Assembly: GCA_965218865.1 (NCBI GenBank)
Contig: CBDCME010000073.1
Location: forward strand, 289,158 to 353,157
DNA from: Alphaproteobacteria bacterium
GTDB taxonomy: Bacteria; Pseudomonadota; Alphaproteobacteria; JAAXGF01
Length of the DNA stretch: 64,000 nucleotides
Direction: 5' to 3'
Shown here piece by piece: positions 1 through 64,000 of the stretch. The first letter of the stretch is position 1, and each line of letters starts with the position of its first letter. The notes beneath the pieces were generated by a model. That model saw only the letters and a program-made list of their open reading frames with translations. It was not told where the DNA came from and did not search any database. The translations under genes were made by a program, and so were the position numbers.

Positions 1-123
1 ACATGGTGCGGACGATGTCGACGCTCGACAAGCGGCTGCGGCAAGCCGAATCGATTATGATGCTCACCTGCCGGCGGCGCCGTTCGGCGCCCGAGGCCGC
101 TCCGGCGCCGAATTGAGGAGCAA

Positions 124-1113
124 TCATCCTGCCGTGCCGCCCGGGTGCCGCCCCATCCGACGCTGGATCTCCTCGGCGATTCGAGCGCCTTCGTCGAGGG
201 GAGAATAATCCCAGCTTTCCAGCTTGTCGCCCAACGGGCGGGTAACGCCCGCGGCCCGCATTTCCTCGTGAAAATGGCGGAATTTTTCGGTTTCCGGCTC
301 CACGGGCACGACGTATACGGGCTTGCCCGTCGCCGCGGCCTCCGAAACCATGGAAACCGAATCGTTGGTGACGATGACCGCATCGGCGGCGGCCAGGAAA
401 CCTAGGTACGGATTCTCGCCCTCGCCGCGCCAGAACGTCAGCGGCAAACCGTCGAGCCGGGCCCGCAATACCGAGGCGTTCTCGGACCCGGTGCGGCGCG
501 AGGGCGTCACCATGAGGCCGGCGCCGCTGTCGCGGGCGAAGGCCGCGATGCGGTCGCCGAGACGGGCCGAATCCGTGGTCGTCATGGTGTGACGCTTGCT
601 GCTGCCGCCGATCAATACGGCGATTCGCGGCCGCGGCAAATGGGCCAATTTATCCCCGAAGTCGGCGGCGGCACGCGCCAGGAGCCGGGGGTTCACTCGG
701 TGGATCGCCCCCAGGGTCGTGAGCACGCGAGGGCCCCTGCGGCCATCGTGACGCGGCACGACGATGACGTCGAACAAGCGTTCCGCAACTTTCGGGTCCT
801 GGAGATGAATGGAAAACGTTTGCGCCCGGCTGCGTTTTCGAATCGCCACCGACAGCGCCACGGTCTGACGGCCGCTGGCCAACACCACGTCGGGCCAGGG
901 GGGGGTGATCGGATCACTTCCCTCGGCCAATGCCCGAAAAGGACTGAACCAGAGGCTCGGCGGCAGGAACGACCACGACCCGCGAACCCGGAACCTCTTC
1001 AACGTGTAATCGAAACCCATGGCCTCGACCAGACCGAGGCACTGATTCTCGCTGCCGGGTTTACCGTCGCTCAGAATCCAACAGGACGGTCCCGCCGCCG
1101 GACCTGGGTTCAC
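124..1113 (-). CDS. ELM1/DUF1022 family protein (mitochondrial-fission ELM1-like, predicted nucleotide-sugar/glycosyltransferase-like)
   Basis: 329-aa ORF. Recalled similarity to the alphaproteobacterial ELM1 family (motifs VLIGGSSK, PSRRT). Conserved position next to greA. Confidence 0.55.
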   Translation of the reverse strand: MNPGPAAGPSCWILSDGKPGSENQCLGLVEAMGFDYTLKRFRVRGSWSFLPPSLWFSPFRALAEGSDPITPPWPDVVLASGRQTVALSVAIRKRSRAQTFSIHLQDPKVAERLFDVIVVPRHDGRRGPRVLTTLGAIHRVNPRLLARAAADFGDKLAHLPRPRIAVLIGGSSKRHTMTTTDSARLGDRIAAFARDSGAGLMVTPSRRTGSENASVLRARLDGLPLTFWRGEGENPYLGFLAAADAVIVTNDSVSMVSEAAATGKPVYVVPVEPETEKFRHFHEEMRAAGVTRPLGDKLESWDYSPLDEGARIAEEIQRRMGRHPGGTAG

Positions 1114-1117
1114 CGGC

Positions 1118-1594
1118 TCATTTATAGCCGACCCTCACAATTTCGTAGGATTTCGCGCCGCCCGGCGTCGTCACCTCGATCGAGTCACCACGGCTCTTAC
1201 CGATCAAGGCACGCGCCAGAGGCGAAGTAATCGACAACAGACCGGCCTTGATGTCGGACTCGTCGGCGCCGACGATCTGGTAGGTCGTCTTTTCGTCTGT
1301 GTCCTCGTCGGCAAGCGTAACCTTGGCGCCGAAACGCACGACCCTACCGGAGAGCTTGCTCACGTCGATGACGTCCGCGCGGCTGACCTTGTCCTCGATT
1401 TCCTTGACTCGACCCTCGATAAACGCTTGGCGTTCCCGCGCGGCATGATACTCGGCGTTTTCTGAGAGATCGCCCATTTCCCGAGCCTCCGAGATTGCTT
1501 GGATGACAGCGGGACGTTCGACCGTCTTGAGTCGTTTGAGTTCGTCCTCAAGGCGGGCGAGACCGTTCGCCGTCATGGGCACCCTATCCATCAC
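1118..1594 (-). CDS. greA: transcription elongation factor GreA
   Basis: 158 aa. Typical GreA N-terminal coiled coil ([30 protein letters not shown]) and C-terminal FKBP-like domain. Confidence 0.9.
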
Positions 1595-1832
1595 GTCTCA
1601 TCCAAGATTCAACTTCGTGTTTGAGCAACACAAAGAGTCATTTTACCATGCGGATGATCAGGATAGGTTGATACACGATAGACTTCAAGTCCACCGATTC
1701 GGGAAGGAAACGTACCGGAATTGCATAGTGGAAATTTCAAAGCTGCGCGGCGGCCGTAATTTTGTTATACTAAGTTTGCATTGGCTGCGATTCCATCCAC
1801 CTTTCGGTGTTGTACTCGGGAGTATCAGAAAT

Positions 1833-2159
1833 ATGGCAGAACAAGGTTTCGACGCGCGCAAGAAGGAAGAAGAGGCGCGATACAAGCATCGTGACGAGCT
1901 TGAATTCAAGGTCCGAACACGGCGCAACAAGCTGATCGGCCAATGGGCCGCCGGACAAATGGGCCTGGATGGTGATGCCGGTGCGGCCTACGCGAAGGAA
2001 GTGGTGATCTCCGCCATCGGGGTCGCGGGCCTCGACCCGGTTCCCGGGAAGATCTTCGACGACCTCGTCGCCAAGGGCGTCGAGGCGAGCCAACACCAAG
2101 TAAATAAGGAACTGGAAAGACTCGAGAACGTCGCCCGATCCCAAATCAACAACGAATGA
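1833..2159 (+). CDS. F1Fo-ATPase inhibitor subunit zeta (DUF1476 family)
   Basis: Internal ATG of the 1503..2159 ORF. The 108-aa product (MAEQGFDARKKEEEARYKHRDELEFKVRTRRNKLIGQWAA...) matches the alphaproteobacterial zeta-inhibitor family as recalled. Confidence 0.65.
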   Translation: MAEQGFDARKKEEEARYKHRDELEFKVRTRRNKLIGQWAAGQMGLDGDAGAAYAKEVVISAIGVAGLDPVPGKIFDDLVAKGVEASQHQVNKELERLENVARSQINNE

Positions 2160-2190
2160 CCAAGGTCCGGGAGCCGGACCGACAGACTCC

Positions 2191-3495
2191 CTAGCTTTCT
2201 TTCGGGCCGAAGACGCGCTTGAAAACGACGTCGATGTGGCGCCGTGCGGCAGCGGCATCGAAGAGAGCCGTCAGGTCGTCAGGATCGAGCGCCGCGGTCA
2301 CTTTCGGATCGGCCTTTAGACGCTCCAGAAAATCACCGCCGTAGCGCCACACCGCCATGGCGTTTTCTTGGACCACGGCATAGGCGCGTTCACGAGACAT
2401 GCCCGCCTGGGTCAAGGCCAGGAGAACCCGTTGAGAATAAACGAGTCCGCCAAGGCTTTCGAGGTTGTTTCGCATATTCTCGGGGTAGACGACTAGGCCG
2501 TCGACGACCGACGTCAAGCGGTCGAGGGCGAAATCGAGTGTCACCGTCGCGTCGGGCGCGATCATCCGTTCGACCGACGAATGGGAGATGTCGCGCTCGT
2601 GCCACAGGGCGACGTTCTCCAGGGCCGGAATCACCGCGGAGCGAACCAGGCGCGCCAACCCGGTAAGGTTTTCGCTCAGCACCGGATTGCGTTTGTGGGG
2701 CATGGCCGAGGACCCCTTCTGTCCGGGCGCGAAATGCTCCTCCGCTTCGAGCACCTCGCTGCGCTGCAAATGCCGGATCTCGGTCGCCAAGCGTTCGACA
2801 GAACTGGCGACCACCGCCAGGGTCGCGAAGTACGCGGCGTGGCGATCCCGTGGAATCACCTGGGTCGAGACCGTTTCCACTGCCAGGCCCAGCGCCTCGG
2901 CGACATGGGCTTCGACCCGGGGATCGATCGTCGCGTAGCTGCCGACGGCGCCGGATATGGCGCAGGTCGCGATCTCCCGTCGGGCGACCTCGAGACGCTC
3001 GCGGTTGCGGCGGAATTCGGCGAAATATCCGGCCAGCTTTAGACCGAACGTGATCGGCTCGGCGTGGATACCGTGGCTCCGACCCAAGCACGGCGTATCC
3101 TTGAATTCCCAGGCCCGGCGCTCGATCACCGCCAGGAGCGCTTCGAGGTCCGCCAGGAGAATATCGGCGGCGCGGCTGAGTTGGACCGCAAAGCCGGTAT
3201 CCAGCACGTCGGAAGAGGTCATGCCCTGATGGATGAATCGCGCCTCGTCGCCCACGCTTTCGGCCAGATTGGTCAAAAAGGCGATCACGTCGTGGCGGGT
3301 CTCGCGTTCGATCGCCGCAATCCGCTCGGGATCGACCCTGCCCCGCTCGCGCACCGCGCGGGCCGCCGATTCGGGTATGACTCCCAACCTCGCCAAGGCG
3401 TCGCAGGCATGCGTTTCAATTTCGAGCCATATCCGAAAGCGGGTTTCGTCCCGCCAGATCGCGACCATCTTCGGACGGCTGTACCGAGGAATCAT
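2191..3495 (-). CDS. purB: adenylosuccinate lyase
   Basis: 434 aa. Fumarate-lyase signature GSSAMPHKRNP and the typical PurB N-terminus. Confidence 0.9.
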   Translation of the reverse strand: MIPRYSRPKMVAIWRDETRFRIWLEIETHACDALARLGVIPESAARAVRERGRVDPERIAAIERETRHDVIAFLTNLAESVGDEARFIHQGMTSSDVLDTGFAVQLSRAADILLADLEALLAVIERRAWEFKDTPCLGRSHGIHAEPITFGLKLAGYFAEFRRNRERLEVARREIATCAISGAVGSYATIDPRVEAHVAEALGLAVETVSTQVIPRDRHAAYFATLAVVASSVERLATEIRHLQRSEVLEAEEHFAPGQKGSSAMPHKRNPVLSENLTGLARLVRSAVIPALENVALWHERDISHSSVERMIAPDATVTLDFALDRLTSVVDGLVVYPENMRNNLESLGGLVYSQRVLLALTQAGMSRERAYAVVQENAMAVWRYGGDFLERLKADPKVTAALDPDDLTALFDAAAARRHIDVVFKRVFGPKES

Positions 3496-3537
3496 GCCGC
3501 CACCGGAAGTCTACACGGGCGAGCCGTGCCGTAGCTT

Positions 3538-4140
3538 TCACGCCCCGTCAAGATCATCCTCTCCCTTTTCGGCTCGCGCCAACGAGGCATCCGCCCTGCT
3601 CTTCACGTAGAAACTCAGAGCCGCCACGATCAGCCCCGCGAAAATCAAGACGAGCCAGGCGTACCTCTCGATATATCCCGCCAAGACGACCGATAGGGCG
3701 AGGAAAACGCCCACCGCGCAAAGGCGCCACACCCGTAGGTGCACGCCGGCGAGATAGGTCGTCAAGGCCAGCAACAGAGCGACCACGAAACCGGTGTTCT
3801 CGTAGTCCAGACGACCCATGTACAAGAGCAGATAAATGATCTTGATCGCGATCAGAAGACCGACCCAGTGAAAAATCTGAGAGCGAAGGAGTTGGCTCCA
3901 ATTTTGTCCGTCCCGTGGGGCGCGCAGCCTCTCGATGACGACACCGGTGACGCCGAACATCGGCACCATGATAAGCCAAAGCAGAAAACCAATCTCCGGC
4001 GCAGCGTCGGTGATCGCCATACCAATCACCGAAAGCGCGAGCAGGACGAGGAGAACGATCTCGTCGACCTCGAGGCGCCGTTGAGGAATCCATTTCGTCC
4101 AGGATTGAACTGGCGGGGGCTTCCCCTCGGGATCGGTCAC
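3538..4140 (-). CDS. hypothetical polytopic membrane protein
   Basis: 200 aa with about 5 hydrophobic TM segments. The overlapping R-rich alternative frame (3554..4213) is rejected. Confidence 0.5.
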   Translation of the reverse strand: MTDPEGKPPPVQSWTKWIPQRRLEVDEIVLLVLLALSVIGMAITDAAPEIGFLLWLIMVPMFGVTGVVIERLRAPRDGQNWSQLLRSQIFHWVGLLIAIKIIYLLLYMGRLDYENTGFVVALLLALTTYLAGVHLRVWRLCAVGVFLALSVVLAGYIERYAWLVLIFAGLIVAALSFYVKSRADASLARAEKGEDDLDGA

Positions 4141-4220
4141 GGACTTCGGTCTCCCCGAGGTCGAAGGCGCCGCGGCGCCGACATCTCGTCGTGCAAGCGA
4201 TTGACGCGGACAATCATGTC

Positions 4221-4412
4221 TCAGCCCCTAACGAGCCAAAGAACCGCGAAACCCAGAATAGCCGCGGTAAGGCCGACCGAACGCAATTGCGAGGACGGTT
4301 GTTCGAGAACCATCGCCACCATGCGTTTCATGCCGTCGGGAAACAAGGCGTACAGCGACCCCTCGATGATAAAAATAAGACAGATCGCGCTCAATAGGTC
4401 GCTCATGGCCAT
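4221..4412 (-). CDS. DUF2065-like small membrane protein
   Basis: Start taken at MAMSDLL. About 63 aa with two TM helices (LIFIIEGSLYALFP, GLTAAILGFAVLWLV). Confidence 0.45.
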   Translation of the reverse strand: MAMSDLLSAICLIFIIEGSLYALFPDGMKRMVAMVLEQPSSQLRSVGLTAAILGFAVLWLVRG

Positions 4413-4497
4413 CCCCACTCGTTGAACCGGCGCCGCGCCACGGGTAGATTTATCAGCCGCCGCGAGTATGGGCAACGAGACGCGGGAGCCTGGCGCC

Positions 4498-5505
4498 ATG
4501 AATTATCGCCGACTGGGGAAAAGCGGCCTTTCAGTCTCCGACGTTTGCCTGGGAACGATGACGTTCGGCAGCCAGGTTTCGGACCGCGCGAGCGCGCGGA
4601 TTCTCGATCGGGCCCATGACAGCGGAATCAACTTCTTCGATACCGCCGAAGCGTACGCGGTTCCGATGAAAGCCGAGACCTACGGCGCCTCCGAACGCAT
4701 ACTCGGCAAATGGCTCGCGACCAAAGCCCGGGATTCGATGGTCGTGGCGACCAAGATCGCCGGTCCCAACTCGGGCGTCTTCGGTAACATCGTTCCTCAT
4801 ATTCGCGGGGGTTGCGCGTCCCTTGATAGGCATCATTTCGAGCGTGCCGCGGAAGGCTCGCTGAAACGCCTGGGGACCGACCACATCGACCTCTATCAAA
4901 CCCACTGGCCCGACCGGATGGTGCCCATCGAGGAGCAACTCGAGGCCTTCGAGCGCCTTATCGAAGCGGGAAAGATTCGCTATGCCGGGGTCAGCAACGA
5001 AACCCCGTGGGGCCTCACTCGGATCGCGGCCAAGGCCGAGAGCGACGGGTTTCCGACGGTGATCTCTCTGCAAAACGTCTACCATCTATTGAAACGCGAC
5101 TTCGAGGACGCAATGGCCGAGGTATGCCAGCGCGAGAGTGTCGGAATGATCGCCTACTCGGCCCTCGGCATGGGCGTTCTCACCGGAAAATACAGCGGCG
5201 GCAAGGTGCCCGGGAAATCACGCATGGCGGTGTATCCCTCTCGCTTCCGCGACCGCTACATGACCCCGGCCGCCTTGGCCGCGGCCGATCGCTACGGCGA
5301 GATCGCCCGAGACGCCGGCCTCGACCCCGTCGTCATGGCGATTGCCTGGACCCGCGACCGACCGGCGGTCACCGCCGCCCTGCCCGGCTGCACCGACATG
5401 AAACAGCTCGAAAAAATTATTGCCGGCGCCGAAACCACCTTGTCGGACGAGATCCTTGCCGCCATCGACGGGGTCCATGGCGAGAACAAGAATCCGGTCG
5501 TCTGA
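4498..5505 (+). CDS. tas: NADP(H)-dependent aldo-keto reductase (Tas-like)
   Basis: Start at MNYRRLGKSGL. Strong colinearity with E. coli Tas (LGTMTFG, LYQTHWPDR, IRYAGVSNETPWG). Confidence 0.85.
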   Translation: MNYRRLGKSGLSVSDVCLGTMTFGSQVSDRASARILDRAHDSGINFFDTAEAYAVPMKAETYGASERILGKWLATKARDSMVVATKIAGPNSGVFGNIVPHIRGGCASLDRHHFERAAEGSLKRLGTDHIDLYQTHWPDRMVPIEEQLEAFERLIEAGKIRYAGVSNETPWGLTRIAAKAESDGFPTVISLQNVYHLLKRDFEDAMAEVCQRESVGMIAYSALGMGVLTGKYSGGKVPGKSRMAVYPSRFRDRYMTPAALAAADRYGEIARDAGLDPVVMAIAWTRDRPAVTAALPGCTDMKQLEKIIAGAETTLSDEILAAIDGVHGENKNPVV

Positions 5506-5523
5506 ATACCGCCCCGAGGGTGA

Positions 5524-5675
5524 CAGTCTGTTCGATAACTCGCGGCGCTGGCCCTCTCCCCCTCCCGGCCACCCCTATCAGCATACTCTCGTGGGTGGCC
5601 GGGAGGGGGAGAGGGCCGGGAGGGGGAGAGGGCCAGACGCAAAAAATGCGCGGCCGCGCATTTTCAAACAGACTG
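5524..5675. repeat. MITE/REP-like palindromic element, copy 1 (terminal inverted repeats CAGTCTGTTCGA...TCGAACAGACTG, internal G/C-rich palindrome)
   Basis: 152-bp nested palindrome in the convergent tas/hflC intergenic space. Two further copies at 40745..40882 and 41634..41765. Confidence 0.65.
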
Positions 5676-5699
5676 TGAGTTAGCGGAAACGGGTGGGCC

Positions 5700-6581
5700 C
5701 TACCGCCCCCCGGGACCCGGTTTGCTGTGATCGAAGTAACGGAAGAATTCGCTACTGGGCGAAAGTACCATCGTCGTGTCGTCGCTTGACAGCGCCTCAC
5801 GGTAGGCCTCCATGGAGCGATAGAAGGCAAAAAAGTCGATATCCTTGCCAAAGGCCTCGGCGAATATCCGCACCGCTTCGCCATCCCCTTCACCACGGGA
5901 AATCTGCGCTGTCTTGCGGGCCTCGGCGAGGAGGATGGTTTTCTCGCGATCCGCCCGGCTCCGGATCCGCTGGCCGACTTCCGCGCCCTGGGCCCGGAAT
6001 TCCTTGGCTTCGCGCTCGCGTTCGGTCTGCATGCGGCGGAAAACGGCCTGGCTGTTCTCCGCCGGCAGATCGGCCCGTTTCATGCGCACGTCGACGACGT
6101 TGATGCCTAAGGGCTCGGCCTCCTCGTTTACGCTAACGCGGATGGTGACCATGATGTCGGCGCGCTCGCCGGAAACAACCGAGCTGAGCGGCACCGACCC
6201 CAATGTCCGCCGAATGGCCGCATTGACGAGGTTGCCGAGGCGGCCTCGCGCCACGGCCTCGGTGCCCACTGATTGATAGAATAGCAGGGGATCCGCGATC
6301 CGATAGAGGGCAAATGCGTCGACCACGAGCCGTTTCTGATCCGAGAGGATCATCTCTTCGGCGGGAGCATCGAACTCCAGCAACCGATTGTCGAAGTAGC
6401 GAACGTCCTGGATGAAAGGAATTTTTAAGTTCAGTCCGGGATCTTGAATCACCTTACGGGGTTCACCGAATTGAAGTACCAGGGCCTGTCGCGCCTGATG
6501 CACGGTGAATAGCGAGCTGGCGGCGACAACAGCAGTTACTGCCGCGACGATGGCGAGGATCACGAGTGCCGGGTGTTTCAT
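5700..6581 (-). CDS. hflC: protease modulator HflC
   Basis: 293 aa. N-terminal TM plus SPFH/band-7 domain. Directly downstream of hflK. Confidence 0.9.
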   Translation of the reverse strand: MKHPALVILAIVAAVTAVVAASSLFTVHQARQALVLQFGEPRKVIQDPGLNLKIPFIQDVRYFDNRLLEFDAPAEEMILSDQKRLVVDAFALYRIADPLLFYQSVGTEAVARGRLGNLVNAAIRRTLGSVPLSSVVSGERADIMVTIRVSVNEEAEPLGINVVDVRMKRADLPAENSQAVFRRMQTEREREAKEFRAQGAEVGQRIRSRADREKTILLAEARKTAQISRGEGDGEAVRIFAEAFGKDIDFFAFYRSMEAYREALSSDDTTMVLSPSSEFFRYFDHSKPGPGGR

Positions 6582-6582
6582 C

Positions 6583-7701
6583 CTAGGGAGATCCTCCGCT
6601 CGACTTGCGTTTGTTCAACTCGGGCAGCGGCAGATAGGGGAGAACCCCCTGGGTGCCGGTACCCTCGCTGTCGATGATGATCTTGGTCATGCCCTTGAGG
6701 ATTTTTTCCATGGTTTCGAGATAGATACGCCTGACCGTCACGTCCTTGGCCACCTTGTACGAGTTGTACACCGAGATGAACCGCTGGGCGTCACCCTCGG
6801 CCCGGGCGACGACCTCCTGTTTGTACCCTTCCGCCTCCTGAAGCAGCTGTTCGGCCTCGCCGCGGGCCCGGGGGATGATGTCGTTCCGATAGGCCTCGGC
6901 CTCGTTACGGAGACGCTCGAGGTCGGCGCGGGCGGCTTGGACGTCGCGGAAAGCATCGATCACCGCCTCGGGGGGATCCACTTTCTGCAATTGGACCTGG
7001 GTCACTTGGATTCCCGCCTCGTATCCGTCGAGCACCTGCTGCAACAATTCGCGGGTTTGGGTTTCGACGGCGCTCCGGCCCTCGGCCAAGGCGGAAGCGA
7101 TCTCGGTCTTTCCGATCACCTCGCGCATGGCGGCTTCCCCCGCGTCCTTGACCGTGCGCTCGGGCTCGCGCAGTTTGAACAAGAACTTTCCGGCGTCTTT
7201 GATCACCCAAAAGACGACAAAGTTGATGTCGACAATGTTTTCATCGCCGGTCAGCATCAGACTTTCGCCTTGAACCTGGCGGGAGGTCCCCTCGCGGATC
7301 CCGCTGCCACTCGACCGGAACCCGAGTTCCACCCGGTTAACCTTGGTCACCTTGGGTGTGTAGACCTGACCGATCGGGGAAGGGGGATTGTATCGCAGAC
7401 CGGGTTCGGTGGTCGCCATCCAACGGCCGAAGATGAGTTCGACCCCTTGCTCGTCGGGTTGCACGCGGTAGAACCCGCTTGCCAACCAGATCGCGACGAC
7501 GATACCGATAATGATTAAAAGGCCGCGAAACCCGCCCGTGCCACCGGGTAAAAAACGTTTGATACGTTCCTGCCCCTTGCGCAGCAAGTCCTCCAGATCC
7601 GGTGCTTGGGGACCGCCCGGGCCACGGCCCCAGGGACCCTGGCCGCCACCGCCCTGCCAGCCACCGCCGCCGTTACCACCCCCTTGACTACTCCACGGCA
7701 C
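6583..7701 (-). CDS. hflK: protease modulator HflK
   Basis: SPFH domain protein with a Gly-rich N-terminus (PWSSQGGGNGGGGWQGGGG). Start placed at the GTG (V of RVPWSS), 7 nt after a perfect AAGGAG Shine-Dalgarno. The ORF-track start at 7728 lacks an RBS. Confidence 0.85.
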   Translation of the reverse strand: MPWSSQGGGNGGGGWQGGGGQGPWGRGPGGPQAPDLEDLLRKGQERIKRFLPGGTGGFRGLLIIIGIVVAIWLASGFYRVQPDEQGVELIFGRWMATTEPGLRYNPPSPIGQVYTPKVTKVNRVELGFRSSGSGIREGTSRQVQGESLMLTGDENIVDINFVVFWVIKDAGKFLFKLREPERTVKDAGEAAMREVIGKTEIASALAEGRSAVETQTRELLQQVLDGYEAGIQVTQVQLQKVDPPEAVIDAFRDVQAARADLERLRNEAEAYRNDIIPRARGEAEQLLQEAEGYKQEVVARAEGDAQRFISVYNSYKVAKDVTVRRIYLETMEKILKGMTKIIIDSEGTGTQGVLPYLPLPELNKRKSSGGSP

Positions 7702-7882
7702 TCGAAGACTCCTTCGTCGCGATGTCACGAACGGGATTGGTTACCCTTTCTCCTAGCCTTATATGTCAGCTATCATCGTTACGCAATGAGTTGTGGTCGA
7801 ATACAAGGGTCAGCGGCCGGAAACGGACGTACCGGCTGGTGATCCGGAGCACGATTGATCCGCCACTGAAGGAGCCATCGCC

Positions 7883-8995
7883 ATGAGCGAGGTCACCGAG
7901 GAACAGATCTGGCAAGCCCTCAAGGGCGTTGCCGACGACGGTCAAGACGTCGTCAGCGAGGGCCTGGTTTCGGGCTTGATCGTCAAGAACGGCAACGTCG
8001 GCTTCGCGATCGAGGTCGATCCGAGCGAGGGCGCGGCCAAGGAACCCCTGCGCCAGGCATGCGAAAAAGCGGTCGAGGCCCTGCCAGGTGTTCTATCCGT
8101 GACCGTCGTCCTCACGGCCCACCGCGACGCCGCCCAGCGCGCGCCCGACCCTTCCCGGGGTCCGGCCGCCGCCGAGGACACGAGGACGGCCATTCCGGGG
8201 ATCGCTTCGATCGTCGCCGTCGCTTCGGGAAAGGGTGGAGTCGGAAAATCCACCATGGCCGTTAATCTAGCGCTGGCGCTGGCCGTCGGCGGACGCCGCG
8301 TCGGCATCCTCGATGCCGATATCTACGGACCCTCGATGCCCCGCATGCTTGGCATCCAAGGTCGCCCCAAGGCGATCGACGGGAAACGTCTGGAACCGAT
8401 GCGAAATCACGGCTTGGCCTGCATGTCGATGGGTTTCCTGGTAGACGAAGACACGCCGATGATCTGGCGCGGACCCATGGTGATGCAAGCCTTGGAGCAA
8501 ATGCTGCGCGAGGTCGAATGGGGCAACCTCGATCTGCTGGTCGTCGACATGCCGCCGGGCACCGGTGACGCCCAACTGACGATGGCGCAGCGCGTCCCCC
8601 TGACCGGCGCGATCATCGTTTCGACCCCCCAGGACATCGCCCTGATCGATGCCCGTAAGGGCCTCGCCATGTTCCAACGCGTGAACGTGCCCGTATTCGG
8701 AATCGTCGAAAACATGAGCTATTATCAATGCCCGCAATGCGGCCACCGGGCCGAGATCTTCGGCCACGGGGGGGCCCGGAAAACCGCCGACGATCTGGGC
8801 ATGGATTTTCTCGGCGAGGTCGCCCTGGACATCCGCATCCGCGAGACCTCGGACTCGGGCCAGCCCGTCGTCGCCACCGACCCGGAGAGCGCCCACGCCG
8901 CGGCCTTTCGAAAGATCGCGGACAAGGTCGCGGACAAGATCGATGCCGCGACTGGCGCCGAGGCGCCCAAGGCGCCCAAGATCGTCATCCAATGA
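7883..8995 (+). CDS. apbC: Fe-S cluster carrier ATPase Mrp/ApbC
   Basis: 370 aa. N-terminal DUF59-like domain plus the Mrp/NBP35 P-loop GKGGVGKST and a CxxC motif (YYQCPQCGH). Confidence 0.9.
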   Translation: MSEVTEEQIWQALKGVADDGQDVVSEGLVSGLIVKNGNVGFAIEVDPSEGAAKEPLRQACEKAVEALPGVLSVTVVLTAHRDAAQRAPDPSRGPAAAEDTRTAIPGIASIVAVASGKGGVGKSTMAVNLALALAVGGRRVGILDADIYGPSMPRMLGIQGRPKAIDGKRLEPMRNHGLACMSMGFLVDEDTPMIWRGPMVMQALEQMLREVEWGNLDLLVVDMPPGTGDAQLTMAQRVPLTGAIIVSTPQDIALIDARKGLAMFQRVNVPVFGIVENMSYYQCPQCGHRAEIFGHGGARKTADDLGMDFLGEVALDIRIRETSDSGQPVVATDPESAHAAAFRKIADKVADKIDAATGAEAPKAPKIVIQ

Positions 8996-9048
8996 AGCGA
9001 ACAGCACCCCCACCGCTTCGCCAGCCATCGATACGGAGTGAATGACCC

Positions 9049-9384
9049 ATGAACATCAAGACCCTCGCCCTGCCGTTGATTTTCGCCGCGCTTCTCGGAA
9101 CCGGCACCGCCACGGCGTATGAACAGCCCTGCAAGGCGAAGGGGGAACAGGGACTCGCGAGCCTGGGCCTCGGCAGCGACGACCTCAAGAGCGTTCAATG
9201 GGAGGAACGGATCGGGGCCGGATTCTCCGCGGACGGCGAGGGTTGGGTCACCGGCTATAATCTGTGGGCGAGACCGAAATCGTGTGAGCGAGGATACGTG
9301 GTCGTCGAAATGACCCGAAGCTGTTACATCCGCCAGATCTATTCCCGTGGCGGCTGCACCATTGCCGGCGCCCAACAATACTGA
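9049..9384 (+). CDS. hypothetical exported protein (signal peptide, 4 Cys)
   Basis: 111 aa. N-terminal signal peptide (ALPLIFAALLGTGTATAYE). No recognised domain. Confidence 0.4.
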   Translation: MNIKTLALPLIFAALLGTGTATAYEQPCKAKGEQGLASLGLGSDDLKSVQWEERIGAGFSADGEGWVTGYNLWARPKSCERGYVVVEMTRSCYIRQIYSRGGCTIAGAQQY

Positions 9385-9539
9385 GGTCCGCCATCCCGCC
9401 GGGACGCCGATCAGCATTAATTTGGGGACAGTATACCAATTTATCCGTCAGTCGCGGGTTTCATCCGACCGAAAAAAATCTAATGTCTCGGCATCACCTT
9501 ACGCCGTCGGGTTGGTTCCGGAATTGGAGCCGTATCCGG

Positions 9540-10662
9540 TTAATGGCTTCGCGTCACCGGACGACGTATTGCGGTCCGGTGCCTTGCCCGCGCGGCGCGG
9601 ACCTCCTCCAGGCGTTCCCAAGCGATCCGATTGGCCATCGCGTTCGTCGCCATGGCTTGCTCGTCGGCACGGCCGAATAAATTCAGCAGTCGGTCGTGGA
9701 GCCGAGCCACGTGGGCCAGGGCGACGACTGAATCGAAGTGCGCGCCACGGTACGCGATTTCATAGGAAACGTAGATCAGGCCGCCGGCGTTGATTACGTA
9801 ATCCGGAGCATAAAGGATTCCCCGCGCCAGCAAGGCGCCGCCATGGTGGGTTTCGGCCAGTTGATTATTGGCCGACCCGGCGACGATCGTTGCCTTGAGG
9901 CGCGGAACCGTGTCGTCGTTCAGGACAGCGCCCAAGGCGCAAGGCGCCAGGACGTCCGCCTCGACGTCGTAGATTTCTTCCGCCGCGACGGCCGTGGCGC
10001 CGTGGCGTTCTCGAACCGCGCGAACCGCGTCCGCGTCGATATCCGTAACGGTGAGCCGCGCCCCGTCCTTGGCGAGATGCTCGCACAGCTTGGCGCCGAC
10101 TTGGCCCAGTCCTTGTACCGCGATCACGATTCCGTCGAGTCTCTCGCGCCCGAGCCGGTTGCCTGATGGCGGCTCTGATGCCGTGATAGACCCCCCACGC
10201 CGTCGCCGGAGAAGGATCTCCGCCGCCCTCGCCGATACCCGCGACATGGGGCGTTTCCTGGCGGACGACATCCATGTCGGCGACACCCATGCCGACGTCC
10301 TCGGCGATGATGTAACGGCCCTGTAGGGAATCGACGAATCTGCCGAAGCGCCGGAGCAGGGCCTCGCTCTTGTCGCTTCGGGAATCACCGATAACGACCG
10401 ATTTGCCGCCACCAAGGTGGAGCCCCGCCATCGCGGCCTTGTAGGTCATACCGCGCGACAGCCTCAGAACATCGTCCAGGGCCTCCTCGTCGCTCCCATA
10501 CGGCCACATGCGGCAACCACCGAGCGCCGGCCCCAGGGTCGTATCGTGAATCGCGACGATGGCTTTCAGCCCGACCCGGGCATCGTGAAAAAACACGGCC
10601 TCGTCGTGGTGCGCGAAGCTCTTGGCGTAATAGACGACCATGGCGGGATACGGGGTAATCAC
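9540..10662 (-). pseudogene. Glu/Leu/Phe/Val dehydrogenase (leucine-dehydrogenase-like), single frameshift near 10155-10165
   Basis: The N-terminal half (frame of 9865..10662) carries the catalytic GGGK motif ([11 protein letters not shown]). The C-terminal Rossmann half ([13 protein letters not shown] ... PDYVINAGG) lies in the frame of 9540..10415. The junction falls after [11 protein letters not shown]. Confidence 0.7.
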
Positions 10663-10686
10663 GGCGGATGCGCACCGCCCCGCGGA

Positions 10687-13170
10687 GCAATGGCATTTCT
10701 TTAAGGATTCGGCGTCATTTCCTTAAGGAGGCGCTCCGTACCAGGCAGCTTGCGCCTCTTGGACCGCGTATCGCTGCGTCACGCCACCGTGCGCGCCCTC
10801 TGGGTCCACTTGCCGCGCGGCTTCATTGATCGCCGTGGATATGATCGCCCCGGCCGCAGCCTGCTGCGCACCGAGAGGATCCGCTCTGCCATCCAGTCAA
10901 GGATCACGGCCAGTGCCGCTGTCCGGGCGAGCATCAGTTCCTCCAGGCTCGCCGCCATGATCGCGAGCGCGTTGCTGAAGTTCGTCGTTTGCCGTTTTCT
11001 GCCCTCCTCGCAGAGATCTTCCAGCAGCCCGTCGCCGCGATTTGACAGCAGCCGCGTCATGGCGATCAGGTTGAAGTGGGCGTAGAGTTCCTGGCGAATG
11101 CCCCTCCCGGTCCGGCCATGAAACTCGTCCACCGCGATCATGGTCTTGGAAGTCTTGTAGAGTTCCTCAATGCCCCATCTCCCGTGATACAGGCTGGAGA
11201 GGTCGTCCCGGGTGTAGCGGTCCCGATCGACCAGCGTGGTGGCGAGGGTGTATTCATCTTGCCCCGCCTTGTACTTGACCAGCCGCAGTTCCACCGGGTC
11301 GAGAGGTTTCCCGGGAAACGCGGCACGGAGGTCACACAACGCGGTGTTCTTCGGGACGGCCCGGACGAGGGCGTCGTCCTGGCCGCCGTCGATGAAGCCG
11401 GTGAAGGCGGCCGCGCTGTTGCGCTTGAGCCGGAACACCGGGTGCAGGCCGCGCGAGACCATGGCGTGCAGAAGCACGAACGAGAAGTAGCCGCGGTCGA
11501 GGACCACGACATCGCCCGGCGACAGGGCATAGAGATGGGCGAGCGCTGCGGTCCGCTCGTCGGCATTGGCCGACAGGGAGAAGTCGACCGGCGTCTTCGT
11601 GTCGAGGCGGTACAGGCAGGACACCAGCCCCTGCGGATAGTGGGTGTTGGCGTTGGGGAGCGGGTAGCCGGCCTCGACCAGCGGGCGGGGCAGGTTCATC
11701 TTGGTTCCGTCGATGGCGAAGGTACGGTGGTCCTTCCATCGGCCGCCGTCTCCGCCGTGACGGAGGATTTCCCGGTGCAGGTCAAGGAACAGGTCCTCGT
11801 GCACCCGGGCCCGGGCCTTGCAGATCGACGAGGCGGCCACCGGCTGGCGCTGCGGCAGTGCGATCCCCAGCTTCCGGCACTGGTCCCACAACTCCGCGAT
11901 CACGGTGGCGTAGCCCTTGCCGCCCCTGGACAGGACCAAGCGGAACACGAAGAGCATGACGATCAGGCTGTTCAGGACCCGTCGCCGCCGCATCCACTTC
12001 CGATCATGCGCTGCGGCCAGCTCGCCGGCCGCATCGATGATCTTCATCCACATCGCGACGAACGGATCGTCACACACCGGGCGCGGGGGCTTCGGCCGCT
12101 TCGGCGGACGGCTTTCGCCCTTCAGAACCGTGCGGAAGTCGGGATCGAGGGGCATGACGAGGATCTCCTTCGGCGGCTTGGTCCGGCTTCCGCCCCGATG
12201 ACCGGCCGTCATGCCGACCTTCTCCCAGTTGGCGGCCCGGTAACTTGCGCCGTCGTGGCGCGTCGGATCTACGAAGGTCTCGCAGAGAACCGGCCGGCAC
12301 CCGTGCCGCTGCTGCCACACGTCCGCAAGCCGGCGCACCGCCATCGCAAGGGCCCGGGAGGCGAGATTGTCAACCCGGACCCAAGGCAGGATCAGGAAGC
12401 GGCTGTTCGAGACCGCAAGATGCGGCCGCCGGTCGCGGTCCGCCCCGGTCCATCCGACCCACGCATCGCGAGCGGGCAGCGTCCTCGCCGCCGCCTCGAA
12501 AAGCAGGCAGCCGAGGCGGCGCCCTTCGCGGTCGAGAACGAACCAGCGCAGGTGCGGTCCGAACGGACGGGGACAGCCGAGCCAGTGGTGCCGGTCAACC
12601 AGTTCGTTCCACTCGGCGACCTCCGCCGGCTCCGTCGCCAAGTGCAGCGACAGCGGCTCCAGCCCGGCCAGGCCGCAGGCGATCTCCGGATCCGGCTCAG
12701 ACCGTTCGGTGTGCTCGATTGCCCGGCGCGGCCCCGATGCAGTGTTCCGCTTCGCCGGCAGGGTCAGGATCCCGCTCTCCTCCAGGCTCTCCAGCATGCG
12801 CAGGCAGGCCGCCACCCGGTAGTCGCCTTTCGGTGTGGTCCATCTCAAGTGCTCGCAGATCGTCTTGGCCAGCTCGTTGCGGCTGAGAGCCGGGAACAGG
12901 GACACGGTCTCTTGAACATCGGCGATCTGCCGCCTCGTCAGGCGGCGGCCGAAGAACGTGGTCGATGCGAGGCTCTCGATTCCAGGATCCATCGCTGCGG
13001 CTCCACCGAGCGAAACGGAAAGGTTCGAGAGTGTCATGCCATGCGGATGGTGGCGTGTCAACCGTTGCTTTGCGCTTACGGCGAGAAAGGTTGAAGGAGC
13101 CTTGAATCAACGGCTTGGGGCGACCGTGAAAATCTGACGCCGGAACTGTCGGCCAACAAAATGCCATTGC
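10687..13170 (-). mobile_element. IS4-like insertion sequence, copy 1 (12-bp TIR GCAATGGCATTT, 8-bp flank CCCGCGGA)
   Basis: 2484 bp. Terminal inverted repeats GCAATGGCATTT / AAATGCCATTGC. CCCGCGGA occurs before copy 1, between the copies, and after copy 2. Confidence 0.8.
10779..13061 (-). CDS. transposase, N-terminal DUF4338 (DruA-like) domain fused to IS4-type DDE domain
   Basis: 760 aa. C-terminal DDE_Tnp_1 motifs (FAIDGT ... VVLDRGY ... YHGRWGIEELYKTSK). The N-terminal ~350 aa carry the motifs WVGW, NSRFLILPW, ETFVD, YRAANW, which are shared with the other two DUF4338 proteins in this window. Confidence 0.8.
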   Translation of the reverse strand: MTRHHPHGMTLSNLSVSLGGAAAMDPGIESLASTTFFGRRLTRRQIADVQETVSLFPALSRNELAKTICEHLRWTTPKGDYRVAACLRMLESLEESGILTLPAKRNTASGPRRAIEHTERSEPDPEIACGLAGLEPLSLHLATEPAEVAEWNELVDRHHWLGCPRPFGPHLRWFVLDREGRRLGCLLFEAAARTLPARDAWVGWTGADRDRRPHLAVSNSRFLILPWVRVDNLASRALAMAVRRLADVWQQRHGCRPVLCETFVDPTRHDGASYRAANWEKVGMTAGHRGGSRTKPPKEILVMPLDPDFRTVLKGESRPPKRPKPPRPVCDDPFVAMWMKIIDAAGELAAAHDRKWMRRRRVLNSLIVMLFVFRLVLSRGGKGYATVIAELWDQCRKLGIALPQRQPVAASSICKARARVHEDLFLDLHREILRHGGDGGRWKDHRTFAIDGTKMNLPRPLVEAGYPLPNANTHYPQGLVSCLYRLDTKTPVDFSLSANADERTAALAHLYALSPGDVVVLDRGYFSFVLLHAMVSRGLHPVFRLKRNSAAAFTGFIDGGQDDALVRAVPKNTALCDLRAAFPGKPLDPVELRLVKYKAGQDEYTLATTLVDRDRYTRDDLSSLYHGRWGIEELYKTSKTMIAVDEFHGRTGRGIRQELYAHFNLIAMTRLLSNRGDGLLEDLCEEGRKRQTTNFSNALAIMAASLEELMLARTAALAVILDWMAERILSVRSRLRPGRSYPRRSMKPRGKWTQRARTVA

Positions 13171-13178
13171 CCCGCGGA

Positions 13179-15662
13179 GCAATGGCATTTCTTTAAGGAT
13201 TCGGCGTCATTTCCTTAAGGAGGCGCTCCGTACCAGGCAGCTTGCGCCTCTTGGACCGCGTATCGCTGCGTCACGCCACCGTGCGCGCCCTCTGGGTCCA
13301 CTTGCCGCGCGGCTTCATTGATCGCCGTGGATATGATCGCCCCGGCCGCAGCCTGCTGCGCACCGAGAGGATCCGCTCTGCCATCCAGTCAAGGATCACG
13401 GCCAGTGCCGCTGTCCGGGCGAGCATCAGTTCCTCCAGGCTCGCCGCCATGATCGCGAGCGCGTTGCTGAAGTTCGTCGTTTGCCGTTTTCTGCCCTCCT
13501 CGCAGAGATCTTCCAGCAGCCCGTCGCCGCGATTTGACAGCAGCCGCGTCATGGCGATCAGGTTGAAGTGGGCGTAGAGTTCCTGGCGAATGCCCCTCCC
13601 GGTCCGGCCATGAAACTCGTCCACCGCGATCATGGTCTTGGAAGTCTTGTAGAGTTCCTCAATGCCCCATCTCCCGTGATACAGGCTGGAGAGGTCGTCC
13701 CGGGTGTAGCGGTCCCGATCGACCAGCGTGGTGGCGAGGGTGTATTCATCTTGCCCCGCCTTGTACTTGACCAGCCGCAGTTCCACCGGGTCGAGAGGTT
13801 TCCCGGGAAACGCGGCACGGAGGTCACACAACGCGGTGTTCTTCGGGACGGCCCGGACGAGGGCGTCGTCCTGGCCGCCGTCGATGAAGCCGGTGAAGGC
13901 GGCCGCGCTGTTGCGCTTGAGCCGGAACACCGGGTGCAGGCCGCGCGAGACCATGGCGTGCAGAAGCACGAACGAGAAGTAGCCGCGGTCGAGGACCACG
14001 ACATCGCCCGGCGACAGGGCATAGAGATGGGCGAGCGCTGCGGTCCGCTCGTCGGCATTGGCCGACAGGGAGAAGTCGACCGGCGTCTTCGTGTCGAGGC
14101 GGTACAGGCAGGACACCAGCCCCTGCGGATAGTGGGTGTTGGCGTTGGGGAGCGGGTAGCCGGCCTCGACCAGCGGGCGGGGCAGGTTCATCTTGGTTCC
14201 GTCGATGGCGAAGGTACGGTGGTCCTTCCATCGGCCGCCGTCTCCGCCGTGACGGAGGATTTCCCGGTGCAGGTCAAGGAACAGGTCCTCGTGCACCCGG
14301 GCCCGGGCCTTGCAGATCGACGAGGCGGCCACCGGCTGGCGCTGCGGCAGTGCGATCCCCAGCTTCCGGCACTGGTCCCACAACTCCGCGATCACGGTGG
14401 CGTAGCCCTTGCCGCCCCTGGACAGGACCAAGCGGAACACGAAGAGCATGACGATCAGGCTGTTCAGGACCCGTCGCCGCCGCATCCACTTCCGATCATG
14501 CGCTGCGGCCAGCTCGCCGGCCGCATCGATGATCTTCATCCACATCGCGATGAACGGATCGTCACACACCGGGCGCGGGGGCTTCGGCCGCTTCGGCGGA
14601 CGGCTTTCGCCCTTCAGAACCGTGCGGAAGTCGGGATCGAGGGGCATGACGAGGATCTCCTTCGGCGGCTTGGTCCGGCTTCCGCCCCGATGACCGGCCG
14701 TCATGCCGACCTTCTCCCAGTTGGCGGCCCGGTAACTTGCGCCGTCGTGGCGCGTCGGATCTACGAAGGTCTCGCAGAGAACCGGCCGGCACCCGTGCCG
14801 CTGCTGCCACACGTCCGCAAGCCGGCGCACCGCCATCGCAAGGGCCCGGGAGGCGAGATTGTCAACCCGGACCCAAGGCAGGATCAGGAAGCGGCTGTTC
14901 GAGACCGCAAGATGCGGCCGCCGGTCGCGGTCCGCCCCGGTCCATCCGACCCACGCATCGCGAGCGGGCAGCGTCCTCGCCGCCGCCTCGAAAAGCAGGC
15001 AGCCGAGGCGGCGCCCTTCGCGGTCGAGAACGAACCAGCGCAGGTGCGGTCCGAACGGACGGGGACAGCCGAGCCAGTGGTGCCGGTCAACCAGTTCGTT
15101 CCACTCGGCGACCTCCGCCGGCTCCGTCGCCAAGTGCAGCGACAGCGGCTCCAGCCCGGCCAGGCCGCAGGCGATCTCCGGATCCGGCTCAGACCGTTCG
15201 GTGTGCTCGATTGCCCGGCGCGGCCCCGATGCAGTGTTCCGCTTCGCCGGCAGGGTCAGGATCCCGCTCTCCTCCAGGCTCTCCAGCATGCGCAGGCAGG
15301 CCGCCACCCGGTAGTCGCCTTTCGGTGTGGTCCATCTCAAGTGCTCGCAGATCGTCTTGGCCAGCTCGTTGCGGCTGAGAGCCGGGAACAGGGACACGGT
15401 CTCTTGAACATCGGCGATCTGCCGCCTCGTCAGGCGGCGGCCGAAGAACGTGGTCGATGCGAGGCTCTCGATTCCAGGATCCATCGCTGCGGCTCCACCG
15501 AGCGAAACGGAAAGGTTCGAGAGTGTCATGCCATGCGGATGGTGGCGTGTCAACCGTTGCTTTGCGCTTACGGCGAGAAAGGTTGAAGGAGCCTTGAATC
15601 AACGGCTTGGGGCGACCGTGAAAATCTGACGCCGGAACTGTCGGCCAACAAAATGCCATTGC
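13179..15662 (-). mobile_element. IS4-like insertion sequence, copy 2 (tandem direct repeat of copy 1)
   Basis: Period 2492 bp (IS plus 8-bp flank). Identical to copy 1 except single-nucleotide differences (V/I in the transposase; T/M in a spurious ORF). Confidence 0.8.
13271..15553 (-). CDS. transposase, DUF4338-IS4 DDE fusion (copy 2)
   Basis: Identical to the 10779..13061 product except one V->I substitution. Confidence 0.8.
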   Translation of the reverse strand: MTRHHPHGMTLSNLSVSLGGAAAMDPGIESLASTTFFGRRLTRRQIADVQETVSLFPALSRNELAKTICEHLRWTTPKGDYRVAACLRMLESLEESGILTLPAKRNTASGPRRAIEHTERSEPDPEIACGLAGLEPLSLHLATEPAEVAEWNELVDRHHWLGCPRPFGPHLRWFVLDREGRRLGCLLFEAAARTLPARDAWVGWTGADRDRRPHLAVSNSRFLILPWVRVDNLASRALAMAVRRLADVWQQRHGCRPVLCETFVDPTRHDGASYRAANWEKVGMTAGHRGGSRTKPPKEILVMPLDPDFRTVLKGESRPPKRPKPPRPVCDDPFIAMWMKIIDAAGELAAAHDRKWMRRRRVLNSLIVMLFVFRLVLSRGGKGYATVIAELWDQCRKLGIALPQRQPVAASSICKARARVHEDLFLDLHREILRHGGDGGRWKDHRTFAIDGTKMNLPRPLVEAGYPLPNANTHYPQGLVSCLYRLDTKTPVDFSLSANADERTAALAHLYALSPGDVVVLDRGYFSFVLLHAMVSRGLHPVFRLKRNSAAAFTGFIDGGQDDALVRAVPKNTALCDLRAAFPGKPLDPVELRLVKYKAGQDEYTLATTLVDRDRYTRDDLSSLYHGRWGIEELYKTSKTMIAVDEFHGRTGRGIRQELYAHFNLIAMTRLLSNRGDGLLEDLCEEGRKRQTTNFSNALAIMAASLEELMLARTAALAVILDWMAERILSVRSRLRPGRSYPRRSMKPRGKWTQRARTVA

Positions 15663-15784
15663 CCCGCGGAGTGGTCGGCATTCGCAACGGCCGTCGAAAT
15701 TGCGCGCGCCAGCATGGCCAATACTTGCCGAGAATCGAAAAAGGGACGCGGCCCGTGTCCCCCTTAGTTTCCGATCACGGACGT

Positions 15785-17923
15785 TCAAGCGGACCGTATC
15801 TCTTCGACAAAGCGTTTAACCTCGGATTGAAGCCCGCTGGCATCCGTTGCCAACTGCTTCGCCGCTTCGAGCACCTGGCCCGCCGCTTGACCGGTTTCCG
15901 CGGCCGCGTCGGACATACCCACGGCGTTGCTCGATACCTCGGCCGTGCCCTTCGCGGCTTCCTGAACGTTGCGGCTGATTTCGCCGGTCGCCGCGCCCTG
16001 TTCCTCGACCGCCGAGGCGATCGTCGTCGCGATCTCGTTCAAGCCTTCGATCGTCTTACCGACGCCTTCGTTGGCGGAAACCGCTTCCTCGGTCGCCTCT
16101 TGGATGGCGTTGATCTGCGCGGCAATCTCCTCGGTCGCCTTGGCGGTCTGATTGGCCAAGCTCTTGACCTCCGACGCCACCACGGCAAAGCCCTTGCCCG
16201 CTTCACCGGCGCGTGCCGCCTCGATCGTCGCGTTCAGCGCCAACAAGTTGGTTTGACCGGCGATGTCGCTGATCATATTGACCACCTCGCCGACCTTTTG
16301 AGCCGCGGAGGCCAGTCCCTGCACGGTGGACGTGTTCCGTTGCGAAGCGCTGACGGCGCCTTGGGACATGTTCGCGGCGTCGCTCACCTGGCGGGCGATC
16401 TCGGCAATCGAACTCGACAGCTCCTCGGCCGCGCCGGCGACCGCCTGGACGTTGGACGAAGCCTGATCGGACGCGGCCGAGACGGCACTCGACTGAGTGC
16501 TCGTTCCCTCCGCCGCCGAGGTCATCGCCTCGGCCGTCTCTTGCAGCTGGCTGGCCGCCGAGGATACCGTCTCGACGACCCCGTTCACGCGGCTCTCGAA
16601 AGTGTCCGCCAATTCCTGGCGTGCCTGGCGCCGATCTTCCTCGGCCTTCTTTGTCATCTGCTCCTGCTCCTCCTCAAGCCGGGTTTTCTCGATCGCATTG
16701 GCCTTGAAGACCTCGACCCGCCTGGCCATGCCGCCGATCTCGTCGGAGCGATCCCGCGCCGGGATTTCGACGCTGGTATCCCCCTTGGCCAAGGAATCCA
16801 TGGCACCCGTGAGATCCCTAACGGGACGCACGATCGAACGGGAAGTGAAAAAGGCCACGACGAAGGCGATCGCCAGACCCGATGCCAACAGAACCCATTC
16901 GATCATCTGCAGCCGGGTCGAGTGCACCATCGAGCTGTCGGCGTCGTCACGTAGAAGCTGGGTCTGAGTTCCGACCATGCCGCCCGACCGGCTGCCGTCG
17001 TCGCTCTTGGCGCCGAGAAGAATATCCATCAGCCGCTCGGCCCGTGGCGCCGCTTCAGTGACCAGGAGATAATTCGGCATGTTCCATTGATCGGAGCCGC
17101 GGATTTCGAACATCTTCTTGGGAAGGCGCCCGAACTCGCCGCGCAATCTGATGAGCATGTTCAAGGATTTCGACTGTTCACTCGTGAACAGGTGCTGGAT
17201 CATGCTGAGATCACCAAAACTGTTATTGTTCTTTTTCCAGTTGCGATCGAAGCTCTCTTTGTCCTTCGGGTCTCCGGTCAGCAGATAGGCCCGCATGTCG
17301 GAGAAGGCCAAGGCGGTCGTGCCGGCGATATCGGCCATCGACGCGAGCAGTTTCCTCCGCTCGCGCGACGCCTTCTGGCCTTTCTCGATCTTGATGACCT
17401 TGTTGATCTCGGCAATGATTTGTTCCGCCGCCGGCGCCGCCTCGGTCAGCAGGATGTTCGTCGCCGGCAGCGCCTCCGGAGTCTGGGCAACGTCTTCCAC
17501 TTTTTGTTGTGCTTGTTCGAAGGCATCCAATTCCGTCTTGAATTCCTCCCACTGCTCGACCTGTACCGGGTCGGTCCAGGCCTGCGACAAACCGTCCATG
17601 TCCTGACGCAGCGTCGCGACGTCTTGCCAAACGGCCGCTCGCTCGGTCTTGAATTCCGGGTTGCCGGTTAGCATCCAGCCCCGCAACGACGCGAACGAGG
17701 CCAGAATCTTCTGCGCCATCGTGCCGCTGGCGAACGCCGTCGGAACGCGTTCCTCGACAATTCGCGTTGTGAACCCGTCAACCTTCGCGACTTCCCACTG
17801 GGTGATCCCCACGGCGCAAACCAACACCAAGGCGACCACCGCGAAACCGGCGATCAGCCTGCAACCGATGTTGAACCGGAAACTTACCAGTTTCGGCAGT
17901 GAAAATTTCGACAAGAATGTCAT
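15785..17923 (-). CDS. methyl-accepting chemotaxis protein
   Basis: 712 aa. N-terminal TM, periplasmic sensor region, second TM, HAMP, and the highly conserved MCP signalling domain ([21 protein letters not shown]). Confidence 0.85.
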
Positions 17924-18560
17924 CCCATTTTCTCCTCATTGTCGCCCTCGCCACGCGCTCAAGATCGCGCCGGTACGGCATCCCTGTTCGCGGCCGGCTA
18001 CGCAAAATTGGATCGAGCGTTTCAGTGGTTGCTTCCCTATGTCGGCCCTTCGAAGCCGACCGACAACCGTGCGTGAACATGGGACCGCCAAAAAATGAGT
18101 AGACTTTATTGCTTAACAAACAACAAACGGCGACGAGGACAAATGGTCCCGATTCCCGGCCGGAATCTAGCCCGTGCGCTGATTTATAATTATTGTGAAG
18201 TGTCTGGTAAGCCCATGATGTTTTGTGGAATCTCGCCGATCAGATCGCCCCATTCGGGAACCATGGATTACTAACGCTGGTCGTTACTTTCCTATTTTCC
18301 AATCTTCTCGGGTCGCGCGGAAAGCACTGAATTCAATCAGGATTCGACCGCGGTTCTCTGTTCGCGCCATCACGGGACGGCGGATCCGCCCCCCTGGCGG
18401 CGCCCCATTGTCGCCATAAAAGCACCGTAGCGTCGGCGATGCCTTGAGCGGGGGTTTATTATGAGGTTTACTCCTAGCGTACGCACCGTTACTCATGCGG
18501 AATGACACCACCAGATTTCACCTCCCCCCTGAGTTCGAGAACTCGTTAACAAACGCGATC

Positions 18561-19310
18561 ATGGCTGGCCATTCCCAGTGGAAAAACATCATGTACCGCA
18601 AGGGCGCGCAGGACGCCAAGCGGTCGCGTTTGTTCACCAGGCTGATCCGCGAGCTCACCGTCGCGGCGCGTTCGGGCCTACCCGATCCCGTGATGAATCC
18701 ACGCTTGCGCGTGGCGATGCAGGCGGCCAAGGCGGCGAACGTACCGAGAGACACCATCGAACGCGCGGTCAAGCGCGGGAGTGATCCCGACCAATCCGAG
18801 ACGTTCGACGAAATTCGGTACGAGGGTTTCGCGCCAGGCGGTGTCGCGGTAATCGTCGAGGCCCTCACCGACAACCGCAACCGAACGGCCGCCGGCGTCC
18901 GGTCCGCGTTCACCAAGAACGGTGGTGCCCTGGCCGGATCGGGAAGCGTCAACTACATGTTCGATCGCGTCGGTTCGATATTTTACCCCTTCGAGGCGGC
19001 GTCGGCGGAGGAAATGCTCGACTCCGCGGCCGACGCGGGCGCGGACGATTGCGATTCCACGGAAATTGGTCACGAGGTGATTTGTGCGGCGGATAAATTC
19101 AACGCCGTTCGCGACGCCCTGGAAGCCCGGCTTGGACTCTGCCAGAACGCACGCCTGACCTGGCGGCCCCAGACGACGATTACGGTGGACGCCGAGCACG
19201 CGCCGACCCTATTCAAATTATTGGAAGCCTTGGAAGAGAGCGACGACGTGCAAACCGTTTCGGCGAACTACGACGTTTCGGACCAGATCATGCAGAAGCT
19301 AGACACCTGA
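18561..19310 (+). CDS. yebC: YebC/PmpR family DNA-binding transcriptional regulator
   Basis: Start at [10 protein letters not shown], the canonical YebC N-terminus. Confidence 0.85.
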
Positions 19311-19328
19311 GGTAGCGGTGCGCCCATC

Positions 19329-19823
19329 ATGAGAATCCTCGGCCTAGATCCCGGCCTGCGCGCTACCGGGTGGGGCGTCATCGACGTTGGCAGTTCCTCT
19401 CTTCGCCATGTCGCGAACGGCGTACTTCGTCCTCGAACGGAGGCCCCTCTTTCGGTTCGCCTGCTCGAACTCCATGAAGGCCTGCGCGCCGTTATCGACA
19501 GCCACCAGCCCGGATCCGCGGCGGTCGAGGAGACATTCGTCAACGTCAATCCAAGAACGACCTTGCGCCTGGGACAAGCGCGGGGCGTGGTCGTTCTGGC
19601 GCCGGCGATCGCGGGCCTGCCGGTCAGCGAGTACGCGGCGAACGTCGTCAAGAAATCGGTCGTTGGCGCCGGCCACGCCGCCAAGGTTCAAATTGCCGAC
19701 ATGGTACGCCGGCTCCTGCCCGGCTGCCTGCCCACGAGCGCCGACGCCGCCGACGCCTTGGCGGTGGCAATATGTCACGCCCACCACGCCCAAACCCGGA
19801 AACGCTGGTCGGAGACGGGATAG
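19329..19823 (+). CDS. ruvC: crossover junction endodeoxyribonuclease RuvC
   Basis: 164 aa. [19 protein letters not shown] is the typical RuvC N-terminus. Confidence 0.9.
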
Positions 19824-19829
19824 GGTGGC

Positions 19830-20435
19830 ATGATCGGAAAGCTTTCGGGGCAACTCGATTCGTTTGGCGAGGACTGGTCCATCATCGACGTCGGCGGCGT
19901 CGGCTACCTTGTTTACTGCTCGGGCCGAACCTTGTCGGCCATGCCCACGGCGGGCGAAGCGGTAAGCCTCTTCGTCGACACCCATGTGCGGGAAGACCAC
20001 ATCCATCTTTATGGATTTATCCAGGCCGAGGAACGCCGCTGGTTCCGCCTACTCCAGTCCGTGCAAGGGGTTGGCGCCCGGGTCGCGCTCGCGATTCTGA
20101 CGGTCCTCGAGCCGAGCCAATTGGCCCAGGCGATCGCCCTGCGCGACCGCGCCGCGATCTCCCGCGCGAACGGCGTCGGCGGCAAGCTCGCCGGCCGCAT
20201 CCTCGGCGAATTGCGCGACGCCGCGGCGGACTTCGCGAGCACCCCGGAACTCACGCCCATACCCGCCACGGCGGCCCGTGGCGGTGCCGAGGGCGATGCG
20301 ATTTCGGCCCTGATCAACCTCGGCTATCGGCGCGGCGAGGCCGCGACCGCGATCGCCGCCGCGGTCCGCGCGAACGGGCCGGAGACAAAGCTCGAAGCGT
20401 TGATACGCGCCGGCCTGAACGAACTCGCGCGATGA
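19830..20435 (+). CDS. ruvA: Holliday junction branch migration protein RuvA
   Basis: 201 aa. [10 protein letters not shown], helix-hairpin-helix motifs. Confidence 0.9.
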
Positions 20436-21490
20436 CGACGGAACGCCTTGTGGACAACGCCGAAACGACCAGCGACGAGCGCGATCCCGCTCTGCGACCG
20501 GCGAGCTTGGCGGAATTCATCGGCCAGGAAACGGTACGCGAGAATCTCCGTGTTTTCATTACCGCGGCGCGGAAACGCAACGAGGCGCTCGACCACGTTC
20601 TGTTCTCCGGACCGCCGGGTCTCGGTAAGACGACCCTGGCCCAGATCGTCGCCCGCGAGCTGGGGGTTGGATTTCGCGCCACCTCCGGTCCGGTGATTGC
20701 GCGCGCCGGTGATCTGGCGGCGCTGCTCACCAACCTGCAGGAACGCGACGTTCTTTTTATCGACGAGATTCATCGTCTCGCCCCCGCCGTCGAGGAAGTG
20801 CTTTACCCGGCGATGGAGGATTTCCAACTCGATCTGATCATTGGCGAAGGTCCCGCCGCCCGTTCGGTCCGCATCGACCTGCCGCCTTTCACCCTCGTCG
20901 GCGCCACCACCCGGACCGGCCTCATCACTTCGCCGTTGCGCGATCGATTCGGGATTCCCGCCCAGCTGATCTTTTACACGGAGGATGAGTTGCACGAAGT
21001 GGTCGAGCGCGCCGCCCGAGTTCTGGGCGTGCCCTTGGCGCCCGAGGGGGCCCGGGAAATCGCCCGCCGGGCCCGGGGAACGCCTCGCGTTGCCGGACGC
21101 CTCTTGCGGCGGGTCCGCGATTTCGCGGCGGTCGACGGAACCGCGGTTATCGATGCCCAGGCGGCCGACTCGGCGCTACGCCGGCTCGAAGTCGACAGTC
21201 GCGGTCTCGATGCCATCGACCGGCGCTACCTGCGCTGCCTGGCCACAAACTACGGCGGCGGTCCGGTCGGAGTCGAAACCCTGGCGGCCGCGCTTTCCGA
21301 ACAGCGGGACATGATCGAGGACGTGATCGAACCGTTCCTCATCCAACAGGGATTCCTTCAGCGCACGCCCCGGGGCCGGACCCTAACCCCCACCACCTTT
21401 CACCATCTCGGCATTGCCGTGCCTGCCACCGAGGACGCGCCGGCCGATCTTCTCTCGCGTGTCGGCCTCGGCAACAGGGGAAGTGGCTGA
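20432..21490 (+). CDS. ruvB: Holliday junction DNA helicase RuvB
   Basis: ATG at 20432 overlaps the ruvA stop (ATGA). Walker [15 protein letters not shown]+ domain. Confidence 0.9.
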
Positions 21491-21984
21491 TGACAACCGG
21501 CTCCGGCGTGATTCGCGATGGCATCCACCGCTTCCGTTTGCGAATCTATTACGAGGATACCGACGCCGGCGGCGTCGTCTATTACGCGAATTATTTGAAG
21601 TATGCCGAGAGGGCTCGAACCGAGATGCTGCGGCGCGCCGGAGTTGCCCACGCCGCCATCGCCGAAACCAGCGCCGCCGCGTTCGCCGTAAGACGCTGCG
21701 AAATCGAATTTTTCCGCCCGGCCCGTCTCGACGACGAAATCTGGGTTGTCAGCCGCTTGCTTCGATTTGGTGGCGCGAGCGCCGAATTGGAGCAGACCAT
21801 CGGCCGTGATGATACCCGGCTGGCGCGCCTCAACGTGCGTCTCGCCTTCGTATCGCGTCAAAACAGGCCGGCGCGGATACCTGCTTCGCTGCGCGACGCG
21901 CTGACCCCTCTGCTGAAACCTGGTCCGGGCGCCCGCCGAAGCGAGGCGCCGGCGCAAACAGCGGCGCCAACTCATGGAGGCTGA
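21490..21984 (+). CDS. ybgC: tol-pal system-associated acyl-CoA thioesterase YbgC
   Basis: Hot-dog 4HBT thioesterase signature (YYEDTDAGGVVYYANYLKYAERART). Position directly upstream of tolQ. Confidence 0.75.
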   Translation: MTTGSGVIRDGIHRFRLRIYYEDTDAGGVVYYANYLKYAERARTEMLRRAGVAHAAIAETSAAAFAVRRCEIEFFRPARLDDEIWVVSRLLRFGGASAELEQTIGRDDTRLARLNVRLAFVSRQNRPARIPASLRDALTPLLKPGPGARRSEAPAQTAAPTHGG

Positions 21985-22079
21985 AGCATGCCGAAATCCG
22001 GAGACGTCGAGGCCCCCCGGGCGGTGGTGTCGCACCCCCTCGACCTGAAACCGCCGTGTATTTGGAGAAAGACGGACAG

Positions 22080-22817
22080 ATGAACGAACAGAACGTGGAC
22101 GCCACCCTACTTGCGGGGTCCGTGGACGCCGTCGACCTATCGATGTGGGGGTTGATTCTCCAAGCGGACATGGTCGTCAAGACCGTGATCCTGATCCTGG
22201 TACTGGCGTCGTTTTGGTCTTGGACGATCATCTTCAACAAGGTCAAACGATTGCGCCAACTCAGGGGCTCGGCGGAAGAATTCGAACAACTTTTCTGGTC
22301 GGGCGGATCGCTCGAGGAACTTTACAAGAAGGTCGGCCAACCGCCGAACCACCCCATGGCGGCGATATTCGCCGCGGCGATGGAGGAGTGGCAGCGCCCG
22401 GCGGCCGGCGGTTCGTCGCCCGACGACGAGGGTTTGCGCGCGGGGGTGCAGGAACGCATCGACCAAGTAATGAAGACCTCCCTCGAGCGCGAACTCGAAA
22501 TCCTCGAGAGTTACATGGTGTTCCTGGCGACGGTCGGATCCACGGCACCCTTCATCGGCCTGTTCGGCACGGTATGGGGCGTTATCGATAGTTTTCAGGC
22601 CATCGCCGAATTCAAGAATGCTTCTCTGGTTGCCGTCGCGCCCGGAATCGCGGAGGCGCTTTATGCGACCGTATTCGGTCTTTTCGCCGCCATCCCGGCG
22701 GTTGTCGGATACAATAAACTGACATCGGATCTTGATCGATACGGAGGTCGGCTCGAGGCTTTCTCGGCCGAGTTCAGCTCGATTGTCTCGCGCCAACTCG
22801 AGAGGAGTGCGAGTTGA
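22080..22817 (+). CDS. tolQ: Tol-Pal system protein TolQ
   Basis: MotA/TolQ/ExbB family. Start chosen at MNEQN. Confidence 0.85.
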   Translation: MNEQNVDATLLAGSVDAVDLSMWGLILQADMVVKTVILILVLASFWSWTIIFNKVKRLRQLRGSAEEFEQLFWSGGSLEELYKKVGQPPNHPMAAIFAAAMEEWQRPAAGGSSPDDEGLRAGVQERIDQVMKTSLERELEILESYMVFLATVGSTAPFIGLFGTVWGVIDSFQAIAEFKNASLVAVAPGIAEALYATVFGLFAAIPAVVGYNKLTSDLDRYGGRLEAFSAEFSSIVSRQLERSAS

Positions 22818-23254
22818 TGGCGGGGCAAACGCAGGGCCGTTCCGCGCGACACCGGCGTCACCGCTTGATGAGTGAAATCAACGTCGTACCCTTCATCGAC
22901 GTGATGCTCATTCTGCTCGTCGTTTTCATGGTAACGGCGCCCCTGCTGACCGTCGGGGTGGAAGTCAACCTCCCGGAAAGCGAAGCCGGAGCCATCACTG
23001 GTGACGACGAACCGCTAGAGGTAACAATCAAGGAAGACGGTGAAATCTTCATTCAGGAAACGCCGATTGCATTGGATCATCTCGTTCCGCGATTGCGCGC
23101 GATCATCGAAAACCGATCCGACAAGCGCATATTCGTGCGCGGTGACGAGGACATCGATTACGGCCGGGTGATGATCGTGATGGGTCGAATCAATGCGGCC
23201 GGATTCAAGAAAATCGGGTTGATCACCTTGCCTGGCGTCATAGAGGAGGAGTAG
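22817..23254 (+). CDS. tolR: Tol-Pal system protein TolR
   Basis: ExbD/TolR family (INVVPFIDVMLILLVVFMV). Confidence 0.85.
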   Translation: MAGQTQGRSARHRRHRLMSEINVVPFIDVMLILLVVFMVTAPLLTVGVEVNLPESEAGAITGDDEPLEVTIKEDGEIFIQETPIALDHLVPRLRAIIENRSDKRIFVRGDEDIDYGRVMIVMGRINAAGFKKIGLITLPGVIEEE

Positions 23255-23257
23255 TCA

Positions 23258-24067
23258 GTGCGTCGCAGCGCCTTCGTGTCCGCGCTCGGCCATAGCGCCA
23301 TCGGCCTGTTGGCCTATTTCGGCCTGCCGGCATTTTTCGATTCCAAGCTGATTTTCGACTCTCCGAACGTCGTCGAGGCCTATATCATCTCCGAACCCCC
23401 GGAACCGCTACCTCCCCCGCCACAAATAGACCCGCCGCCACCGCCGTCCAAGGCCTCGCCGCCACCGATTATCGAGGTCACACCTCCAGAACCGGAGCCG
23501 ACCATCGTACCGGTCAAGTCCGTCGAGCCCCCGCCGGGTCCCAAACCAGCGGTCACGAAACCGGTCCGGCCACCTCCGGTCAAGCCGCGACGCGTGGTAG
23601 AACCGCCCCCCAAGCCGAAACCGGAACCCCAGAAATTGGCCTTTGACTCGGTGCTCAAACGGCTGGCGACGGAACCCGAGCCCGCCCCCCAACCGGCGCC
23701 CGAGGCAAGCCGGAAAAAGATTGAGAGAACGATATTTCAGTTCGCCGGGTTGACCCATGGTGAAATCGACGCGATCAGGCGCCAGATCGAGGCTAACTGG
23801 ATCCTTCCGGCGGGCGCCCGGGAAGCCGATAAACTGTCGGTGGAAATCCGAATTTCGTTGGGTCCGGACGGGACCGTACGGACCGTGGAAATTGTCGACA
23901 CCGCGCGCCTGAACCGCGACGGCGAGGAATTCTTCCGCAGCGCGGCGGAGAGCGCCAAACGAGCCGTGCTGAAGTCGAACCCCTTGCGCGGTTTGCCACC
24001 CGAGAAATACGATTTGTGGCGGCAGATGGTAATAAACTTCGACCCGAGGAATATTCTGAGACCATGA
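23258..24067 (+). CDS. tolA: cell envelope integrity protein TolA
   Basis: GTG start. TM anchor, long Pro-rich linker ([19 protein letters not shown]), C-terminal TolA domain. Confidence 0.75.
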
Positions 24068-25413
24068 TTGAACACATTCCACTCCGAGACCGTCATCACC
24101 TCTTCGTACCCGTGATCCTTGTCATCCTCTGCACCACTTGGCCCGCGGCCGGCCAGAGCGAGTTGCAAGTGGACGTCACGAAGGGAAAGGTCGAACCCAT
24201 GCCGATCGCCGTGACCAGGCTTCTCGGCGGCAGCGATGAGGAAATCCGCCTGGGGATCGATACCGCCGAGGTGATCAAGGCCAATCTCAAGCGATCGGGC
24301 CTCTTCGAACCGATTGACGAACGGGCGCACATTCAAGAACCGGAGGCCATGCGCGTCATGCCTCGGTTCGGCGATTGGCGCCAGATCAACGCCCAGGCCC
24401 TGGTGAACGGGTCGGTGGAGATGGGAGCCGACGGACGCGTTAAGGTGATTTTTCGCCTCTGGGACGTGATCGCCGAACAGCAAATGGTCGGGTTCATTTA
24501 TCGGACCGTACCCACCAACTGGCGGCGGATCGCGCACAAAATCTCCGACGACGTCTACAAGCGCGTCACCGGCGAGCAGGGATATTTCGATACCCGAATA
24601 GTTTACGTCGCCGAGAGCGGTCGCCTCGATCAACGCGTCAAACGGCTCGCGATCATGGATCAGGACGGGGAAAACCACCGATATCTCAGCGATGGACGCA
24701 ACCTCGTGCTGACCCCGCGCTTTTCACCCACCGCCCAAGAAATCACCTACCTGTCTTTTGCCGACGATCAGCCTCGGGTCTTCATCCTACACATTGACAG
24801 CGGGCGCCAGGAAGTCCTCGGTAACTTTCCGAATATGACCTTCGCGCCACGGTTTTCGCCCGACGGTAACGCGGTAGTCATGAGCCTGGCCGCGGACGGA
24901 AATTCAGACGTCTACATATTGGATTTGCGCACTCGTGATCTCCTCCGCCTCACCAATCATCCGGCCATCGACACCTCGCCTTCGATGTCGCCGAACGGCC
25001 GCCGGATCACCTTCAATTCCGATCGCGGCGGGTCGCAGCAGCTTTATGTCATGGACGTCGACGGCGGCGGCGTGGAACGGATCAGCTTCGACCGCGGCCG
25101 TTACGCGACACCGGTATGGTCGCCGCGTGGCGATTTGATCGCCTTCACGAAGATTTTGAAGGGGACTTTCTACATCGGGGTCATGAGGCCGGACGGAAGC
25201 GGCGAAAGACTCTTGACCAAGGGTTTTCTGGTCGAAGGTCCGACATGGGCGCCGAACGGGCGGGTGCTGATGTTCTTCCGCCAGTCGCCGGACGACGGCA
25301 GCGGCAACCGCTCCACCAGACTTTTTTCGATCGACCTTACGGGATACAACGAATTCGAGGTGCCGACGCCGCTTGATGCTTCCGACCCGGCTTGGTCCCC
25401 CTTGATTCCGTAG
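24064..25413 (+). CDS. tolB: Tol-Pal system beta-propeller protein TolB
   Basis: Start at MIEHIP. Signal peptide, TolB N-domain and WD40-like beta-propeller repeats. Confidence 0.9.
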
Positions 25414-25558
25414 AATCCCGATCGTATATTCAAACTTTCCAATAGCCTGCTGAAGGTCGCCAATGAAACACTGGAATTGCGGGCGCCGATCATTTTCCCT
25501 ATAACTGTCCTCGACTCGCGAATCGTTCCGCGAACCTCGACAAAAGGAGATGAATTCG

Positions 25559-26122
25559 ATGCGGATGAAGATTGTTAGCCTTTTCGCCGCGCTTTTGTTG
25601 GTCGCGGCATGCGAAACCACCTCCGATGAGAGCGGGGCCACTTCCGGAGCAGGCACTTCGGCCCCCGAGACCGACGCAACCGCTGGCGGAGGCTCCGAGG
25701 GCGTTTCCTCCGATCCGGTCCAGGAGCTTGTCGGTCTCAGCAATATCACCCCGGGCACCCAAGAGGACCTTGAGGTGAACGTCGGCGATATGGTGTTCTT
25801 CGATCTCGACAAGTCTGTGTTGAGGGCGACGGCTCAACGCACCCTTGATCTTCAAGCCGCCTGGATCAAGCGCTTTCCGGGGGTGCGGGTGAAGGTTGAG
25901 GGTCACTGTGACGAAAGGGGCACGACCGAATACAACTTGGCGCTGGGCGATCTGCGCGCGTCCGCGGTAAAACGGTATCTGGTGGCCAAGGGAGTGACCG
26001 CGAACCGCATCGATACCATCAGCTACGGCAAGGAACGCCCACTCGTCTTGGGAAGCAACGCCGAGGCGTGGCGCCAGAACCGCCGCGCGGTTTCCGTGGT
26101 CGTTCGTCCGGGCGCGTCGTAA
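25559..26122 (+). CDS. pal: peptidoglycan-associated lipoprotein Pal
   Basis: Lipobox LLVAAC. OmpA-like domain (VFFDLDKSVLRATAQ ... EGHCDERGTTEYNLALGDLRA). Confidence 0.85.
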   Translation: MRMKIVSLFAALLLVAACETTSDESGATSGAGTSAPETDATAGGGSEGVSSDPVQELVGLSNITPGTQEDLEVNVGDMVFFDLDKSVLRATAQRTLDLQAAWIKRFPGVRVKVEGHCDERGTTEYNLALGDLRASAVKRYLVAKGVTANRIDTISYGKERPLVLGSNAEAWRQNRRAVSVVVRPGAS

Positions 26123-26237
26123 GGATCGGTTTCGGCTGGGACCTCCGTGCCGGAGAACCGTTTGGAAGTCAGAAGCTTCCGCCAACCTTCGGGGCGCGGT
26201 CGCGCTCTCGTGTGATAGCTCTTTGCGTACGGCGGAC

Positions 26238-27161
26238 ATGAAGAAAAAGATCGTGACCTTGCTGCTGGCGATCGTCGGCGGCGGATTCTCCGCGCCGATC
26301 TTTCACGTGGCCGCGCAAAATACCGAAGTCGGTGCCTTGGTCGACCGACTCGATCGGCTTTCGCACGAGCTCAACGACCTACAACGCTACGTTTTCAAGG
26401 GCACTGGCCGCGAGATCCCCGGGGACGGGGCCGTTCCCGCGCCGGTCGACGCCAGCCGGGCGGCAGGCATGGAGGTACGCCTAAGCGAATTGGCCGACGA
26501 ATTTCGTTCGCTTACCGGCAATGTGGAGGAACTCGCGCACGACATTCGCGTACTTAACGAAAGGATCGAGAGGCTCGTCGTCGATGTCGATTCCCGACTA
26601 TCCGCGATCGAGCAGGCGCGTGTTTCGGCGTCGGTCCCCGCGACTCCCGATACTCTCCCGGGCACACCGTCGTTCCCCCAGGTCCCGAGCCCTTCCCTCC
26701 CCGCCTCTCCCGGATCAGGAATTCTGGGTACGCTTCCCTTTGATGAGCTGCCCCCTTCGGCGACAGTTCCCGAAGTAACTCCCGAAGAGCATTACCGATT
26801 AGCGTACCAGAAAATGCTGGACCGGCGCTGGCCCGAAGCGGAGATAAACTGGAAGGGGTTTATCGAAAATTATCCCGACCATACCCTGGCGAGCAACGCC
26901 TACTATTGGCTTGGAGAAACCTTCTACGTGCGGAATGATTTCGAGAATTCCGCGGTTATTTTCGCCCGAGGATACGAAAAATTTCCGAACGGAAACAAAG
27001 CTCCGGATATTCTCTTGAAATTGGGTATGGCCTTGGCCAATCTGGGACAAAAAAACGACGCTTGCGTGACTTTCGCGGAGCTCGGCAAGATTTTTCCCAA
27101 GGCCCCGGAAACGATCAAGCTCCAATCCGCCAGGGAAAGTAAACGCGCGGGCTGCGCTTGA
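26238..27161 (+). CDS. cpoB: tol-pal system protein YbgF/CpoB
   Basis: Signal peptide, coiled coil, C-terminal TPR region (YYWLGETFYVRNDFENSAVIFARGYEKFP). Confidence 0.8.
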   Translation: MKKKIVTLLLAIVGGGFSAPIFHVAAQNTEVGALVDRLDRLSHELNDLQRYVFKGTGREIPGDGAVPAPVDASRAAGMEVRLSELADEFRSLTGNVEELAHDIRVLNERIERLVVDVDSRLSAIEQARVSASVPATPDTLPGTPSFPQVPSPSLPASPGSGILGTLPFDELPPSATVPEVTPEEHYRLAYQKMLDRRWPEAEINWKGFIENYPDHTLASNAYYWLGETFYVRNDFENSAVIFARGYEKFPNGNKAPDILLKLGMALANLGQKNDACVTFAELGKIFPKAPETIKLQSARESKRAGCA

Positions 27162-28549
27162 GCGGAACGCGGCACGGCGGCGCGAAAGGGGACGATGTCC
27201 GTGAACTCGACGACGTCCTAGCACGATTGCCGGCATTCGAACCGTCGCCTCATGTGGCCGTTGCGGTTTCCGGTGGCGCCGACAGCATGGCGCTTTGCCT
27301 CCTCGTCGACGATTGGGTCCGCGGTCGCGGCGGGCGCCTCACGGCCCTGATCGTGGACCACGGCTTACGCCCCGAATCTCACGCCGAGGCCCGTCAGGTC
27401 GCGAGCTGGCTCGCGGCTCGGAATATCCCCGCCACGATCCTGAGTTGGGGCGGCGCCAAACCCGACGCGAACATCCAGGCCAACGCCCGACGGGCGCGTT
27501 ATGGTTTGTTGACCGCCTGGTGCCGCGCCGCGGGCGTACTTCACCTTTTTCTTGCCCACCATCTCGACGATCAAGCGGAGACCTTTCTCCTACGTCTCGG
27601 TCGGGGTAGCGGCGGTGCTGGATTGGCGGCCATGGCGGCACTCGCGGAAACCCCGGATGTCCGCTTCTTGCGTCCGTTGCTCGCGACTCCACGCGAAGAA
27701 TTACGGAAGTTCCTGGAAACGAACGGCCAGCCCTGGATCGAGGATCCGGCCAATCATGATCCTAGTTTCGCCCGGGCCCGCGTTCGCGCCATGCGCCAGA
27801 CCCTCGAGGAAGGCGGGATCCGAGCGGATCGGACAGCGGCGGCGGCGACGGCGATGGGTGATTCCCGTGCCGTTCTCGATGGGATTATCGGCGAATTCCT
27901 CGCCGTCTCGACGACGATTCACCCCGCCGGATATTGCCTCCTCGACCCTACCCCGTGGGCGGGGCGCGACGACGAGGTGGGCGCGCGCGCCCTGGGCCGC
28001 GTCCTGTGTTCCGTTGGCGGCGCCGTATTCCCCCCCCGGCGCAAGCGATTAATGCGCCTCTTGGACCCCGTGACCAGTGGTTGCCCCTTTCCCGGCCGAA
28101 CCTTGGCCGGTTGCCGCGTCGTGATGTTAAAGGGAAAGTTCCTCGTCTGCCGCGAGGCGGCCGCGGCCAACCAAGCGGTCGTCCTGACGATCGGCCGCTC
28201 GGCGCTGTGGGACGGACGTTTCGTCGTTACCCTCGGCCGACGCTCTCGGGGGTCGAGGCGGCGCTATTCGATCCGGCGACTCGGCACCGACGGATGGGCT
28301 GAAATCGTCGTCCACCGGCCCGAGCTGCGCGATGTCGCGATACCGTTCCCGGCACGGGCGAGCCTGCCCGCTCTTTGGGACCTTGACGGCGTGGCCGAGG
28401 TTCCCCACCTAGGATTTGTACGCTCCGGTCGCGATCCCGGCCATCAGACCGGTTTCAGCGCCGATTTTCGTCCTTCTCAGCCGTTGGGTGCCGCTCCGTT
28501 CGTTCCGGCCAAGGGGAATCCTCACGCGAACTTAAGAACTCTCGCTTAA
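27158..28549 (+). CDS. tilS: tRNA(Ile)-lysidine synthetase TilS
   Basis: PP-loop SGGADS, N-type ATP pyrophosphatase fold. Start uncertain (TTG at 27158 or a downstream GTG). Confidence 0.75.
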   Translation: MSGTRHGGAKGDDVRELDDVLARLPAFEPSPHVAVAVSGGADSMALCLLVDDWVRGRGGRLTALIVDHGLRPESHAEARQVASWLAARNIPATILSWGGAKPDANIQANARRARYGLLTAWCRAAGVLHLFLAHHLDDQAETFLLRLGRGSGGAGLAAMAALAETPDVRFLRPLLATPREELRKFLETNGQPWIEDPANHDPSFARARVRAMRQTLEEGGIRADRTAAAATAMGDSRAVLDGIIGEFLAVSTTIHPAGYCLLDPTPWAGRDDEVGARALGRVLCSVGGAVFPPRRKRLMRLLDPVTSGCPFPGRTLAGCRVVMLKGKFLVCREAAAANQAVVLTIGRSALWDGRFVVTLGRRSRGSRRRYSIRRLGTDGWAEIVVHRPELRDVAIPFPARASLPALWDLDGVAEVPHLGFVRSGRDPGHQTGFSADFRPSQPLGAAPFVPAKGNPHANLRTLA

Positions 28550-28675
28550 GGTTCCAGATCCCGGTCTGTAATCGATAATTGAGATTTTCACAGTGCACCC
28601 TGTTCCATGTTATAGTGGTGGGCATCCTATCAGGATGAACTTGGCGCGCCCTTTGACGAAGAAAGGCTTTAAACA

Positions 28676-30616
28676 GTGAACAATTTTGGTCGCAATTTGG
28701 CCGTATGGGTGATCATCGGTCTGCTGGTCATCGCTCTGTTCAACCTGTTTCAGAGTCCCATGGGACTCGGTTCGAGTACCAAACTCGCGTATTCGGAGTT
28801 TCTTTCCGAGGTCGAGAACGGTCAAGTCGCCGACGTCACGGTCCAGGGCAACGCCATCAACGGCCACTACGCCGACGGCCGTGCCTTTACCACGTACGCG
28901 CCGAACGATTCGGGCGTGATCGAGGCGTTAACCAAGCACAATGTGCGCATCAGCGCCGCCCCGAACGAAAGCGGAATGCCCGCCATCTTCAGTTATCTTC
29001 TGAACTGGTTCCCGATGCTCCTGTTGATCGGCGTGTGGATATTCTTCATGCGTCAGATGCAGTCCGGCGGCGGCAAGGCGATGGGATTCGGCAAGTCTCG
29101 CGCCCGCCTTCTCACCGAGAAACCGGGCCGGGTCACCTTCGAGGACGTCGCCGGTATCGACGAGGCGAAAGAGGAACTCGAAGAGGTCGTGGAATTTCTC
29201 AAGAACCCACAAAAATTCCAGCGACTGGGCGGCAAGATACCCAAGGGAGTCCTGTTGGTGGGGCCTCCGGGGACCGGTAAGACCCTGCTCGCGCGCGCCA
29301 TCGCGGGCGAGGCAAACGTACCTTTTTTCACAATATCGGGATCGGATTTCGTGGAAATGTTCGTTGGGGTCGGCGCCAGCCGCGTCCGGGACATGTTCGA
29401 GCAAGGCAAGAAGAACGCGCCGTGCATAATCTTCATCGATGAGATCGACGCCGTGGGTCGGCACCGAGGCGCCGGACTCGGTGGCGGTAACGACGAGCGC
29501 GAGCAGACCCTGAACCAACTCCTTGTCGAAATGGACGGCTTCGAATCCAACGAGGGCGTCATCCTCATCGCCGCCACCAACAGACCCGACGTGTTGGACC
29601 CGGCACTGCTGCGCCCCGGTCGCTTTGACCGCCAAGTCGTGGTTCCGAATCCGGACGTCGCGGGACGGGAGAAGATCCTCAAGGTGCACATGCGCAAGGT
29701 CCCCCTCGCGCCCGACGTCGAACCCAAGACGATCGCCCGGGGAACTCCGGGTTTTTCCGGCGCGGACTTGGCAAATCTGGTCAACGAGGCGGCGCTCCTG
29801 GCCGCCCGCCTCGGCAGGCGCGTGGTCACGATGGCCGAGCTCGAGTCCGCGAAGGACAAAGTCCTGATGGGAGTCGAGCGCCGCTCGATGGTCATGAGCG
29901 AGGCCGAAAGGCGATTGACCGCGTATCATGAATCCGGACACGCAATCGTCGGTTTGCATTGCCCAGCTTCGGACCCCATCCACAAGGCAACCATCATTCC
30001 CCGCGGCCGAGCCCTCGGAATGGTGATGCGTCTTCCCGAGAGCGACCGGCTTTCGGTATCGCGGGAAAAGCTCGTATCCGACATTACCGTCGCCATGGGC
30101 GGCCGGATCGCCGAGGAACTGATCTTCGGCGAGGAAAAAGTGACGAGTGGCGCTTCCGAGGACATTCGCATGGCCACGAAACTCGCGCGCAAGATGGTCA
30201 CCGAGTTCGGCATGAGCGACAAGTTGGGGCCATTGGCGTATGGCGAAAACGAACAGGAGATTTTCCTCGGCCATTCGGTTACCCAGACACAAAACCTTTC
30301 CGAGGCGACGGCAATGGTCATCGACTCCGAAATCAGGAAGATCGTCGATTCCTCATATGGTGAGGCCCGAACGATTCTGGTCGAGAACATTGAGGAGCTG
30401 CACACCCTCGCCAAGGCCCTTCTCGAATACGAAACCTTGTCCGGAGCTGAAATCTCGGCTGTTTTGCGGGGTGAAACGATCGTCCGCCCGAGTGACGAGG
30501 AGCCCCCGAAGGACAGTGGGCGGCGCGCCTCCGTCCCAACCAGTGGCAAGAAGAAAACTCGCGCCAAGAAAAAGCCCACCAGCCAGATAGGTCCCGAGCC
30601 CCAGCCCGGATCCTGA
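28676..30616 (+). CDS. ftsH: ATP-dependent zinc metalloprotease FtsH
   Basis: 646 aa. Two TM segments, AAA Walker A GPPGTGKT, zinc-binding HESGHA. Confidence 0.9.
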
Positions 30617-30805
30617 CCATCATCCGGTCGCCCGGACGTGACGCGTCGGTCTAGCGCCGCGGCGCTTCCTCGAAGTATCGCCGCCGGGGCGCGGATCTAC
30701 ATCCGGCCGCATCTCCTCCCTTCCCCCGCGGTAGCCGACGACAACGCCGCGTTTTCCCGAGCCGCGGCCTTCAACCAATGCACGCTGTCGATCCGCCAGG
30801 AGGGC

Positions 30806-31738
30806 ATGAATTCGACGGTGGTCGCGAATCCCACCGAAATCGCCCGTTGGGCGGCCACGATGGGCAGCGAGGTCGGCGGTCGTGTCGACGCCTTGCTGGC
30901 GGCTATCTCCCAACCGCGCCGAAATGTTCCCGAATTCTCGAACAGGCCGTGGCCCCTGATCATGGGCATCCTCAACGTGACTCCCGACAGTTTTTCCGAC
31001 GGCGGCGAATATTTCACGCCGGACAAAGCGATCGCGCGGGGCCTCTGGCTTACCGATGCCGGCGCCGATATCGTCGATGTCGGGGGCGAATCGACGCGAC
31101 CCGGCGCCACCCCGATTTCGTCCGAGGAGGAACGCGAGCGGATTTTGCCGGTAATCCAGGCATTGGTAGCCAAAGGCGTGATCGTATCGGTCGATACGCG
31201 GAGGGCGGCGACGATGCGCGCCGCGCTGGATGCCGGAGCAGCGGTCATAAACGACGTGAGCGCCTTGACATTCGACCCCGACAGTCGCAGGGTCGCGGCA
31301 GAATCGCGCGTGCCGATCATCCTGATGCACAGTTTGGGCGACCCCGGCACGATGCAACGGAATCCTCAATACGATGACGTCGTGCTCGACATCTACGATT
31401 ATCTCGAGGCGCGCCTCGCCGCGTGCCGGGACCTAGGCATCGGTCACGAGCGTCTCATCATAGACCCGGGCATCGGTTTCGGCAAGACCGTCGCGGACAA
31501 CGTCGCGCTTCTACGGGATCTGGCAATTTTCCAGGGATTTGGCTGCCCCGTTCTTCTCGGGGCCTCGCGCAAGCGGTTTATCGCCTCTCTCGGTGCCGGC
31601 GAATCACCGAGCGAGCGCCTGGCGGGAAGTTTGGCGGCGGCACTTCACGGCCTCTATCAAGGGGTTCAAATCCTGCGGGTTCACGACGCCCCCCAGACCG
31701 TTCAGGCCCGCGCCGTTTGGGAGGCCGTGACGGCGTAG
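30806..31738 (+). CDS. folP: dihydropteroate synthase
   Basis: ATG preceded by an AGGAGG Shine-Dalgarno. Motifs ILNVTPDSFSDGG and DVGGESTRPG. Confidence 0.8.
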   Translation: MNSTVVANPTEIARWAATMGSEVGGRVDALLAAISQPRRNVPEFSNRPWPLIMGILNVTPDSFSDGGEYFTPDKAIARGLWLTDAGADIVDVGGESTRPGATPISSEEERERILPVIQALVAKGVIVSVDTRRAATMRAALDAGAAVINDVSALTFDPDSRRVAAESRVPIILMHSLGDPGTMQRNPQYDDVVLDIYDYLEARLAACRDLGIGHERLIIDPGIGFGKTVADNVALLRDLAIFQGFGCPVLLGASRKRFIASLGAGESPSERLAGSLAAALHGLYQGVQILRVHDAPQTVQARAVWEAVTA

Positions 31739-31937
31739 CCCGATCCGCTAGTGCATCGACCCAAACGGAGGCGACAGCCGAAGTTTGGAAAGTTGATGCA
31801 TCGACAAAGGCCTGGTGCACGGGGGCGTGAACGAAGTGAATGCGCCGGTGCGTTAGCTTGTGCTAAACCAAGACAGACTGGGCGGCAGACCGTGCCGCGA
31901 CAAACGAAACAATCCGAAACCATCTCAAGGTCGTATC

Positions 31938-33284
31938 ATGGGTCGTAAACTGTTTGGCACCGACGGCATTCGCGGCACCGCGAACCGCGCGCCCATGACC
32001 GCCGAAATCGCCCTAAGGGTCGGAATGGCGGCGGGCCTTCATTTTACCCGCGGCGACCACCGTCACCGCGCCGTGATCGGCAAGGATACGCGGCTTTCGG
32101 GGTACCTGCTCGAACCGGCGTTGGCTTCTGGATTCATCTCGGGCGGCATGGACGTCGTCCTCGTGGGTCCGATGCCCACACCGGCGGTGGCAATGCTGAC
32201 CCGTAGTTTGCGGGCCGACATCGGGGTCATGATCTCGGCTTCCCACAACCCGTACCAGGACAATGGGATCAAGCTTTTCGGCCCGGATGGCTTCAAGCTC
32301 TCCGACGAGGTGGAGCTCGATATCGAGTCGCGCATGGACTCCGACATGACCGACGACCTTGTCGATCCCCAAAGCCTTGGCCGCGCCAAACGGCTCGACG
32401 ACGCCGAGGGACGTTATATCGAGTTCGCCAAGAACACCTTCCCCAAGAAGCTGGGACTGGAAGGACGGAAAATCGTCATCGATTGCGCCAACGGCGCCGC
32501 CTACAAGGTCGCGCCCACGGTTCTCTGGGAACTCGGCGCCGAGGTCGTCCCGATCGGCGTTCTCCCCGACGGATTCAATATCAACCGTGACTGCGGATCG
32601 ACCGCGATCGGAGCCATGTGCGAGACCGTCAAACGCGAGAACGCCGACCTGGGAATCGCCTTGGACGGCGATGCCGATCGCCTCATCGTGGCCGATGAAC
32701 ACGGCGAGTTAATCGACGGCGATCAGCTCATGGCGCTCATCGCTTTTTATTGGCAACGGACCGGCAAACTGCACGGAGAAGGAATCGTCGGCACCGTGAT
32801 GTCGAATCTGGGTTTCGAACGCTACCTGCAAAGCGTTGGCCTGACGCTCTCGCGTACCCCCGTCGGCGACCGTTATGTGGTGGAGGAGATGCGCCGCAGC
32901 GGTTTCAACGTTGGCGGAGAACAGTCGGGCCATATCATCCTGAGCGATTTCGCGACCACCGGGGACGGTCTGATCGCCGCCCTTCAATGTTTGGCCGTTC
33001 TTGCCGAGTCCGAACTCCCCGTCAGCGCGAGCTGCCGTTTGTTCACCCCCCTGCCACAAATTCTCCGCAACGTGCGCTTCAACCGTGGTTCGCCCCTCGA
33101 ATCGAGGGTCGTGCAGGCGGCCATTACGGCCGCCGAAGACAAGTTGGGACACTCGGGCCGCATTCTGGTCCGCAAATCAGGAACGGAGCCCCTGATCCGG
33201 GTCATGGCCGAGGGCGAGGACGAAGGCCTCGTGCACGCCGTGGTCGACGACATCGTCGGCACGATCGCGGCCAACGCCGTATGA
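31938..33284 (+). CDS. glmM: phosphoglucosamine mutase
   Basis: Start [13 protein letters not shown]. Phosphoserine loop SASHNP. Confidence 0.9.
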
Positions 33285-33366
33285 CGTGAGGGGCGGCCCG
33301 CGCCGCCAAACCGTCGTGGGTGCATCAGGATCGGGGCGGCGTCAGCGAACGCAGAGAGGTATCGTC

Positions 33367-33819
33367 GTGGAGGCACGCTACTTCGAGGACTTCATCCCCG
33401 GCGAATGCTTTGAATCCGTGGGCAAAACGATTTCCGAAGCCGAAATCATCGAGTTCGCCAACCGATTTGATCCCCAACCGTTTCATATCGACGTCGAAGC
33501 CGCGAGAAAAACCCCTTACGAGGGGTTAATCGCCAGCGGGTTTCATACCATGGCGTTGGCGTTTCGATCGATTTGGGACACGGGCGCCCTCGCCCACTGT
33601 AGTTATGGTTCTCCTGGCATCGACGAGGTTCGTTGGTTGCGCCCGGTACGTCCGGGTGATTGCTTGCGTACCGTCGCGGAAGTCACCGAATTGCGTCCGT
33701 CGAGGAAAAAACCGGACCGGGGGATTTGTCGTCTCCGCTACACTATGACGAACCAACGGGACGAATCCGTGATGAAAATGGCGACAGTCGTTATCCTGGC
33801 CCGTCGGCCGAGGAAATAA
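33367..33819 (+). CDS. MaoC-like (R)-specific enoyl-CoA hydratase/dehydratase
   Basis: GTG start 7 nt after an AGAGAGG Shine-Dalgarno. Hot-dog fold motifs (FEDFIPGE, FHID). Confidence 0.7.
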   Translation: MEARYFEDFIPGECFESVGKTISEAEIIEFANRFDPQPFHIDVEAARKTPYEGLIASGFHTMALAFRSIWDTGALAHCSYGSPGIDEVRWLRPVRPGDCLRTVAEVTELRPSRKKPDRGICRLRYTMTNQRDESVMKMATVVILARRPRK

Positions 33820-34000
33820 CCGCGATCGCCGACTGCGATTCGCGAAAACCGATCGAAAAAATCCAGTTCAGGGCCGCGCCCGCCCGCCGCCGATACGGCG
33901 CTCGACTGGAAACTGAATGACGGAAGCCCCCTCATGAACAATTCGTTCCGGGGGAAATCCGACGATGACGCTGGAAGCGGGGTTGAAACACCGGATAACG

Positions 34001-34510
34001 TCAATGCTGCCGCCGCGCCGCGCAACCAGCACCTCGGCCGGCGTTCGCCGAGATACTTCCCCCCGGTAACGGTAGCGGTGTCGTCGCCTCGCCGCCCTGG
34101 GTATTCGAGAACGCTATTCGGAAACCTTCCGGAAGGTTGACGCCCGCCGTGATCGTGACTCGGCCGCCATACGGTACGGAGGCCATGCAACCGCCGATTA
34201 GCTCTCGAATAATTTGCTCCAGCATGGGCCGGTCCGCGCGGAGGCGGGGACAATCCTCCGCAACCCGATTGACGATCGTGATATCTCGAACCTCGGCGGT
34301 TTCGCGCGACTCCGCGAGGCACAAATCGATCGTCCGCGCGACGTCGATCTCATCATCGTACAATTCCTCGACGTTTCCGACATCCTCCGCGAGGCTGGAT
34401 ATTTCATCGACAAGAATGAGAAGTTCCTGGCCTCTGTCGCGTATTTCGGCGGCACAACCCACGTAATCCAGGTGGCCCTCCCGCCCCATCGCCTGCTCGC
34501 AAAGAGCTTC
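34001..34510 (-). pseudogene. sensor kinase, C-terminal fragment (HisKA distal part plus HATPase_c), separated from its N-terminal part by IS630
   Basis: LILVDEISSLAE ... RLRADRPMLEQIIRELIGGCM (HATPase_c N-box region). The upstream part of this ORF is encoded by the IS left TIR. Confidence 0.55.
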
Positions 34511-34511
34511 C

Positions 34512-35750
34512 GCACCGCCGACGATCGCCTGCAGTCGATCACGTAATACCAATCGCCCTTAACATTGCCTTGTGCGAGCCCACGCTCTGAGGCCGATGGA
34601 CATGATCTTCCAAGGTTGGTCGGTCAGGTTGTTCCAGGCTTGGCAAGAGGCCTCGACGATGGCTTCATAGGAGTCGAAGACACGATTGGAGAGCCAGTTC
34701 TGGCGGAGGTATTGCCAGACATTTTCGGCGGGATTGAGCTCCGGGGACTTGGGTGGCAAAGGCACGAGGGAGATGTTCTCCGGGATGCCGAGTTTGGCAG
34801 TGGTGTGCCATGCGGCTTGGTCGAGCAGCACGACGGCATGGGCGTTTGGGGCAACGGCCCGGCTGATTTCCTCGAGATGCAGGTCCATGGCTTCAGTATT
34901 GGCGCGCGGCATGACCAGCGCCGCGCCCTCACCGCGCTCGGGGCAGATGGCGCCGAAGAGATACGCCGAAGAGGTCCGTAGGTCCTTGACCTGGCGCGGG
35001 CGCGATCCCTTTGGGGCCCACTGGCGCACCAGGCTGTTCTTCTGGCCGACGCGCATTTCATCTTGAAACCAAACCTCGATGGGCGTGTCCGGTGGCTGTG
35101 CCGCTACGATTTTCGCCAAGTGTTCGGGAAAACTTTTTTTTAAATTCCTCCTGTGCCCGCGCATCCTGGCCGACGTGGCGCGGGCGCGCGGAAATATGCG
35201 AGAACCCGAGCGCGGCCAGCAGCTTGCCGACGCTCCGCTCGTGATAGTCCACGCCGAAGCGCGTTCGGATCAGTTGCTTGAGATCGATGCAGCGCCAGCG
35301 CACGACCCCATCCCGTTCGGGATCGGGACAGGCCTCGATAGCCCGCGAAAGCGCCGCCATTTGCGACGGCGTCAACCGACGCAACGCCCCGTTCGGCTTG
35401 CGGTCGATCAGACCGGCCGGACCTCCCGCGTTGAACCGGTGAACCCAGTCCCGCAACGTCTGCCGATCCATGCCGCCAATACCCGCCGCGCACGCTCGAT
35501 CCATCCCATCGTAGATGGCCGCCATCGACAAAAGCCGTCGCGCCTGGTTCCCATCATCGCTCCGTGCCGCAAGAACACGGACTCTTTCAGCATCAAAGTC
35601 GTTTCGCAAAGGAATCGTTGGCATTGAACACACTCCCTTGTTGCCAACAACCTTGAATCACACAAAACCTAGCGTGTAAACCTTTGCGCGAGTCAAACTC
35701 TGGGGCGGTTGGTATAATACCCTGCCAAGCATATCGTCGGCCGTGGGCCT
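34512..35750 (-). mobile_element. IS630-family insertion sequence (~48-bp imperfect TIRs)
   Basis: 34511-34558 is an imperfect inverted repeat of 35703-35750 (CAC(C/G)GCCGACGAT ... T(A)ATACCAA(T/C)CGCCC). The transposase is split into two frames at the A8G slippery run (35137-35145). Confidence 0.7.
34559..35633 (-). CDS. IS630-family transposase (HTH N-domain plus DDE_3 domain; requires -1 programmed frameshift at AAAAAAAAG)
   Basis: N-terminal ORF 35058..35633 (HTH, MDRQTLRDWVHRFNAGG). C-terminal ORF 34559..35164 (DDE_3: LLDQAAWH ... LPPKSPELNPAENVW). The two frames overlap at the poly-A run. Confidence 0.7.
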
Positions 35751-36260
35751 GCCGACACTGGGCGTGGGATCCGGAATGTCTTGAACCATGGCGACGGCCT
35801 GATCCGACAGCCCGTCCGAGTCGCGGGATACGATCAGCTGCCCCCAAACAAGCGAGTTGTCCTTGCGCACGAATCGTTTATGGACACGAAACGAGGTCAA
35901 TTGCCCATCGCCCAATTGCGCGAAGAGACGTCGCACGCCGGCCCGATCCTCGGCGTAGGCCAAGGCAACGAATGTCATCGCGCGCAGTTCTCCCTGGTCG
36001 TAGCCCAGAAATGCCGCCAAGGATGGATTGGCGACGGAAACGCGCCCCAATTCATCGATCAACGCGATCCCGATACCCGTGCTGGAAAACACCCCTTGGA
36101 AACGGGCCTCGCTCTCGGCCAGAGCGACTTCGGTCTCTCGACACCTCGATTCGACAGCTTGCGTTTGGCCGAGCTGCCTCCGCAACCGCGCAATCGTTTT
36201 CAGTAGCTGCTCTCTCGAGTTCCGCGCCCTGAACCTGTTCGGGCGCTTCAAAGCGGGCAC
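35751..36260 (-). pseudogene. sensor kinase, N-terminal PAS-domain fragment (interrupted by IS630)
   Basis: PAS fold (FQGVFSSTGIGIALIDELGRVSVANPSLAAFLGY ... VAMVQDI). The reading frame runs into the IS right TIR after PSVG. Confidence 0.55.
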
Positions 36261-36438
36261 GATCTGGCCCCCCTGTCGGGTTATGAATCTCCCCTTGTTG
36301 GCACAAACTGGTTAATGCGAGGTTGATCGCGTTTCCCCACCGCCGCTGATCGAAGATTACGGCCTGGGATTGATTCGCCCGCTTCCCATGTTCCCGAGGC
36401 GGATCATGAAGCCGAACGGGCCAGGCCCTCAAGAGAAA

Positions 36439-36460
36439 GCGGGCGCCCTAAGGCGCCCGC
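36439..36460 (-). terminator. rho-independent terminator downstream of amtB
   Basis: Perfect 9-bp stem GCGGGCGCC/GGCGCCCGC with a 4-nt loop. On the amtB strand it is followed by TTTCTC. Confidence 0.45.
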
Positions 36461-36483
36461 AATAACACTCGGACGAGCCGTGG

Positions 36484-37788
36484 TTAAATGTCGTAACCCC
36501 GTTCGCCGTGCAAAACAATGTCGAGACCTTCGGTTTCCTCGTCGGACGTCACCCGCAGGCCGATAAACAAATCGACCAACTTCAGAATGATGAAGGTAAG
36601 GACCCCACACCAGACGTAGGTCGCGATCACACCGATGAACTGGAGGCCGATCTGCTTTCCCATTCCCGGTTCGCCCGCTTGGGCACCGTTCCATAAGAAA
36701 ACGAAGACGCCGGTGAGGATGGCGCCGACGGTTCCGCCGACACCGTGGACGGCGAAAACATCGAGAGAGTCGTCGATCTCCAGGGTGTTCTTGACGAAAT
36801 TCACGCAGAAGAAACATATGACCCCGGCAATACCGCAAAGGACCATGGCACCGACCTGGCCGACAAATCCGGACGCGGGCGTAATCGCGACCAGACCGAC
36901 AACGGCGCCGGTGATGACTCCGAGGAGGCTGGGCCTGCCGCGCTTGATCCACTCGGCGACCATCCACCCGAGAGCCGCGGACGCGGTCCCGATCTGGGTC
37001 ACCATCATGGCCATGCCCGCACCGGTATCGGCGGCGAGCTGGCTGCCGGCGTTGAAGCCGAACCAGCCGACCCACAGCATGCAAACGCCGATCATGGCCA
37101 TCGTCAGGTTATGCGGCGCCATGGGAGCCTCCGGGAATCCCTTGCGCTTACCCATGACCAAGGCGCAAACCAACGCCGCGACGCCCGAATTGATGTGAAC
37201 GACGGTGCCGCCGGCGAAGTCCAGAACACCCAAATCGCTAAGCCAGCCACCACCCCACACCCAATGGCAAATGGGGGAATAAACGAAAGTTGACCAAAGA
37301 ACCATGAACCAGATCATGGCGGACAATTTCATCCGCTCGGCAAAGGCACCGATGATCAGGACCGGGGTAATGATAGCGAAGGTCAACTGGAACATCGAAA
37401 ACACGCTTTCCGGAATAGTTCCGGAAACAGCGTCGCGGGCCATATCTTTATGGAAGAATTGACTCAATCCGCCGACCCACTGATTCAACGCTCCTCCGTC
37501 GGTGAAGGCGAGGCTGTAGCCCCATCCCAACCACACGATGGTGATCACACAGGTGATCGTGAACCCCTGCATAAGGACGGAAAGGACGTTCTTGCTGCGC
37601 ACAAGGCCACCATAAAACAGACTTAGTCCTGGAATGGTCATGAACAACACAAGGGCCATGGACGTCAGCATCCAGGCCGTATCACCGGAATTAGTTGTAG
37701 GTCCCTCGTGAGCGGCTGCCATGGCCAATGACGGAAGCATTGCCACGAACAGGCTCAATAACGCAATCTTAACACTTCGGATTCTCAT
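36484..37788 (-). CDS. amtB: ammonium transporter
   Basis: Signal peptide plus 11 TM segments. Amt signature (AWMLTSMALVLFMTIPGLSLFYGG). Start at MRIRSVKIALL. Confidence 0.9.
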   Translation of the reverse strand: MRIRSVKIALLSLFVAMLPSLAMAAAHEGPTTNSGDTAWMLTSMALVLFMTIPGLSLFYGGLVRSKNVLSVLMQGFTITCVITIVWLGWGYSLAFTDGGALNQWVGGLSQFFHKDMARDAVSGTIPESVFSMFQLTFAIITPVLIIGAFAERMKLSAMIWFMVLWSTFVYSPICHWVWGGGWLSDLGVLDFAGGTVVHINSGVAALVCALVMGKRKGFPEAPMAPHNLTMAMIGVCMLWVGWFGFNAGSQLAADTGAGMAMMVTQIGTASAALGWMVAEWIKRGRPSLLGVITGAVVGLVAITPASGFVGQVGAMVLCGIAGVICFFCVNFVKNTLEIDDSLDVFAVHGVGGTVGAILTGVFVFLWNGAQAGEPGMGKQIGLQFIGVIATYVWCGVLTFIILKLVDLFIGLRVTSDEETEGLDIVLHGERGYDI

Positions 37789-38304
37789 CTGGCTTCTCCC
37801 CTGGCAAGGATCAGAAATATACGGGACGCTTTGTGCAAGTGGGGACACGGCCAACCTCGGCCAGGCGGAAGACCCAAGTTCATGCCGATTCCAAATTTCC
37901 CCGTCTGAGCGGCATTACTATGCATTTTGAAGGGTCGTTGCAATAAGGCAAATGGTCTCATACCGTCCACCTCGATTATCACTCCTCCCTGGTCTCCACA
38001 GGCACATCCCGTTACGCATCGCCCACGAAACTTCCGCGCCTCCGCCACGAGCCTTCGTGCCCCCGACGTTTTCGAAATGCGGATCGGCGATATTGCAAAG
38101 CCTACTCGCTTAGTGGCTTTGAAGAAAGTAAGAAACGAATGGTGTTCCCCAAAATCTCCCCGGACTAGACCTCGCTGTAATCTATTATCAGCACGAACAC
38201 ACGCAGGGGTCAACCTTTGTGTGCTTGCGTCGAATTGTCGATTGTTCGCTCCACCCCAACGCGGACAATACGGCAAACTTGGTAAAGCGACAAGCTTTCC
38301 GACA

Positions 38305-40385
38305 CAGGGCTAGTTTTTTGTCCGCCCAGTGATCAGGGTGAGGTGATCGCGGCGCTGGCCATTTCATTCTCGGTGTGGCAGTGTGCCGGTCATGGCGACG
38401 CTGCCGGTCTCGGATTCGTCCATTGATTTGCGCGCGGTCACGGTGCGTCCGACCTGGGGCGCGCAGGAGCACCGGCGCTGGGACCGGTTGGTGGAGCAGC
38501 ACCACTACCTGGCGTTCCACGGCGTCATCGGCAAGGGCCTGCGCCATGTCGCGGTGCATGGCGAGACCTGGCTCGCACTGATCGGCTGGCAGCCCGGCGC
38601 GTTCAAGCTGGGCGCGCGTGATCGCTGGATCGGGTGGTCGGCCGAGCAGCAGTTCCGGCGTCTGCATCTGATCGCCAACAACTCGCGCTTCGTCATTCTG
38701 ACGCCTGGCCGAGTGCCGAACCTGGCCTCCCGTGTGCTGGGGCTGAGCCTGCGGCGGCTGTCTGAGGACATCCAGGCGGTGCACGGATATCCGGCTCTTC
38801 TGGCGGAGACGTTCGTGGACGTCTCGCGATTTGCCGGCACCTGCTACCGCGCGTCGAACTGGCGCTCTCTGGGGCTGACGCGGGGCTTTGCCCGTGAGCC
38901 CGGAGGGGCAGCGCGCTGGCGCCACCACGGTCAGCCCAAGGAGGTCTTCGTGTTCGGACTGACAGACGGCGCCCCCGAGGCGCTGAGCCGTACCGGGATG
39001 CCGGCACACTGGAACGCCGAGCAGCACACCGAGCCGATGGCCGCGCCCCGGCTGCGCAGCCTGTTCGAGTGTCTGGGTGAGGTGCCCGAGTACCGCCATG
39101 CCCGGGGCAAGCGCTATGCGCTCAACACCATTCTGGTGATCGCCGTCGCCGCCCGGCTTGCCGGATACCGGGGGGTGAACGCGTTCGCCCAGTTCGCCGC
39201 CCTGCTCTCCCAGGAGCAGCTCGAGGCGGTGGGTGCGTTCTGGAGCCCTTCCAAACAGCGCTACACCCCGCCCGCGATCACCACCTTCCACAAGACCCTC
39301 ACCGCCCTGCCGCCAGAGACCCTGGACAACGCGATTAGCCAGTGGACCGGCCAGCATGGCAGCGCGCACGCGCCGGTCGCCATGGACGGAAAGGATCTGC
39401 GCGGCGCCTCGAAGCAGACCGAAGACGGGCGCAGGATGATGGTGGCGGCGGTCGAGCACGACACCGGCGTGGTCCTCGGGCAGGTCGAGGTCGACCGCAA
39501 GAGCAACGAAATCCCGGCCGTGCGCGAACTCTCCAGCGGCCTCGACCTCACAGGCCGGATCGTCACCATGGACGCGATGCACGCTCAGCACGAGACCGCG
39601 CGCTGCCTGCTCGGGCGTCGCGCCGACTACGTGATGAGCGCGGTCAAGGACAACCAGGAGATGATCTTCGAAGACCTCAAGGCGATCGACTTCAGCGATG
39701 CGCTCTGGCACGAAACCGTCGACAAGGGCCATGGCCGCATCGAGCGCCGACGCTGCGCCGTCGTCGACCTCTCCGCTGCCGAGTGGGACGGCTACGCCAA
39801 CCTCCACGGGCGACGCCAGGCCATGCGCATCGAGCGCGAACGCGAGATCCTCAAGACCGGCAAGCGCAGCATCGAGGTGACCTGGAGCCTCACCTCGCTC
39901 GGCGCAGAGCGCGCCGGACCCGAGGAGTTGCTCGAACTGGTGCGCAACCACTGGCATATCGAGAACCGCCTGCACTACGTGCGCGACTTCACCTACGACG
40001 AAGACCGATGCCGGGCCTACGTGCGTCACCTGCCCAGAAATCTCGCCTGCTTGACCAACGCGGCCATCGCCATCGTGCGCTGCGACGGACGCTTCCGTTA
40101 TCTGCCCGAGGCCAACCGGCACTATGCCGCCCGGGCGCAGGAGGCCCTCGACGCGATCATGACCGCGCCCATCGCCTGAGACAGCACGCCTCTCCCCCGG
40201 ACCGGGACGTGCCGCCGAGCGGCGCGGGCGGACCGGTGTGCCTGTCGAATCCGAAAACGCCGTCCGGTGGCTTCGAGCAGTCCCCATGACGTCGTCGAGG
40301 CAAGCTCGGGGCTCCCCGAACCCCGTGCACCGAGCACGATCCCACTCATCCCGAACCCTCAACCGCGACTAAAAATTGTTCCTGC
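38305..40385 (+). mobile_element. ISAs1-like insertion sequence, copy A (9-bp TSD TTTCCGACA)
   Basis: 2081 bp from CAGGGCTAGTTTTTTGTCC to GGAACAATTTTTAGTCGCG. TTTCCGACA is found immediately on both flanks. Confidence 0.75.
38383..40179 (+). CDS. transposase, N-terminal DUF4338 (DruA-like) domain fused to ISAs1-family DDE transposase
   Basis: 598 aa. N-terminal WIGW, NNSRFVILTP, ETFVD, YRASNW motifs. C-terminal ISAs1 hallmarks (RGKRYALNTILVIAVAA ... NHWHIENRLHYVRDFTYDED). Confidence 0.8.
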   Translation: MPVMATLPVSDSSIDLRAVTVRPTWGAQEHRRWDRLVEQHHYLAFHGVIGKGLRHVAVHGETWLALIGWQPGAFKLGARDRWIGWSAEQQFRRLHLIANNSRFVILTPGRVPNLASRVLGLSLRRLSEDIQAVHGYPALLAETFVDVSRFAGTCYRASNWRSLGLTRGFAREPGGAARWRHHGQPKEVFVFGLTDGAPEALSRTGMPAHWNAEQHTEPMAAPRLRSLFECLGEVPEYRHARGKRYALNTILVIAVAARLAGYRGVNAFAQFAALLSQEQLEAVGAFWSPSKQRYTPPAITTFHKTLTALPPETLDNAISQWTGQHGSAHAPVAMDGKDLRGASKQTEDGRRMMVAAVEHDTGVVLGQVEVDRKSNEIPAVRELSSGLDLTGRIVTMDAMHAQHETARCLLGRRADYVMSAVKDNQEMIFEDLKAIDFSDALWHETVDKGHGRIERRRCAVVDLSAAEWDGYANLHGRRQAMRIEREREILKTGKRSIEVTWSLTSLGAERAGPEELLELVRNHWHIENRLHYVRDFTYDEDRCRAYVRHLPRNLACLTNAAIAIVRCDGRFRYLPEANRHYAARAQEALDAIMTAPIA

Positions 40386-40744
40386 TTTCCGACAATCGGC
40401 TAATGGTCGGCGACACGTTCCGACGTTCGCGTTCCATCACGGCTCGGACGTTCGACGCTCACGGAAACGGCGTGGCAGAGGTCGGAATCCGCAGCCGCGA
40501 CCGGGCCGTCGCACCTGGGGCACCGGGGGGTTCGCGCCCGTCGAGGAGCCGCGGCCGAGGGCCCCGTGATACGCGGTGCCACAGGCCCCCGCGCGGACAC
40601 ACGGCCCCGAACCCCGCCCACACAGGCCAAAACCACTGCCCATTTCGGCCTAAGATGGATACCCGAACGGTTATCCTTCCATCCAACCGCCGGAATCGGT
40701 TACCCTCCGCACCAATCGGCGACGATCTGAGGTAAATCGGCTTT

Positions 40745-40882
40745 CAGTCTGTTCGAAAACTCGCGGCCCTGGCCCTCTCCCCCTCCCGGCCACCCCTATC
40801 AGCATACTCTCGTGGGTGGCCGGGAGGGGGAGAGGGCCGGAACAGACGCAAAATATGCGCGGACGCGCATTTTCGAACAGAC
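40745..40882. repeat. MITE/REP-like palindromic element, copy 2
   Basis: Same CAGTCTGTTCGAAAA terminal repeats and GGCCACCC.../...GGGTGGCC core as copy 1. Confidence 0.65.
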
Positions 40883-40911
40883 ATTTAGGGCGCGATCACA
40901 GGGATCCGATC

Positions 40912-41631
40912 ATGAAGCACCTCACCATTGCCCTTGCATGCTTTTTAGCTGCGACATCGGTCCGGGCCGAGGAATCCGTGCCGAGTGACGAGCAAGACAT
41001 CCGCAGCACTTACGGCGTCGCCCAGGAGATCGACCGCCTCGTCGTCCTCCTGGCGGACGATGTTCTCAGGGACATCGTATGCCGCGTCGCTTTTCAAACC
41101 TTCACGCCACGCACACTGGGCTCTGCTCTGCACCAACCCACGAAGGAGATCATGCGTCGAATCGAAATTTTGCGCGGGTGGGGATTGGTGCGCCTGACCA
41201 GTCGAGATGCCCTCACCAACGTCGTCGAACCCACCGCCGGCAACGGGGACGAGACGCTTCGGCGTTGGGCGGATAGGTATTGCCCTATGGGCGACAAGTG
41301 CGCGGAACCAATATCCAGCCAGGAAGCTAAGACGAGTGCGCAATCACAAAAACTCGTTAGACTCACCGCCAGCGACATCAGCATAAAACTTTCCGAAATT
41401 CCTGGATGGGAGTACAAAGATGGAGCGTTGTATCGCATGTTTACATTTGACAACTTTGTTCAGACTTTTGGATTTGTTACCAAGGTAGCCATTACCGCGG
41501 AAAAGCAAAATCATCATCCCGATATGGACACGGGATATAATAAAGTCGGAATTCACCTGTCCACACATGACGTCGACGGTATCAGCGAGCGGGACTTCAA
41601 ACTTGCTTCAGCAATTTCAGATTTGATGTAG
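40912..41631 (+). CDS. exported protein with C-terminal pterin-4a-carbinolamine dehydratase (PCD/DCoH) domain
   Basis: Signal peptide MKHLTIALACFLAATSVRA. C-terminal ~95 aa match PCD (EIPGWEYKDGALYRMFTFDNF ... QNHHPDMDTGYNKVGIHLSTHD). The 3' half is markedly AT-rich relative to the window. Confidence 0.6.
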   Translation: MKHLTIALACFLAATSVRAEESVPSDEQDIRSTYGVAQEIDRLVVLLADDVLRDIVCRVAFQTFTPRTLGSALHQPTKEIMRRIEILRGWGLVRLTSRDALTNVVEPTAGNGDETLRRWADRYCPMGDKCAEPISSQEAKTSAQSQKLVRLTASDISIKLSEIPGWEYKDGALYRMFTFDNFVQTFGFVTKVAITAEKQNHHPDMDTGYNKVGIHLSTHDVDGISERDFKLASAISDLM

Positions 41632-41633
41632 AT

Positions 41634-41765
41634 GTCTGTTCGAAAATGCGCGTCCGCGCATTTTTTGCGTCCGTTCCGGCCCCCACCCGGCCACCCACGA
41701 GAGGTTGCTGATAGGGGTGGCCGGGAGGGGGCGGGGGCCGGCGCCGCGAGTTTTCGAACAGACTG
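41634..41765. repeat. MITE/REP-like palindromic element, copy 3 (inverted relative to copy 2)
   Basis: Begins 3 bp after the PCD-gene stop codon. Confidence 0.65.
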
Positions 41766-41871
41766 TTAAGACATTTAGCAAGATGATTTGCCTGCCACGC
41801 TGAGCCTCACGAGGGCGTCGCATGATTTCTTGGCCACGAGTCTTCCCTCGTCCTCCGTCGGAAGTGCCGGC

Positions 41872-42357
41872 ATGCTGATCCGCCTAACGAAAATAGTCTT
41901 GGTGGTTAGCGCCGGCATTTTCGCCGCGCTCGTCGTCTTCAACAACGTGACGGACTACGAGTCGAACTACATTTTCCTTCAGCACGTTCTCAGCATGGAC
42001 ACGACATTTCCCGGAAACCGGAGGCTCTGGCGCGCGATTCACTCCCCGGAAATCCAGCGCGAAATCTTTACCCTCATCATCGCGACGGAGGCTCTCGTCG
42101 CCGGGTTGTGCCTGGCGGGCGCGACGAGACTCTGGAGGGCCAGAAACGACGCCGAGACGTTCCCCGCCGCGAAAGGATTGGCCGTCGCCGGCCTCACGCT
42201 CGGCGTGGTCTTATGGTTCGGCGGTTTCATCGCGATCGGCGGCGAATGGTTTTTGATGTGGCAATCGAAGACCTGGAACGGCACCCAACCGTCGTTCCGA
42301 ATTTCGGCGATAATGGCTTTGATCCTCATCTATCTCACGTCGAAGAACGACGGTTGA
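41872..42357 (+). CDS. DUF2165-like small integral membrane protein
   Basis: Start at MLIRLTK. Four predicted TM segments. Family assignment from memory. Confidence 0.45.
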   Translation: MLIRLTKIVLVVSAGIFAALVVFNNVTDYESNYIFLQHVLSMDTTFPGNRRLWRAIHSPEIQREIFTLIIATEALVAGLCLAGATRLWRARNDAETFPAAKGLAVAGLTLGVVLWFGGFIAIGGEWFLMWQSKTWNGTQPSFRISAIMALILIYLTSKNDG

Positions 42358-42401
42358 AACCCGGCCCGAAAACCGACTATCCGCGACGATATCGAAAGGG
42401 T

Positions 42402-43180
42402 TTAGGGTTGCAGGCACCCAGGTGACCGTTCTTCGACCAATTTTTTGAATTCCGGATCGGCAATCAGTCTTTCCGCGACGAGTTTCCCCAGTACGCTGCT
42501 GCCAAGTGGTGTCGTGTGTGTAAAATCCACGAAATGGCCGTGTTCGGAACGCAGAAACGGTCGAGGGTCGATCAATAAGGCGCCAGTTTCATTAGCTGTC
42601 TTCGTAACGACGCGACTATAGGCGGCGTAGACATCCAGAAAGCCCTGGACGGTCATATAGGGGAACAATGGTAGGCGATAACTTGCGGCGCCCAATTGCT
42701 CCCCGGGGGACTGATCCGCCCGCAACCGACGGGCATTATTGAGAAGCACGACCCGACGGCCTTCGTTTCCGACGATATCGACAAGATTGCGCAACCGGTC
42801 CCCGAACAAGGCCACGATTATTAGCGGGTTGATTTGCGGTTTTCGGTGTTCGATATGGGCGCTTCGCAGCAACTGAATAACGGCCATATTTTTCTTGATT
42901 AGTTTCCATAAAAGCAAGATTTCGGTGAACCAGCTCGGACGATATTGACGGGCTGACAATCCCTTATCGCGGGCGACTCGTCTCACGTCGAAGTTGAAGT
43001 CGCTGGCCAAGATTACGACGACATCGGGGTCGGTCTCTGCAACGTGACGCTGATAATGCAGTAGGATTTTCTCGGGTGACATCCCCGGAACGCCAGAATT
43101 TACATAGTCGAACCGGCAATCCTTCAGGTTCTCTTGAATCGTCCGCCACGCAATGAGTCGTCCGTGAAGAACCCTGATTT
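42402..43180 (-). pseudogene. SGNH/GDSL-family hydrolase, 5'-truncated by IS5-like insertion
   Basis: Block II-like NSGVPGMS is present, but no GDS block I. The ORF N-terminus runs into the IS. Confidence 0.4.
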
Positions 43181-44660
43181 CAAGCTGAAGCGGCGATTGG
43201 GTTTGCGGTGGGGTGCGAGATGTCGCTGAGGAGCGCGGCCAGGATTTGGACAAACAAACGCCTCAGCCATTTGAGGACAAGGCGGTAGTTGTAGCCGGCG
43301 CCGGCGAGGATGGCGTTGATCTTGTCGCCGTCGCGGCCTTTGAGGAAGTTGCGCCCCAGCCTGCCATCGCTCTTGAGATGTCCGATCACGGCCTCGACGG
43401 CGGAGCGCCGCCTGAGCTCCTTCTTGATCGTCGGCGTGATGCCGCGTTTCTGGCCTGATCTAAAGACGCGGTGTTTGTTGGGGTAATCGTGGCCCTGGTA
43501 TCCCTTGTCGACATAGATGCGCTCGGCCGATATCCCCGTCCAGCGTTCCATCTCTTCGATCACCTGCCTCAAGGTGTGGCCATCATAGGGATTGCCGTGG
43601 AAGGCCTTGACGTGGGCGACGAACTGGCCGCCGGGGGGGCGGGAATTGGTCGCCGCCACGGAGACCTTGCAGCCGAACTCGTACGGCTTGTGCGCCTTCC
43701 CTTTGCCGATGCATTCGACCTCGGGCGCGTGGAGCGAATAGACCTTGGGCAAGGGGTCGCGCCGCTTCTGGGTCGACACCCGCTCGGCCAGCCACAAGGG
43801 GCGGCGGAAGGTATCCCGTAGGCTCTCCTCCTGGGCCGTCTTGCGGCGGATGTCGCGGACGGTGCGCCCGAGATAGGTCTTGAGCTTGCGCAGGGCCTTG
43901 TTGGCCCGCTTGTGCTGTTTGGCATGGCGGTAGCGGCCTTGCATGATCAACGCCCTCTTGCCCAGGCGGGTATAGGACTGACGCAGGGCAATGCCGTGCT
44001 CCCGTGCCAGTCGCACCAGCCGCTCGCGGGCTCGTTGCATCAGTTTGGCGGCGGTCGGAAAGGCAATCGCCTTCTCTTGTACGGTGGTGTCCACCGTCAC
44101 CCGCTCGAGGTCCTTCTCCCGCAGCGCCCCCACCCGGTGGGCCACGGCCAGGCTCTCCTGGAATACCTTCTCCAAACCTTCCGGCCCGATCCGGTCCCGC
44201 CACCGGGTCATCGACGAGCGCTCCATGGGTAGCTCATGCTGAAAGTACTCTTCGCCGCAGAAGCACTGGAAGTATGGGTCGTAGACCCAGCGCTCGCAGA
44301 CCTCCTCATCCGAGAGATCGAACATATGCTTGAGGATGTGCAGCCCAACCATCAACCGCGTCGGGACCCCCGGCCGACCCTCCTCCGAATACAAGGCTTC
44401 ATAGGTCTCGTCGAAGAAAGTCCACGCGATCCGGCCCCCCAACACCACCAACTCGTGGCGCAGGTTGATGATGTTTTCGAACCGCGAGCGGAACAGGTCC
44501 TCTATTCCCGATGACACCTTGCGCGATGGCTTCATCACAGTTCTCCAATCCCAATCGACGGGAGCAGAGAATCACGTTCCGCAACGGAAGGGAATCCCCA
44601 AAATCAATTATTTCAAATCACAAGCTTTTCAGGCCCAAAACCCGTTTTCTTGCAAATCCG
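43150..44660 (-). mobile_element. IS5/IS1182-family insertion sequence (boundaries approximate)
   Basis: Contains a 452-aa DDE transposase. The ends were not resolved from inverted repeats. Confidence 0.5.
43180..44538 (-). CDS. IS5/IS1182-family transposase
   Basis: N-terminal InsH-like HTH (DUF772-like) plus DDE domain (YVDKGYQGHD ... AVEAVIGHLKSDGRLGRNFLKG). Confidence 0.8.
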   Translation of the reverse strand: MMKPSRKVSSGIEDLFRSRFENIINLRHELVVLGGRIAWTFFDETYEALYSEEGRPGVPTRLMVGLHILKHMFDLSDEEVCERWVYDPYFQCFCGEEYFQHELPMERSSMTRWRDRIGPEGLEKVFQESLAVAHRVGALREKDLERVTVDTTVQEKAIAFPTAAKLMQRARERLVRLAREHGIALRQSYTRLGKRALIMQGRYRHAKQHKRANKALRKLKTYLGRTVRDIRRKTAQEESLRDTFRRPLWLAERVSTQKRRDPLPKVYSLHAPEVECIGKGKAHKPYEFGCKVSVAATNSRPPGGQFVAHVKAFHGNPYDGHTLRQVIEEMERWTGISAERIYVDKGYQGHDYPNKHRVFRSGQKRGITPTIKKELRRRSAVEAVIGHLKSDGRLGRNFLKGRDGDKINAILAGAGYNYRLVLKWLRRLFVQILAALLSDISHPTANPIAASA

Positions 44661-44801
44661 ATTACTTCGCCAAACCGAAAGAGCTACCAACATCAGCCGC
44701 TTACACGTTCTTCACGGGCGACTGCCTAGGCTTCCCACACGCCCGCCGAATCCGAATTGTCGTGAGTAACACGAAAGCGCAAAGAAGGGAACCCCCAACT
44801 T

Positions 44802-46884
44802 GCAGGAACAATTTTTAGTCGCGGTTGAGGGTTCGGGATGAGTGGGATCGTGCTCGGTGCACGGGGTTCGGGGAGCCCCGAGCTTGCCTCGACGACGTCA
44901 TGGGGACTGCTCGAAGCCACCGGACGGCGTTTTCGGATTCGACAGGCACACCGGTCCGCCCGCGCCGCTCGGCGGCACGTCCCGGTCCGGGGGAGAGGCG
45001 TGCTGTCTCAGGCGATGGGCGCGGTCATGATCGCGTCGAGGGCCTCCTGCGCCCGGGCGGCATAGTGCCGGTTGGCCTCGGGCAGATAACGGAAGCGTCC
45101 GTCGCAGCGCACGATGGCGATGGCCGCGTTGGTCAAGCAGGCGAGATTTCTGGGCAGGTGACGCACGTAGGCCCGGCATCGGTCTTCGTCGTAGGTGAAG
45201 TCGCGCACGTAGTGCAGGCGGTTCTCGATATGCCAGTGGTTGCGCACCAGTTCGAGCAACTCCTCGGGTCCGGCGCGCTCTGCGCCGAGCGAGGTGAGGC
45301 TCCAGGTCACCTCGATGCTGCGCTTGCCGGTCTTGAGGATCTCGCGTTCGCGCTCGATGCGCATGGCCTGGCGTCGCCCGTGGAGGTTGGCGTAGCCGTC
45401 CCACTCGGCAGCGGAGAGGTCGACGACGGCGCAGCGTCGGCGCTCGATGCGGCCATGGCCCTTGTCGACGGTTTCGTGCCAGAGCGCATCGCTGAAGTCG
45501 ATCGCCTTGAGGTCTTCGAAGATCATCTCCTGGTTGTCCTTGACCGCGCTCATCACGTAGTCGGCGCGACGCCCGAGCAGGCAGCGCGCGGTCTCGTGCT
45601 GAGCGTGCATCGCGTCCATGGTGACGATCCGGCCTGTGAGGTCGAGGCCGCTGGAGAGTTCGCGCACGGCCGGCCGATTTCGTTGCTCTTGCGGTCGACC
45701 TCGACCTGCCCGAGGACCACGCCGGTGTCGTGCTCGACCGCCGCCACCATCATCCTGCGCCCGTCTTCGGTCTGCTTCGAGGCGCCGCGCAGATCCTTTC
45801 CGTCCATGGCGACCGGCGCGTGCGCGCTGCCATGCTGGCCGGTCCACTGGCTAATCGCGTTGTCCAGGGTCTCTGGCGGCAGGGCGGTGAGGGTCTTGTG
45901 GAAGGTGGTGATCGCGGGCGGGGTGTAGCGCTGTTTGGAAGGGCTCCAGAACGCACCCACCGCCTCGAGCTGCTCCTGGGAGAGCAGGGCGGCGAACTGG
46001 GCGAACGCGTTCACCCCCCGGTATCCGGCAAGCCGGGCGGCGACGGCGATCACCAGAATGGTGTTGAGCGCATAGCGCTTGCCCCGGGCATGGCGGTACT
46101 CGGGCACCTCACCCAGACACTCGAACAGGCTGCGCAGCCGGGGCGCGGCCATCGGCTCGGTGTGCTGCTCGGCGTTCCAGTGTGCCGGCATCCCGGTACG
46201 GCTCAGCGCCTCGGGGGCGCCGTCTGTCAGTCCGAACACGAAGACCTCCTTGGGCTGACCGTGGTGGCGCCAGCGCGCTGCCCCTCCGGGCTCACGGGCA
46301 AAGCCCCGCGTCAGCCCCAGAGAGCGCCAGTTCGACGCGCGGTAGCAGGTGCCGGCAAATCGCGAGACGTCCACGAACGTCTCCGCCAGAAGAGCCGGAT
46401 ATCCGTGCACCGCCTGGATGTCCTCAGACAGCCGCCGCAGGCTCAGCCCCAGCACACGGGAGGCCAGGTTCGGCACTCGGCCAGGCGTCAGAATGACGAA
46501 GCGCGAGTTGTTGGCGATCAGATGCAGACGCCGGAACTGCTGCTCGGCCGACCACCCGATCCAGCGATCACGCGCGCCCAGCTTGAACGCGCCGGGCTGC
46601 CAGCCGATCAGTGCGAGCCAGGTCTCGCCATGCACCGCGACATGGCGCAGGCCCTTGCCGATGACGCCGTGGAACGCCAGGTAGTGGTGCTGCTCCACCA
46701 ACCGGTCCCAGCGCCGGTGCTCCTGCGCGCCCCAGGTCGGACGCACCGTGACCGCGCGCAAATCAATGGACGAATCCGAGACCGGCAGCGTCGCCATGAC
46801 CGGCACACTGCCACACCGAGAATGAAATGGCCAGCGCCGCGATCACCTCACCCTGATCACTGGGCGGACAAAAAACTAGCCCTG
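44802..46884 (-). mobile_element. ISAs1-like insertion sequence, copy B (inverted; 9-bp TSD AAGTTGGGG; transposase frameshifted)
   Basis: 2083 bp. CCCCAACTT is found on both flanks of the + strand. It carries a 2-bp insertion relative to copy A (AAATCGGCCGGCCG versus AAATCCCGGCCG). Confidence 0.75.
45008..46806 (-). pseudogene. DUF4338-ISAs1 transposase, frameshifted copy
   Basis: Split into the 45553..46806 and 45008..45847 frames at a GGCC duplication after ...DRKSNEI. Confidence 0.75.
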
Positions 46885-47212
46885 CCCCAACTTGGGAGTT
46901 CTTGTCACGCAGACGATTTGATTGGATAAAAAAGAGGCCGCTCGGAGAGACCCAGACCTCGGCGTAAATCGAATAAAGGAACCCCAGAGCGACCGCCGCT
47001 TGCCGTAACTTGTCGAAACCACTTCTACGGCTAGTGGCGGCGCGTGTCAACGGTAGAACGCCGTTGAACGGTCCCTCCCCGTCGCTCTTTTTCCCAACAT
47101 GGCGTGATCTCCCTTACGGAGGGACCAATGACGCATTCCATGCGCCGCGGCCGCGCGAGCGACGCCAACCTCGCCGTGCTGAAGACAACCGAGCATTTCC
47201 AGGGACTGCCAT

Positions 47213-48565
47213 ATGGCTTTGGGCGGTTCGGTCTCCTGCGCTTGGTCAAGGACAACGGCAGGAACAAGAAGACTAAGGCTAGGCGCGAGCGCGATAGCTC
47301 ACTACGAATTCCTTCTCCGATGGACCAGGGACAGGGACTGGACGGAACCGTGCGAACGGCCCGTCGTCTTCCTGCCGGTCGGCAAGACGGCCGAACTACG
47401 GGGCTTGACCGAAGGCCGGGTCCGGCAACTCGAATACGAACTCAACGAGGCCGGGCTGCTCACCTGGACCGACAGGGGCGACTACCGCAGGGGCGGAAAG
47501 CGGGATGCCGATGGGCTCATCCTCTTCGCCCACGGCGTGGACCTCTCTCCTGGGGTTGCAATGTTTCCCGAGTTGTTGAAGACCGACGCCAGGCGGCGGA
47601 AGGAAATTGAGGAACGAACCAAACTGCGGACGCACATAACAAAGCTCAAGGGCTCCGTCAGGCCCCTGCTCGACCGCGCCATCGAGGACGGACTGATAGA
47701 ACCCGGTAAGGCCGAATGGCGGAACACCACCGGAATGCTTTCCACCCGGACGGACGGCAACACGCCGCCGAAGCGGCTTAAAGAGACCGCCGCAAAATTG
47801 GACCGGCTGAGGGCAAGGCTGAGCGGGCGCGTCGAGGCAAACGCCCACTCCATAAAAGCCCTGGGCGGCGGTTGTGGAAAAGCCCGGAAAGCCTGTGGGC
47901 GGACGCGAAAAACTATCGGCGCGTCGATAGAAAACTATCGACCCACAAATACTACAAGGAATCAACAAACCGATAAATCGGTTACTAGTACCCCGTGCTG
48001 TGGACAAAGTACCGCCTGGGGCGGAAATACGGACGCGCCTTCCGGCGCGAAGTCATCCATTGAAACGATCGACGGCAGGGAAAAAGGGGGTCGCGGCCTG
48101 GAGGCCAGGAAAGAGCCTCCGAAGGGAGATCACGACGCCAACGCCGAAAGAGGGCGGGTATGGCGCCAGGCGGGAACGGTCGTGGACGGCCTGGCCGGAA
48201 ACCCGCGGGCGAAAGGCGGCGGGACAGCCAATGGTCCGGACTCGTCTCCCGGCCGCCCTCCAAAGGGCCAATTGTGGAAGCCGGACACGGGAACCCGGCA
48301 CATCAGCCTGCTTAATGCCGTGGAAATCGCCGGGATGCGGCTCCGAAACCGCATCCCGCGAACCGAACAGACGGATTGGGATGCCATCGAGGACGCCGCG
48401 GAAGACCTGTGCCCCGAACTCGGCATCAGCCTGCGGGCGTGGTGGATGGCCGTGACCATTATGGGGCGCAGGGCGGCCGCGGTCTGCGTCATGATCATCG
48501 ACCGGAAAATGTGCCCGATGCGGAAGACCCGGTGCGCTGTCCCGGCGCCTACCTGCGCGGCATGA
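47213..48565 (+). CDS. repC: RepC-like replication initiator protein
   Basis: N-terminal region VVFLPVGKTAELRGLTEGRVRQLEYELNEAGLLTWTDRGDYRRGGKRD and C-terminal LRAWWMAVTIMGRRAAAVCVMIIDRK resemble RepC N- and C-terminal domains (memory). A possible N-terminal extension lies in another frame (47128..), suggesting a frameshift. Confidence 0.5.
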   Translation: MALGGSVSCAWSRTTAGTRRLRLGASAIAHYEFLLRWTRDRDWTEPCERPVVFLPVGKTAELRGLTEGRVRQLEYELNEAGLLTWTDRGDYRRGGKRDADGLILFAHGVDLSPGVAMFPELLKTDARRRKEIEERTKLRTHITKLKGSVRPLLDRAIEDGLIEPGKAEWRNTTGMLSTRTDGNTPPKRLKETAAKLDRLRARLSGRVEANAHSIKALGGGCGKARKACGRTRKTIGASIENYRPTNTTRNQQTDKSVTSTPCCGQSTAWGGNTDAPSGAKSSIETIDGREKGGRGLEARKEPPKGDHDANAERGRVWRQAGTVVDGLAGNPRAKGGGTANGPDSSPGRPPKGQLWKPDTGTRHISLLNAVEIAGMRLRNRIPRTEQTDWDAIEDAAEDLCPELGISLRAWWMAVTIMGRRAAAVCVMIIDRKMCPMRKTRCAVPAPTCAA

Positions 48566-48694
48566 CGGCCCGCGCCCGGGACGACGAGCTTCACCTTCAC
48601 GCCAGCGTGTTCGGATGGGCGCGGAGAGCAGCAGCCTAACGCTTGCCGATGCCAAGCAGGAGACGGCAACGGCAGGGGTGCACAGGAATGAAGG

Positions 48695-50212
48695 TTATCG
48701 TTTCTCGGCCTTCCGGGCGGGCGGGGCGGTGATCTCGGGATAGACCGCGGTCATCACCCGCCACAAATCCGGCCATCCCCCGGGCTTGAGGCGGATACGG
48801 ACCGTGGACCCGTACATCCTGTCCGCTATGGGCGTCAGCGTTATTTTCTCGACCACCAGGCGCAGGGCATCCCTCAGGTATCCCGCCCGCGCCTGTTCGA
48901 GCAGATCCAGCTTCATCCGGTCAAGGGCGCGCCCGAGGGCGAGCCGAACCTCCCTTTCCGACGCCGGAAGCCCGGGAACGGTCTTTATCGCATTCTTCGC
49001 CGCCGTCAATCCCTTCTCTAGCTCCGCCATCCGCTGAAAGACACGTTCGGTCAGCAGTCCCCTTTCGGCCACCTTCAGGAGTTTCTCGATGCCACGGTTC
49101 TTCTCGGCGATCTCCTTCTCCAACGCGGCACGCCGCTCCCGGGCCCCCTCGACGAGAGCGTTCACGCCGGCGAAAAGACCGCGCTGCCGGGACAGGGATT
49201 TCCGCAGGGCCGGGAACAGCGCCCGCACCAGCTCCGGCACCCGCTTGCCGCGCGTGTTGTTGCACGTCCTGGTATAGCGCGCGTCGGCGCAGACGTACTG
49301 CCCCAGATTGGCCAGATGCGCCATGCCGCCGCAGCGCCCGCAACGAACCAGGCCGGTCAAAGGCTGGACGTTGTGGGGATTCCACTCGTGCCAGGCGCGT
49401 TTCTTCGATGCCGGACGCGGCTCCGCCTTCGGCTTGGACTCCCCGCCTGCTTGCGGCCCCCGCTGGCTCAACATGGTCCGCGCGCGATTCCACAGCCTCT
49501 CATTCACGATCCGCAGATGGGGAACCGGCGTGCGGATCCATTCCGATTCAGGATTGATCTTTGGCCGAGACCTTTTCGTCACCGGGTCGGTCACCCGCCG
49601 CGTGCGGTTGTAGACAAGGACGCCCTTGTAAATCTCGTTGCGCAGGGTGCCATCGCCGTTGGACCCCTTCCCATAGATGCTGGCGAACCGCCAAACCGCC
49701 CCGGAAGGCGAGGGGAGGCCGTCGGCGTTCAAGTCCCTGGCTATCGTCTTAATGGGCTTTCCGGCAACGAACTCCTTGAAAATCCGCCGCACCACCACCG
49801 CCTGGGCCTCGTCGATCTCCCGCAGGCCGTTAACGTTCCGGTTCTTCCCGTCGACCACCCCGCGTATCACCCGGTATCCGTAGGCGCGGCCCGAGGCGCG
49901 GCCCGAGGGCTGGCGCCCTTCCTCCGCGCGGGCGCGCTGGCCGCGCCTGATTTTGTCTTTCATGTCGTCAAGATAAATTGCGTTCATCGTCCCCTTGAAG
50001 CCGACGTGAAGCCAGGTGATCCTTCCTTCGTGGGCGGTGTGCATGCCCACCTCATAATACACCAGCCGGGCGTAGATCGCGGCGACGTCCTCCAGACTCC
50101 GGGTAACCCGGTCCAGCCCCTCGGCGACGACGACATCGAACTCCTTCCGTTCCGCGGCCTCCAGCAGCGCCTTCAGACCCTGGCGCCTGTCGGTCGCGCC
50201 GGTGAGTTCATG
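48695..50212 (-). pseudogene. large serine recombinase, C-terminal part (gene split by tandem IS66-like insertion)
   Basis: Recombinase domain, zinc ribbon (CGRCGG ... C) and coiled coil. Reading upstream to the IS junction gives the catalytic-domain sequence ELTGATDRRQGLKALLEAAERKEFDVVVAEGLDRVTRSLEDVAAIYARL. Confidence 0.7.
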
Positions 50213-50272
50213 GGTAATTGTTCGTTCAGGCCGTGGAATCAGCGCGGGCGTTTCTATCCGCCCCGGCGGATT

Positions 50273-51154
50273 TTAGCGATTGAGGCTGCGTTTCCAGTCT
50301 CGTCGCAGGGGCCGGAGCCAGACATCCTTTTTCGGCTTGTCAAACTGCCTGTCCCGGTCGTAGCGCCCGCGCCCCTGGGTGGCGCCGACATGGATCCAGC
50401 CCGATGCCCTGTAGACCGCGCCGGTATATCGCGGGGTCTCGACGAATGTCTCGATGAGCACGGGCGTGGTGTTGTAGCGCTCGGTCCAGTCGTCGGGCAG
50501 GCGCCGGCGGATGATGGCGAGGATGTGCGAGCCCAGGTTGGGGATCTTGATCCAGGGCAGGATCAGGAACCTCGGGTTGTCGACCACGAAGGGAAGGTTC
50601 TTCTCGCGCAGTTGCCGTGTCCATCCGATGAAGGTGTCGCGCGTGGCAAGCTTCCACGCGGCGGTGGAGAAGCCGAGCATGGCGAGTGGCCAGCCGTTTC
50701 GGTCATGGACGGCATAGCGCATCTGGGCGCCGACCAGGGTCTTGTATCCGAGATAGTGGTAGCGGGCGACGAACTCGTTCCAGAGCTTCCCTTCCCGGGT
50801 GCCGCGCACGACGGGGTGCAGGTCGAGCGGACGGACCTCGTCGAGGGTCGTCGGGGCCGGGAACAGCGGCGGTTCGGTGTCCGGCCCGAAGACGATCGGC
50901 CCGGGCCGGTTCTGCCGTCCCCGCGGCGCCGGCAGGGCGATCAGGCCGTCCCTGTGCATGGCCAGCATAGCGACCCTGGCCATCATGTCCTTGAGGCCGC
51001 CGTCGGGCTTGAACCAGCCGATGCGCCGGCAGAACTCCTTCGACAGCATATGGCGGTTCAACGGCGGCGGCCCGGCGATCAGCGCGCGCAGCAGCGCCAT
51101 TTCCCCGGCGGTGAAATCGCGGCCGTAATAACGGCACTCGATCTTGCCGGTCAT
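50273..51154 (-). CDS. standalone DUF4338 (DruA-like) protein, translationally coupled to tnpC
   Basis: Start MTGKIECRYYG overlaps the tnpC stop as ATGA. Motifs FIGW, DNPRFLILPW, ETFVE, YRASGW. Confidence 0.7.
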   Translation of the reverse strand: MTGKIECRYYGRDFTAGEMALLRALIAGPPPLNRHMLSKEFCRRIGWFKPDGGLKDMMARVAMLAMHRDGLIALPAPRGRQNRPGPIVFGPDTEPPLFPAPTTLDEVRPLDLHPVVRGTREGKLWNEFVARYHYLGYKTLVGAQMRYAVHDRNGWPLAMLGFSTAAWKLATRDTFIGWTRQLREKNLPFVVDNPRFLILPWIKIPNLGSHILAIIRRRLPDDWTERYNTTPVLIETFVETPRYTGAVYRASGWIHVGATQGRGRYDRDRQFDKPKKDVWLRPLRRDWKRSLNR

Positions 51155-53820
51155 CCCGGCGCCATGAGCTCGCGCCTGCGGTCCTCGCTCATCGACCATG
51201 GCAGCCACGGCGACATGTCATCCGGCGGTTTGCGGCCGTTCTTCGCGCAGGCTTCGAGCCACGCTTCCAGCCAGCGCAGGACGTCGATGCCGTTCATCGA
51301 GAGCGTGCCCACCACCGAGTACATGATCGCCGTGAACCTGGCGCCGTCCTCGCTGTTCGAACCGAAGCTTAATCGTCGTCCGATGACTGGCCCCCGGAGC
51401 GCGCGCTCGGCCTTGTTGTTGTCCATCGGAACCTGTGGCTTGTCGACGAAGACGCACAACCCCTCGCGGTGGTTGAGAAGCGAGCGCAGCGGCTTGGCCC
51501 TGCGCGCCCTCTCCGACAGGCCGGCCAACTCCGCTTCGGCGTCCGCGAACAGGCGGGCGACCGCCGCTTCCAACTCGCCCTGCGCCGCGTCGAACGCCGG
51601 TGTCCGGCGTTCGAGACCGGGGTCGTAATGCTCCAGCCGCGCCTCGTTCAGCCGGTAGATCTCCGCGATCCGCTCGATCCATCCCTGGCACCAGCCCGTC
51701 AGTCTCACCTGGCCGGCCGCGCACTCGATAAAATCGCGGCGCATATGGGACCAGCAGAATGCAAGGGTCACCTTGCCCTCGCGAAGGCGAGCGAGTCGCT
51801 TGTAGGCGCTATAGCGGTCGCAGACGATGACCGTGTCGAGGAGGCCTTCGGCGAACAGCTCGAGCGCCGCCTCGGCGCTGCGCGAGGGGTCGATATGGAA
51901 AGAGACCGCGTCATTGCTGACCGAGGTCCACAGCCAGGCCCGGCTCGACCGGTCTTCCCCGCGAAGCTCCTGGACGCGCCAACCGGTCTCGTCGGCGTGG
52001 CGCAGCGCCGCCTTGTTCTGGTGCGCGAGGATCGCCTTGGCGACCGGCTCGAACAGCGGCACGAAACGCTTCAGGCTGTCGGCCAGCGTCCCCGGTGAGA
52101 CCCCCAGGCCCTGGCTGGAGAACCACGCGGCAACCCGGTGCAGGGGGCGCAAGCAGGCACAGTGCTCGAACAGGAAGCGTGCCCAGAAGCTGGTCCCGTA
52201 GAGCGTCCTGGGGAACAGCCGCAGCACCGGGGGCGACGACACTTCCATGGGCGACGACGCGCACTCGCAGGTCCGGCGCCAGCGCGGACGGCGGATCACA
52301 CGCTTGTGGGCCTTGACCTCGATCTCGACGAGGGTGGATTCCTCGGCGCCGTTCGGCGCATAGGGCTGCCCGCACCGTCCGCAGACGCACGCATCCGGCG
52401 GCGGGTTGTGCTCTTCGGTGCGCTCCTTGAGCCCGGGCCGCTGGGTGCGGCCATGGCCGGGCGCGCCGCGCTGCTGGCCGCGCTTGCGTTCCGAGCCCGG
52501 CTTGTCCTGCTGTTCGCTCTTGCGGCCGTAGAGCGCCCTCGACAGCACAGCTCCGGTCGCGCGAAGCCTCTCAAGCTGGACTTCCAGCGTCTCGATCCGG
52601 TTCCGCGACGTCTTCGCGCCCTTGCGCAGCCGGGCGTTCTCCCGGGACAGCGACTTGATCGTGGCCTTCTGGCGCCGCGACCTTCGCAGAGCCCTGCGGA
52701 GATCGGCGTCTGCAACGGACAGCGACTTCGACAACGTCTTCCTGACCGCTCGAAGCCCGGCAAGCTCGGACTCGAGTGCCTTCCTGATCGCGCGAAGCTT
52801 GGCAGGCTGAACCTCCAGCGCCGCTTTCCGGGTCTCCAACTTCCGCATGGTCCTGCGCAGACGGGCGTTGTCCTTGCGCAGCGCCTCGATCGTCGTCTTC
52901 TGGCGCCGCGCTCGCCGCAACGCCGCGCGCAATTGAGCGGCCTCGTCGGACGGCAGCTTCGACAGCGTCGCCCCGGCCGCCCGGAGCTTGACGAGCCGGG
53001 CCTTCAACTTCTCCTGCCCGGCCTTGAACACCTCCAGGGCATGGCGCAGCCAGAAGACCTCGTCGGACAGCGATCGGGCCCGGGCCTCGCTGTCGCCCAG
53101 TATCCTCACCTCCCGATGGAGCCGAAGGGACTCGCTGGACAGCTTCCTGGCGGCCTCCCTGATGCTCTCCGTGCTCTCCTTCTCCCGGTCGAGGCGCTTG
53201 TTCAACTGGAGGATCTGCTTGTCCCGCCGGACCGCCTCGTTGTTGAGCCGGGTGATCTCCTTGCGTAGCGTCCTGATGGTGTCCTTCTGGTCCGGGGATC
53301 GCTCCAGGGCGGTGAGCCGCCGACGGGTCTCCGCGGGCCGCGGGCCGATCGCGCCCTCTCGGGCCTCCGGCGCGACCAGGGCCTTGCGCAGCCGGGCGTT
53401 CTCCTTGCGCAGCGCCTCGGTCGTGCTGCTCTCGTTCGACCCGATGCCGGCTTCGGAGAGGAGCGTCTCCAGGCGCGCCACTTCGGCCTGCAAGGAAGGC
53501 ACGTCCCTTGCCGCGCGGCGAGCTTCCTTCGTCTCCTCGACGGCCTCGCTCAACCTGCGCCGGCAGGCCTTGAACCGCGACTTCCACGAGCCGGCATCGC
53601 TACGCGAGGCCACTTCCGCCCAGCGTAGCTCTTCCGCGCGCGCTTCGGCCGCGTCCGCGCGGGCGCGCTCCCGCTCATACAGCGAGCGCAAGTCGCGCGG
53701 CGCGCGCTCCGGTAAGGACACCGGGCACGACCGGACCCCGCCATTACCCTCGACCAGCGTCAGGTCGGTGCCAAAATCCTCGTCCAGAACCGCCATGCGC
53801 TCGACGATAGCGCACGGCAA
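51151..53820 (-). CDS. tnpC: IS66-family transposase TnpC with extended N-terminal coiled coil
   Basis: 889 aa. Zinc-finger CxxC (ACVCGRCGQP) and the IS66 DDE core (HADETGWRV ... CDRYSAYK ... CWSHMRRDF). The N-terminal ~450 aa form a coiled coil with repeated (T/A)I(K/E)xLxxENARLR motifs. Confidence 0.8.
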   Translation of the reverse strand: MPCAIVERMAVLDEDFGTDLTLVEGNGGVRSCPVSLPERAPRDLRSLYERERARADAAEARAEELRWAEVASRSDAGSWKSRFKACRRRLSEAVEETKEARRAARDVPSLQAEVARLETLLSEAGIGSNESSTTEALRKENARLRKALVAPEAREGAIGPRPAETRRRLTALERSPDQKDTIRTLRKEITRLNNEAVRRDKQILQLNKRLDREKESTESIREAARKLSSESLRLHREVRILGDSEARARSLSDEVFWLRHALEVFKAGQEKLKARLVKLRAAGATLSKLPSDEAAQLRAALRRARRQKTTIEALRKDNARLRRTMRKLETRKAALEVQPAKLRAIRKALESELAGLRAVRKTLSKSLSVADADLRRALRRSRRQKATIKSLSRENARLRKGAKTSRNRIETLEVQLERLRATGAVLSRALYGRKSEQQDKPGSERKRGQQRGAPGHGRTQRPGLKERTEEHNPPPDACVCGRCGQPYAPNGAEESTLVEIEVKAHKRVIRRPRWRRTCECASSPMEVSSPPVLRLFPRTLYGTSFWARFLFEHCACLRPLHRVAAWFSSQGLGVSPGTLADSLKRFVPLFEPVAKAILAHQNKAALRHADETGWRVQELRGEDRSSRAWLWTSVSNDAVSFHIDPSRSAEAALELFAEGLLDTVIVCDRYSAYKRLARLREGKVTLAFCWSHMRRDFIECAAGQVRLTGWCQGWIERIAEIYRLNEARLEHYDPGLERRTPAFDAAQGELEAAVARLFADAEAELAGLSERARRAKPLRSLLNHREGLCVFVDKPQVPMDNNKAERALRGPVIGRRLSFGSNSEDGARFTAIMYSVVGTLSMNGIDVLRWLEAWLEACAKNGRKPPDDMSPWLPWSMSEDRRRELMAPG

Positions 53821-53984
53821 ATTCCGTTACCAGCAGAAAGACAGCACCTCGTGGGCTTCGCCTCAACTTGGGAAATGCGCTTGACGGCACCCATTCCACG
53901 GCCTGAACGAACACTTACCGCGCGTGTAATTGTTCGTTCAGGCCGTGGAATCAGCGCGGGCGTTTCTATCCGCCCCGGCGGATT

Positions 53985-54866
53985 TTAGCGATTGAGGCTG
54001 CGTTTCCAGTCTCGTCGCAGGGGCCGGAGCCAGACATCCTTTTTCGGCTTGTCAAACTGCCTGTCCCGGTCGTAGCGCCCGCGCCCCTGGGTGGCGCCGA
54101 CATGGATCCAGCCCGATGCCCTGTAGACCGCGCCGGTATATCGCGGGGTCTCGACGAATGTCTCGATGAGCACGGGCGTGGTGTTGTAGCGCTCGGTCCA
54201 GTCGTCGGGCAGGCGCCGGCGGATGATGGCGAGGATGTGCGAGCCCAGGTTGGGGATCTTGATCCAGGGCAGGATCAGGAACCTCGGGTTGTCGACCACG
54301 AAGGGAAGGTTCTTCTCGCGCAGTTGCCGTGTCCATCCGATGAAGGTGTCGCGCGTGGCAAGCTTCCACGCGGCGGTGGAGAAGCCGAGCATGGCGAGTG
54401 GCCAGCCGTTTCGGTCATGGACGGCATAGCGCATCTGGGCGCCGACCAGGGTCTTGTATCCGAGATAGTGGTAGCGGGCGACGAACTCGTTCCAGAGCTT
54501 CCCTTCCCGGGTGCCGCGCACGACGGGGTGCAGGTCGAGCGGACGGACCTCGTCGAGGGTCGTCGGGGCCGGGAACAGCGGCGGTTCGGTGTCCGGCCCG
54601 AAGACGATCGGCCCGGGCCGGTTCTGCCGTCCCCGCGGCGCCGGCAGGGCGATCAGGCCGTCCCTGTGCATGGCCAGCATAGCGACCCTGGCCATCATGT
54701 CCTTGAGGCCGCCGTCGGGCTTGAACCAGCCGATGCGCCGGCAGAACTCCTTCGACAGCATATGGCGGTTCAACGGCGGCGGCCCGGCGATCAGCGCGCG
54801 CAGCAGCGCCATTTCCCCGGCGGTGAAATCGCGGCCGTAATAACGGCACTCGATCTTGCCGGTCAT
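53985..54866 (-). CDS. standalone DUF4338 (DruA-like) protein (copy 2)
   Basis: Identical to the 50273..51154 product. Confidence 0.7.
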   Translation of the reverse strand: MTGKIECRYYGRDFTAGEMALLRALIAGPPPLNRHMLSKEFCRRIGWFKPDGGLKDMMARVAMLAMHRDGLIALPAPRGRQNRPGPIVFGPDTEPPLFPAPTTLDEVRPLDLHPVVRGTREGKLWNEFVARYHYLGYKTLVGAQMRYAVHDRNGWPLAMLGFSTAAWKLATRDTFIGWTRQLREKNLPFVVDNPRFLILPWIKIPNLGSHILAIIRRRLPDDWTERYNTTPVLIETFVETPRYTGAVYRASGWIHVGATQGRGRYDRDRQFDKPKKDVWLRPLRRDWKRSLNR

Positions 54867-57532
54867 CCCGGCGCCATGAGCTCGCGCCTGCGGTCCTCGC
54901 TCATCGACCATGGCAGCCACGGCGACATGTCATCCGGCGGTTTGCGGCCGTTCTTCGCGCAGGCTTCGAGCCACGCTTCCAGCCAGCGCAGGACGTCGAT
55001 GCCGTTCATCGAGAGCGTGCCCACCACCGAGTACATGATCGCCGTGAACCTGGCGCCGTCCTCGCTGTTCGAACCGAAGCTTAATCGTCGTCCGATGACT
55101 GGCCCCCGGAGCGCGCGCTCGGCCTTGTTGTTGTCCATCGGAACCTGTGGCTTGTCGACGAAGACGCACAACCCCTCGCGGTGGTTGAGAAGCGAGCGCA
55201 GCGGCTTGGCCCTGCGCGCCCTCTCCGACAGGCCGGCCAACTCCGCTTCGGCGTCCGCGAACAGGCGGGCGACCGCCGCTTCCAACTCGCCCTGCGCCGC
55301 GTCGAACGCCGGTGTCCGGCGTTCGAGACCGGGGTCGTAATGCTCCAGCCGCGCCTCGTTCAGCCGGTAGATCTCCGCGATCCGCTCGATCCATCCCTGG
55401 CACCAGCCCGTCAGTCTCACCTGGCCGGCCGCGCACTCGATAAAATCGCGGCGCATATGGGACCAGCAGAATGCAAGGGTCACCTTGCCCTCGCGAAGGC
55501 GAGCGAGTCGCTTGTAGGCGCTATAGCGGTCGCAGACGATGACCGTGTCGAGGAGGCCTTCGGCGAACAGCTCGAGCGCCGCCTCGGCGCTGCGCGAGGG
55601 GTCGATATGGAAAGAGACCGCGTCATTGCTGACCGAGGTCCACAGCCAGGCCCGGCTCGACCGGTCTTCCCCGCGAAGCTCCTGGACGCGCCAACCGGTC
55701 TCGTCGGCGTGGCGCAGCGCCGCCTTGTTCTGGTGCGCGAGGATCGCCTTGGCGACCGGCTCGAACAGCGGCACGAAACGCTTCAGGCTGTCGGCCAGCG
55801 TCCCCGGTGAGACCCCCAGGCCCTGGCTGGAGAACCACGCGGCAACCCGGTGCAGGGGGCGCAAGCAGGCACAGTGCTCGAACAGGAAGCGTGCCCAGAA
55901 GCTGGTCCCGTAGAGCGTCCTGGGGAACAGCCGCAGCACCGGGGGCGACGACACTTCCATGGGCGACGACGCGCACTCGCAGGTCCGGCGCCAGCGCGGA
56001 CGGCGGATCACACGCTTGTGGGCCTTGACCTCGATCTCGACGAGGGTGGATTCCTCGGCGCCGTTCGGCGCATAGGGCTGCCCGCACCGTCCGCAGACGC
56101 ACGCATCCGGCGGCGGGTTGTGCTCTTCGGTGCGCTCCTTGAGCCCGGGCCGCTGGGTGCGGCCATGGCCGGGCGCGCCGCGCTGCTGGCCGCGCTTGCG
56201 TTCCGAGCCCGGCTTGTCCTGCTGTTCGCTCTTGCGGCCGTAGAGCGCCCTCGACAGCACAGCTCCGGTCGCGCGAAGCCTCTCAAGCTGGACTTCCAGC
56301 GTCTCGATCCGGTTCCGCGACGTCTTCGCGCCCTTGCGCAGCCGGGCGTTCTCCCGGGACAGCGACTTGATCGTGGCCTTCTGGCGCCGCGACCTTCGCA
56401 GAGCCCTGCGGAGATCGGCGTCTGCAACGGACAGCGACTTCGACAACGTCTTCCTGACCGCTCGAAGCCCGGCAAGCTCGGACTCGAGTGCCTTCCTGAT
56501 CGCGCGAAGCTTGGCAGGCTGAACCTCCAGCGCCGCTTTCCGGGTCTCCAACTTCCGCATGGTCCTGCGCAGACGGGCGTTGTCCTTGCGCAGCGCCTCG
56601 ATCGTCGTCTTCTGGCGCCGCGCTCGCCGCAACGCCGCGCGCAATTGAGCGGCCTCGTCGGACGGCAGCTTCGACAGCGTCGCCCCGGCCGCCCGGAGCT
56701 TGACGAGCCGGGCCTTCAACTTCTCCTGCCCGGCCTTGAACACCTCCAGGGCATGGCGCAGCCAGAAGACCTCGTCGGACAGCGATCGGGCCCGGGCCTC
56801 GCTGTCGCCCAGTATCCTCACCTCCCGATGGAGCCGAAGGGACTCGCTGGACAGCTTCCTGGCGGCCTCCCTGATGCTCTCCGTGCTCTCCTTCTCCCGG
56901 TCGAGGCGCTTGTTCAACTGGAGGATCTGCTTGTCCCGCCGGACCGCCTCGTTGTTGAGCCGGGTGATCTCCTTGCGTAGCGTCCTGATGGTGTCCTTCT
57001 GGTCCGGGGATCGCTCCAGGGCGGTGAGCCGCCGACGGGTCTCCGCGGGCCGCGGGCCGATCGCGCCCTCTCGGGCCTCCGGCGCGACCAGGGCCTTGCG
57101 CAGCCGGGCGTTCTCCTTGCGCAGCGCCTCGGTCGTGCTGCTCTCGTTCGACCCGATGCCGGCTTCGGAGAGGAGCGTCTCCAGGCGCGCCACTTCGGCC
57201 TGCAAGGAAGGCACGTCCCTTGCCGCGCGGCGAGCTTCCTTCGTCTCCTCGACGGCCTCGCTCAACCTGCGCCGGCAGGCCTTGAACCGCGACTTCCACG
57301 AGCCGGCATCGCTACGCGAGGCCACTTCCGCCCAGCGTAGCTCTTCCGCGCGCGCTTCGGCCGCGTCCGCGCGGGCGCGCTCCCGCTCATACAGCGAGCG
57401 CAAGTCGCGCGGCGCGCGCTCCGGTAAGGACACCGGGCACGACCGGACCCCGCCATTACCCTCGACCAGCGTCAGGTCGGTGCCAAAATCCTCGTCCAGA
57501 ACCGCCATGCGCTCGACGATAGCGCACGGCAA
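54863..57532 (-). CDS. tnpC: IS66-family transposase TnpC (copy 2)
   Basis: Identical to the 51151..53820 product. Confidence 0.8.
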   Translation of the reverse strand: MPCAIVERMAVLDEDFGTDLTLVEGNGGVRSCPVSLPERAPRDLRSLYERERARADAAEARAEELRWAEVASRSDAGSWKSRFKACRRRLSEAVEETKEARRAARDVPSLQAEVARLETLLSEAGIGSNESSTTEALRKENARLRKALVAPEAREGAIGPRPAETRRRLTALERSPDQKDTIRTLRKEITRLNNEAVRRDKQILQLNKRLDREKESTESIREAARKLSSESLRLHREVRILGDSEARARSLSDEVFWLRHALEVFKAGQEKLKARLVKLRAAGATLSKLPSDEAAQLRAALRRARRQKTTIEALRKDNARLRRTMRKLETRKAALEVQPAKLRAIRKALESELAGLRAVRKTLSKSLSVADADLRRALRRSRRQKATIKSLSRENARLRKGAKTSRNRIETLEVQLERLRATGAVLSRALYGRKSEQQDKPGSERKRGQQRGAPGHGRTQRPGLKERTEEHNPPPDACVCGRCGQPYAPNGAEESTLVEIEVKAHKRVIRRPRWRRTCECASSPMEVSSPPVLRLFPRTLYGTSFWARFLFEHCACLRPLHRVAAWFSSQGLGVSPGTLADSLKRFVPLFEPVAKAILAHQNKAALRHADETGWRVQELRGEDRSSRAWLWTSVSNDAVSFHIDPSRSAEAALELFAEGLLDTVIVCDRYSAYKRLARLREGKVTLAFCWSHMRRDFIECAAGQVRLTGWCQGWIERIAEIYRLNEARLEHYDPGLERRTPAFDAAQGELEAAVARLFADAEAELAGLSERARRAKPLRSLLNHREGLCVFVDKPQVPMDNNKAERALRGPVIGRRLSFGSNSEDGARFTAIMYSVVGTLSMNGIDVLRWLEAWLEACAKNGRKPPDDMSPWLPWSMSEDRRRELMAPG

Positions 57533-57630
57533 ATTCCGTTACCAGCAGAAAGACAGCACCTCGTGGGCTTCGCCTCAACTTGGGAAATGCGCTTGACGGC
57601 ACCCATTCCACGGCCTGAACGAACACTTAC

Positions 57631-57787
57631 GTTCATGGTCCGAAAACACAGCCGCTTCGCCGCCAGGGACACAGAACTCCCGCTCGATCAGCCTTCGGCA
57701 CAGCGCGACCTGATCGGCGACGCTCAGCGGATTCTGAATTTTCGACGAATAGCGGGCGTAGATTGCCGCTTTCGGCTTCGCTTTCAT
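57631..57787 (-). pseudogene. large serine recombinase, N-terminal fragment (catalytic Ser region)
   Basis: MKAKPKAAIYARYSSKIQNPLSVADQVALCRRLIEREFCVPGGEAAVFSDHE, then the IS66 TIR. It continues in frame with the 48695..50212 fragment across the insertion. Confidence 0.7.
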
Positions 57788-57959
57788 CGTCTTCCTTGCA
57801 TCGCGCACGGAGACGGAAACCTAGCGGTTTGCCGGTGAAAGTCAAAACGCCCGCAGAGGGGTCCATCAGGATCGGCGCGGACGGCGCAACGCATTGATAT
57901 ATCGTTGAAATTCTATTTCGACCCGGAGCGTTCATCGACGCGCGAAGCCGTAGGGATTC

Positions 57960-58255
57960 CAATGCGCGCAACGAAAAACATGGAAAAACATGATTATCGG
58001 AAAGCGAAACATGAAAAAACATGATTTGCCCGTAACATATTGATTTATCGCCTTGAATCCCAAACCATGCCGAACATTTCCGCAATTTGCTGAACGTTAC
58101 GACCAGTTTCACAAACCTTTCGTGTCCATGCAACCCATTGATATAACATCATATTTTCCTTAAATTTCCTACAATTTCCCTAAATTTATCTGATTTCCTT
58201 AAATTTCCTGCCGTTTGATGGCAGGTTATGCAATGTGGGCCCACACATTGCCCAC
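57960..58255. repeat. AT-rich iteron-like region (4x AAACATGA, 3x TCCTTAAATTTCCT-like, two short palindromes)
   Basis: GC drops far below window average. Direct repeats at 57974-58024 and 58155-58208. Palindromes CCTGCC-N7-GGCAGG and GCAATGTG-N6-CACATTGC. Confidence 0.45.
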
Positions 58256-58429
58256 GGCCTTTGTCCGCGGATGCTTATTTCGCGCCTCCGGCGCTCAACG
58301 CTGTAAAAGGGAGTTTTGATTTGCGGCGGCTGTTTTAGCAGCCGGCAAGGCGGCGCGGATTCGCTGGAAAGATTGCCCCAAAACATGGGCCGGGCTCGGC
58401 GGCCGGCGGCTTCGGGGAGCGATTCCCCC

Positions 58430-61134
58430 TCAGCGCCCGAGGCCGCTTTCGGCGGCACGCGACGGCGCCAGGCGGGACAGCCCGGCCAGTTGCCGCCTGA
58501 TCTCCGGGCGCCGGGCCGCCTCGCGCCACATCTCGCCGAAGGTTGTTTTGCCTTCTTTCGCCGGAGGTGGAACGATCACCTTGCCGTTCACCGCCTTGGC
58601 GGCTTCCCTAGCGTCGGACCGCCCCCTCGCCGCCGCGGCGTTATCGGTGGCGACAACGATTCCGGCCTTCGGATGTTTGAGGCGCCACGCCTCGGCGACC
58701 GCCTTGAGGTTGTCCGCACCGAAGGCGCAAAGCGTCCGCCGGCCCGTGGCCTCGTGGATGGCGGCGGCGGACGCCAGGTCCTTGGCGATAACGGCGTCGC
58801 CCTTGCCGCCGGGTTTCTCCTTGCCGATCCCGAACATCAGGCCCTCGGGGCTTCCGGAGGCCCAGGCGCTCGGCGGTCTCGCCATTATCGTCCAGGGCGC
58901 ACAAGCCCCAGACGCGCCCGCTTGCATCGGTCAACGGAACCAGGACATGCTTGTCCCGGCGCAGGTTCTCCACGGGAAGGCCGGGCGGCAGCCCTTGCGG
59001 CGTACCGTCCTTGCCGAGGGGCTCGGCGTTTCGCCAGCGCAGCCACACGGCGTCCCCCGGCGGGACGGGCCAGCACATCGCGGATTTTGTCGGGATCGCC
59101 CGCCCTTTCCGCGAACGACGCGGCGCCTTCGGGAACGGCGAGGGTGGCGCGCGTTTCCCCGGCCGATTCCTTCAGGGATCCGGCCCGTTCCTTGTCCGCC
59201 GCGATGACCAGCTTGCCGTCCGGATAGCGTTCCCGCAGCGCCCGCGCGAGGTCTCCCATCTTGTCCGCCTCTTCCGCCACCGCCCACGGGCAGCCTCGTG
59301 GCCTTGTGGATCGCCGCGCCCGAGAGATAGTCGCCGGCGACGACGATCGCGTCCTTGCCGGCCCGCCGCCCCGGATCGATCACGTGCATCAGCGCCCAGA
59401 CCCACGCCGCCGTCCTGGCCTGAACCCTGCCGGCGCGGCGCGTCCCGCCGTCCCTGGCGATGAACTTGACATCATGGAGCCGGCCGTGGACGTCCTTGAG
59501 CGGCATGGCCACGCCGCCGTCCGGCGCCAGCTTGAGGCCGAATCCTCGGACCCGGTTCTCCATCAGCCAGGGCGTGTTGCCGGGGGTGGTCCCACGGCGC
59601 GCCCTTGAGTTCCGTCCACGCCATTTGCGCCTTGTCGCCCACCAGAGGCGCGAGCCTTGCCCGCAAATCCGCGGGCTTCACCGTCCCGGTCCGATCGTCG
59701 TTCCATTCCTTCACTTCCAGGGCCTCGACGCCGACCGCCCTGGCCCGCTCGGCGAAAGCCGCCGCCCCGGCGGCCGCGATCTTACAATCCGCATGTTTGG
59801 CGCGCAGGCAGGCGGCCGCGGCCTTGAGGTCTCCGCCCTTAGGCACCAACGCCACAGGCGCGTGCGCGGCGTTGCGAACGGCGGCGGCGGCGGCGATATT
59901 ATCGGTTAGCACCACGGCCGGGGGCTTCCCGCCCGCTTCGATTCTCCGCTCCGGGTCGATGACGTGCAGCAATCCCTTCTTGCCGAGGTTTCCGATCTCC
60001 GTCGTCTTTCCGTCCGGCTTGAGAACCTGCAAGCCCCCATACGTGGCCGTCCTTGCCGCGGAACGGAACCATCAGGTTGCCGCTTCCGTCCTCCCTCAAT
60101 CCCAGACTCCGCGCCCCGCCCTTTTCCTTGACCCACGGCCCGGCCGTTCCATCCGCCCACTTGCCCGCGTCGATCCAGTGCCTCAGTGCCGGACGCAGGG
60201 TCCGGGGCAGCCGGTCCCGGCCACCATCGCCGAAGGCCCGGAACATCTTCTTGTAGGTCATGATGACGACCAGGGCCAAGGGATCGCGGTAGGCCTCGTT
60301 GATGAGAAACTGCTTCCAGTCCGCCGCTATTCTCCCGGCCAGCGTTTTCGGACGCCTTCTCCGTCCAGTGAAGGTCCGCCACAGGCGCGAAGCCCCGGGG
60401 TGCCGGGTCAGGGGCTTTGCGCTGTAGCGCCGGCGCGGCTTGGACGCGCTCGCCTTGTCCATGGATTCGTAAGGGCCCAAGCGCTCTTTCAGCTTGCTGA
60501 ACGTGAGGTCCGGGCCCGCGAGGCTCGCCTTGACCACCTCCGGGCCGTCCCGCCGTTTCAACGCCAGGCCGGCGCCGCGCCGTTTGATCTCGATATCGAA
60601 GGCGGCGAGCCCCTGGTGCAACTCGCGCCAGGTGCGCGCCTTCCCGGCGATCCCGAGAATCTCTTTCCTGTTGTCGAGAACGTGGTTCTGAAACGATTGG
60701 CGCCAGGTCCGCGCCTCGAAGTCCCGCGCCGCCGGGTGCGCAACGGCGCGGCCCTTGCCGTCCCGGTTGTCGTAGTCGGACCCGCCGAGATCGACGTGAA
60801 GCCCGTACTTTCTCTCCATCGCCCGGCACGTCCTCTCCAGCGCCTTGTAGTCGTTCCACGGCGTGTGGACCGTCAGCTTCCCGGGATGGACCCTGTTGAT
60901 GGCCACGTGCATGTGAAAGTTGTCGGTGTTTTCGTGCGTCCCCGCCACCCGCTGGTGCTCGCCGAAGCCCAGGGCCTCGGCGATGGCCAGGTCCAGGTCC
61001 ACCTCGTCCCCGCCGGCGCAATTGACCGTCCACAGGTCCACCAGCTTCTCGCCCTTTTCCTTGGCCGCCGCGATGTATCCGGACAAGCACCCGAATTTTC
61101 CCTTCACCGTCCGGCCGATCTTCTTGGCGATCAT
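58430..61134 (-). pseudogene. traI: MOBP-family relaxase (RP4 TraI-like); N-terminal relaxase domain intact, C-terminal region broken over at least 4 frames
   Basis: N-terminal part 59899..61134 shows MIAK ... YI ... VNC ... GFGEHQRV ... HENTDNFHMHVAINRVHP (3-His motif). Downstream, repeated about 90-aa modules appear in the ORFs 59472..60032, 58931..59563, 58885..59280 and 58430..58927, each in a different frame. Confidence 0.7.
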
Positions 61135-61391
61135 CCGCGCCCGGAGATTTTCACGATGCAGGCCCCGATCAATTTTTGGGTCTCGCGGATTCCCTCGTAC
61201 AGCTTCCTCGTCTCTCCGATAAACGCGGACGAGACGCGGCTCGCGCCCAAGGCGTCCAGCACCGCCAGGAGGAGATTACCGAGCCGGGCCTGATCGGCGT
61301 TGACCTTCATCAAATCGCGCCGCGCCGACGCCTCGATCCGGCTCGCAGGGATTCCGCGGCCCACCACGAGGCGGCGGACGTATTCCGACAC
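61131..61391 (-). CDS. mobC: MobC-like relaxosome accessory protein
   Basis: 86 aa. Motif DLMKVNADQARLGNLLLAVLDAL resembles the MobC family. Stop/start overlap with the relaxase gene. Confidence 0.55.
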   Translation of the reverse strand: MSEYVRRLVVGRGIPASRIEASARRDLMKVNADQARLGNLLLAVLDALGASRVSSAFIGETRKLYEGIRETQKLIGACIVKISGRG

Positions 61392-61654
61392 GGGACAATC
61401 CCAAACGGGAGGCGGCGGCGCAAATCCCGGCCTTTTCCTCCGCGCTTACGTAAGCCTTCAAGAAAATCTGCTGGCGGCGCTTCTTCCTCGCCACCGCTAT
61501 CCGCTTTCCGGCTTGGCCCGGCTCGCCGGCTGGATGATTGAACCCGCCGGGCGCGGCCTCGTCCCCGGCGTCCACGGTTGCCGCTTCACCGCCGTCCATT
61601 CCATGTCTCATCTTTCCCTGCCTCCACCCCTTTTTCCTCTGCCGTGATCCCTAT

Positions 61655-61712
61655 GACGGCTTGCGACCGCAAGCCGTCACACCCTTGATTTTACCCCGTT
61701 TCCGGTATCCGG
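61655..61712. promoter_or_regulatory. candidate oriT (12-bp inverted repeat TGACGGCTTGCG..CGCAAGCCGTCA followed by nic-like GGTATCCGGCG)
   Basis: Strong inverted repeat about 270 bp upstream of mobC. The nearby TATCCGG is one mismatch from the MOBP nic core ATCCTG. Confidence 0.3.
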
Positions 61713-61850
61713 CGCCAGTTCCGGCACATGATCCGGACGGTGCGCCGGGAAGAGGGTGGAGTCGGGCCGGGAGGGTCCGATCACGGGAGGGTCGGAGAGG
61801 ACGTTCGTCCGCCCTTCCGGTGCCGAAACCCCTTCCTGGAGAATTGGACC

Positions 61851-62102
61851 ATGGCCCGCACCAACATCACGTCCGAGCACAAGCGCGCCTTCGAGGCGTT
61901 GACGAGCCGGGAACCCCATAACTTCGCCCTCTTCAGTTGCCGAGTCGATAACGAACCCGCCGCGGCGATCGTTGCCGTGACCGTCGATCCCCGCGCGCGA
62001 AAGGGCGGGGAACCCGAGTACCGGATCCGGCCGATGTTCGTCTCGGTCACCCCCGGAATGCGCCTGACCGATCATGACGGCCGGGAGGCTTGTGAGCGAT
62101 GA
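61851..62102 (+). CDS. hypothetical small protein (leading-region-like position)
   Basis: 84 aa starting MARTNITSEHKRAFEAL. In frame with the downstream PAPS-reductase-like gene, but separated from it by a TGA. Confidence 0.35.
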   Translation: MARTNITSEHKRAFEALTSREPHNFALFSCRVDNEPAAAIVAVTVDPRARKGGEPEYRIRPMFVSVTPGMRLTDHDGREACER

Positions 62103-62183
62103 AACGCGATTTCCCATTCCCGCGATTCCTCCATCATCCCGCCCCCGGAGTGCATCGAAGCATTCGCGCGGGGCGCCCTTTTC

Positions 62184-62958
62184 GTGGTCAATCACTCAGG
62201 CGGCAAGGATTCCCAGACGATGACGATCGCCCTCCGACGCCTCGTCCCGCCCGATCAATTGCTGATTGTCCACGCCCCGCTCGGCGACGTCGAGTGGCCG
62301 GGAACGGTCGAGCACATCGAGAACACCATTCCACCCGGCGTGCCCCTCGTCCTCGCCCCAACCGCTTCCGCCAAGACGCTGCTGGAACGCATCGAGGAAC
62401 GCGGACGATTCCCTGATAGCGCGCGCCGCTGGTGTACCTCGGATTTCAAACGCACACCCATCGAACGAGAGATCCGGCGCTATCTCAAGGGCCATCCGCG
62501 CTATTCCGGCCGCATCGTCAACTGCCTCGGCCTGCGGGCCGAGGAAAGCCCAACCCGGGCGCGCCGTCCCGCCTGGAGTTTCAACGCCCGCAACAGCAAG
62601 GCCGGGCGCGAGTGGCACGACTGGCTGCCGATCTTTCGCATGACCCGCGGCGAGGTGTTCAAAACCATCCGCCAAGCCGGGCAAAACCCCCCATTGGGCC
62701 TACGCGGCCGGCATGACGCGGCTGTCGTGCAGCTTTTGCATCCTGGCCTCTCGTTCCGATCTCGCTACGGCCGCCCGACTCAGGCCGGCGCTCTACCGGC
62801 GCTACGCCGCACTGGAACGCCGTATCGGCCACACCCTGTCGCCGGCGCGAAACCCCCTTCCTGAAATCACGGGGATTTCCACGCCGGATCCATTCCCCAG
62901 CCTGCCTCAAATCCGCCTTCCGGCCCCGGAGAGGGAGAGTCCGGTCTTCGAGGGGTGA
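62184..62958 (+). pseudogene. phosphoadenosine-phosphosulfate reductase family protein (PP-loop SGGKDS), frameshift in a C6 run near 62685
   Basis: N-terminal frame to ...IRQAGQNPP. The C-terminal frame (62713..62958) holds the conserved Cys motif HWAYAAGMTRLSCSFCIL. The two frames join if one C is removed from AAAACCCCCCATTGG. Confidence 0.6.
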
Positions 62959-63022
62959 GGGGCCGGCGTTGGAGCGAGAGGTTCCGCCCGGGCCGATAAC
63001 CCGCGAACGAGGAGCATGAGCG

Positions 63023-63377
63023 ATGAAACTTCTGACCGACGAGCAGCGCCAACGGATGATCGACAACGGCCGCGTCAACGCCGCCCACATCGCCCGCGAC
63101 GGCAACACCCAGGACTTCACCCCGGTAGTTAAGCTGTTCTGCCCCTGGGGGACGGGCACCTGGCTGTTGTCGGAACTGAATTCCGAAGACCGCGATGTTG
63201 GATTCGGACTCTGCGATTTGGGCCATCCGGAGCTTGGCAACGTAAGCCTATCCGAAACTGGCGGCGGTGCGCGGCCCGGGCGGCCTCGGCATCGAGCGCG
63301 ACCTTCATTTCAAGGCCAGGGCGACGCTTTCCGAATACGCCGCCGAGGCGCGCGAGAGCGGCTTCATCCGCGCCTGA
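63023..63377 (+). pseudogene. DUF2958 family protein, frameshift at GAAACTGG (63253-63260)
   Basis: MKLLTDEQRQRMIDNGR ... VVKLFCPWGTGTWLLSELNSEDRDVGFGLCDLGHPELGNVSLSE in frame 2. It continues as LAAVRGPGGLGIERDLHFKARATLSEYAAEARESGFIRA* in frame 0. Confidence 0.55.
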
Positions 63378-63443
63378 CCGCGCGAACCCCCATTCCACAC
63401 CGGGGCCGCCCAGACGGAGGTCCCGCAACCTTGGAGACCTGCG

Positions 63444-64000
63444 ATGTCCGAATCCGAGATTCGTTCCATTCCCCTGAGCCAATTGGAACTCTCCCCCGCC
63501 AACGTGCGCACGGCCCCGGCGGGCAAGGCGGCCGACGCCGAGCTGAAGGCCTCGATCGCCGCCCACGGGCTTCTGGAGAACCTGGTCGCCCGCTGTTTCG
63601 GCCCGGGTCCGGACGGTGTTGGCCGCTACGCCGTGATCGCCGGTGGCAGGCGCCTGGCCGCCTTGCGGGACCTCGCCCGCGACGGCGCGATCGGCGAGGA
63701 CTTCCCCGTGCCCTGCCGCATCACCGGCAACGCCGCCGAGGAGAAGGAGCTGTCCCTGGCCGAGAACACCGTGCGGGTGGCCATGCATCCGGCCGACCAG
63801 GTCCGAGCCTTCGCCGCCCTGGCCGACGCCGGTTCCGGAACCGCCGACATCGCCACGAGATTCGGCGTCTCCGAGCGCACCGTCGCGCAGCGCCTGCGCC
63901 TCGGCAACGCCGCGCCGGAGATTCTCGACGCCTACCGGGACGGCGGCATCGGCATGGACGTGCTGACGGCGTTTGCCCTGACCGCCGACAGGGAGCGCCA
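63444..64000 (+). CDS. ParB/Srx-like nuclease domain protein (partial, continues beyond window)
   Basis: MSESEIRSIPLSQLELSPANVRT ... YAVIAGGRRLAALRDL ... LAENTVRVAMHPADQVRAF are typical ParB N-terminal domain motifs. No stop codon before the window end. Confidence 0.65.
   Translation, partial: MSESEIRSIPLSQLELSPANVRTAPAGKAADAELKASIAAHGLLENLVARCFGPGPDGVGRYAVIAGGRRLAALRDLARDGAIGEDFPVPCRITGNAAEEKELSLAENTVRVAMHPADQVRAFAALADAGSGTADIATRFGVSERTVAQRLRLGNAAPEILDAYRDGGIGMDVLTAFALTADRER

Follow-up and report, generated by a model that had tools for sequence, protein, structure and literature searches.

Three copies of a likely TNA-targeting MITE in an alphaproteobacterium, two of them probably inserted separately on either side of a pterin dehydratase gene

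Three repeats in a 64,000-nucleotide stretch of alphaproteobacterial DNA (the whole stretch analysed, hereafter the window) are copies of a small non-coding MITE, belonging to a family that is present in many soil bacteria. We consider it likely that this MITE is non-autonomous and TNA-targeting and is mobilised by an IS1031-type transposase, and that copies 2 and 3, which bracket a pterin dehydratase gene in opposite orientation, are separate insertions and not the ends of a cassette. The finding is that of a fairly ordinary additional MITE, and nothing shows that the pair moved the pterin dehydratase gene.

Position and anatomy of the three copies

The borders of the copies and their internal parts are as follows.

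5524..5675, plus strand: copy 1, MITE copy of 152 bp
5524-5538 and 5661-5675: terminal repeats of copy 1
5550-5574 and 5593-5617: arms of the long hairpin of copy 1
5646-5661: small hairpin of copy 1, ATGCGCGGCCGCGCAT
5521..5523 (left) and 5676..5678 (right), unstranded: target duplication TGA of copy 1
40745..40884, plus strand: copy 2, MITE copy of 140 bp
40745-40759 (CAGTCTG...) and 40870-40884 (...CAGACAT): terminal repeats of copy 2
40771-40795 and 40814-40838: arms of the long hairpin of copy 2
40855-40870: small hairpin of copy 2
41632..41765, minus strand: copy 3, MITE copy of 134 bp, inverted with respect to copy 2
41632-41646 (inner, ATGTCTG...) and 41751-41765 (outer): terminal repeats of copy 3
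41646-41661: small hairpin of copy 3
about 41676-41696 and 41715-41741: arms of the long hairpin of copy 3, mutated

All three copies (134-152 bp) consist of 15-nt terminal inverted repeats, a long G+C-rich hairpin and a small hairpin of the form A4-stem-T4, and they are non-coding, the ORFs that run through them being spurious read-throughs only. The terminal repeat of the window variant is CAGTCTGTTCGAAAA; copy 1 departs from it by one mismatch in each terminal repeat, and the gene-facing ends of copies 2 and 3 read ATGTCTGTTCGAAAA instead of CAGTCTG. Copy 1 also contains a 17-nt tandem duplication, GGGAGGGGGAGAGGGCC (5601-5617 and 5618-5634), while in copy 3 a hairpin arm is shortened and mutated. 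Copy 1 lies between two convergent genes, encoding an aldo-keto reductase (AKR; 4468-5505, plus strand) and an HflC-like protein (5700-6581, minus strand), and copy 3 lies upstream of a DUF2165 gene (41872-42357). Short-read contigs of the same strain break within copies 1 and 3, and the Logan contig L041 starts within copy 3.

The preliminary description of this region had correctly placed the three copies, to within a few nucleotides, and the inversion of copies 2 and 3 relative to each other. Two of its borders needed correction: copy 2 had been said to end 29 bp before the start codon of the bracketed gene and copy 3 to begin 3 bp past its stop. In the family alignment the element borders fall 2 nt beyond GTCTG/CAGAC, which puts the last base of copy 2 at 40884 (27 nt upstream of the ATG at 40912) and the first base of copy 3 at 41632, immediately after the TAG stop codon (41629-41631).

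A chance origin of the three repeats is excluded. With up to 3 mismatches allowed, the 15-mer CAGTCTGTTCGAAAA matches the window 8 times where 1.09 matches are expected, and none of 100 shuffles attained 8; six of these eight are element ends; for a 25-mer hairpin arm, 6 matches were found against 0.00 expected. An nhmmer profile search of the 64 kb returned exactly the three copies.

Target site and relatives of the element

Beyond the window, more than 25 further copies were found in Sphingomonas, Novosphingobium, Acetobacteraceae, Phyllobacterium, Terriglobia, Nostoc and metagenomes. They include 15 genome loci, spread over six genera or phylum-level groups, and 9 metagenome loci holding 11 copies, with 4 copies over two contigs in metagenome Ga0308159; the element occurs on 3 plasmid or secondary-replicon records. 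Alignment of 15 elements gave the family consensus TNA, GAGTCTGTTTGAAAA, hairpins, TTTTCAAACAGACTC, TNA. The elements measure 130-155 bp, and their terminal repeats stay constant across Cyanobacteria, Acidobacteria and Alphaproteobacteria while the interiors differ and form mosaics, L017, L024 and L013 having additional hairpin modules. Most relatives carry two small hairpins where the window copies have one, and the family consensus typically begins with GAG where the window copies begin with CAG or ATG. An A+T-rich version with the terminal repeats of this family occurs in Nostoc genomes; of the Nostoc plasmid records, a single one carries it.

The triplet TNA was present at 37 of 52 flanks (26 elements), compared with a background of 3.75%, and perfect 3-bp duplications flank 6 of the 26 elements, namely copy 1, L012, L015 and L025b (TGA), and L010 and L024 (TTA). 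The target duplications are perfect for copy 1 and imperfect for the other two window copies, the flanks being TTT / TTA for copy 2 and TAG / TTA for copy 3. Where an element has TNA at either end, the two middle bases are not identical clearly more often than chance would give, and the flanks of some elements are palindromic to each other (TTA...TAA), so that the terminal repeat itself could account for part of the TNA signal. At the locus of copy 1, comparison with a relative revealed an empty orthologous site: the closest relative (72% AKR identity) keeps the gene order purB - DUF2065 - AKR >< hflC - hflK, and its AKR-hflC spacer is 39 nt long and devoid of the element, while the window spacer is 194 nt, that is, 39 + 152 + 3, an inference that is drawn from spacer length for copy 1 only, the spacer sequences being too diverged to align. 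The conserved terminal inverted repeats across phyla, the TNA flanks, the 3-bp duplications, the empty site and the copies elsewhere bear out the identification as a MITE.

Members of the IS1031 group prefer 5'-TNA-3' targets and generate an exclusive 3-bp direct repeat (PMC12016507), and the 3-nt target TAA has also been reported for related elements of the IS5 family (PMC2516522). In the present family TNA flanks likewise prevail, and a perfect 3-bp repeat is seen at 6 of the 26 elements. The element would accordingly be one that targets 5'-TNA-3' and leaves a 3-bp duplication of the target. Because the IS1031 group is described as behaving in this way, mobilisation in trans by an IS1031-type DDE transposase encoded elsewhere appears most likely. 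Searches of the window, of 72,556 plasmids and of viral contigs turned up no autonomous IS whose terminal repeats match, and none of the IS ends in the window (ISAs1-like, IS4-like, IS66-like, IS630-like at 34546-35715, and IS5-like at 43156-44723) matches the element. The sole IS5-family transposase of the window (43180-44538), of the DUF772 + DDE_Tnp_1 type, is bounded by ends that are unrelated to those of the element.

Hairpins and a possible role in RNA

Folding of the element gave z-scores of -7 to -14. The long stem is G+C-rich, of 25-34 bp, and closes an asymmetric loop of about 16-18 nt that is partly conserved, with the core CAGGATAC. Compensatory changes were observed in 18 of 54 pairs, a number reached by 0 of 500 shuffles, with slid controls giving 3-4. 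The small hairpins keep the A4-stem-T4 form although their sequences are wholly changed, with compensatory changes in 7 of 10 pairs. Copies are intergenic, often directly after stop codons or between convergent genes, and their hairpins may act there as terminators or as structures at RNA 3' ends.

A stronger version of this idea, compatible with a MITE origin, is that the copies now serve mainly as portable bidirectional terminators or as structures of mRNA 3' ends or leaders, and that the pairing and the partly conserved loop are kept for that function. We regard it as possible, if somewhat unlikely. The persistence of the A4-stem-T4 form through sequence change and the position of copies after stops and between convergent genes speak for it, as does the precedent of the SPRITE elements, mobile repeats that carry Rho-independent terminator-like sequences (PMC10969869). 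In a simple terminator scan the small hairpin of copy 2 passed, but the other two window copies failed; moreover, the T-runs are only 4 long, a search of Rfam returned generic hairpin noise only and no family match, and palindromes can retain their pairing through DNA-level processes that involve no RNA function.

The bracketed gene and the inverted pair

The gene between copies 2 and 3 is given here as context and is not part of the mobile element.

40912..41631, plus strand: bracketed gene, 239 aa
41305..41631, plus strand: A+T-rich 3' part of the gene, linker and pterin dehydratase domain

The protein begins with a signal-peptide-like N-terminus, followed by a module of about 95 aa, conserved but uncharacterised, in which three cysteines are invariant, and the Pterin_4a domain occupies residues 150-237. 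Database matches to it were limited to the protein itself. The N-terminal module is elsewhere in bacteria fused to other enzymes, and no element copies lie near its homologues in other organisms. The description of the whole as a low-GC foreign gene holds for its last 327 bp (41305-41631), where GC is 44.3% and GC3 is 0.47, the 0.3 percentile of 327-nt windows, but not for the 5' part (40912-41304; GC 61%, GC3 0.73), which resembles the rest of the window. The compositional break thus falls inside the gene, at about 41300, and not at copy 2, and between the two copies no stretch other than 41305-41631 is foreign in composition. The foreign-looking DNA would then be the pterin dehydratase domain only, fused to an N-terminal module of native composition.

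The region is accessory and IS-rich, with RepC, recombinase and relaxase genes. Two 2081-bp IS copies surround it, and these are independent insertions, because each has its own 10-bp duplication (CTTTCCGACA and CCCCAACTTG). Copies 2 and 3 would represent two separate insertions in this IS-rich accessory region, one on either side of a small gene, copy 2 in the 5' leader and copy 3 at the stop codon, and the pair would not be a gene-delivering unit. TNA triplets are rare in G+C-rich intergenic spacers, many being supplied by stop codons, so that surviving copies tend to lie at gene ends; in agreement with TNA scarcity, 9 of 18 elements lie directly after a stop codon, for an expectation of 8.5.

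In the preliminary description the arrangement had been likened to a MITE-mobilised or MITE-recombined gene cassette. In its explicit form, the inverted pair would be a composite, MITE-bounded transposon whose outer ends are used by a transposase to move the enclosed gene, which we judge improbable. Both outer ends are perfect CAGTCTGTTCGAAAA while the inner ends carry the ATGTCTG variant, and composite-transposon-like behaviour of MITE pairs has precedents (PMC6382973); the enclosed gene is in part foreign in composition, and it lies in the IS-rich accessory region with the RepC, recombinase and relaxase genes. The outer flanks, TTT (40742-40744) and TTA (41766-41768), differ by one base, close to a duplication but not the exact one. 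The foreign composition is confined to the last 327 bp and does not coincide with the bracketed unit, TNA targeting accounts for the position at the stop codon, a database search with the protein brought up no second occurrence of the unit, and the N-terminal module has its relatives in unrelated surroundings that are free of the element. Other copies do flank genes: in L020, an unrelated metagenome contig, a rarD-like gene is likewise bracketed by two copies. This second case can be counted in favour of a composite, but the gene concerned is a housekeeping-type transporter of native composition, and bracketing of such a gene speaks against a cassette at the present locus. There is only a slim chance that the inverted pair functions as a mobile unit and has captured or assembled the chimeric gene; were this so, single genes would be shuttled in G+C-rich Alphaproteobacteria by pairs of an IS1031-like MITE, the rarD-like gene of L020 being the second case. 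In a related reading, the covarying stems and the partly conserved asymmetric loop may mark an element that the host has adopted as a portable terminator or protein-binding site.

Other origins of the repeats

Besides insertion of a TNA-targeting MITE, the elements might be palindromes of the REP/BIME kind that owe their spread to recombination or to a RAYT (Y1) transposase and are kept by the host for their hairpins. Their G+C-rich hairpins, intergenic location (often between convergent genes), mosaic interiors with extra hairpin modules and strong stem covariation would all suit such an origin, which is nevertheless very unlikely. The elements are 130-155 bp long, with 15-nt terminal inverted repeats that are constant across phyla despite changing interiors, and they have TNA flanks and 3-bp duplications, where REP/RAYT systems have palindromes of 20-40 nt, a GTAG/CGTC head, a Y1 transposase and neither terminal repeats nor duplications. 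Read from the sequence, the feet of the hairpins have neither of the heads, GTAG and CGTC, that characterise the REP superfamilies (PMC3733652), and a Y1-transposase domain was not found among the window ORFs scanned.

That copies 2 and 3 stem from the inverted duplication of some longer segment containing the element, with no transposition, is hardly credible: apart from a weak outer-flank similarity, G(G/C)TAAAT, 6-12 nt outside the two copies, alignable similarity stops at the element ends, as expected for discrete elements, and copies 2 and 3 are only 92% alike, while copy 2 and copy 1, which lies far away, have 98% identity over 96 nt. The placement of copies 2 and 3 may still be linked, as they lie 750 bp apart, for which a rough estimate of the chance probability under random placement is roughly 0.08.

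Comparison with known systems

RUP and Correia elements use TA targets, in the manner of IS630-like elements, and not TNA. Like the MITE described here, SPRITE, RUP and BOX of Streptococcus pneumoniae and Correia of Neisseria are small intergenic mobile hairpin repeats (PMC10969869, PMC2229807). Their sequences are unrelated to the present element. The CIR repeats of Caulobacter and Brucella (Chen and Shapiro 2003) are reportedly intergenic sequences of Alphaproteobacteria, about 110 bp long, that form long hairpins and contain GANTC sites. In the present family the consensus carries GAGTC at each tip, and the window copies have lost GANTC. CIRs are listed without terminal inverted repeats and with GANTC in the hairpin loop (PMC2229807). 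Nezha, a MITE of Anabaena and Nostoc whose terminal repeats are shared with ISNpu3, is of similar size (130-170 bp), but its reference copy is flanked by a 10-bp direct repeat, CATTATCTAC (PMC6042816), and identity with Nezha was rejected on the length of the flanking repeat, 3 bp in the present element.

Pairs of MITEs around other DNA are known from Acinetobacter, where 439-bp MITEs flank class 1 integrons and MITE-297 flanks a 76-kb mer region (PMC6382973). There the copies of a pair are identical and the unit recurs in several strains, whereas the present pair is 92% alike, has no pair-flanking duplication, encloses a cargo that is only partly foreign, and has no known second occurrence.

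The ...CTGTTTG... motif of the terminal repeat resembles what we take to be the ends of Tourist-type/PIF/Harbinger elements. Tourist-type MITEs (eukaryotic PIF/Harbinger, IS5-related) also are small and non-coding, lie near genes and have a 3-bp duplication and short terminal inverted repeats (PMC2213677). They belong to another domain of hosts and to other transposases, and the likeness is one of features.

There is also a correspondence with the IS1031 group, whose ends presumably read GAG, as in the ISfinder tables, unlike the CAG or ATG with which the window copies begin. Unlike the IS of this group, the element has an interior of nested G+C-rich hairpins that is not an IS remnant. Short terminal inverted repeats beginning GA.-CTGT are seen both in ISLrh, a member of the group with the terminal repeat GAACCTGTCTAGTATCT (PMC12016507), and in the family consensus, and the two may be related: comparison of GAACCTGTCTAG of ISLrh with the consensus GAGTCTGTTTGA gives a match at 8 of 12 positions. 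The autonomous IS1031 and ISLrh insert at 5'-TNA-3' and make a 3-bp direct repeat, as the present family probably does.

Three discrete copies of a hairpin-bearing element

All three copies that the preliminary description had claimed are present in the window, and their borders were refined as follows:

5524-5675, plus strand, MITE copy 1
40745-40884, plus strand, MITE copy 2, ending 27 nt before the ATG at 40912
41632-41765, minus strand, MITE copy 3, directly after the TAG stop at 41629-41631

Copies 2 and 3 closely flank the gene lying between them (the bracketed gene), as had been described, except that the gap to copy 2 is 27 nt and not 29, and that copy 3, which does lie 3' of the stop, abuts the TAG directly instead of following it by 3 bp. 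With copy 3 reverse-complemented, identity among the three copies extends over the whole element, end to end, and is absent from the flanks; that they might belong to a longer duplicated segment was thus not borne out. The 15-mer CAGTCTGTTCGAAAA matches 8 sites of the window when up to 3 mismatches are allowed, where 1.09 would be expected (0 of 100 shuffles reached 8), six of the sites being element ends, while a 25-mer hairpin arm matches 6 times against 0 expected. A profile built from 15 family members found only copies 1 to 3 in the window.

From the outside in, each window copy consists of a 15-nt terminal inverted repeat and a long G+C-rich hairpin, whose loop is asymmetric and 18 nt long and whose arms are perfect over 25 nt in copies 1 and 2; a small hairpin (AAAA-ATGCGCG-GNC-CGCGCAT-TTTT) is found on one side only, and copy 1 carries an additional 17-nt tandem duplication. 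The gene-facing ends of copies 2 and 3 read ATGTCTG, not CAGTCTG, and a 271-aa reading frame starting inside copy 2 is a spurious ORF. Folding, a check proposed earlier, showed that the copies as single strands fold far better than shuffled controls, whether as DNA or RNA (z-scores -7 to -14). The flanks on the outer sides of copies 2 and 3 (40725-40744 and 41766-41785) have in common a short motif, G(G/C)TAAAT, in inverted orientation and 6-12 nt away from the elements; this is probably due to chance.

Target sites and an empty orthologous site

Among the triplets flanking the family elements, 37 of 52 are TNA, against a background of 3.75%. Perfect 3-bp direct repeats occur in 6 of 26 elements, including copy 1 (TGA on both sides); the duplications are imperfect in most copies, a few flank pairs are palindromic (TTA...TAA), and, with T and A fixed, the middle-base identity of flank pairs is not clearly above chance. 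The closest database relative (72% identity in the aldo-keto reductase, AKR) retains the order purB - DUF2065 - AKR >< hflC - hflK and has a 39-nt AKR-hflC spacer without an element; the orthologous site is therefore empty there, which supplies, for the copy 1 site, the comparison with a genome lacking the insertion that had been proposed. The corresponding spacer of the window measures 194 nt, exactly 39 + 152 + 3, a length match that may be partly luck, the two spacers being too diverged to align. Short-read contigs of the same strain end inside copies 1 and 3, as expected of repeated sequence. Given the constant terminal repeats, the TNA flanks, the 3-bp repeats and the empty site, the label MITE in the preliminary description is right.

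The family in other genomes

A scan of one genome per species, in which the two terminal repeats could enclose any 95-125 nt, yielded 15 loci, distributed over Sphingomonas, Novosphingobium, Acetobacteraceae, Phyllobacterium, an unclassified alphaproteobacterium, Terriglobia and Nostoc. A metagenome scan with one hairpin arm and one terminal repeat added 9 loci (11 copies), and the element is also found on 3 plasmid or secondary-replicon records of Sphingomonas and Novosphingobium. The window comes from a deep-branching, Rhodospirillales-like alphaproteobacterium, and its PurB shares no more than 81% identity with any other sequence. A literature search for the terminal repeat strings matched only unrelated primer sequences and found no publication with these repeats; Rfam gave no gathering-level match on the window, and its permissive mode only generic microRNA-hairpin matches far below threshold.

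In the alignment of 15 family elements, the consensus consists of GAGTCTGTTTGAAAA, a small A4-stem-T4 hairpin, the long G+C-rich hairpin (loop close to ATTCAGGATACGCTGT), a second small hairpin and TTTTCAAACAGACTC. Relative to this consensus the window copies have lost the left small hairpin, of which the first half (GAAAACTCGCG) is retained, and their tips are CAG; by these sequence features they class as a derived subfamily. Other hairpins, unrelated in sequence, fill the interior between the same terminal repeats in five loci (L003, L006, L010, L013 and L014), two others (L017 and L024) hold extra hairpin modules inside the element with the family repeats kept, and the Nostoc members have an A+T-rich body. 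Constant terminal repeats around changing cargo, over three phyla, have the look of a transposase-binding end. With its terminal repeats conserved from Alphaproteobacteria to Acidobacteria and Cyanobacteria and its interior swapped, the family provides a tidy example of a non-coding transposon.

In Nostoc genomes of lichen and bryophyte symbionts (L002, L004, L005, L008, L011 and L016), the same terminal repeats (TTAGAGTCTGTTTGAAAAGT) bound an A+T-rich element of 140 bp that lies in similar flanks, apparently at one shared locus. GANTC is the CcrM methylation site of Alphaproteobacteria; GAGTC stands at both tips of the consensus element, and GANTC is lost from all three window copies (CAGTC or ATGTC).

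The bracketed gene and its relation to copies 2 and 3

The bracketed gene (40912-41631, plus strand) encodes a 239-aa protein that opens with a signal-peptide-like stretch and contains a conserved module of some 95 aa and, at residues 150-237, a complete Pterin_4a domain. Its N-terminal part (40912-41304, residues 1-131) contains three invariant cysteines (C57, C124 and C130) and the motif TLRRWA..YC; the ~95-aa module matched no Pfam family, and five metagenomic proteins (P0002-P0006) join it instead to CinA, DCC1-like, pirin or a C-terminal region without Pfam match. Because these proteins open with similar signal-peptide-like sequences, comparison with them supports the ATG at 40912, rather than a GTG inside copy 2, as the true start. 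Only part of the gene proved foreign in composition, not all of it as had been proposed: the 3' 327 bp have a GC content of 44% and a GC3 of 0.47 (0.3 percentile of the window), and the 5' 393 bp are of native composition (GC 61%, GC3 0.73). With this break inside the gene, the foreign DNA is the dehydratase domain only, and its left border lies within the gene, not at copy 2.

The bracketing had been taken to resemble a MITE-mobilised or MITE-recombined gene cassette. We consider this improbable. The outer flanks of the pair differ (TTT and TTA), the compositional break is internal to the gene, and database searches recorded no other occurrence of the unit or of the protein; the loci of the N-terminal module in other organisms have neither family elements nor a conserved neighbourhood. 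Whether other copies flank genes had been proposed as a check, and in one outside locus (L020) a rarD-like gene of native composition is bracketed too: one copy lies 8 nt before its start and another right after its stop. Judged by their ends, the two copies of this pair (1-118 and 1031-1152) point in the same direction, but their hairpin loops are mutually reverse complementary, which suggests that the loop can flip relative to the arms. Two inverted 2081-bp IS copies around the region of the bracketed gene (38305-40385 and 44802-46884) each have their own 10-bp duplication and were therefore inserted independently; a composite transposon formed by these two IS copies was rejected on this ground.

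A position right after a stop codon is, moreover, normal for the family and expected from TNA targeting. Abutment on a stop codon was seen in 9 of 18 elements with defined neighbours, an annotated case being a glycosyltransferase stop on an S. sanguinis plasmid, against 8.5 expected from random choice of TNA sites in reconstructed empty spacers. The agreement arises because the spacers are short and G+C-rich and stop codons supply many of their TNA triplets; a special stop-codon targeting mechanism was thus rejected, and stop-codon seating in G+C-rich genomes is simply explained. The gene-capture story is unsupported, and no new mechanism of gene capture is revealed.

Conservation and possible role of the hairpins

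Compensatory changes were found at 18 of 54 pairs across the 15 elements, a number reached by none of 500 shuffles and compared with 3-4 in slid controls; in the small hairpins the stems change completely and the A4 and T4 flanks are retained. This pattern fits a role of the hairpins as bidirectional terminators or RNA end structures, and a terminator-like role has been proposed for SPRITE elements (PMC10969869). The T-runs are nevertheless short, and a simple terminator scan accepts only one of the window hairpins. Pairing can alternatively be kept by DNA-level processes acting on palindromes. Recognition of the family in annotation avoids spurious ORFs, accounts for contig breaks in short-read assemblies and flags possible terminators.

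Other mobile elements and the accessory region

At about 33900 the window switches from core chromosome to an accessory, plasmid- or ICE-like region that extends to 64000:

Core part: greA, purB, hflKC, ruvB, tol-pal, ftsH, folP, glmM
Accessory part: amtB; Toprim protein
34546-35715, IS630-like element
47213-48565, RepC
48695-50062, serine recombinase
59899-61134, MobA/VirD2 relaxase

The two 2081-bp IS copies are identical save for a 2-bp difference, two extra bases (45674-45675) that split the ORF of the right copy; their transposase (598 aa) has DruA/DUF4338, DDE_Tnp_1_assoc and DDE_Tnp_1 domains, and their target duplications are CTTTCCGACA and CCCCAACTTG. A head-to-tail dimer of a 3705-bp IS66-like element occupies 50214-57630, its units identical, 7 nt (CGCGCGT) apart and each with an 889-aa IS66 transposase and a separate 311-aa DruA-domain ORF; an 8-bp direct repeat, GTTCATGG, surrounds the whole dimer. 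At 10664-15685 an IS4-like element occurs as a tandem pair with a period of 2492 bp; its 760-aa product has DruA, Nterm_IS4 and DDE_Tnp_1 domains. In an independent assembly of this strain from a metagenome (L039, 6947-9310; flanks 99.97% identical) the site holds a single IS4-like copy, in opposite orientation and with numerous indels, so that the tandem may be polymorphic or else an effect of assembly. The DruA/DUF4338-like domain is common to three IS types of the window (IS4-like, 10779-13061; ISAs1-like, 38383-40179; IS66-like, 50273-51208), fused to the transposase in two and a separate ORF in the third.

An IS5-family element (43156-44723; DUF772 and DDE_Tnp_1), bounded by inverted repeats of 17 nt (43156-43172 and 44707-44723), overlaps a GDSL-like ORF (42402-43253) at its 5' end, and this gene is probably truncated. 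The most A+T-rich stretch of the window (57850-58100, GC about 40%) includes adjacent direct repeats, CG.AA.G.AAAACATG.AAAAACATGATT, at 57967-58026; lying next to the Toprim and relaxase genes, these repeats may represent iterons, or else a site related to an origin or to transfer.

Comparison with known elements

No parent IS was found in the window, where none of five IS types has matching ends (those of the IS630-like and IS5-like elements are unrelated to the family ends), nor on plasmids, where a search with 30 nt of terminal repeat sequence brought up nothing but MITE copies and noise; in viral contigs the terminal repeat pattern gave seven low-GC single matches without a partner end. 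The family is not Nezha, which has a 10-bp repeat (PMC6042816) against 3 bp here, nor the CIRs, which lack terminal inverted repeats (PMC2229807), and identity with REP/BIME elements was likewise rejected. Tourist/PIF elements resemble it in their 3-bp target. Elements of the IS1031 group (IS5 family) prefer 5'-TNA-3' with an exclusive 3-bp direct repeat, and one member has an end of 17 bp, GAACCTGTCTAGTATCT, that is similar to the family ends (PMC12016507); related IS5-family elements duplicate TAA too (PMC2516522). From the common target, the 3-bp repeat and the similar end we infer that the elements would be mobilised in trans by an IS1031-type DDE transposase, and in its manner of working the element is like an IS1031-type MITE.

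Follow-up and report, generated by a model that had tools for sequence, protein, structure and literature searches.

The uncharacterized block shared by three transposon proteins in a 64-kb window of alphaproteobacterial DNA (the whole stretch analyzed, 64,000 nucleotides) is, to judge from profile and structure comparisons, a GNAT-fold transferase domain whose nearest characterized relative is Mom of phage Mu. The domain, DUF4338, belongs to three recently active insertion sequences as an integral module kept under selection. The reading favored here, with somewhat less than even confidence, is that DUF4338 acts as a transposase-associated, Mom-like transferase that would modify nucleic acid.

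A first-pass annotation, whose coordinates all proved correct, had assigned the block to DUF4338/DruA, and an HMM search against Pfam bears this out. All three proteins exceed the gathering threshold of PF14236 (27 bits): the ORF at 10779-13061 (minus strand; E=1.5e-26, 93.7 bits), which also matches DDE_Tnp_1; the ORF at 38383-40179 (plus strand; E=7.5e-22, 78.3 bits), which also matches DDE_Tnp_1_assoc and DDE_Tnp_1; and the ORF at 50273-51208 (minus strand; E=2.7e-38, 132.2 bits). The motifs listed as common to the three proteins recur in their alignment, at domain identities of 31-42% (42% for IS66-linked versus IS4-linked, 31% for IS66-linked versus ISAs1-linked, and 35% for ISAs1-linked versus IS4-linked). 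A six-frame HMM scan of the whole window finds six copies of PF14236 (DruA/DUF4338), two of each of the three types, and no seventh. The description of the partners as three unrelated transposase families holds in that the insertion sequences belong to distinct families, but the IS4 and ISAs1 enzymes are both DDE_Tnp_1 transposases and all three are DDE enzymes.

The IS4-type insertion sequence is present as a tandem pair on the minus strand. Copy 1 (10688..13169, 2482 bp) has the ends CAATGGCATTT...AAATGCCATTG and is bordered by the 10-bp repeat CCCCGCGGAG, read in the sequence at 10678-10687 and 13170-13179; copy 2 (13180..15661) differs from it by a single base and is followed by a third occurrence of CCCCGCGGAG at 15662-15671. 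The terminal inverted repeats are 11 bp long and the target duplication is 10 bp. The fusion ORF of copy 1 (10779..13061, minus strand, 760 codons) encodes a winged-helix-like N-terminus, the DUF4338 GNAT domain (aa 151-288 in Pfam; DNA 12162-12674), and a DDE transposase (aa 357-672) that scores 147.9 bits against NCBIfam transpos_IS4_1 (cut-off 115). Its twin lies at 13271-15553, with the GNAT domain at 14654-15166.

The two ISAs1-type copies are inverted relative to each other, and each has its own 10-bp target duplication: CTTTCCGACA at 38295-38304 and 40385-40394 for copy 1 (38305..40384, plus strand), and CAAGTTGGGG for copy 2 (44803..46884, minus strand). The fusion ORF of copy 1 (38383..40179, plus strand, 598 codons) begins with the GNAT domain at its extreme N-terminus (DNA 38389-38943), without a winged-helix part, and continues with DDE_Tnp_1_assoc and the ISAs1 transposase (NCBIfam, 206.5 bits; cut-off 70). 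Pfam and NCBIfam thus confirm that the block is N-terminally fused to transposases of both the IS4 and the ISAs1 type. Copy 2, previously called decayed, matches copy 1 throughout but for 2 inserted bp (45674-45675) that throw the transposase out of frame; the GNAT part of copy 2 lies at 46246-46800. In databases, many relatives of the ISAs1 fusion end at about 348 aa. Programmed frameshifting was rejected for these relatives, as the frame changes at differing positions in different sequences; they are decayed copies or products of long-read indel errors.

The IS66-type insertion sequence (3705 bp) occurs on the minus strand as two copies, 50214..53918 and 53926..57630, identical over their full length and with inverted repeats GTAA(T/G)TGTTCGTTCAGGCCGTGGAAT. 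A 7-bp spacer, CGCGCGT (53919-53925), separates them, and the 8-bp repeat GTTCATGG surrounds the pair as one unit (50206-50213 and 57631-57638). The transposase gene (51151..53796, minus strand, 881 aa from its ATG; twin gene 54863-57508) lies within an ORF (51151-53820, minus strand) just upstream of the DUF4338 gene that matches DDE_Tnp_IS66 in Pfam (E=1.1e-56) and, at 889 aa, is the longest in the window; the transposase scores 271.6 bits in NCBIfam (cut-off 180), and its N-terminal half, about 440 aa, is a coiled coil. The stand-alone DUF4338 gene (50273..51154, minus strand, 293 aa; twin gene 53985-54866) is located inside the inverted repeats, downstream of the transposase gene, and ends 59 bp from the element end. 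It had been described as a separate gene coupled by ATGA to the IS66 transposase gene, and its ATG does overlap the transposase stop codon at 51154-51151. The encoded protein consists of a winged-helix-like domain (about aa 1-70) and the DUF4338 GNAT domain (about aa 105-293).

IS66-family elements have the accessory genes tnpA and tnpB, which are missing from ISBst12-type members. The element in the window shares with the family its 8-bp target duplications, inverted repeats starting GTAA, and a transposase above the NCBIfam cut-off. It differs in having no tnpA or tnpB, the 3705 bp being taken up by two genes, that of the transposase (2646 bp) and that of the DUF4338 protein (882 bp); in carrying instead, downstream, a coupled gene whose product joins a winged helix to a GNAT domain; and in the coiled-coil N-terminal extension of its transposase. 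Because target-site duplications and near-identical copies are found for all three types of element, it follows that all three have moved recently.

The IS66-type unit is also found singly at independent sites (loci L003 and L005), where 8-bp duplications flank it, and a transposase identical to the 881-aa product is called in L003; in a related unit inserted in secA, the DUF4338 gene lies upstream of the IS66 transposase gene. Related loci were gathered by a search with a three-sequence alignment and represent close relatives of the IS66-linked type only; the intact 293-codon gene is kept in 63 of these 79 loci and the ATGA overlap in 62 of the 63, and the neighbors of the DUF4338 gene are transposases. 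In 62/62 related IS66-type loci, conservation is higher for the GNAT part (82-94% identity) than for the catalytic transposase half (55-87%), a comparison biased in favor of the domain by the choice of loci for their likeness to it. Long-read MAGs such as CBDBLP01, OY763326, and CBDEUT01 carry many copies. A near-identity DNA search of 72,556 plasmids gave no match to the IS66-type unit, and a protein search of plasmids gave two records only, both from Candidatus Thiodictyon; on sequenced plasmids, IS66-type elements of this kind are thus rare.

A search of representative proteins places 14,715 members in the DUF4338 family (E<=1e-3). The partners in 59 multi-domain representatives are almost only transposases (IS4, ISAs1, Tn5-like, IS66, ISAzo13, and IS630): DDE_Tnp_1 in 26, DDE_Tnp_1_assoc in 10, Tnp_DNA_bind in 7, DDE_Tnp_IS66 in 4, DDE_Tnp_ISAZ013 in 2, and DDE_3 in 1. 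At least six transposase families are paired with the domain among the representatives, in fused and in split layouts, and at least five of them in in-frame fusions. The four to six representatives that appear as an IS66 transposase fused to DUF4338 may owe this to an indel artefact at the ATGA overlap and are not counted here as firm fusions. These results uphold the earlier proposal that the domain, recruited time and again by different transposase families, is integral to its elements and not a loose passenger.

DUF4338 has a mixed alpha/beta GNAT fold and falls within the GNAT superfamily; AlphaFold models of the 293-aa protein and of aa 1-216 of the ISAs1-type fusion have pLDDT values of 90.4 and 92.6. 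Among solved structures, Mom (PDB 8bv8) is the closest relative of DUF4338 by both structure and profile. A profile built from 13 Mom homologues of phages aligns with the DUF4338 profile in hhalign over 164 columns (probability 94.5%, E=8e-8). This multi-sequence profile is required, since the single Mu Mom sequence gives a probability of just 2.9%; a search of PDB sequences with the DUF4338 family profile returns nothing meaningful, and none of the window proteins matches the Pfam Mom model (PF25680) at E<=0.01, whereas Mu Mom itself scores 253 bits. Sequence identity between Mom and DUF4338 is only 13-15%, and the two are, by these profile comparisons, sister families and not a single family. 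Mom of phage Mu uses Gly-tRNA(Gly) as donor and attaches its glycine to N6 of adenine in double-stranded DNA, a type of chemistry that in 2026 was presented as a new GNAT category. According to a published remark DUF4338 is a GNAT, and the authors of the Mom work point out that a GNAT fold does not reveal the substrate, all GNATs being homologous.

The alignment pairs H48/Y49, S114, D139, and Y149 of Mom (GenBank numbering; the 2026 paper's numbering is +10) with H133/Y134, S209, D/E239, and Y248 of the stand-alone protein. Over 150 DUF4338 representatives clustered at 50% identity, fusions included, the aligned catalytic positions are kept as H in 146/148, S in 145/148, D/E in 129/146, and Y in 136/147, and the arginine of the N-x-R-F motif is near-invariant (147/148). 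This arginine is probably the counterpart of Mom R101, which is conserved among Mom homologues and not across GNATs: it occupies the same position in beta4 in the models, with a spacing to the serine of 14 residues versus 13 in Mom, an equivalence taken from secondary-structure register only, as the two arginines are not paired by hhalign. An HTH-like insertion in Mom (residues about 175-209) is essential there and has no counterpart in DUF4338, where hhalign places a gap and the models show a short hairpin; the fused transposase, or the winged-helix domain at the N-terminus, may substitute for it. DUF4338 has in turn its own R-D-x-W-I-G-W segment and, often, such a winged-helix domain or a transposase fused to it. 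The settings also differ, in that Mom serves phage anti-restriction and has no known role in transposition, whereas DUF4338 in the window sits with transposases.

We infer the following scheme for the catalytic activity and its donor, for the use of DNA as acceptor, and for the biological role. The domain would be an active acyl- or aminoacyltransferase that reaches DNA through the fused transposase or by a winged-helix domain of its own where it has one (stand-alone and IS4-type forms). There it would covalently modify a base, by analogy adenine, using an activated donor such as aminoacyl-tRNA, and the modified DNA would be located at or near the element, the donor site, or the target. Such a mark could regulate transposition (its timing, immunity, or the distinction of the new copy from the donor) or protect the DNA against nucleases.

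An alternative is a protein acetyltransferase that tunes transpososome assembly by acetylating the transposase or a host DNA-bending or nucleoid protein. In canonical GNATs the CoA-pyrophosphate loop between beta4 and alpha3 is a glycine-rich Q/R-x-x-G-x-G/A; this loop is not found in the DUF4338 consensus, where it is replaced by (V/I)-x-N-L-(A/G)-S, a segment resembling R-N-x-E-S of Mom. Since, in addition, Mom is the top match in both searches, ahead by 2.4 and 3.0 Z units, and the conserved residues are the Mom set, including an arginine that is not general to GNATs, acetylation is unlikely. Kinship to Mom lends itself also to another reading, that of a toxin-like effector which, as GNAT toxins do, acts on tRNA or aminoacyl-tRNA and gives the element an addiction- or defence-like property in place of a role in transposition. 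Mom binds charged tRNA and is toxic when over-expressed, both of which speak for such an effector, quite improbable as it is.

The domain might instead be a non-catalytic adaptor whose GNAT fold is a scaffold only; a DNA-, target-, or host-factor-binding block was what the first-pass annotation proposed. Transposases usually bind the ends of their element with an N-terminal region, and the N-terminus is where DUF4338 stands in the IS4, ISAs1, Tn5-like, and ISAzo13 fusions. Against a binding block are retention of the positions aligned with the Mom catalytic site in 88-99% of the 150 divergent representatives, the presence in the ISAs1 fusion of its own DDE_Tnp_1_assoc DNA-binding region, and the far greater conservation of the IS66-lineage protein than of its transposase, which is not expected of a part that co-evolves with element-specific ends. 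Because a Mom-like GNAT fold is combined with near-invariant catalytic-site residues, an enzymatic role is likelier than a purely binding one, and a mere adaptor is highly improbable. A passenger or Druantia remnant, hitchhiking on insertion sequences and doing nothing for them, has the slimmest of chances. It would fit the naming of the Pfam family for DruA and a weak match of the PADLOC DruA model (PDLC00002) to the stand-alone protein (E=5.7e-6, 23.7 bits), but the same model has no match in the IS4-type or ISAs1-type fusion proteins; nor does a passenger agree with the in-frame fusions to several transposase families, with a gene placed inside the inverted repeats, or with the conserved ATGA overlap. 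No candidates for druB, druC, druD, or druE, the last encoding a large helicase, are present in the window either, the remaining genes tested being housekeeping or mobile-element genes, and with no ORF above 889 aa the window has no intact gene of DruE size.

The anti-phage link suggested at first thus reduces to a shared domain family. DruA of type I Druantia belongs to the same Pfam family (PF14236, matched by the window proteins at E 1e-22 to 1e-38) and forms a system with druB-E, whereas the domains in the window partner transposases, with no druB-E nearby. Type II Druantia has a methylase, DruM. A broader form of the Mom-like transferase reading is conceivable but doubtful: insertion sequences of at least six DDE families would carry a Mom-like enzyme that writes a bulky, covalent, tRNA-donated, aminoacyl-derived adenine mark at or around the element as self-encoded epigenetic control or shield, and DruA would carry out the same chemistry in type I Druantia, in place of the type II DruM. 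Control of transposition by a base mark has a precedent in Dam methylation, which governs IS10, IS50, and IS903 and, by marking the element ends, couples transposition to replication. The likeness is one of possible mode only, in that a modifying enzyme tethered to a transposase could give such control; the Dam mark is a methyl group added by a host enzyme, whereas in the window the enzyme is encoded by the element and modification of the element ends is hypothetical. Literature searches found no paper on the association of DUF4338 with transposases or on the relationship of DruA to Mom, and no biochemistry on any DUF4338 protein; some cyanophage proteins have been noted to resemble DruA in structure.

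If the Mom-like transferase reading is correct, these would be the first insertion sequences whose transposase is routinely fused or coupled to an enzyme that modifies nucleic acid, adding a new layer to transposon self-control or to the evasion of host nucleases, and Mom-type chemistry would extend beyond phages to the mobile elements of cells. The DUF4338 family, with about 15,000 representatives, gains a testable biochemical hypothesis, and the same hypothesis covers the signature protein of type I Druantia, DruA; by this analogy, many bacterial transposons, and DruA, may modify DNA.

Three proteins had been described in the first-pass annotation as sharing a conserved block; the translations agree with that description, and Pfam assigns DUF4338 (PF14236, since renamed DruA) to the IS4-type fusion (10779-13061, minus strand; E=1.5e-26), the ISAs1-type fusion (38383-40179, plus strand; E=7.5e-22), and the stand-alone 293-aa protein (50273-51154, minus strand; E=2.7e-38). 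The motifs it listed are conserved columns in an alignment of the three domains, whose pairwise identity is 31-42%. According to Pfam, the IS4-type fusion also contains DDE_Tnp_1, the ISAs1-type fusion contains DDE_Tnp_1_assoc and DDE_Tnp_1, and the ORF upstream of the stand-alone gene is DDE_Tnp_IS66; NCBIfam assigns the transposases to IS4, ISAs1, and IS66, all three exceeding the curated cut-off. Recurrence with three transposase families is upheld, but "unrelated" is too strong a word for them because the DDE_Tnp_1 catalytic domain is common to IS4 and ISAs1. Scanning all six frames with an HMM built from the three domains gives exactly six DUF4338 copies in the window, two of each type. 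By their transposases and ends the elements are ordinary IS4, ISAs1, and IS66 members, and all three types are real insertion sequences that have recently moved.

The 2482-bp IS4-type unit has the ends CAATGGCATTT...AAATGCCATTG, and its two copies, which differ at a single base, stand in direct tandem. The pattern at 10678-15671 is repeat-IS-repeat-IS-repeat, the repeat being the 10-bp CCCCGCGGAG; such an arrangement is expected either from unequal crossover or, if site preference is strong, from a second insertion at the duplicated target, and could alternatively be an assembly artefact. A Glu/Leu/Phe/Val-dehydrogenase-like ORF (9540-10662) terminates near the IS4-type insertion; its Pfam match is confined to model positions 91-235 of 241, so the gene may have been disrupted.

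The two copies of the ISAs1-type unit (~2080 bp) are in inverted orientation and identical, except that the second has a frame-disrupting 2-bp insertion. The region they delimit (38305-46884) resembles a composite transposon. A 10-bp target duplication of its own flanks each copy, however; the copies therefore arose by two separate insertions, and the bracketed 4.4-kb segment did not move as a unit. Within it lie an IS5-like transposase gene (43180-44538) and a number of small genes. Long inverted repeats at 40745-40887 and 41629-41765 (86-nt and 60-nt arms, 92% complementary), with shorter G+C-rich hairpins inside the arms, flank an ORF at 40816-41631. Relatives of the ISAs1 fusion all run on into DDE_Tnp_1_assoc; short ones result from frame changes whose positions vary between sequences.

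The IS66-type unit (3705 bp, 26-bp inverted repeats starting GTAA) lacks tnpA and tnpB. The DUF4338 gene lies inside the inverted repeats, its ATG overlapping the transposase stop codon and its end lying 59 bp from the element terminus. The copies in the window are identical; at 50206-57638 they are separated by 7 bp (CGCGCGT), with a single 8-bp duplication around the pair. The same unit is found singly, with 8-bp duplications, at two loci elsewhere (L003 and L005). Tandem arrays of relatives also occur in three other genomes (loci L020, L071, and L077) with periods of ~3420-3570 bp, L071 having three copies. The abutting ends recall circle or dimer junctions of copy-out elements, and these tandem copies, those in the window included, may alternatively be long-read assembly artefacts. 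About 440 aa at the N-terminus of the transposase (51151-53796), roughly half the protein, are coiled coil and contain repeats of the unit ...RRxRRQK.TI..L..ENARLRK...; transposase products called at related loci are 584-881 aa long.

Across the first 37 kb of the window the genes are the usual housekeeping ones of Alphaproteobacteria (adenylosuccinate lyase, HflK, Mrp, chemoreceptor, YebC, RuvB, TolB, TilS, FtsH, FolP, GlmM, and AmtB), beyond which lie the insertion sequences and genes for the IS5-like transposase, a recombinase, and a RepC-like replication protein. The RepC-like initiator gene (47213-48565) and the recombinase gene (48695-50062; Recombinase and zinc-ribbon domains) immediately precede the IS66-type pair; together (47213-50062) they suggest an integrated plasmid remnant or secondary replicon. 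The anti-phage link suggested as a possibility in the first-pass annotation is not supported here, and the window is not a Druantia locus. Its longest ORF, at 889 aa, is too short for a large DruE-type helicase, and of the three proteins only the stand-alone one is matched by the PADLOC DruA model, and weakly.

The pairing extends well beyond this genome. A search of 1.84 billion representatives gives 14,715 DUF4338 members at E<=1e-3, of which 3,285 remain when the threshold is tightened to E<=1e-30. Among the best 150 representatives, 59 are at least 400 aa long, and the Pfam domains beside DruA in these are almost only transposase domains: DDE_Tnp_1 (26), DDE_Tnp_1_assoc (10), Tnp_DNA_bind (7, four with the Tn5 dimerisation domain), DDE_Tnp_IS66 (4; these "IS66 fusions" may be frameshift artefacts), DDE_Tnp_ISAZ013 (2), and DDE_3 (1). 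Clustering of the non-GNAT parts agrees with this list. The stand-alone type has thousands of close relatives; in nearly all of 79 genome loci, which come from long-read MAGs of groups including Alpha- and Gammaproteobacteria and Bryobacterales, an IS66-family transposase gene terminates exactly where the DUF4338 gene starts. The 293-codon gene is intact in 63 of the 79, and 62 of these 63 keep the ATGA overlap.

In a rough neighbour-joining tree of the GNAT part, computed without bootstrap or support values, clades mostly track the partner transposase family. Three split forms, however, fall in or beside the IS4 clade, which implies further exchanges. Split arrangements include a DUF4338 gene that lies upstream of an ISAs1-like transposase gene and overlaps it, another placed upstream of an IS66 transposase gene in a unit inserted in secA, and a third directly downstream of a different IS66 transposase gene. 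A transposase neighbour is not universal: the 316-aa protein type P0281 (locus L111 and two further places) has no adjacent transposase in three genomes and could represent either a domesticated copy or another type of system. Its neighbours are constant in the three (two small ORFs, DUF6788, and DinB_2). On Candidatus Thiodictyon plasmid pTs485 (locus L106), a DUF2235 gene is interrupted by an insertion that contains a DUF4338 gene together with integrase, IS91-family transposase, and IS4-family transposase genes; the insertions may just be nested, or this may be a further pairing.

In the AlphaFold model of the 293-aa protein (pLDDT 90.4), a hairpin and three helices form a small winged-helix-like domain at the N-terminus, and the rest adopts a GNAT fold; DUF4338 had been classed as a GNAT in a previous paper. 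The Pfam Mom model matches none of the window proteins at E<=0.01. With a Mom profile of 13 homologues collected from phage genomes, hhalign aligns Mom and DUF4338 over 164 columns (probability 94.5%, E=8e-8). Residues reported to be needed for Mom activity, H48/Y49, S114, D139, and Y149 (GenBank numbering; +10 gives that of the 2026 paper), align with H133/Y134, S209, D/E239, and Y248 of the stand-alone protein, and across 150 representatives these positions are conserved (H 146/148, S 145/148, D or E 129/146, Y 136/147). Mom R101, said to be conserved among Mom homologues and not in other GNATs, probably corresponds to the arginine of the DUF4338 N-x-R-F motif (147/148), although hhalign does not align the two; both occupy the same place on strand beta4, 14 residues from the serine versus 13 in Mom. 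Mom has an essential helix-turn-helix-like insertion without counterpart in DUF4338. The GNAT fold and the kinship with Mom are highly secure, and the two are best seen as sister families.

BFVD matches include several large proteins (~500-700 aa) of Campylobacter phages and other myoviruses that carry homing endonuclease or endonuclease-like annotations and contain a region structurally similar to the DUF4338 domain, and a 2025 preprint noted cyanophage proteins that structurally resemble DruA. A Mom-like gene adjoins a ParB-like nuclease-domain gene in several phages (L097, Microbacterium phage Appa; L099; L102); in Appa it also adjoins a tRNA-Gly gene, which fits the use of Gly-tRNA by Mom.

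Compared with the window copy, members of the IS66-type lineage are 82-94% identical in the GNAT domain, 55-87% in the catalytic half of the transposase, and 30-87% in its coiled-coil half. All 62 of 62 loci show greater conservation of the GNAT part; the contrast is exaggerated because loci were picked by domain similarity, and its direction is clear. Such conservation fits a part interacting with universal substrates better than one tracking element-specific DNA ends.

From the fold and conserved residues we infer that the domain is probably catalytically active; a non-catalytic adaptor is very improbable. Mom uses Gly-tRNA(Gly) as the donor of a glycine that it attaches to the N6 position of adenine in double-stranded DNA; rearrangement of this product yields carbamoylmethyl-adenine. 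By analogy, the DUF4338 domain would modify a nucleobase, reaching DNA through the fused transposase or its own winged-helix domain. A nucleic acid acceptor has a little less than an even chance of being correct, and an aminoacyl-tRNA donor is more doubtful. A protein acetyltransferase is unlikely, and a tRNA-directed, toxin-like effector more so. A defence passenger is the least credible alternative. On the preferred reading of a Mom-like transferase, its mark would serve either to regulate transposition or to protect DNA, with neither role favoured.

The architectures are visible in domain databases; among open-access papers and preprints we found no account of them and none relating DUF4338 to Mom or to transposases. 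What is new is that the accessory module is a Mom-like enzyme domain repeatedly paired with DDE transposases, a reading that offers a testable biochemical hypothesis both for DruA of Druantia and for the very large, uncharacterised family to which the domain belongs.

Follow-up and report, generated by a model that had tools for sequence, protein, structure and literature searches.

The right-hand 17 kb of the window (the whole 64,000-nt stretch of an Alphaproteobacteria bacterium contig) raises the question of whether it is a plasmid decaying within a chromosome, as proposed in the first-pass annotation, a mobile element of another kind, or ordinary chromosomal DNA. The joint reading that appears probable is that the region that starts at about 44.78 kb and extends past 64 kb is a single copy of an integrative, mobilizable, probably transiently replicating element, locked in place by insertion sequences (IS), in which the single-base indels are mostly consensus errors. 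Its left flank is core chromosome, and the G+C content is 65% in the element and 62% in the chromosome. Since the window stops within the ParB-like gene, short of the element's right end, 17 kb is a lower bound only. The features are collected in Table 1.

Table 1. Features of the element and of its left margin (positions in the window).
Feature	Position	Strand	Basis or remark
IS5-like IS	43155..44723	-	Pfam DUF772 + DDE_Tnp_1; 452-aa transposase
Approximate left tip of the element	44780..44801	.	L009 similarity fades about here
ISAs1-like IS, copy 2 (DruA/DUF4338 + DDE_Tnp_1_assoc + DDE_Tnp_1)	44802..46884	-	Pfam
repC upstream region, candidate operator or promoter	46894..47127	+	conserved palindrome
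RepC-like initiator gene, 503 aa when reconstructed	47128..48639	+	Pfam RP-C + RP-C_C
Large serine recombinase, C-terminal 503 codons (Recombinase + Zn-ribbon)	48695..50213	-	Pfam; L006 alignment residues 54-527
IS66-family IS, copy 1	50214..53918	-	3,705 bp; ends GTAA...TTAC; 26-nt inverted repeats
Spacer CGCGCGT, 7 nt	53919..53925	.	between abutted right and left IS ends; unrelated to target duplication
IS66-family IS, copy 2	53926..57630	-	100% identical to copy 1
Serine recombinase N-terminal exon (MKAKPKAAIYARYSSKIQ...), catalytic-serine motif	57639..57787	-	alignment, reconstruction
AT-rich intergenic region, candidate oriV iterons or regulatory region	57790..58431	.	54% A+T
MOBP-type relaxase + three Toprim-like modules, ~900 aa reconstructed	58432..61134	-	Pfam; homologues
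NikA-like (MobC-type) relaxosome accessory gene	61131..61611	-	Pfam, E=7e-12 on intact L001 copy
Inverted repeat GACGGCTTGCG-ACC-GCAAGCCGTC, candidate oriT recognition hairpin	61655..61678	.	perfect 10/11-nt, upstream of nikA
83-aa hypothetical gene, intact	61851..62102	+	no Pfam match
PAPS-reductase-like gene	62099..62958	+	Pfam PAPS_reduct
DUF2958 gene	63023..63377	+	Pfam E=9e-24
ParB-like N-terminal/HTH gene, runs off window	63444..64000	+	Pfam ParB_N/HTH_ParB, weak matches

The content read in the first pass is confirmed (Table 1), i.e., a RepC-like initiator, a large serine recombinase, AT-rich repeats, a mobC-relaxase operon and a leading-type gene set. The core set would comprise the initiator, the convergent recombinase, the AT-rich repeat or iteron region, the NikA-like accessory protein with a MOBP relaxase fused to Toprim-like modules, and the divergent genes (83-aa hypothetical, PAPS-reductase-like, DUF2958 and ParB-like, the last with abundant homologues, 60-76% identical), which would form an establishment (leading-region) set. 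Like the RepC proteins of alphaproteobacterial repABC plasmids, the initiator contains both the RP-C N-terminal domain (PF03428, E=8.6e-17, 61.9 bits) and the RP-C C-terminal domain (PF11800, E=9.3e-9, 35.9 bits), each above the cut-off. Unlike them, it has a long low-complexity central insert, conserved in the subfamily, and lacks adjacent repA and repB partners; its linked genes are not those of a partition operon but a serine recombinase and a relaxase. ParA/ParB-type genes were found upstream of repC neither in the window nor in two distant relatives, L006 and L009, and the gene is not part of a repA-repB-repC operon of a plasmid or chromid. The region upstream of repC contains the conserved palindrome TCAACGG-N7-CCGTTGA (47047-47067) and a block, GGCGGCGCGTGTCAACGGTA.AACGCCGTTG.ACGGTCCCTCCCCGTCGC, common to L009 and in part to L006.

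The relaxase combines a MobA/VirD2 nuclease domain (Relaxase, PF03432), with the histidine motif HMHVAINRV seen in the translation, and a TraI middle domain (TraI_middle, PF22863), as do the MOBP relaxases of the TraI/MobA(P) type (RP4 TraI, R64 NikB); Toprim_3 was detected in its last module. A NikA/TraJ-like accessory gene is likewise present and overlaps the relaxase start. The homologues are 45-48% identical (maximum 48% among 5.8 billion proteins), and the best of them, from Magnetospirillum and Thalassospira, bear the name TraI/MobA(P); the closest relatives possess one Toprim-like module (~540 aa), whereas three stand in tandem here. The NikA-like protein comprises 159 aa and is intact in L001, an independent Logan assembly of run ERR13605531 with 99.9%-identical DNA. 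The candidate oriT hairpin has a predicted DNA fold of -16.1 kcal/mol (z=-5.4), and its sequence is not conserved in the distant relatives compared. The AT-rich region contains GAAAAACATG-type repeats (57967-58026), a 10-bp array of TTTCCTTAAA (58155-58209; TRF period 10, 5.6 copies), the inverted repeat CCTGCC-N7-GGCAGG (58207-58225) and the palindrome GCAATGTGGGCCCACACATTGC (58230-58251). The motif TTTCCYWMAA occurs four times in the window, always at 58155-58203, against 0.6 expected, and four occurrences were reached in 0 of 100 shuffles.

Judging from this set of genes and sites, we infer that the element would be excised and integrated by its serine recombinase and that the excised circle may be maintained by RepC acting on the iteron region. 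NikA and the relaxase would nick the DNA at an oriT near the hairpin, the DNA would leave through the element's own or a helper type IV secretion system, and the divergent genes, being the first to enter the recipient, might aid establishment. No type IV secretion genes were found within the window, and no att site or short direct repeat was identifiable at the left junction. The element could be an ICE, the complete type IV secretion system of which would lie outside the window; since att sites, the right end and type IV secretion genes are not visible, the recombinase is a putative agent of integration and the element may be either an IME or an ICE.

Comparison with relatives, which had been suggested together with the first-pass annotation, places the core module at different loci. 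The order NikA-relaxase-serine recombinase-RepC is shared with both distant relatives. In L006, NikA, the relaxase (48% identity), the serine recombinase (48-67%) and RepC (34-65%) have the same order and orientation, and the element adjoins tRNA-Glu/glyoxalase, with tRNA-Glu ~270 bp beyond repC. In L009, phaE/phaC are followed by RepC (53%) and the convergent recombinase, the similarity breaks off, in keeping with an element end, ~350 bp upstream of repC, and the layout of the AT-rich region recurs as a TTTCC repeat array followed by the CCTGYCGTTTGATGGCAGGTTA motif. The same core order next to different housekeeping-type DNA points to an integrative mobilizable, possibly replicative, element. 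The searches revealed no close relative, no core protein exceeding 61% identity; the element belongs to a family with a conserved core and is a fairly ordinary mobile element.

Integrative mobilizable elements (IMEs) include Tn4451-type serine-recombinase IMEs, the RepA/RepC-bearing GISul2 and IncP islands (2017, PMC5704250). Like these, the present element has its own relaxase with an accessory protein, a candidate oriT, a plasmid-type initiator that could maintain an excised circle, a ParB-like gene, relatives at different chromosomal sites and its own integration/excision recombinase, the gene of which is interrupted in the present copy. Serine-recombinase IMEs have been described mainly in Firmicutes, whereas this one resides in a high-G+C proteobacterial-type chromosome, and the RepC of GISul2 is of the IncQ type, whereas the RepC found here is a distant RP-C (repABC-type fold) protein.

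The part of the earlier claim that concerned an integrated mobilizable element beside core chromosomal genes is thus upheld by the synteny with L006 and L009, but 43% of the 17-kb segment is IS and not plasmid DNA. A 7.4-kb tandem dimer of an IS66-family element (50214-57630), missed in the first pass, lies inside the recombinase gene, with a single 8-bp target duplication, GTTCATGG, around the dimer (50206-50213 on the left, 57631-57638 on the right). The C-terminal part of the recombinase contains the Recombinase domain (E=2.3e-22) and Zn_ribbon_recom, and the N-terminal exon (AIYARYSS) aligns to residues 9-51 of the L006 recombinase, which has PF00239; together they show the catalytic resolvase domain with its serine, the Recombinase domain and the zinc ribbon of a large serine recombinase. 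Deletion of the dimer and one duplication copy restores a clean 555-aa ORF that aligns to the L006 protein across the junction. The 1.7-kb gene is cleanly split and carries no frameshift or other indel, an uneven distribution for random error.

At the left edge, the start at 46900 given in the first pass is the end of an ISAs1-like insertion, and the tip continues at ~44780-44801. Because this ISAs1-like copy has its own 9-bp target duplication (CCCCAACTT, 44793-44801 and 46885-46893), positions 44801 and 46894 were once contiguous; the insertion, ~20 bp inside the tip, cut the tip off from the remaining element. Compared with copy 1 (38305-40385), this copy has two additional bases, GG, that break its transposase frame. 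The outer side of the tip abuts the IS5-like element, which appears to stand in place of the original left junction; its 17-nt inverted repeats lie at 43156-43172 and 44707-44723, and no target duplication was found around it. It truncates an SGNH-hydrolase-like gene (42402-43154), the N-terminus of which was restored by none of the reconstructions tried, and the Logan contig L002 terminates 30 nt inside this IS. The description of the element as decaying therefore holds for the recombinase, destroyed by the dimer with its clean target duplication, and for the two further IS at the left tip, but not for the frameshifts as evidence of decay: the IS insertions are the only secure lesions in the element.

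The clustering of frameshifts is real in the sequence, with 12 single-base indels in ~9.7 kb of non-IS element DNA versus one frameshift in ~40 kb of chromosome. They affect RepC, the relaxase, nikA, the PAPS-reductase-like gene and DUF2958. In repC, one +1 lies in 47258-47289 and one -1 in the CCC run at 48510-48512, and tblastn aligns the homologues P0122-P0129 in three frame segments; the frameshifted 450-aa RepC ORF is on record in three contigs, which could be an independent reproduction or one assembly deposited three times. Five +1 indels break the relaxase, starting with the GGGGG run at 60034-60038; after five successive +1 corrections the frame is open from 61134 to 58432, a path backed by the L006 alignment and by internal module-to-module alignments spanning the inferred junctions. 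Other +1 changes lie in nikA (GGG vs GG, ~61392), the PAPS-reductase-like gene (CCC vs CC, ~62113; AAAA vs AAA, ~62683; intact in L001) and DUF2958 (AAA vs AA, ~63255). The seven indels resolved to the base all lie in homopolymers.

In the first pass these frameshifts were taken as authentic functional decay. Such a history, in which real mutations accumulated under relaxed selection after immobilisation, seems rather unlikely here, though it is the strongest of the alternatives. The recombinase is truly inactivated by an IS, so that relaxed selection is plausible, and comparison with independent assemblies places four indels in 1.9 kb of the element and none in ~22 kb of chromosome. Unlike the element indels, the sole chromosomal frameshift (9540-10722) recurs in L026, evidence that this genome has real pseudogenes. 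Against decay, 11 of the 12 indels are +1 (two-sided binomial probability ~0.006 under equal rates), whereas bacterial decay, as Mira et al. reportedly found in 2001, is usually deletion-biased. Nonsense codons and multi-base or larger deletions are absent from the element genes, which carry no multi-base indels at all, and the indels lie in short runs of 2-4 bases, a length at which slippage seldom occurs naturally.

The sister assemblies bear on the same point. Reads that removed the frameshifts had been named in advance as evidence against decay, and a proxy for them exists in part: L001 matches 61121-63052 at 1926 of 1932 positions, with two substitutions and four gaps, and all four gaps are extra homopolymer bases in the window. 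This comparison covers only 4 of the 12 indels, and with its two substitutions L001 cannot be proved to come from the same strain: it may represent another copy that is intact, and the four indels could be true differences. An indel to substitution ratio of 4:2 disagrees with neutral decay, which gives several-fold more substitutions, and the substitution divergence of the element (0.10%) is near the chromosomal one (0.03-0.07%). As a control, L002, L026 and L027 align to the chromosome over 1,445, 18,312 and 2,228 bp (~22 kb) with no gaps and seven substitutions, whereas L026 shows 46 gap openings in ~2.4 kb of IS and none in the unique DNA compared; a sister assembly can thus be perfect in unique DNA and yet indel-ridden inside a mobile element. 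The +1 bias, the homopolymer sites, the lack of nonsense codons, L001 and the chromosomal control fit consensus error better than neutral decay, and most of the frameshifts probably arose as errors of sequencing or consensus calling in the source assembly, not by biological pseudogenisation. Why errors would be confined to the element segment is conjecture; the stretch in which they cluster is mobile and probably heterogeneous or of low coverage.

Unlikelier still is a plasmid joined to the chromosome via IS and not by the serine recombinase, either as a real IS-mediated cointegrate or as an assembly chimera across repeated IS. The outermost left junction would suit it, being an IS5-like element without target duplication between a truncated chromosomal gene and the mobile element, with several identical IS copies nearby; the putative iteron/recombinase-upstream region is intact and so not split by integration, and a true plasmid, of 104 kb, likewise has a RepC-like gene beside a relaxase. 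However, the ISAs1-like copy nearest repC has a 9-bp duplication of its own and so arose by simple insertion, not as a recombination joint, and the repC-proximal end lies ~270-350 bp from non-element DNA at the two other loci, one a tRNA gene, which indicates a defined element end and not a random IS fusion. A tblastn search of 72,556 plasmid records gave a single weak and distant match to this RepC type (26.5% identity). Conserved chromosomal backbone, to which only the similar G+C content would point, is effectively refuted by the wholly mobile-element gene content, the different loci of the core in relatives and the lack of close homologues, whereas the Ruv/Tol region has near-identical chromosomal contigs.

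The element that forms the dimer is assigned to IS66 by its DDE_Tnp_IS66 transposase, GTAA-type termini and 8-bp target duplication, and these features agree with the ISBst12-like members that lack tnpA and tnpB; in place of the canonical tnpA-tnpB-tnpC set, it encodes a transposase and a 311-aa DruA/DUF4338 protein only. Unlike in the ISBst12-like members, the transposase comprises 889 aa with a long coiled-coil N-terminus of roughly 450 aa, the accessory gene is of the DruA/DUF4338 (GNAT-like) type, and the two copies form a head-to-tail dimer with a 7-nt spacer.

The first-pass annotation described the right-hand 17 kb (46900-64000) as a decaying integrated plasmid or mobilizable element. 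ORF listing, the third-position G+C frame plot and Pfam scans bear out the mobile gene set that it proposed (see the table); it missed, however, that 43% of these 17 kb consists of IS. The window contains four occurrences of the 10-bp repeat TTTCCYWMAA, all of them within 58155-58203 (chance expectation 0.6; four copies attained in 0 of 100 shuffles), and the array was also detected by TRF. A perfect inverted repeat upstream of nikA (61655-61678) has a fold z-score of -5.4 versus shuffles; a search for a conserved oriT in the relatives did not reveal one. The three tandem Toprim-like modules at the C-terminus of the relaxase (58432-60100) share 31-35% identity with each other; Pfam Toprim_3 reached the last module only, and the closest relatives possess one module. 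Rfam and tRNA scans found no RNA genes in the window.

Features of the element and single-base indels in its non-IS DNA
Feature	Position	Strand	Domains or details
RepC-like initiator	47128-48639	+	RP-C N and C domains
Large serine recombinase	48695-50213 plus 57639-57787	-	Recombinase and Zn ribbon; N-terminal exon MKAKPKAAIYARYSS
AT-rich intergenic region	57790-58431	.	holds 10-bp repeats
Relaxase fused to three Toprim-like modules	58432-61134	-	Relaxase and TraI_middle; Toprim_3
NikA-like gene, overlaps relaxase start	61131-61611	-	NikA-like
83-aa gene	61851-62102	+	no Pfam match
PAPS-reductase-like gene	62099-62958	+	PAPS_reduct
DUF2958 gene	63023-63377	+	DUF2958
ParB-like gene, extends past window end	63444 onward	+	ParB_N / HTH_ParB (weak)
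RepC indel	47258-47289	+	+1
RepC indel, CCC run	48510-48512	+	-1
Relaxase indel, GGGGG run	60034-60038	-	+1, pinned by L006
Relaxase, four further indel sites		-	+1 each
NikA-like indel	about 61392	-	+1, L001 comparison
Intergenic indel	about 61754	.	+1, L001 comparison
PAPS-reductase-like indel	about 62113	+	+1, L001 comparison
PAPS-reductase-like indel	about 62683	+	+1, L001 comparison
DUF2958 indel (AAA vs AA)	about 63255	+	+1

The interpretation as an integrated mobilizable element is upheld by contigs of distant relatives that carry its core at other loci. In contig L006 the NikA-like, relaxase, serine recombinase and RepC genes are arranged and oriented as they are here, with a tRNA-Glu about 270 bp beyond repC and, after it, glyoxalase and ABC-transporter genes. 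Contig L009 carries the repC-recombinase part, with phaE/phaC-type genes followed by RepC (53% identical) and a convergent recombinase, upstream of which lie the same TTTCC repeats and then CCTGYCGTTTGATGGCAGGTTA. Jointly, these relatives support a putative defined family of integrative, mobilizable and possibly replicative elements.

The best matches of the relaxase among 5.8 billion proteins are only 45-48% identical, the named ones being TraI/MobA(P) relaxases of Magnetospirillum and Thalassospira. Megablast of both element halves against 72,556 plasmids gave no match, hence no near-identical free plasmid, and in the same records the RepC-like protein had one match (26.5%), on a Microbulbifer plasmid, beside relaxase and T4SS genes. 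A JGI metagenome scan with the RepC alignment found 15 distant RepC loci (28-40% identity), which lacked any relaxase or recombinase in the vicinity and were uninformative. The ParB-like protein is common and well conserved (60-76% identity), and in one relative DUF3768, ArdC and a large helicase come after its gene, as is typical of leading regions; when GTDB species representatives were scanned with the ParB-like fragment, the only matches were two unrelated loci in Streptomyces, so that close relatives are either absent from that set or were missed by overly strict patterns.

The serine recombinase gene is split by two head-to-tail IS66-family copies (50214-53918 and 53926-57630) of 3,705 bp each, 100% identical, with ends GTAA...TTAC and inverted repeats of 26 nt, each encoding an 889-aa DDE_Tnp_IS66 transposase and a 311-aa DruA/DUF4338 protein. 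Between the copies lies a 7-nt spacer, CGCGCGT, unrelated to the 8-bp target duplication GTTCATGG, which lies on the outer sides of the pair and not around each copy. Removal of the dimer and one copy of the duplication yields an uninterrupted 555-aa recombinase that aligns with the L006 homologue across the junction, so the gene was inactivated by insertion and not by a frameshift. It presents a clean case of an integrase gene inactivated by an IS dimer, the element being thereby fixed in the chromosome. Since the spacer is unlike the duplication and the duplication surrounds the pair only, the arrangement suggests one of two origins: the IS moved as an already formed dimer, or a circular form of it joined a resident copy by recombination. 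The transposition pathway of IS66-family elements is poorly characterised; the pair would be what a circle or dimer ('copy-out-paste-in') intermediate naturally leaves behind.

The left border proposed at 46900 could not be retained, as this coordinate only marks the end of an ISAs1-like element (44802-46884). This copy has its own 9-bp duplication CCCCAACTT at both sides and is therefore a simple insertion, with element DNA extending leftward of it. In the alignment with L009, strong similarity runs from repC to the ISAs1-like insertion point and fades about 20 bp past it, which places the left tip of the element near 44780-44801. An adjacent IS5-like element (43155-44723), lacking a target duplication, truncates an SGNH-hydrolase-like gene, and the N-terminus of the latter was not recovered after in silico removal of the IS5-like and ISAs1-like elements, so attB could not be defined; the original left junction (att) is gone. 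The right end of the element lies beyond the window. Another copy of this ISAs1-like element (2,081 bp) is situated in inverted orientation at 38305-40385, with its own 9-bp duplication TTTCCGACA; the copies are identical save for GG inserted at 45674-45675, in the copy at 44802-46884. These two bases do not lengthen a homopolymer, and they disrupt the transposase of that copy. Inversion between these copies as the cause of the left border was rejected, since each has a matching 9-bp duplication.

The non-IS element DNA (about 9.7 kb) contains 12 single-base indels and neither nonsense codons nor multi-base indels. Five +1 corrections open the relaxase path from 61134 to 58432, and mutual alignments of the three Toprim-like modules span the inferred frame junctions. 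An independent Logan assembly contig from run ERR13605531 (L001) matches window positions 61121-63052 at 1926 of 1932 positions, with two substitutions and four gaps, all of them extra homopolymer bases in the window; the NikA-like and PAPS-reductase-like genes are intact in it. The chromosomal control contigs L002 (1,445 bp), L027 (2,228 bp) and L026 (18,312 bp, two blocks) are gap-free, with seven substitutions in total, and the chance of all four indels falling within the element's 8% of compared bases is about 4e-5. L026 is flawless in unique DNA, yet where it covers an IS it shows 46 gap openings over about 2.4 kb.

The clustering of frameshifts in the element is thus real, as the first-pass annotation had noticed, but its explanation as authentic decay is not supported: the evidence favours inactivation by IS insertion, not decay by frameshift. 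Neutral decay fits poorly, because 11 of the 12 indels have the same direction, the affected runs are short, indels outnumber substitutions 2:1 and the substitution divergence is chromosome-like; moreover, the four sites compared are unaffected in L001. Most of the element indels are probably consensus errors in a mobile and probably heterogeneous or low-depth stretch, a reading that relies on four directly compared sites and on a contig not strictly identical to the window. In particular, the PAPS-reductase-like stop TGA at 62956 corresponds to CGA at L001 position 1832, and the L001 ORF continues as far as the start of DUF2958, so L001 cannot simply be taken as a flawless version of the window. 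The only chromosomal frameshift (9540-10722) also occurs in L026 and serves as an internal control; this +1-type shift leaves a Glu/Leu/Phe/Val-dehydrogenase-like gene, adjoining an IS4-like pair, in two frames that overlap and, given the identical sequence in the independent contig, appears to be either a true pseudogene or a systematic call. The case is cautionary: a frameshift cluster in an assembled mobile element resembles pseudogenisation but here bears the signature of consensus error, in that the indels share a direction, lie in homopolymers, come with no excess of substitutions and are missing from an independent assembly. If such genes were scored as decayed, the element's potential for mobility would be misjudged.

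In the proposed mechanism, the serine recombinase would integrate and excise the element, and RepC, acting on the iteron-like array, would maintain the excised circle. The NikA-like protein and the relaxase would nick near the 61655-61678 hairpin, with transfer via an own or helper type IV system, and the divergent genes would act early in the recipient. The window copy would be held in place by the IS dimer and the IS-scrambled left end. Serine-recombinase IMEs, and IMEs that have plasmid-type initiators, are known kinds (PMC5704250). The locus adds a serine-recombinase/RepC/MOBP element type outside Firmicutes. A tentative reading, somewhat short of an even chance, is that of an undescribed proteobacterial element family and, separately, of the IS66-family dimer as a trace of a circle or dimer intermediate. 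Such a family may be integrative, replicative and mobilizable, with varied chromosomal insertion sites, and may combine a divergent RepC-like initiator and conserved iteron array with a large serine recombinase and a tandem-Toprim MOBP relaxase.

Of side value are the tandem IS dimers and the DUF4338-bearing IS families. A second tandem pair, of another family (10678-15671), consists of a 2,482-bp IS4-like element arranged as X-IS-X-IS-X, where X is CCCCGCGGAG; its transposase (776 aa) contains DruA/DUF4338 and DDE_Tnp_1, and the copies differ by one base (12059, Val/Ile). At this site L026 has a single copy, oppositely oriented and full of indels. The DruA/DUF4338 domain, which is GNAT-like (PMC10853773), is found fused to or beside the transposase in three unrelated IS types, IS4-like (10779-13106), ISAs1-like (38383-40179) and IS66-family (50273-51208); a literature search did not find a description of this association with IS transposases. 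An IS630-like transposase split into two overlapping frames (34559-35657), adjoining a PAS-domain fragment and amtB, starts the IS-rich zone preceding the element. REP/MITE-like repeats of about 90-150 nt (5524-5673, 40745-40887 and 41629-41766) occupy chromosomal intergenic regions in both orientations and contain the internal palindromes GGCCACCC...GGGTGGCC and GCGCGGACGCGC; the Logan contig L002 breaks within one of these copies.

Follow-up and report, generated by a model that had tools for sequence, protein, structure and literature searches.

A tandem pair of IS66-family elements in which tnpC is coupled to a DUF4338/DruA-family gene

We identified two head-to-tail copies of an IS66-type insertion sequence that interrupt a gene for a large serine recombinase within the window, by which we mean the entire 64-kb stretch of DNA analysed here. 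Each copy carries tnpC and a gene of the DUF4338/DruA family between its terminal repeats. Features of the locus are listed below.

48695..50213, minus strand: C-terminal part of the interrupted large serine recombinase gene, which joins 57639-57808 into one open frame
50206..50213, no strand: left 8-bp target-site duplication GTTCATGG, the same octamer as at 57631-57638; excision restores the host ORF
50214..53918, minus strand: IS copy A, 3705 bp, the downstream copy in its own gene orientation, 100% identical to 53926-57630
50214..50239, no strand: terminal inverted repeat of copy A on the DUF4338-gene side (IRR), 25/26 match to the other end
50273..51154, minus strand: DUF4338/DruA-family gene of copy A, 293 aa
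51151..53796, minus strand: tnpC of copy A, 881 aa from ATG, with PF03050 and NF033517 matches and an ATGA overlap with the DUF4338 gene
52537..53679, minus strand: coiled-coil-rich N-terminal extension of tnpC (residues ~40-420), with four TIxxLRKENARLR units and DNA repeats
53893..53918, no strand: terminal inverted repeat of copy A on the tnpC side (IRL)
53919..53925, no strand: 7-bp spacer CGCGCGT between the abutted copy ends, with no relation to either the target duplication or the local flank
53926..57630, minus strand: IS copy B, 3705 bp, the upstream copy in its own gene orientation
53985..54866, minus strand: DUF4338/DruA-family gene of copy B, same as in copy A with a 3712-bp shift
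54863..57508, minus strand: tnpC of copy B, same as in copy A with a 3712-bp shift
57631..57638, no strand: right 8-bp target-site duplication GTTCATGG
57639..57808, minus strand: N-terminal part of the interrupted serine recombinase gene, containing the AIYARYSS catalytic-serine motif

The two copies show no differences over 3705 bp, and their ends are GTAA-type terminal inverted repeats of 26 bp (GTAAGTGTTCG.../GTAATTGTTCG...) that match at 25 of 26 positions. This layout agrees with the initial annotation, which had described a tandem pair of 3.7-kb IS66-type copies with 26-bp repeats, a TnpC stop that overlaps the DUF4338 start, and a 7-bp separator that differs from the outer 8-bp duplication. 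The spacer is unrelated to that duplication, and the dimer is not, as had also been argued, a simple duplication of the IS together with its target repeat. Removal of the dimer and one copy of the duplication yields a single 566-aa serine recombinase frame (stop to stop), and the pair is thus a genuine insertion with target duplication. A single copy 99.95% identical to the window element, with its own 8-bp duplication, is present at another locus (L047), and a near-identity search of PLSDB with the IS gave no match. Perfect identity over 3.7 kb, the restored host ORF and the recurrence of this architecture across dozens of independent contigs together exclude chance.

TnpC matches the Pfam family DDE_Tnp_IS66 (PF03050, E=1.1e-56) and the NCBIfam IS66 transposase equivalog NF033517, with 271.6 bits against a cut-off of 180 bits and coverage of model positions 2-386 of 387. 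Terminal repeats of the IS66 family are ~20-30 bp long and begin with GTAA, a family trait in ISfinder, and the same ends as in the window are found in relatives. More than 20 related copies are flanked by 8-bp duplications, the length reported for IS66 (PMC6778807). The earlier assignment to this family was therefore borne out by domain matches, ends and duplications alike, and the element is a real, active variant of it.

No tnpA or tnpB gene was found, in agreement with the initial claim. Only 122 bp lie between the IS end and the start of tnpC; a Pfam scan of 10 alternative-frame ORFs gave no match, and tblastn with canonical TnpA and TnpB probes gave none in the window or in ~70 related loci. 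In principle, other elements outside the window might provide both proteins in trans. IS66 and IS679 have a homologous DDE transposase TnpC, GTAA ends and the 8-bp duplication in common with the window element. However, they carry tnpA and tnpB upstream of tnpC, where the window element has neither, and they lack the DUF4338 GNAT gene that it has downstream of tnpC. IS679 is said, from work by Han et al. in 2001, to require both tnpA and tnpB. The ISBst12 group of the ISfinder classification consists of tnpC-only IS66 elements with a single ORF. This group is also devoid of tnpA and tnpB, with TnpC as the sole canonical IS66 protein, but the window element, compared with the group by its description, has a second conserved, translationally coupled gene inside its ends. 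Because this second gene is obligatory, a strict ISBst12-like label does not fit.

The lineage is large: TnpC clusters number in the hundreds and partner clusters in the thousands. It is undescribed in the literature searched and may already bear an ISfinder name. It departs from the textbook tnpA-tnpB-tnpC set in its helper genes. This bears on IS annotation, since present pipelines call the partner only a DUF4338 protein.

TnpC had been given a length of 889 aa. This is the maximal ORF from a TTG at 53820, but database relatives begin at the ATG at 53796 and the protein is therefore probably 881 aa long. The DDE domain begins at residue 539 of the 889-aa ORF (~531 in 881-aa numbering) versus residues 187-188 in two canonical-length relatives (P0362 and P0377). 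TnpC is far longer than typical, as had been noted, exceeding these relatives by ~350 aa, and its excess over canonical IS66/IS679 TnpC consists of ~350 N-terminal coiled-coil residues. The reiterated (T/A)I(K/E)xLR(K/R)(E/D)NARLR motif, for which at least four copies had been claimed, was located at residues 125, 173, 302 and 379 (881-aa numbering). Of the proposed N-terminal coiled coil of ~450 aa, the coiled-coil-rich half stands. However, significant heptad periodicity is mainly confined to residues ~160-420 and P/G-rich breaks separate its segments, so this half is not one continuous coil. Relaxed Pfam scans of it returned generic coiled-coil families only, all below threshold. Reiteration of the leucine-zipper region has produced a long segmented coiled coil that differs in length between lineages.

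The pairing of tnpC with the DUF4338 gene had been made to depend on other copies of the IS. None of the full-length relatives examined lacks the partner, and the pairing therefore stands. The two genes stay together in relatives whose TnpC is as little as 37% identical, and the DUF4338 protein is conserved better than the transposase (dN/dS ~0.2; values for tnpC were taken only where ungapped tails align, with misaligned rows left out). With 132.2 bits the 293-aa protein is well placed in Pfam PF14236 (DruA, formerly DUF4338), whose gathering score is 27. It is predicted to consist of a small N-terminal domain (1-78), for which a Pfam scan gave no match, and a Mom-like GNAT domain (~104-293). 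Structure prediction from a diverse alignment (a shallow one gave a pLDDT of 48 and was unusable) gave a GNAT fold with phage Mu Mom as the best structural match, and a PDB sequence search with the DUF4338 profile gave no significant match.

Phage Mu Mom is a tRNA-dependent DNA adenine aminoacyltransferase (PDB 8bv8; PMC13219725). Its catalytic residues comprise the essential R111, S124 and R151 as well as H58, Y59, D149 and Y159. In an alignment based on the fold match and on a profile match that falls short of significance (hhalign E=0.027, probability 1.8%), conserved counterparts are seen in DUF4338 for S124, D149, Y159 and H58/Y59, and approximately for R151. In contrast, no clear counterpart of R111 was identified. 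The proteins are 13% identical. An HTH-like insertion in Mom (~175-209), which is essential for activity, is absent from DUF4338, where the alignment has a 23-residue gap, and the 78-aa N-terminal domain of DUF4338 is unrelated to Mom. A viral fold library returned unnamed GNATs but not Mom by name and hence gives no independent confirmation of the likeness. Within DUF4338 modules that are ~30% identical and derive from three IS families, little or no variation is seen at the Mom-matching residues H133, S209, E/D239, R242 and Y248 or at R195 and N206. Mom-family activity is Gly-tRNA-dependent DNA adenine modification.

Transposases of the IS4 and ISAs1 types also carry this module as a fusion. 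Both fusions are present in the window, where the IS4-type protein has 760 aa, and DUF4338 is occasionally fused to TnpC within the IS66 lineage, so that fusions to a transposase polypeptide occur in three unrelated IS families. The DUF4338 protein appears to be a Mom-like GNAT enzyme common to other transposase families, with a biochemical role that we infer. Since three unrelated transposase families have the module either coupled or fused to them, DDE transposition and GNAT-type modification enzymes would seem to be linked in a general way, and no paper in the literature searched describes such a link. No copies of the IS4- or ISAs1-type elements of the window were seen in the fetched loci. 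The IS4-type fusion was tandem at none of 14 places, and tandem dimers as a common trait of all DUF4338 elements are accordingly unsupported.

Since the partner is always present, is better conserved than the transposase, is sometimes fused to it and is also fused to IS4- and ISAs1-type transposases, we regard it as an integral, selected part of the module. The reading that we consider probable is an IS66-family pair with a two-gene module, in which the selected partner is a Mom-type GNAT and the dimer was either mobilised whole or generated by recombination. The transposition module consists of tnpC, the DDE transposase gene, followed by a translationally coupled gene for the small N-terminal domain and the GNAT-fold domain. 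The GNAT domain would be an active acyl- or aminoacyl-transferase of the phage Mu Mom type and would take the place of TnpA and TnpB. Its most likely target would be either the transposition complex or nucleic acid, the latter being DNA of the element or close by, and its effect would be to license or restrain transposition.

Abutted end-to-end junctions of 6-11 bp were found at 9 of ~73 places, namely in the window and at eight other loci. In the complete dimer at L085 a separate 8-bp duplication belongs to each copy, with an offset of exactly 1 bp between the two duplications, which proves that insertion occurred exactly 1 bp from a resident end. The dimers at L009 and L011 likewise arose through ordinary insertions that each produced a duplication. 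Relatives in the lineage thus tend to insert beside their own ends, and the junctions form a base-pair-resolution record of how it builds tandem dimers, which are substrates for genome rearrangement. IS30, IS21 and IS911/IS3 form tandem (IS)2 dimers and repeatedly insert beside a resident end. In these dimers, as in the window pair, right and left ends abut with a spacer of a few base pairs, but that spacer is 2-3 bp long and is exceeded throughout the window lineage. Dimers of the IS30/IS21/IS911 type also have a strong junction promoter, whereas a sigma-70 scan of the window junction and of the region upstream of the outer copy found none, although the sigma-70 consensus may not be that of the host. 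Junctions of the window lineage persist in genomes and are therefore apparently not hyper-reactive. To our knowledge neither tandem (IS)2 dimers nor insertion next to its own ends has been reported for IS66.

The spacer in the window is unrelated to the local flank, and its origin in situ, by sister-copy dimerisation or by insertion beside a resident end at this site, was therefore rejected. The single outer duplication and the foreign spacer are accounted for by either of two routes. A dimer with the 7-bp junction may have been made elsewhere by insertion next to its own end and then transposed through its outer ends. Alternatively, a resident single copy may have been turned into a dimer by homologous recombination. 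We infer that the window dimer either transposed whole or was produced by recombination. A possible but less probable origin is a circular copy-out intermediate, its ends joined through 7 bp of donor flank, that recombined homologously with a resident single copy, without transposition of a pre-formed dimer. Such a circle followed by recombination predicts the single outer duplication with a foreign spacer, and spacers of 6-8 bp unrelated to their flanks also occur in L019, L061 and L063. However, no circle junction was recovered in two scans of JGI metagenomes for end-spacer-end junctions (0 matches), and the best-resolved dimers (L085, L009, L011) are ordinary insertions. We know of no established circular intermediates for IS66, and the literature searched held no relevant paper on IS66 with circular forms or on IS66 with a GNAT.

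The partner could also be a non-catalytic pseudo-enzyme that binds DNA or serves as a scaffold and replaces TnpA and TnpB in assembly of the transposition complex. We regard this as unlikely, because the near-invariant residues that match Mom form a pattern more typical of an active site than of a scaffold. Under the preferred Mom-type reading DUF4338/DruA, which is the signature protein of type I Druantia, would be a Mom-like transferase with the candidate catalytic set H133, S209, E239, R242 and Y248, a hypothesis that is concrete enough to be tested. A wider proposal, which we put forward as speculative and doubtful in its full extent, is that DUF4338/DruA is a Mom-type nucleic-acid-modifying transferase recruited by at least three unrelated DDE families (IS66, IS4/Tn5 and ISAs1). 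It would mark element ends or target DNA covalently, or charge or consume aminoacyl-tRNA, and so license or limit transposition; it would replace TnpA and TnpB in the IS66 lineage, and Druantia would have turned this enzyme, as its DruA, to the marking of self and non-self in defence. If true, transposition would be controlled on a new principle, by a DNA hypermodification enzyme that the transposon itself encodes and that acts in cis.

A still less credible reading is that the DUF4338 gene is cargo, a Druantia-like anti-phage fragment or solo component that benefits the host and has no part in transposition. In its favour are the Pfam family name DruA, the frequency with which defence genes travel on mobile elements, and the defence-rich surroundings of several related loci. 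DruA of type I Druantia belongs to the same family, PF14236, and the PADLOC DruA1 match of the window partner is weak (E=5.7e-6). However, type I Druantia DruA sits in a defence operon with DruB, DruC, DruD and the large helicase DruE, whereas the window gene sits in a transposon module next to tnpC and the IS ends, and no DruB-E was found in the window, where the longest open frame is 891 aa. Against cargo also stand the translational coupling to tnpC in all lineages, the fusions to transposase polypeptides in three unrelated families, and a fixed position inside the terminal repeats with no other cargo. No functional study of DruA/DUF4338 was found in the literature searched, and the YprA/Druantia paper is silent on DruA itself.

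It is highly improbable that the pair reflects an assembly error or trivial tandem duplication: repeats are error-prone in assemblies and the window has a second tandem IS pair, but the junction carries 7 bp of unique sequence unlike the duplication, junctions of this kind recur in independent assemblies with target duplications that are exact and interpretable, and the second pair differs by a SNP and is of different architecture. The surroundings of the pair are a stretch crowded with mobile elements.

The element that the initial annotation had described as an unusual tandem IS66-family pair is real, and that interpretation is correct; every point held, with adjustments only to the likely start codon and to the continuity of the coiled coil. 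Two copies of a 3705-bp element lie head to tail with no differences between them, and their ends consist of 26-bp inverted repeats (25/26 positions matching) that begin 5' GTAA. As had been noted, the 7-bp spacer separating the copies differs from the outer 8-bp duplication.

Features of the tandem pair
50214-53918, genes on minus strand: element copy 1 (3705 bp)
53919-53925: 7-bp spacer CGCGCGT between the copies
53926-57630, genes on minus strand: element copy 2 (3705 bp)

The octamer GTTCATGG directly abuts both outer ends of the pair. When the pair and one octamer are removed in silico, 48695-50213 joins 57639-57808 in a continuous 566-aa frame (stop to stop) encoding a large serine recombinase with the catalytic motif AIYARYSS, which shows the pair to be a genuine insertion with a single 8-bp target duplication. 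A relaxase region lies nearby (58430-61134, minus strand), suggesting a conjugative or mobilisable element as the location of both the recombinase and the IS pair. In this region a MobA/VirD2-type relaxase that includes a TraI middle domain (59899-61134, minus strand) is followed by three ORFs of 165-210 aa that overlap one another; they contain a 26-nt repeat spaced by ~552-568 bp and may be a single repetitive gene. An AT-rich stretch at 58155-58216, just past the point where the interrupted recombinase gene starts, holds about six TTTCC(T/C)TAAA-like units in an array at 9-10 bp spacing and could be an iteron-like or bent-DNA regulatory region.

The element carries the IS66-type transposase TnpC, GTAA ends, and an 8-bp target duplication, which is documented for IS66 (PMC6778807). 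It differs from the IS66 group in lacking tnpA and tnpB and, compared by layout, from the ISBst12 group in not having a single ORF. The reported absence of tnpA and tnpB was upheld: Pfam gave no match for 10 alternative-frame ORFs within the element, searches with canonical TnpA and TnpB sequences were negative in the window and in ~70 related loci, and only 122 bp separate the element end from the start of tnpC. The tnpC ORF does extend to the 889 aa originally assigned when read from a TTG, but translation more probably starts at the ATG at 53796, giving 881 aa, because database relatives have that length. The IS66 transposase core is recognised in the 889-aa frame by Pfam DDE_Tnp_IS66 (residues 539-828, E=1e-56) and by the NCBIfam IS66-transposase equivalog (residues 451-857, 272 bits, cut-off 180).

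The long N-terminal coiled coil attributed to TnpC is present, but it is segmented, with heptad periodicity chiefly at residues 160-420; residues 1-440 match coiled-coil families only, in every case below threshold. All four of the reiterated zipper units (TIxxLRKENARLR) were located, at residues 125, 173, 302, and 379 (881-aa numbering). The last of these immediately precedes LYGRKSEQ, the site of the single leucine zipper in ordinary TnpC, so that the extension resembles repeated copies of that module. The DDE domain begins at residue 187-188 in canonical-length relatives (database proteins P0362 and P0377), some 350 residues earlier than at 539 in the window protein (889-aa frame). Related loci encode TnpC proteins of 609-888 aa, in which conservation is lowest in the N-terminal part.

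The ATG of the 293-aa DUF4338 partner overlaps the tnpC TGA as ATGA, in agreement with the initial annotation. In the protein collection, the window TnpC has at least 1071 related clusters and the partner at least 4919; an exhaustive search gave 8312 DUF4338 relatives as 50%-identity representatives. We compared 44 loci from long-read metagenome-assembled genomes of Alphaproteobacteria, Thalassobaculaceae, Binatia, Bryobacterales, and Ectothiorhodospiraceae. A DUF4338 gene directly follows every full-length TnpC gene in these loci, either overlapping it or 3 bp away, and the pairing persists across TnpC identities of 87% to 37%. It is also present in 25 further places, so that other copies keep the association, a check that had been proposed. 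In some lineages (proteins P0052, P0219, P0362, and P0377) TnpC and the partner are encoded as a single polypeptide.

The partner is conserved at 77-95%, in every case higher than the transposase core at 68-87%, and its gene has a dN/dS of 0.19-0.27. Between the related locus L002 and the window, synonymous divergence is 0.045 in the DUF4338 gene versus 0.284 in the last 400 codons of tnpC, a six-fold difference that suggests exchange of modules between elements; the elements look mosaic, with different histories for the two genes. A single copy 99.95% identical to the window element is found on another contig, where it has a separate duplication, CCATGCGG, and perfect 8-bp duplications flank more than 20 copies, which marks the element as active and multi-copy.

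The partner matches Pfam PF14236 (DruA, formerly DUF4338) with 132 bits against a threshold of 27, and the PADLOC DruA model weakly. The window contains no genes for DruB-E, the other Druantia components, its longest frame being 891 aa, and a Druantia anti-phage system was rejected. In a confident predicted structure (pLDDT 91.8, diverse alignment as input), a small domain at the N-terminus (residues 1-78) is connected by a linker to a domain with the GNAT fold (~104-293); Foldseek searches with the structure return acetyltransferases with a probability of 1.0. DUF4338 has independently been assigned as a GNAT domain (PMC10853773).

A profile alignment with Mom, the DNA-modifying enzyme of phage Mu, is not significant alone (E=0.027, probability 1.8%), yet it is colinear across the entire domain. 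It pairs S209 with S124, E239 with D149, and Y248 with Y159, places R242 close to R151, and sets H133-Y134 facing H58-Y59 with an offset of at most one residue. Across DUF4338 modules only ~30% identical, H133, S209, E/D239, and Y248 are invariant, as are R195 and N206, and Y134 and R242 are nearly so. The HTH-like insertion of Mom is absent, and Mom R111 has no clear counterpart in the alignment. We therefore regard the partner as a putative active transferase resembling Mom, a well-founded inference, rather than as a demonstrated member of the Mom family. The element represents an IS66-family lineage that has a predicted Mom-like GNAT partner instead of TnpA and TnpB and a variably expanded TnpC coiled coil, here in the form of a tandem dimer.

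DUF4338 is also joined to the N-terminus of Tn5/IS4-type transposases (P0365, P0405, P0431, and P0388) and occurs together with an ISAs1-associated domain in P0106; a Thiodictyon protein with the latter combination is labelled ISAs1 family transposase by NCBI. Both kinds are present in the window.

Other DUF4338 proteins in the window
10779-13061: DruA+IS4-type protein, 760 aa
13271-15553: DruA+IS4-type protein, 760 aa
38383-40179: DruA+ISAs1-type protein, 598 aa, with N-terminal DUF4338 GNAT domain
45553-46806: DruA+ISAs1-type protein, ORF truncated to 417 aa

The IS4-type fusion family comprises 717 or more clusters, with identity as low as 48% and both domains in all; NCBI names these proteins just 'IS4 family transposase'. 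DUF4338 modules of the three kinds found in the window share 30-35% identity with one another, so the associations with the transposases are old. Unrelated DDE transposases have recruited the domain repeatedly and in different positions, so that DUF4338 is very unlikely to be mere cargo. We found no paper connecting DUF4338 to IS66 or any transposase, and none on the function of DruA. The most valuable lead from this analysis is the repeated coupling of a putative Mom-like transferase, itself akin to Druantia DruA, to transposases of three families.

The window IS4-type copies form a head-to-tail pair (10677-15671, unit 2492 bp) and differ by one SNP (12059 C/T), with the 11-bp GCCCCGCGGAG to the left, between, and to the right of the copies; the 760-aa ORF corresponds to an identical database protein, P0436, of 737 aa. 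The ISAs1-type elements are an inverted pair, 99.9% identical (38305-40385, plus strand; 44802-46884, minus strand), with an IS5-type transposase (DUF772+DDE_Tnp_1) between them at 43180-44538.

Abutted right-end/left-end junctions of the IS66-type element were found in nine of ~73 places examined.

Spacers at abutted junctions
6 bp: L061
7 bp: window, L019
8 bp: L063
9 bp: L009, L011, L032, L067 (= L085)
11 bp: L059

By a rough estimate, not a computed value, chance insertion within 11 bp of a resident end would occur in ~1 in 10^4 to 10^5 events. Both copies at L085 are complete and identical, in the layout ...CCT GAATAGGT, IS, G AATAGGTG, IS, AATAGGTG TTCTTG. Each has a separate 8-bp duplication, offset by 1 bp from the other, and the locus can only reflect two insertions in succession, the second exactly 1 bp from a resident end. 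L009 and L011 have the same geometry. At L011, L032, and L059 the adjoining end is either a remnant or part of another relative, which rules out duplication as the origin of the junction, and base-exact target duplications such as those at L085 are not the expected product of assembly error.

The window pair is either a dimer built elsewhere that then transposed via its outer ends, or a resident single copy converted through recombination with a dimer or circular form. Formation in place by two insertions, as at L085, was rejected because the pair has a single outer duplication and its spacer bears no relation to the local flank. Abutted ends are common to this dimer and those of IS30, IS21, and IS911; the spacers here are longer, however, and no sigma-70-type promoter is evident at the window junction. 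Insertion beside its own ends is a trait of the IS66-type lineage rather than of DUF4338 elements generally, since the window IS4-type pair has a different architecture and none of 14 other places with that family is tandem.

At L059, L060, L063, and L065 the IS66-type element is nested inside another multi-copy repeated element, as at least 60 bp of flank is common on each side despite differing neighbour genes; target duplications there are degenerate or replaced. At L078 (16831-20538) a duplicate of the initial 115 bp of the IS precedes a complete copy, with the 8-bp duplication CGCGGGTC flanking both as one, which looks like a recombination-resolved remnant of one copy having entered the leader of another. 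L001 (1539-7623) and L013 each contain a complete copy head-to-head against one truncated within tnpC, in L001 with GGTTCGCG on either side, which indicates insertion of a copy into a copy or inversion between copies. At L079, L081, and several other loci, many IS66-type copies lie in defence- and mobile-element-rich surroundings, with CBASS-like E2/ThiF/JAB genes, patatin, AbiJ/AbiU2, RES toxins, HEPN, and type I/ISP restriction genes as neighbours.
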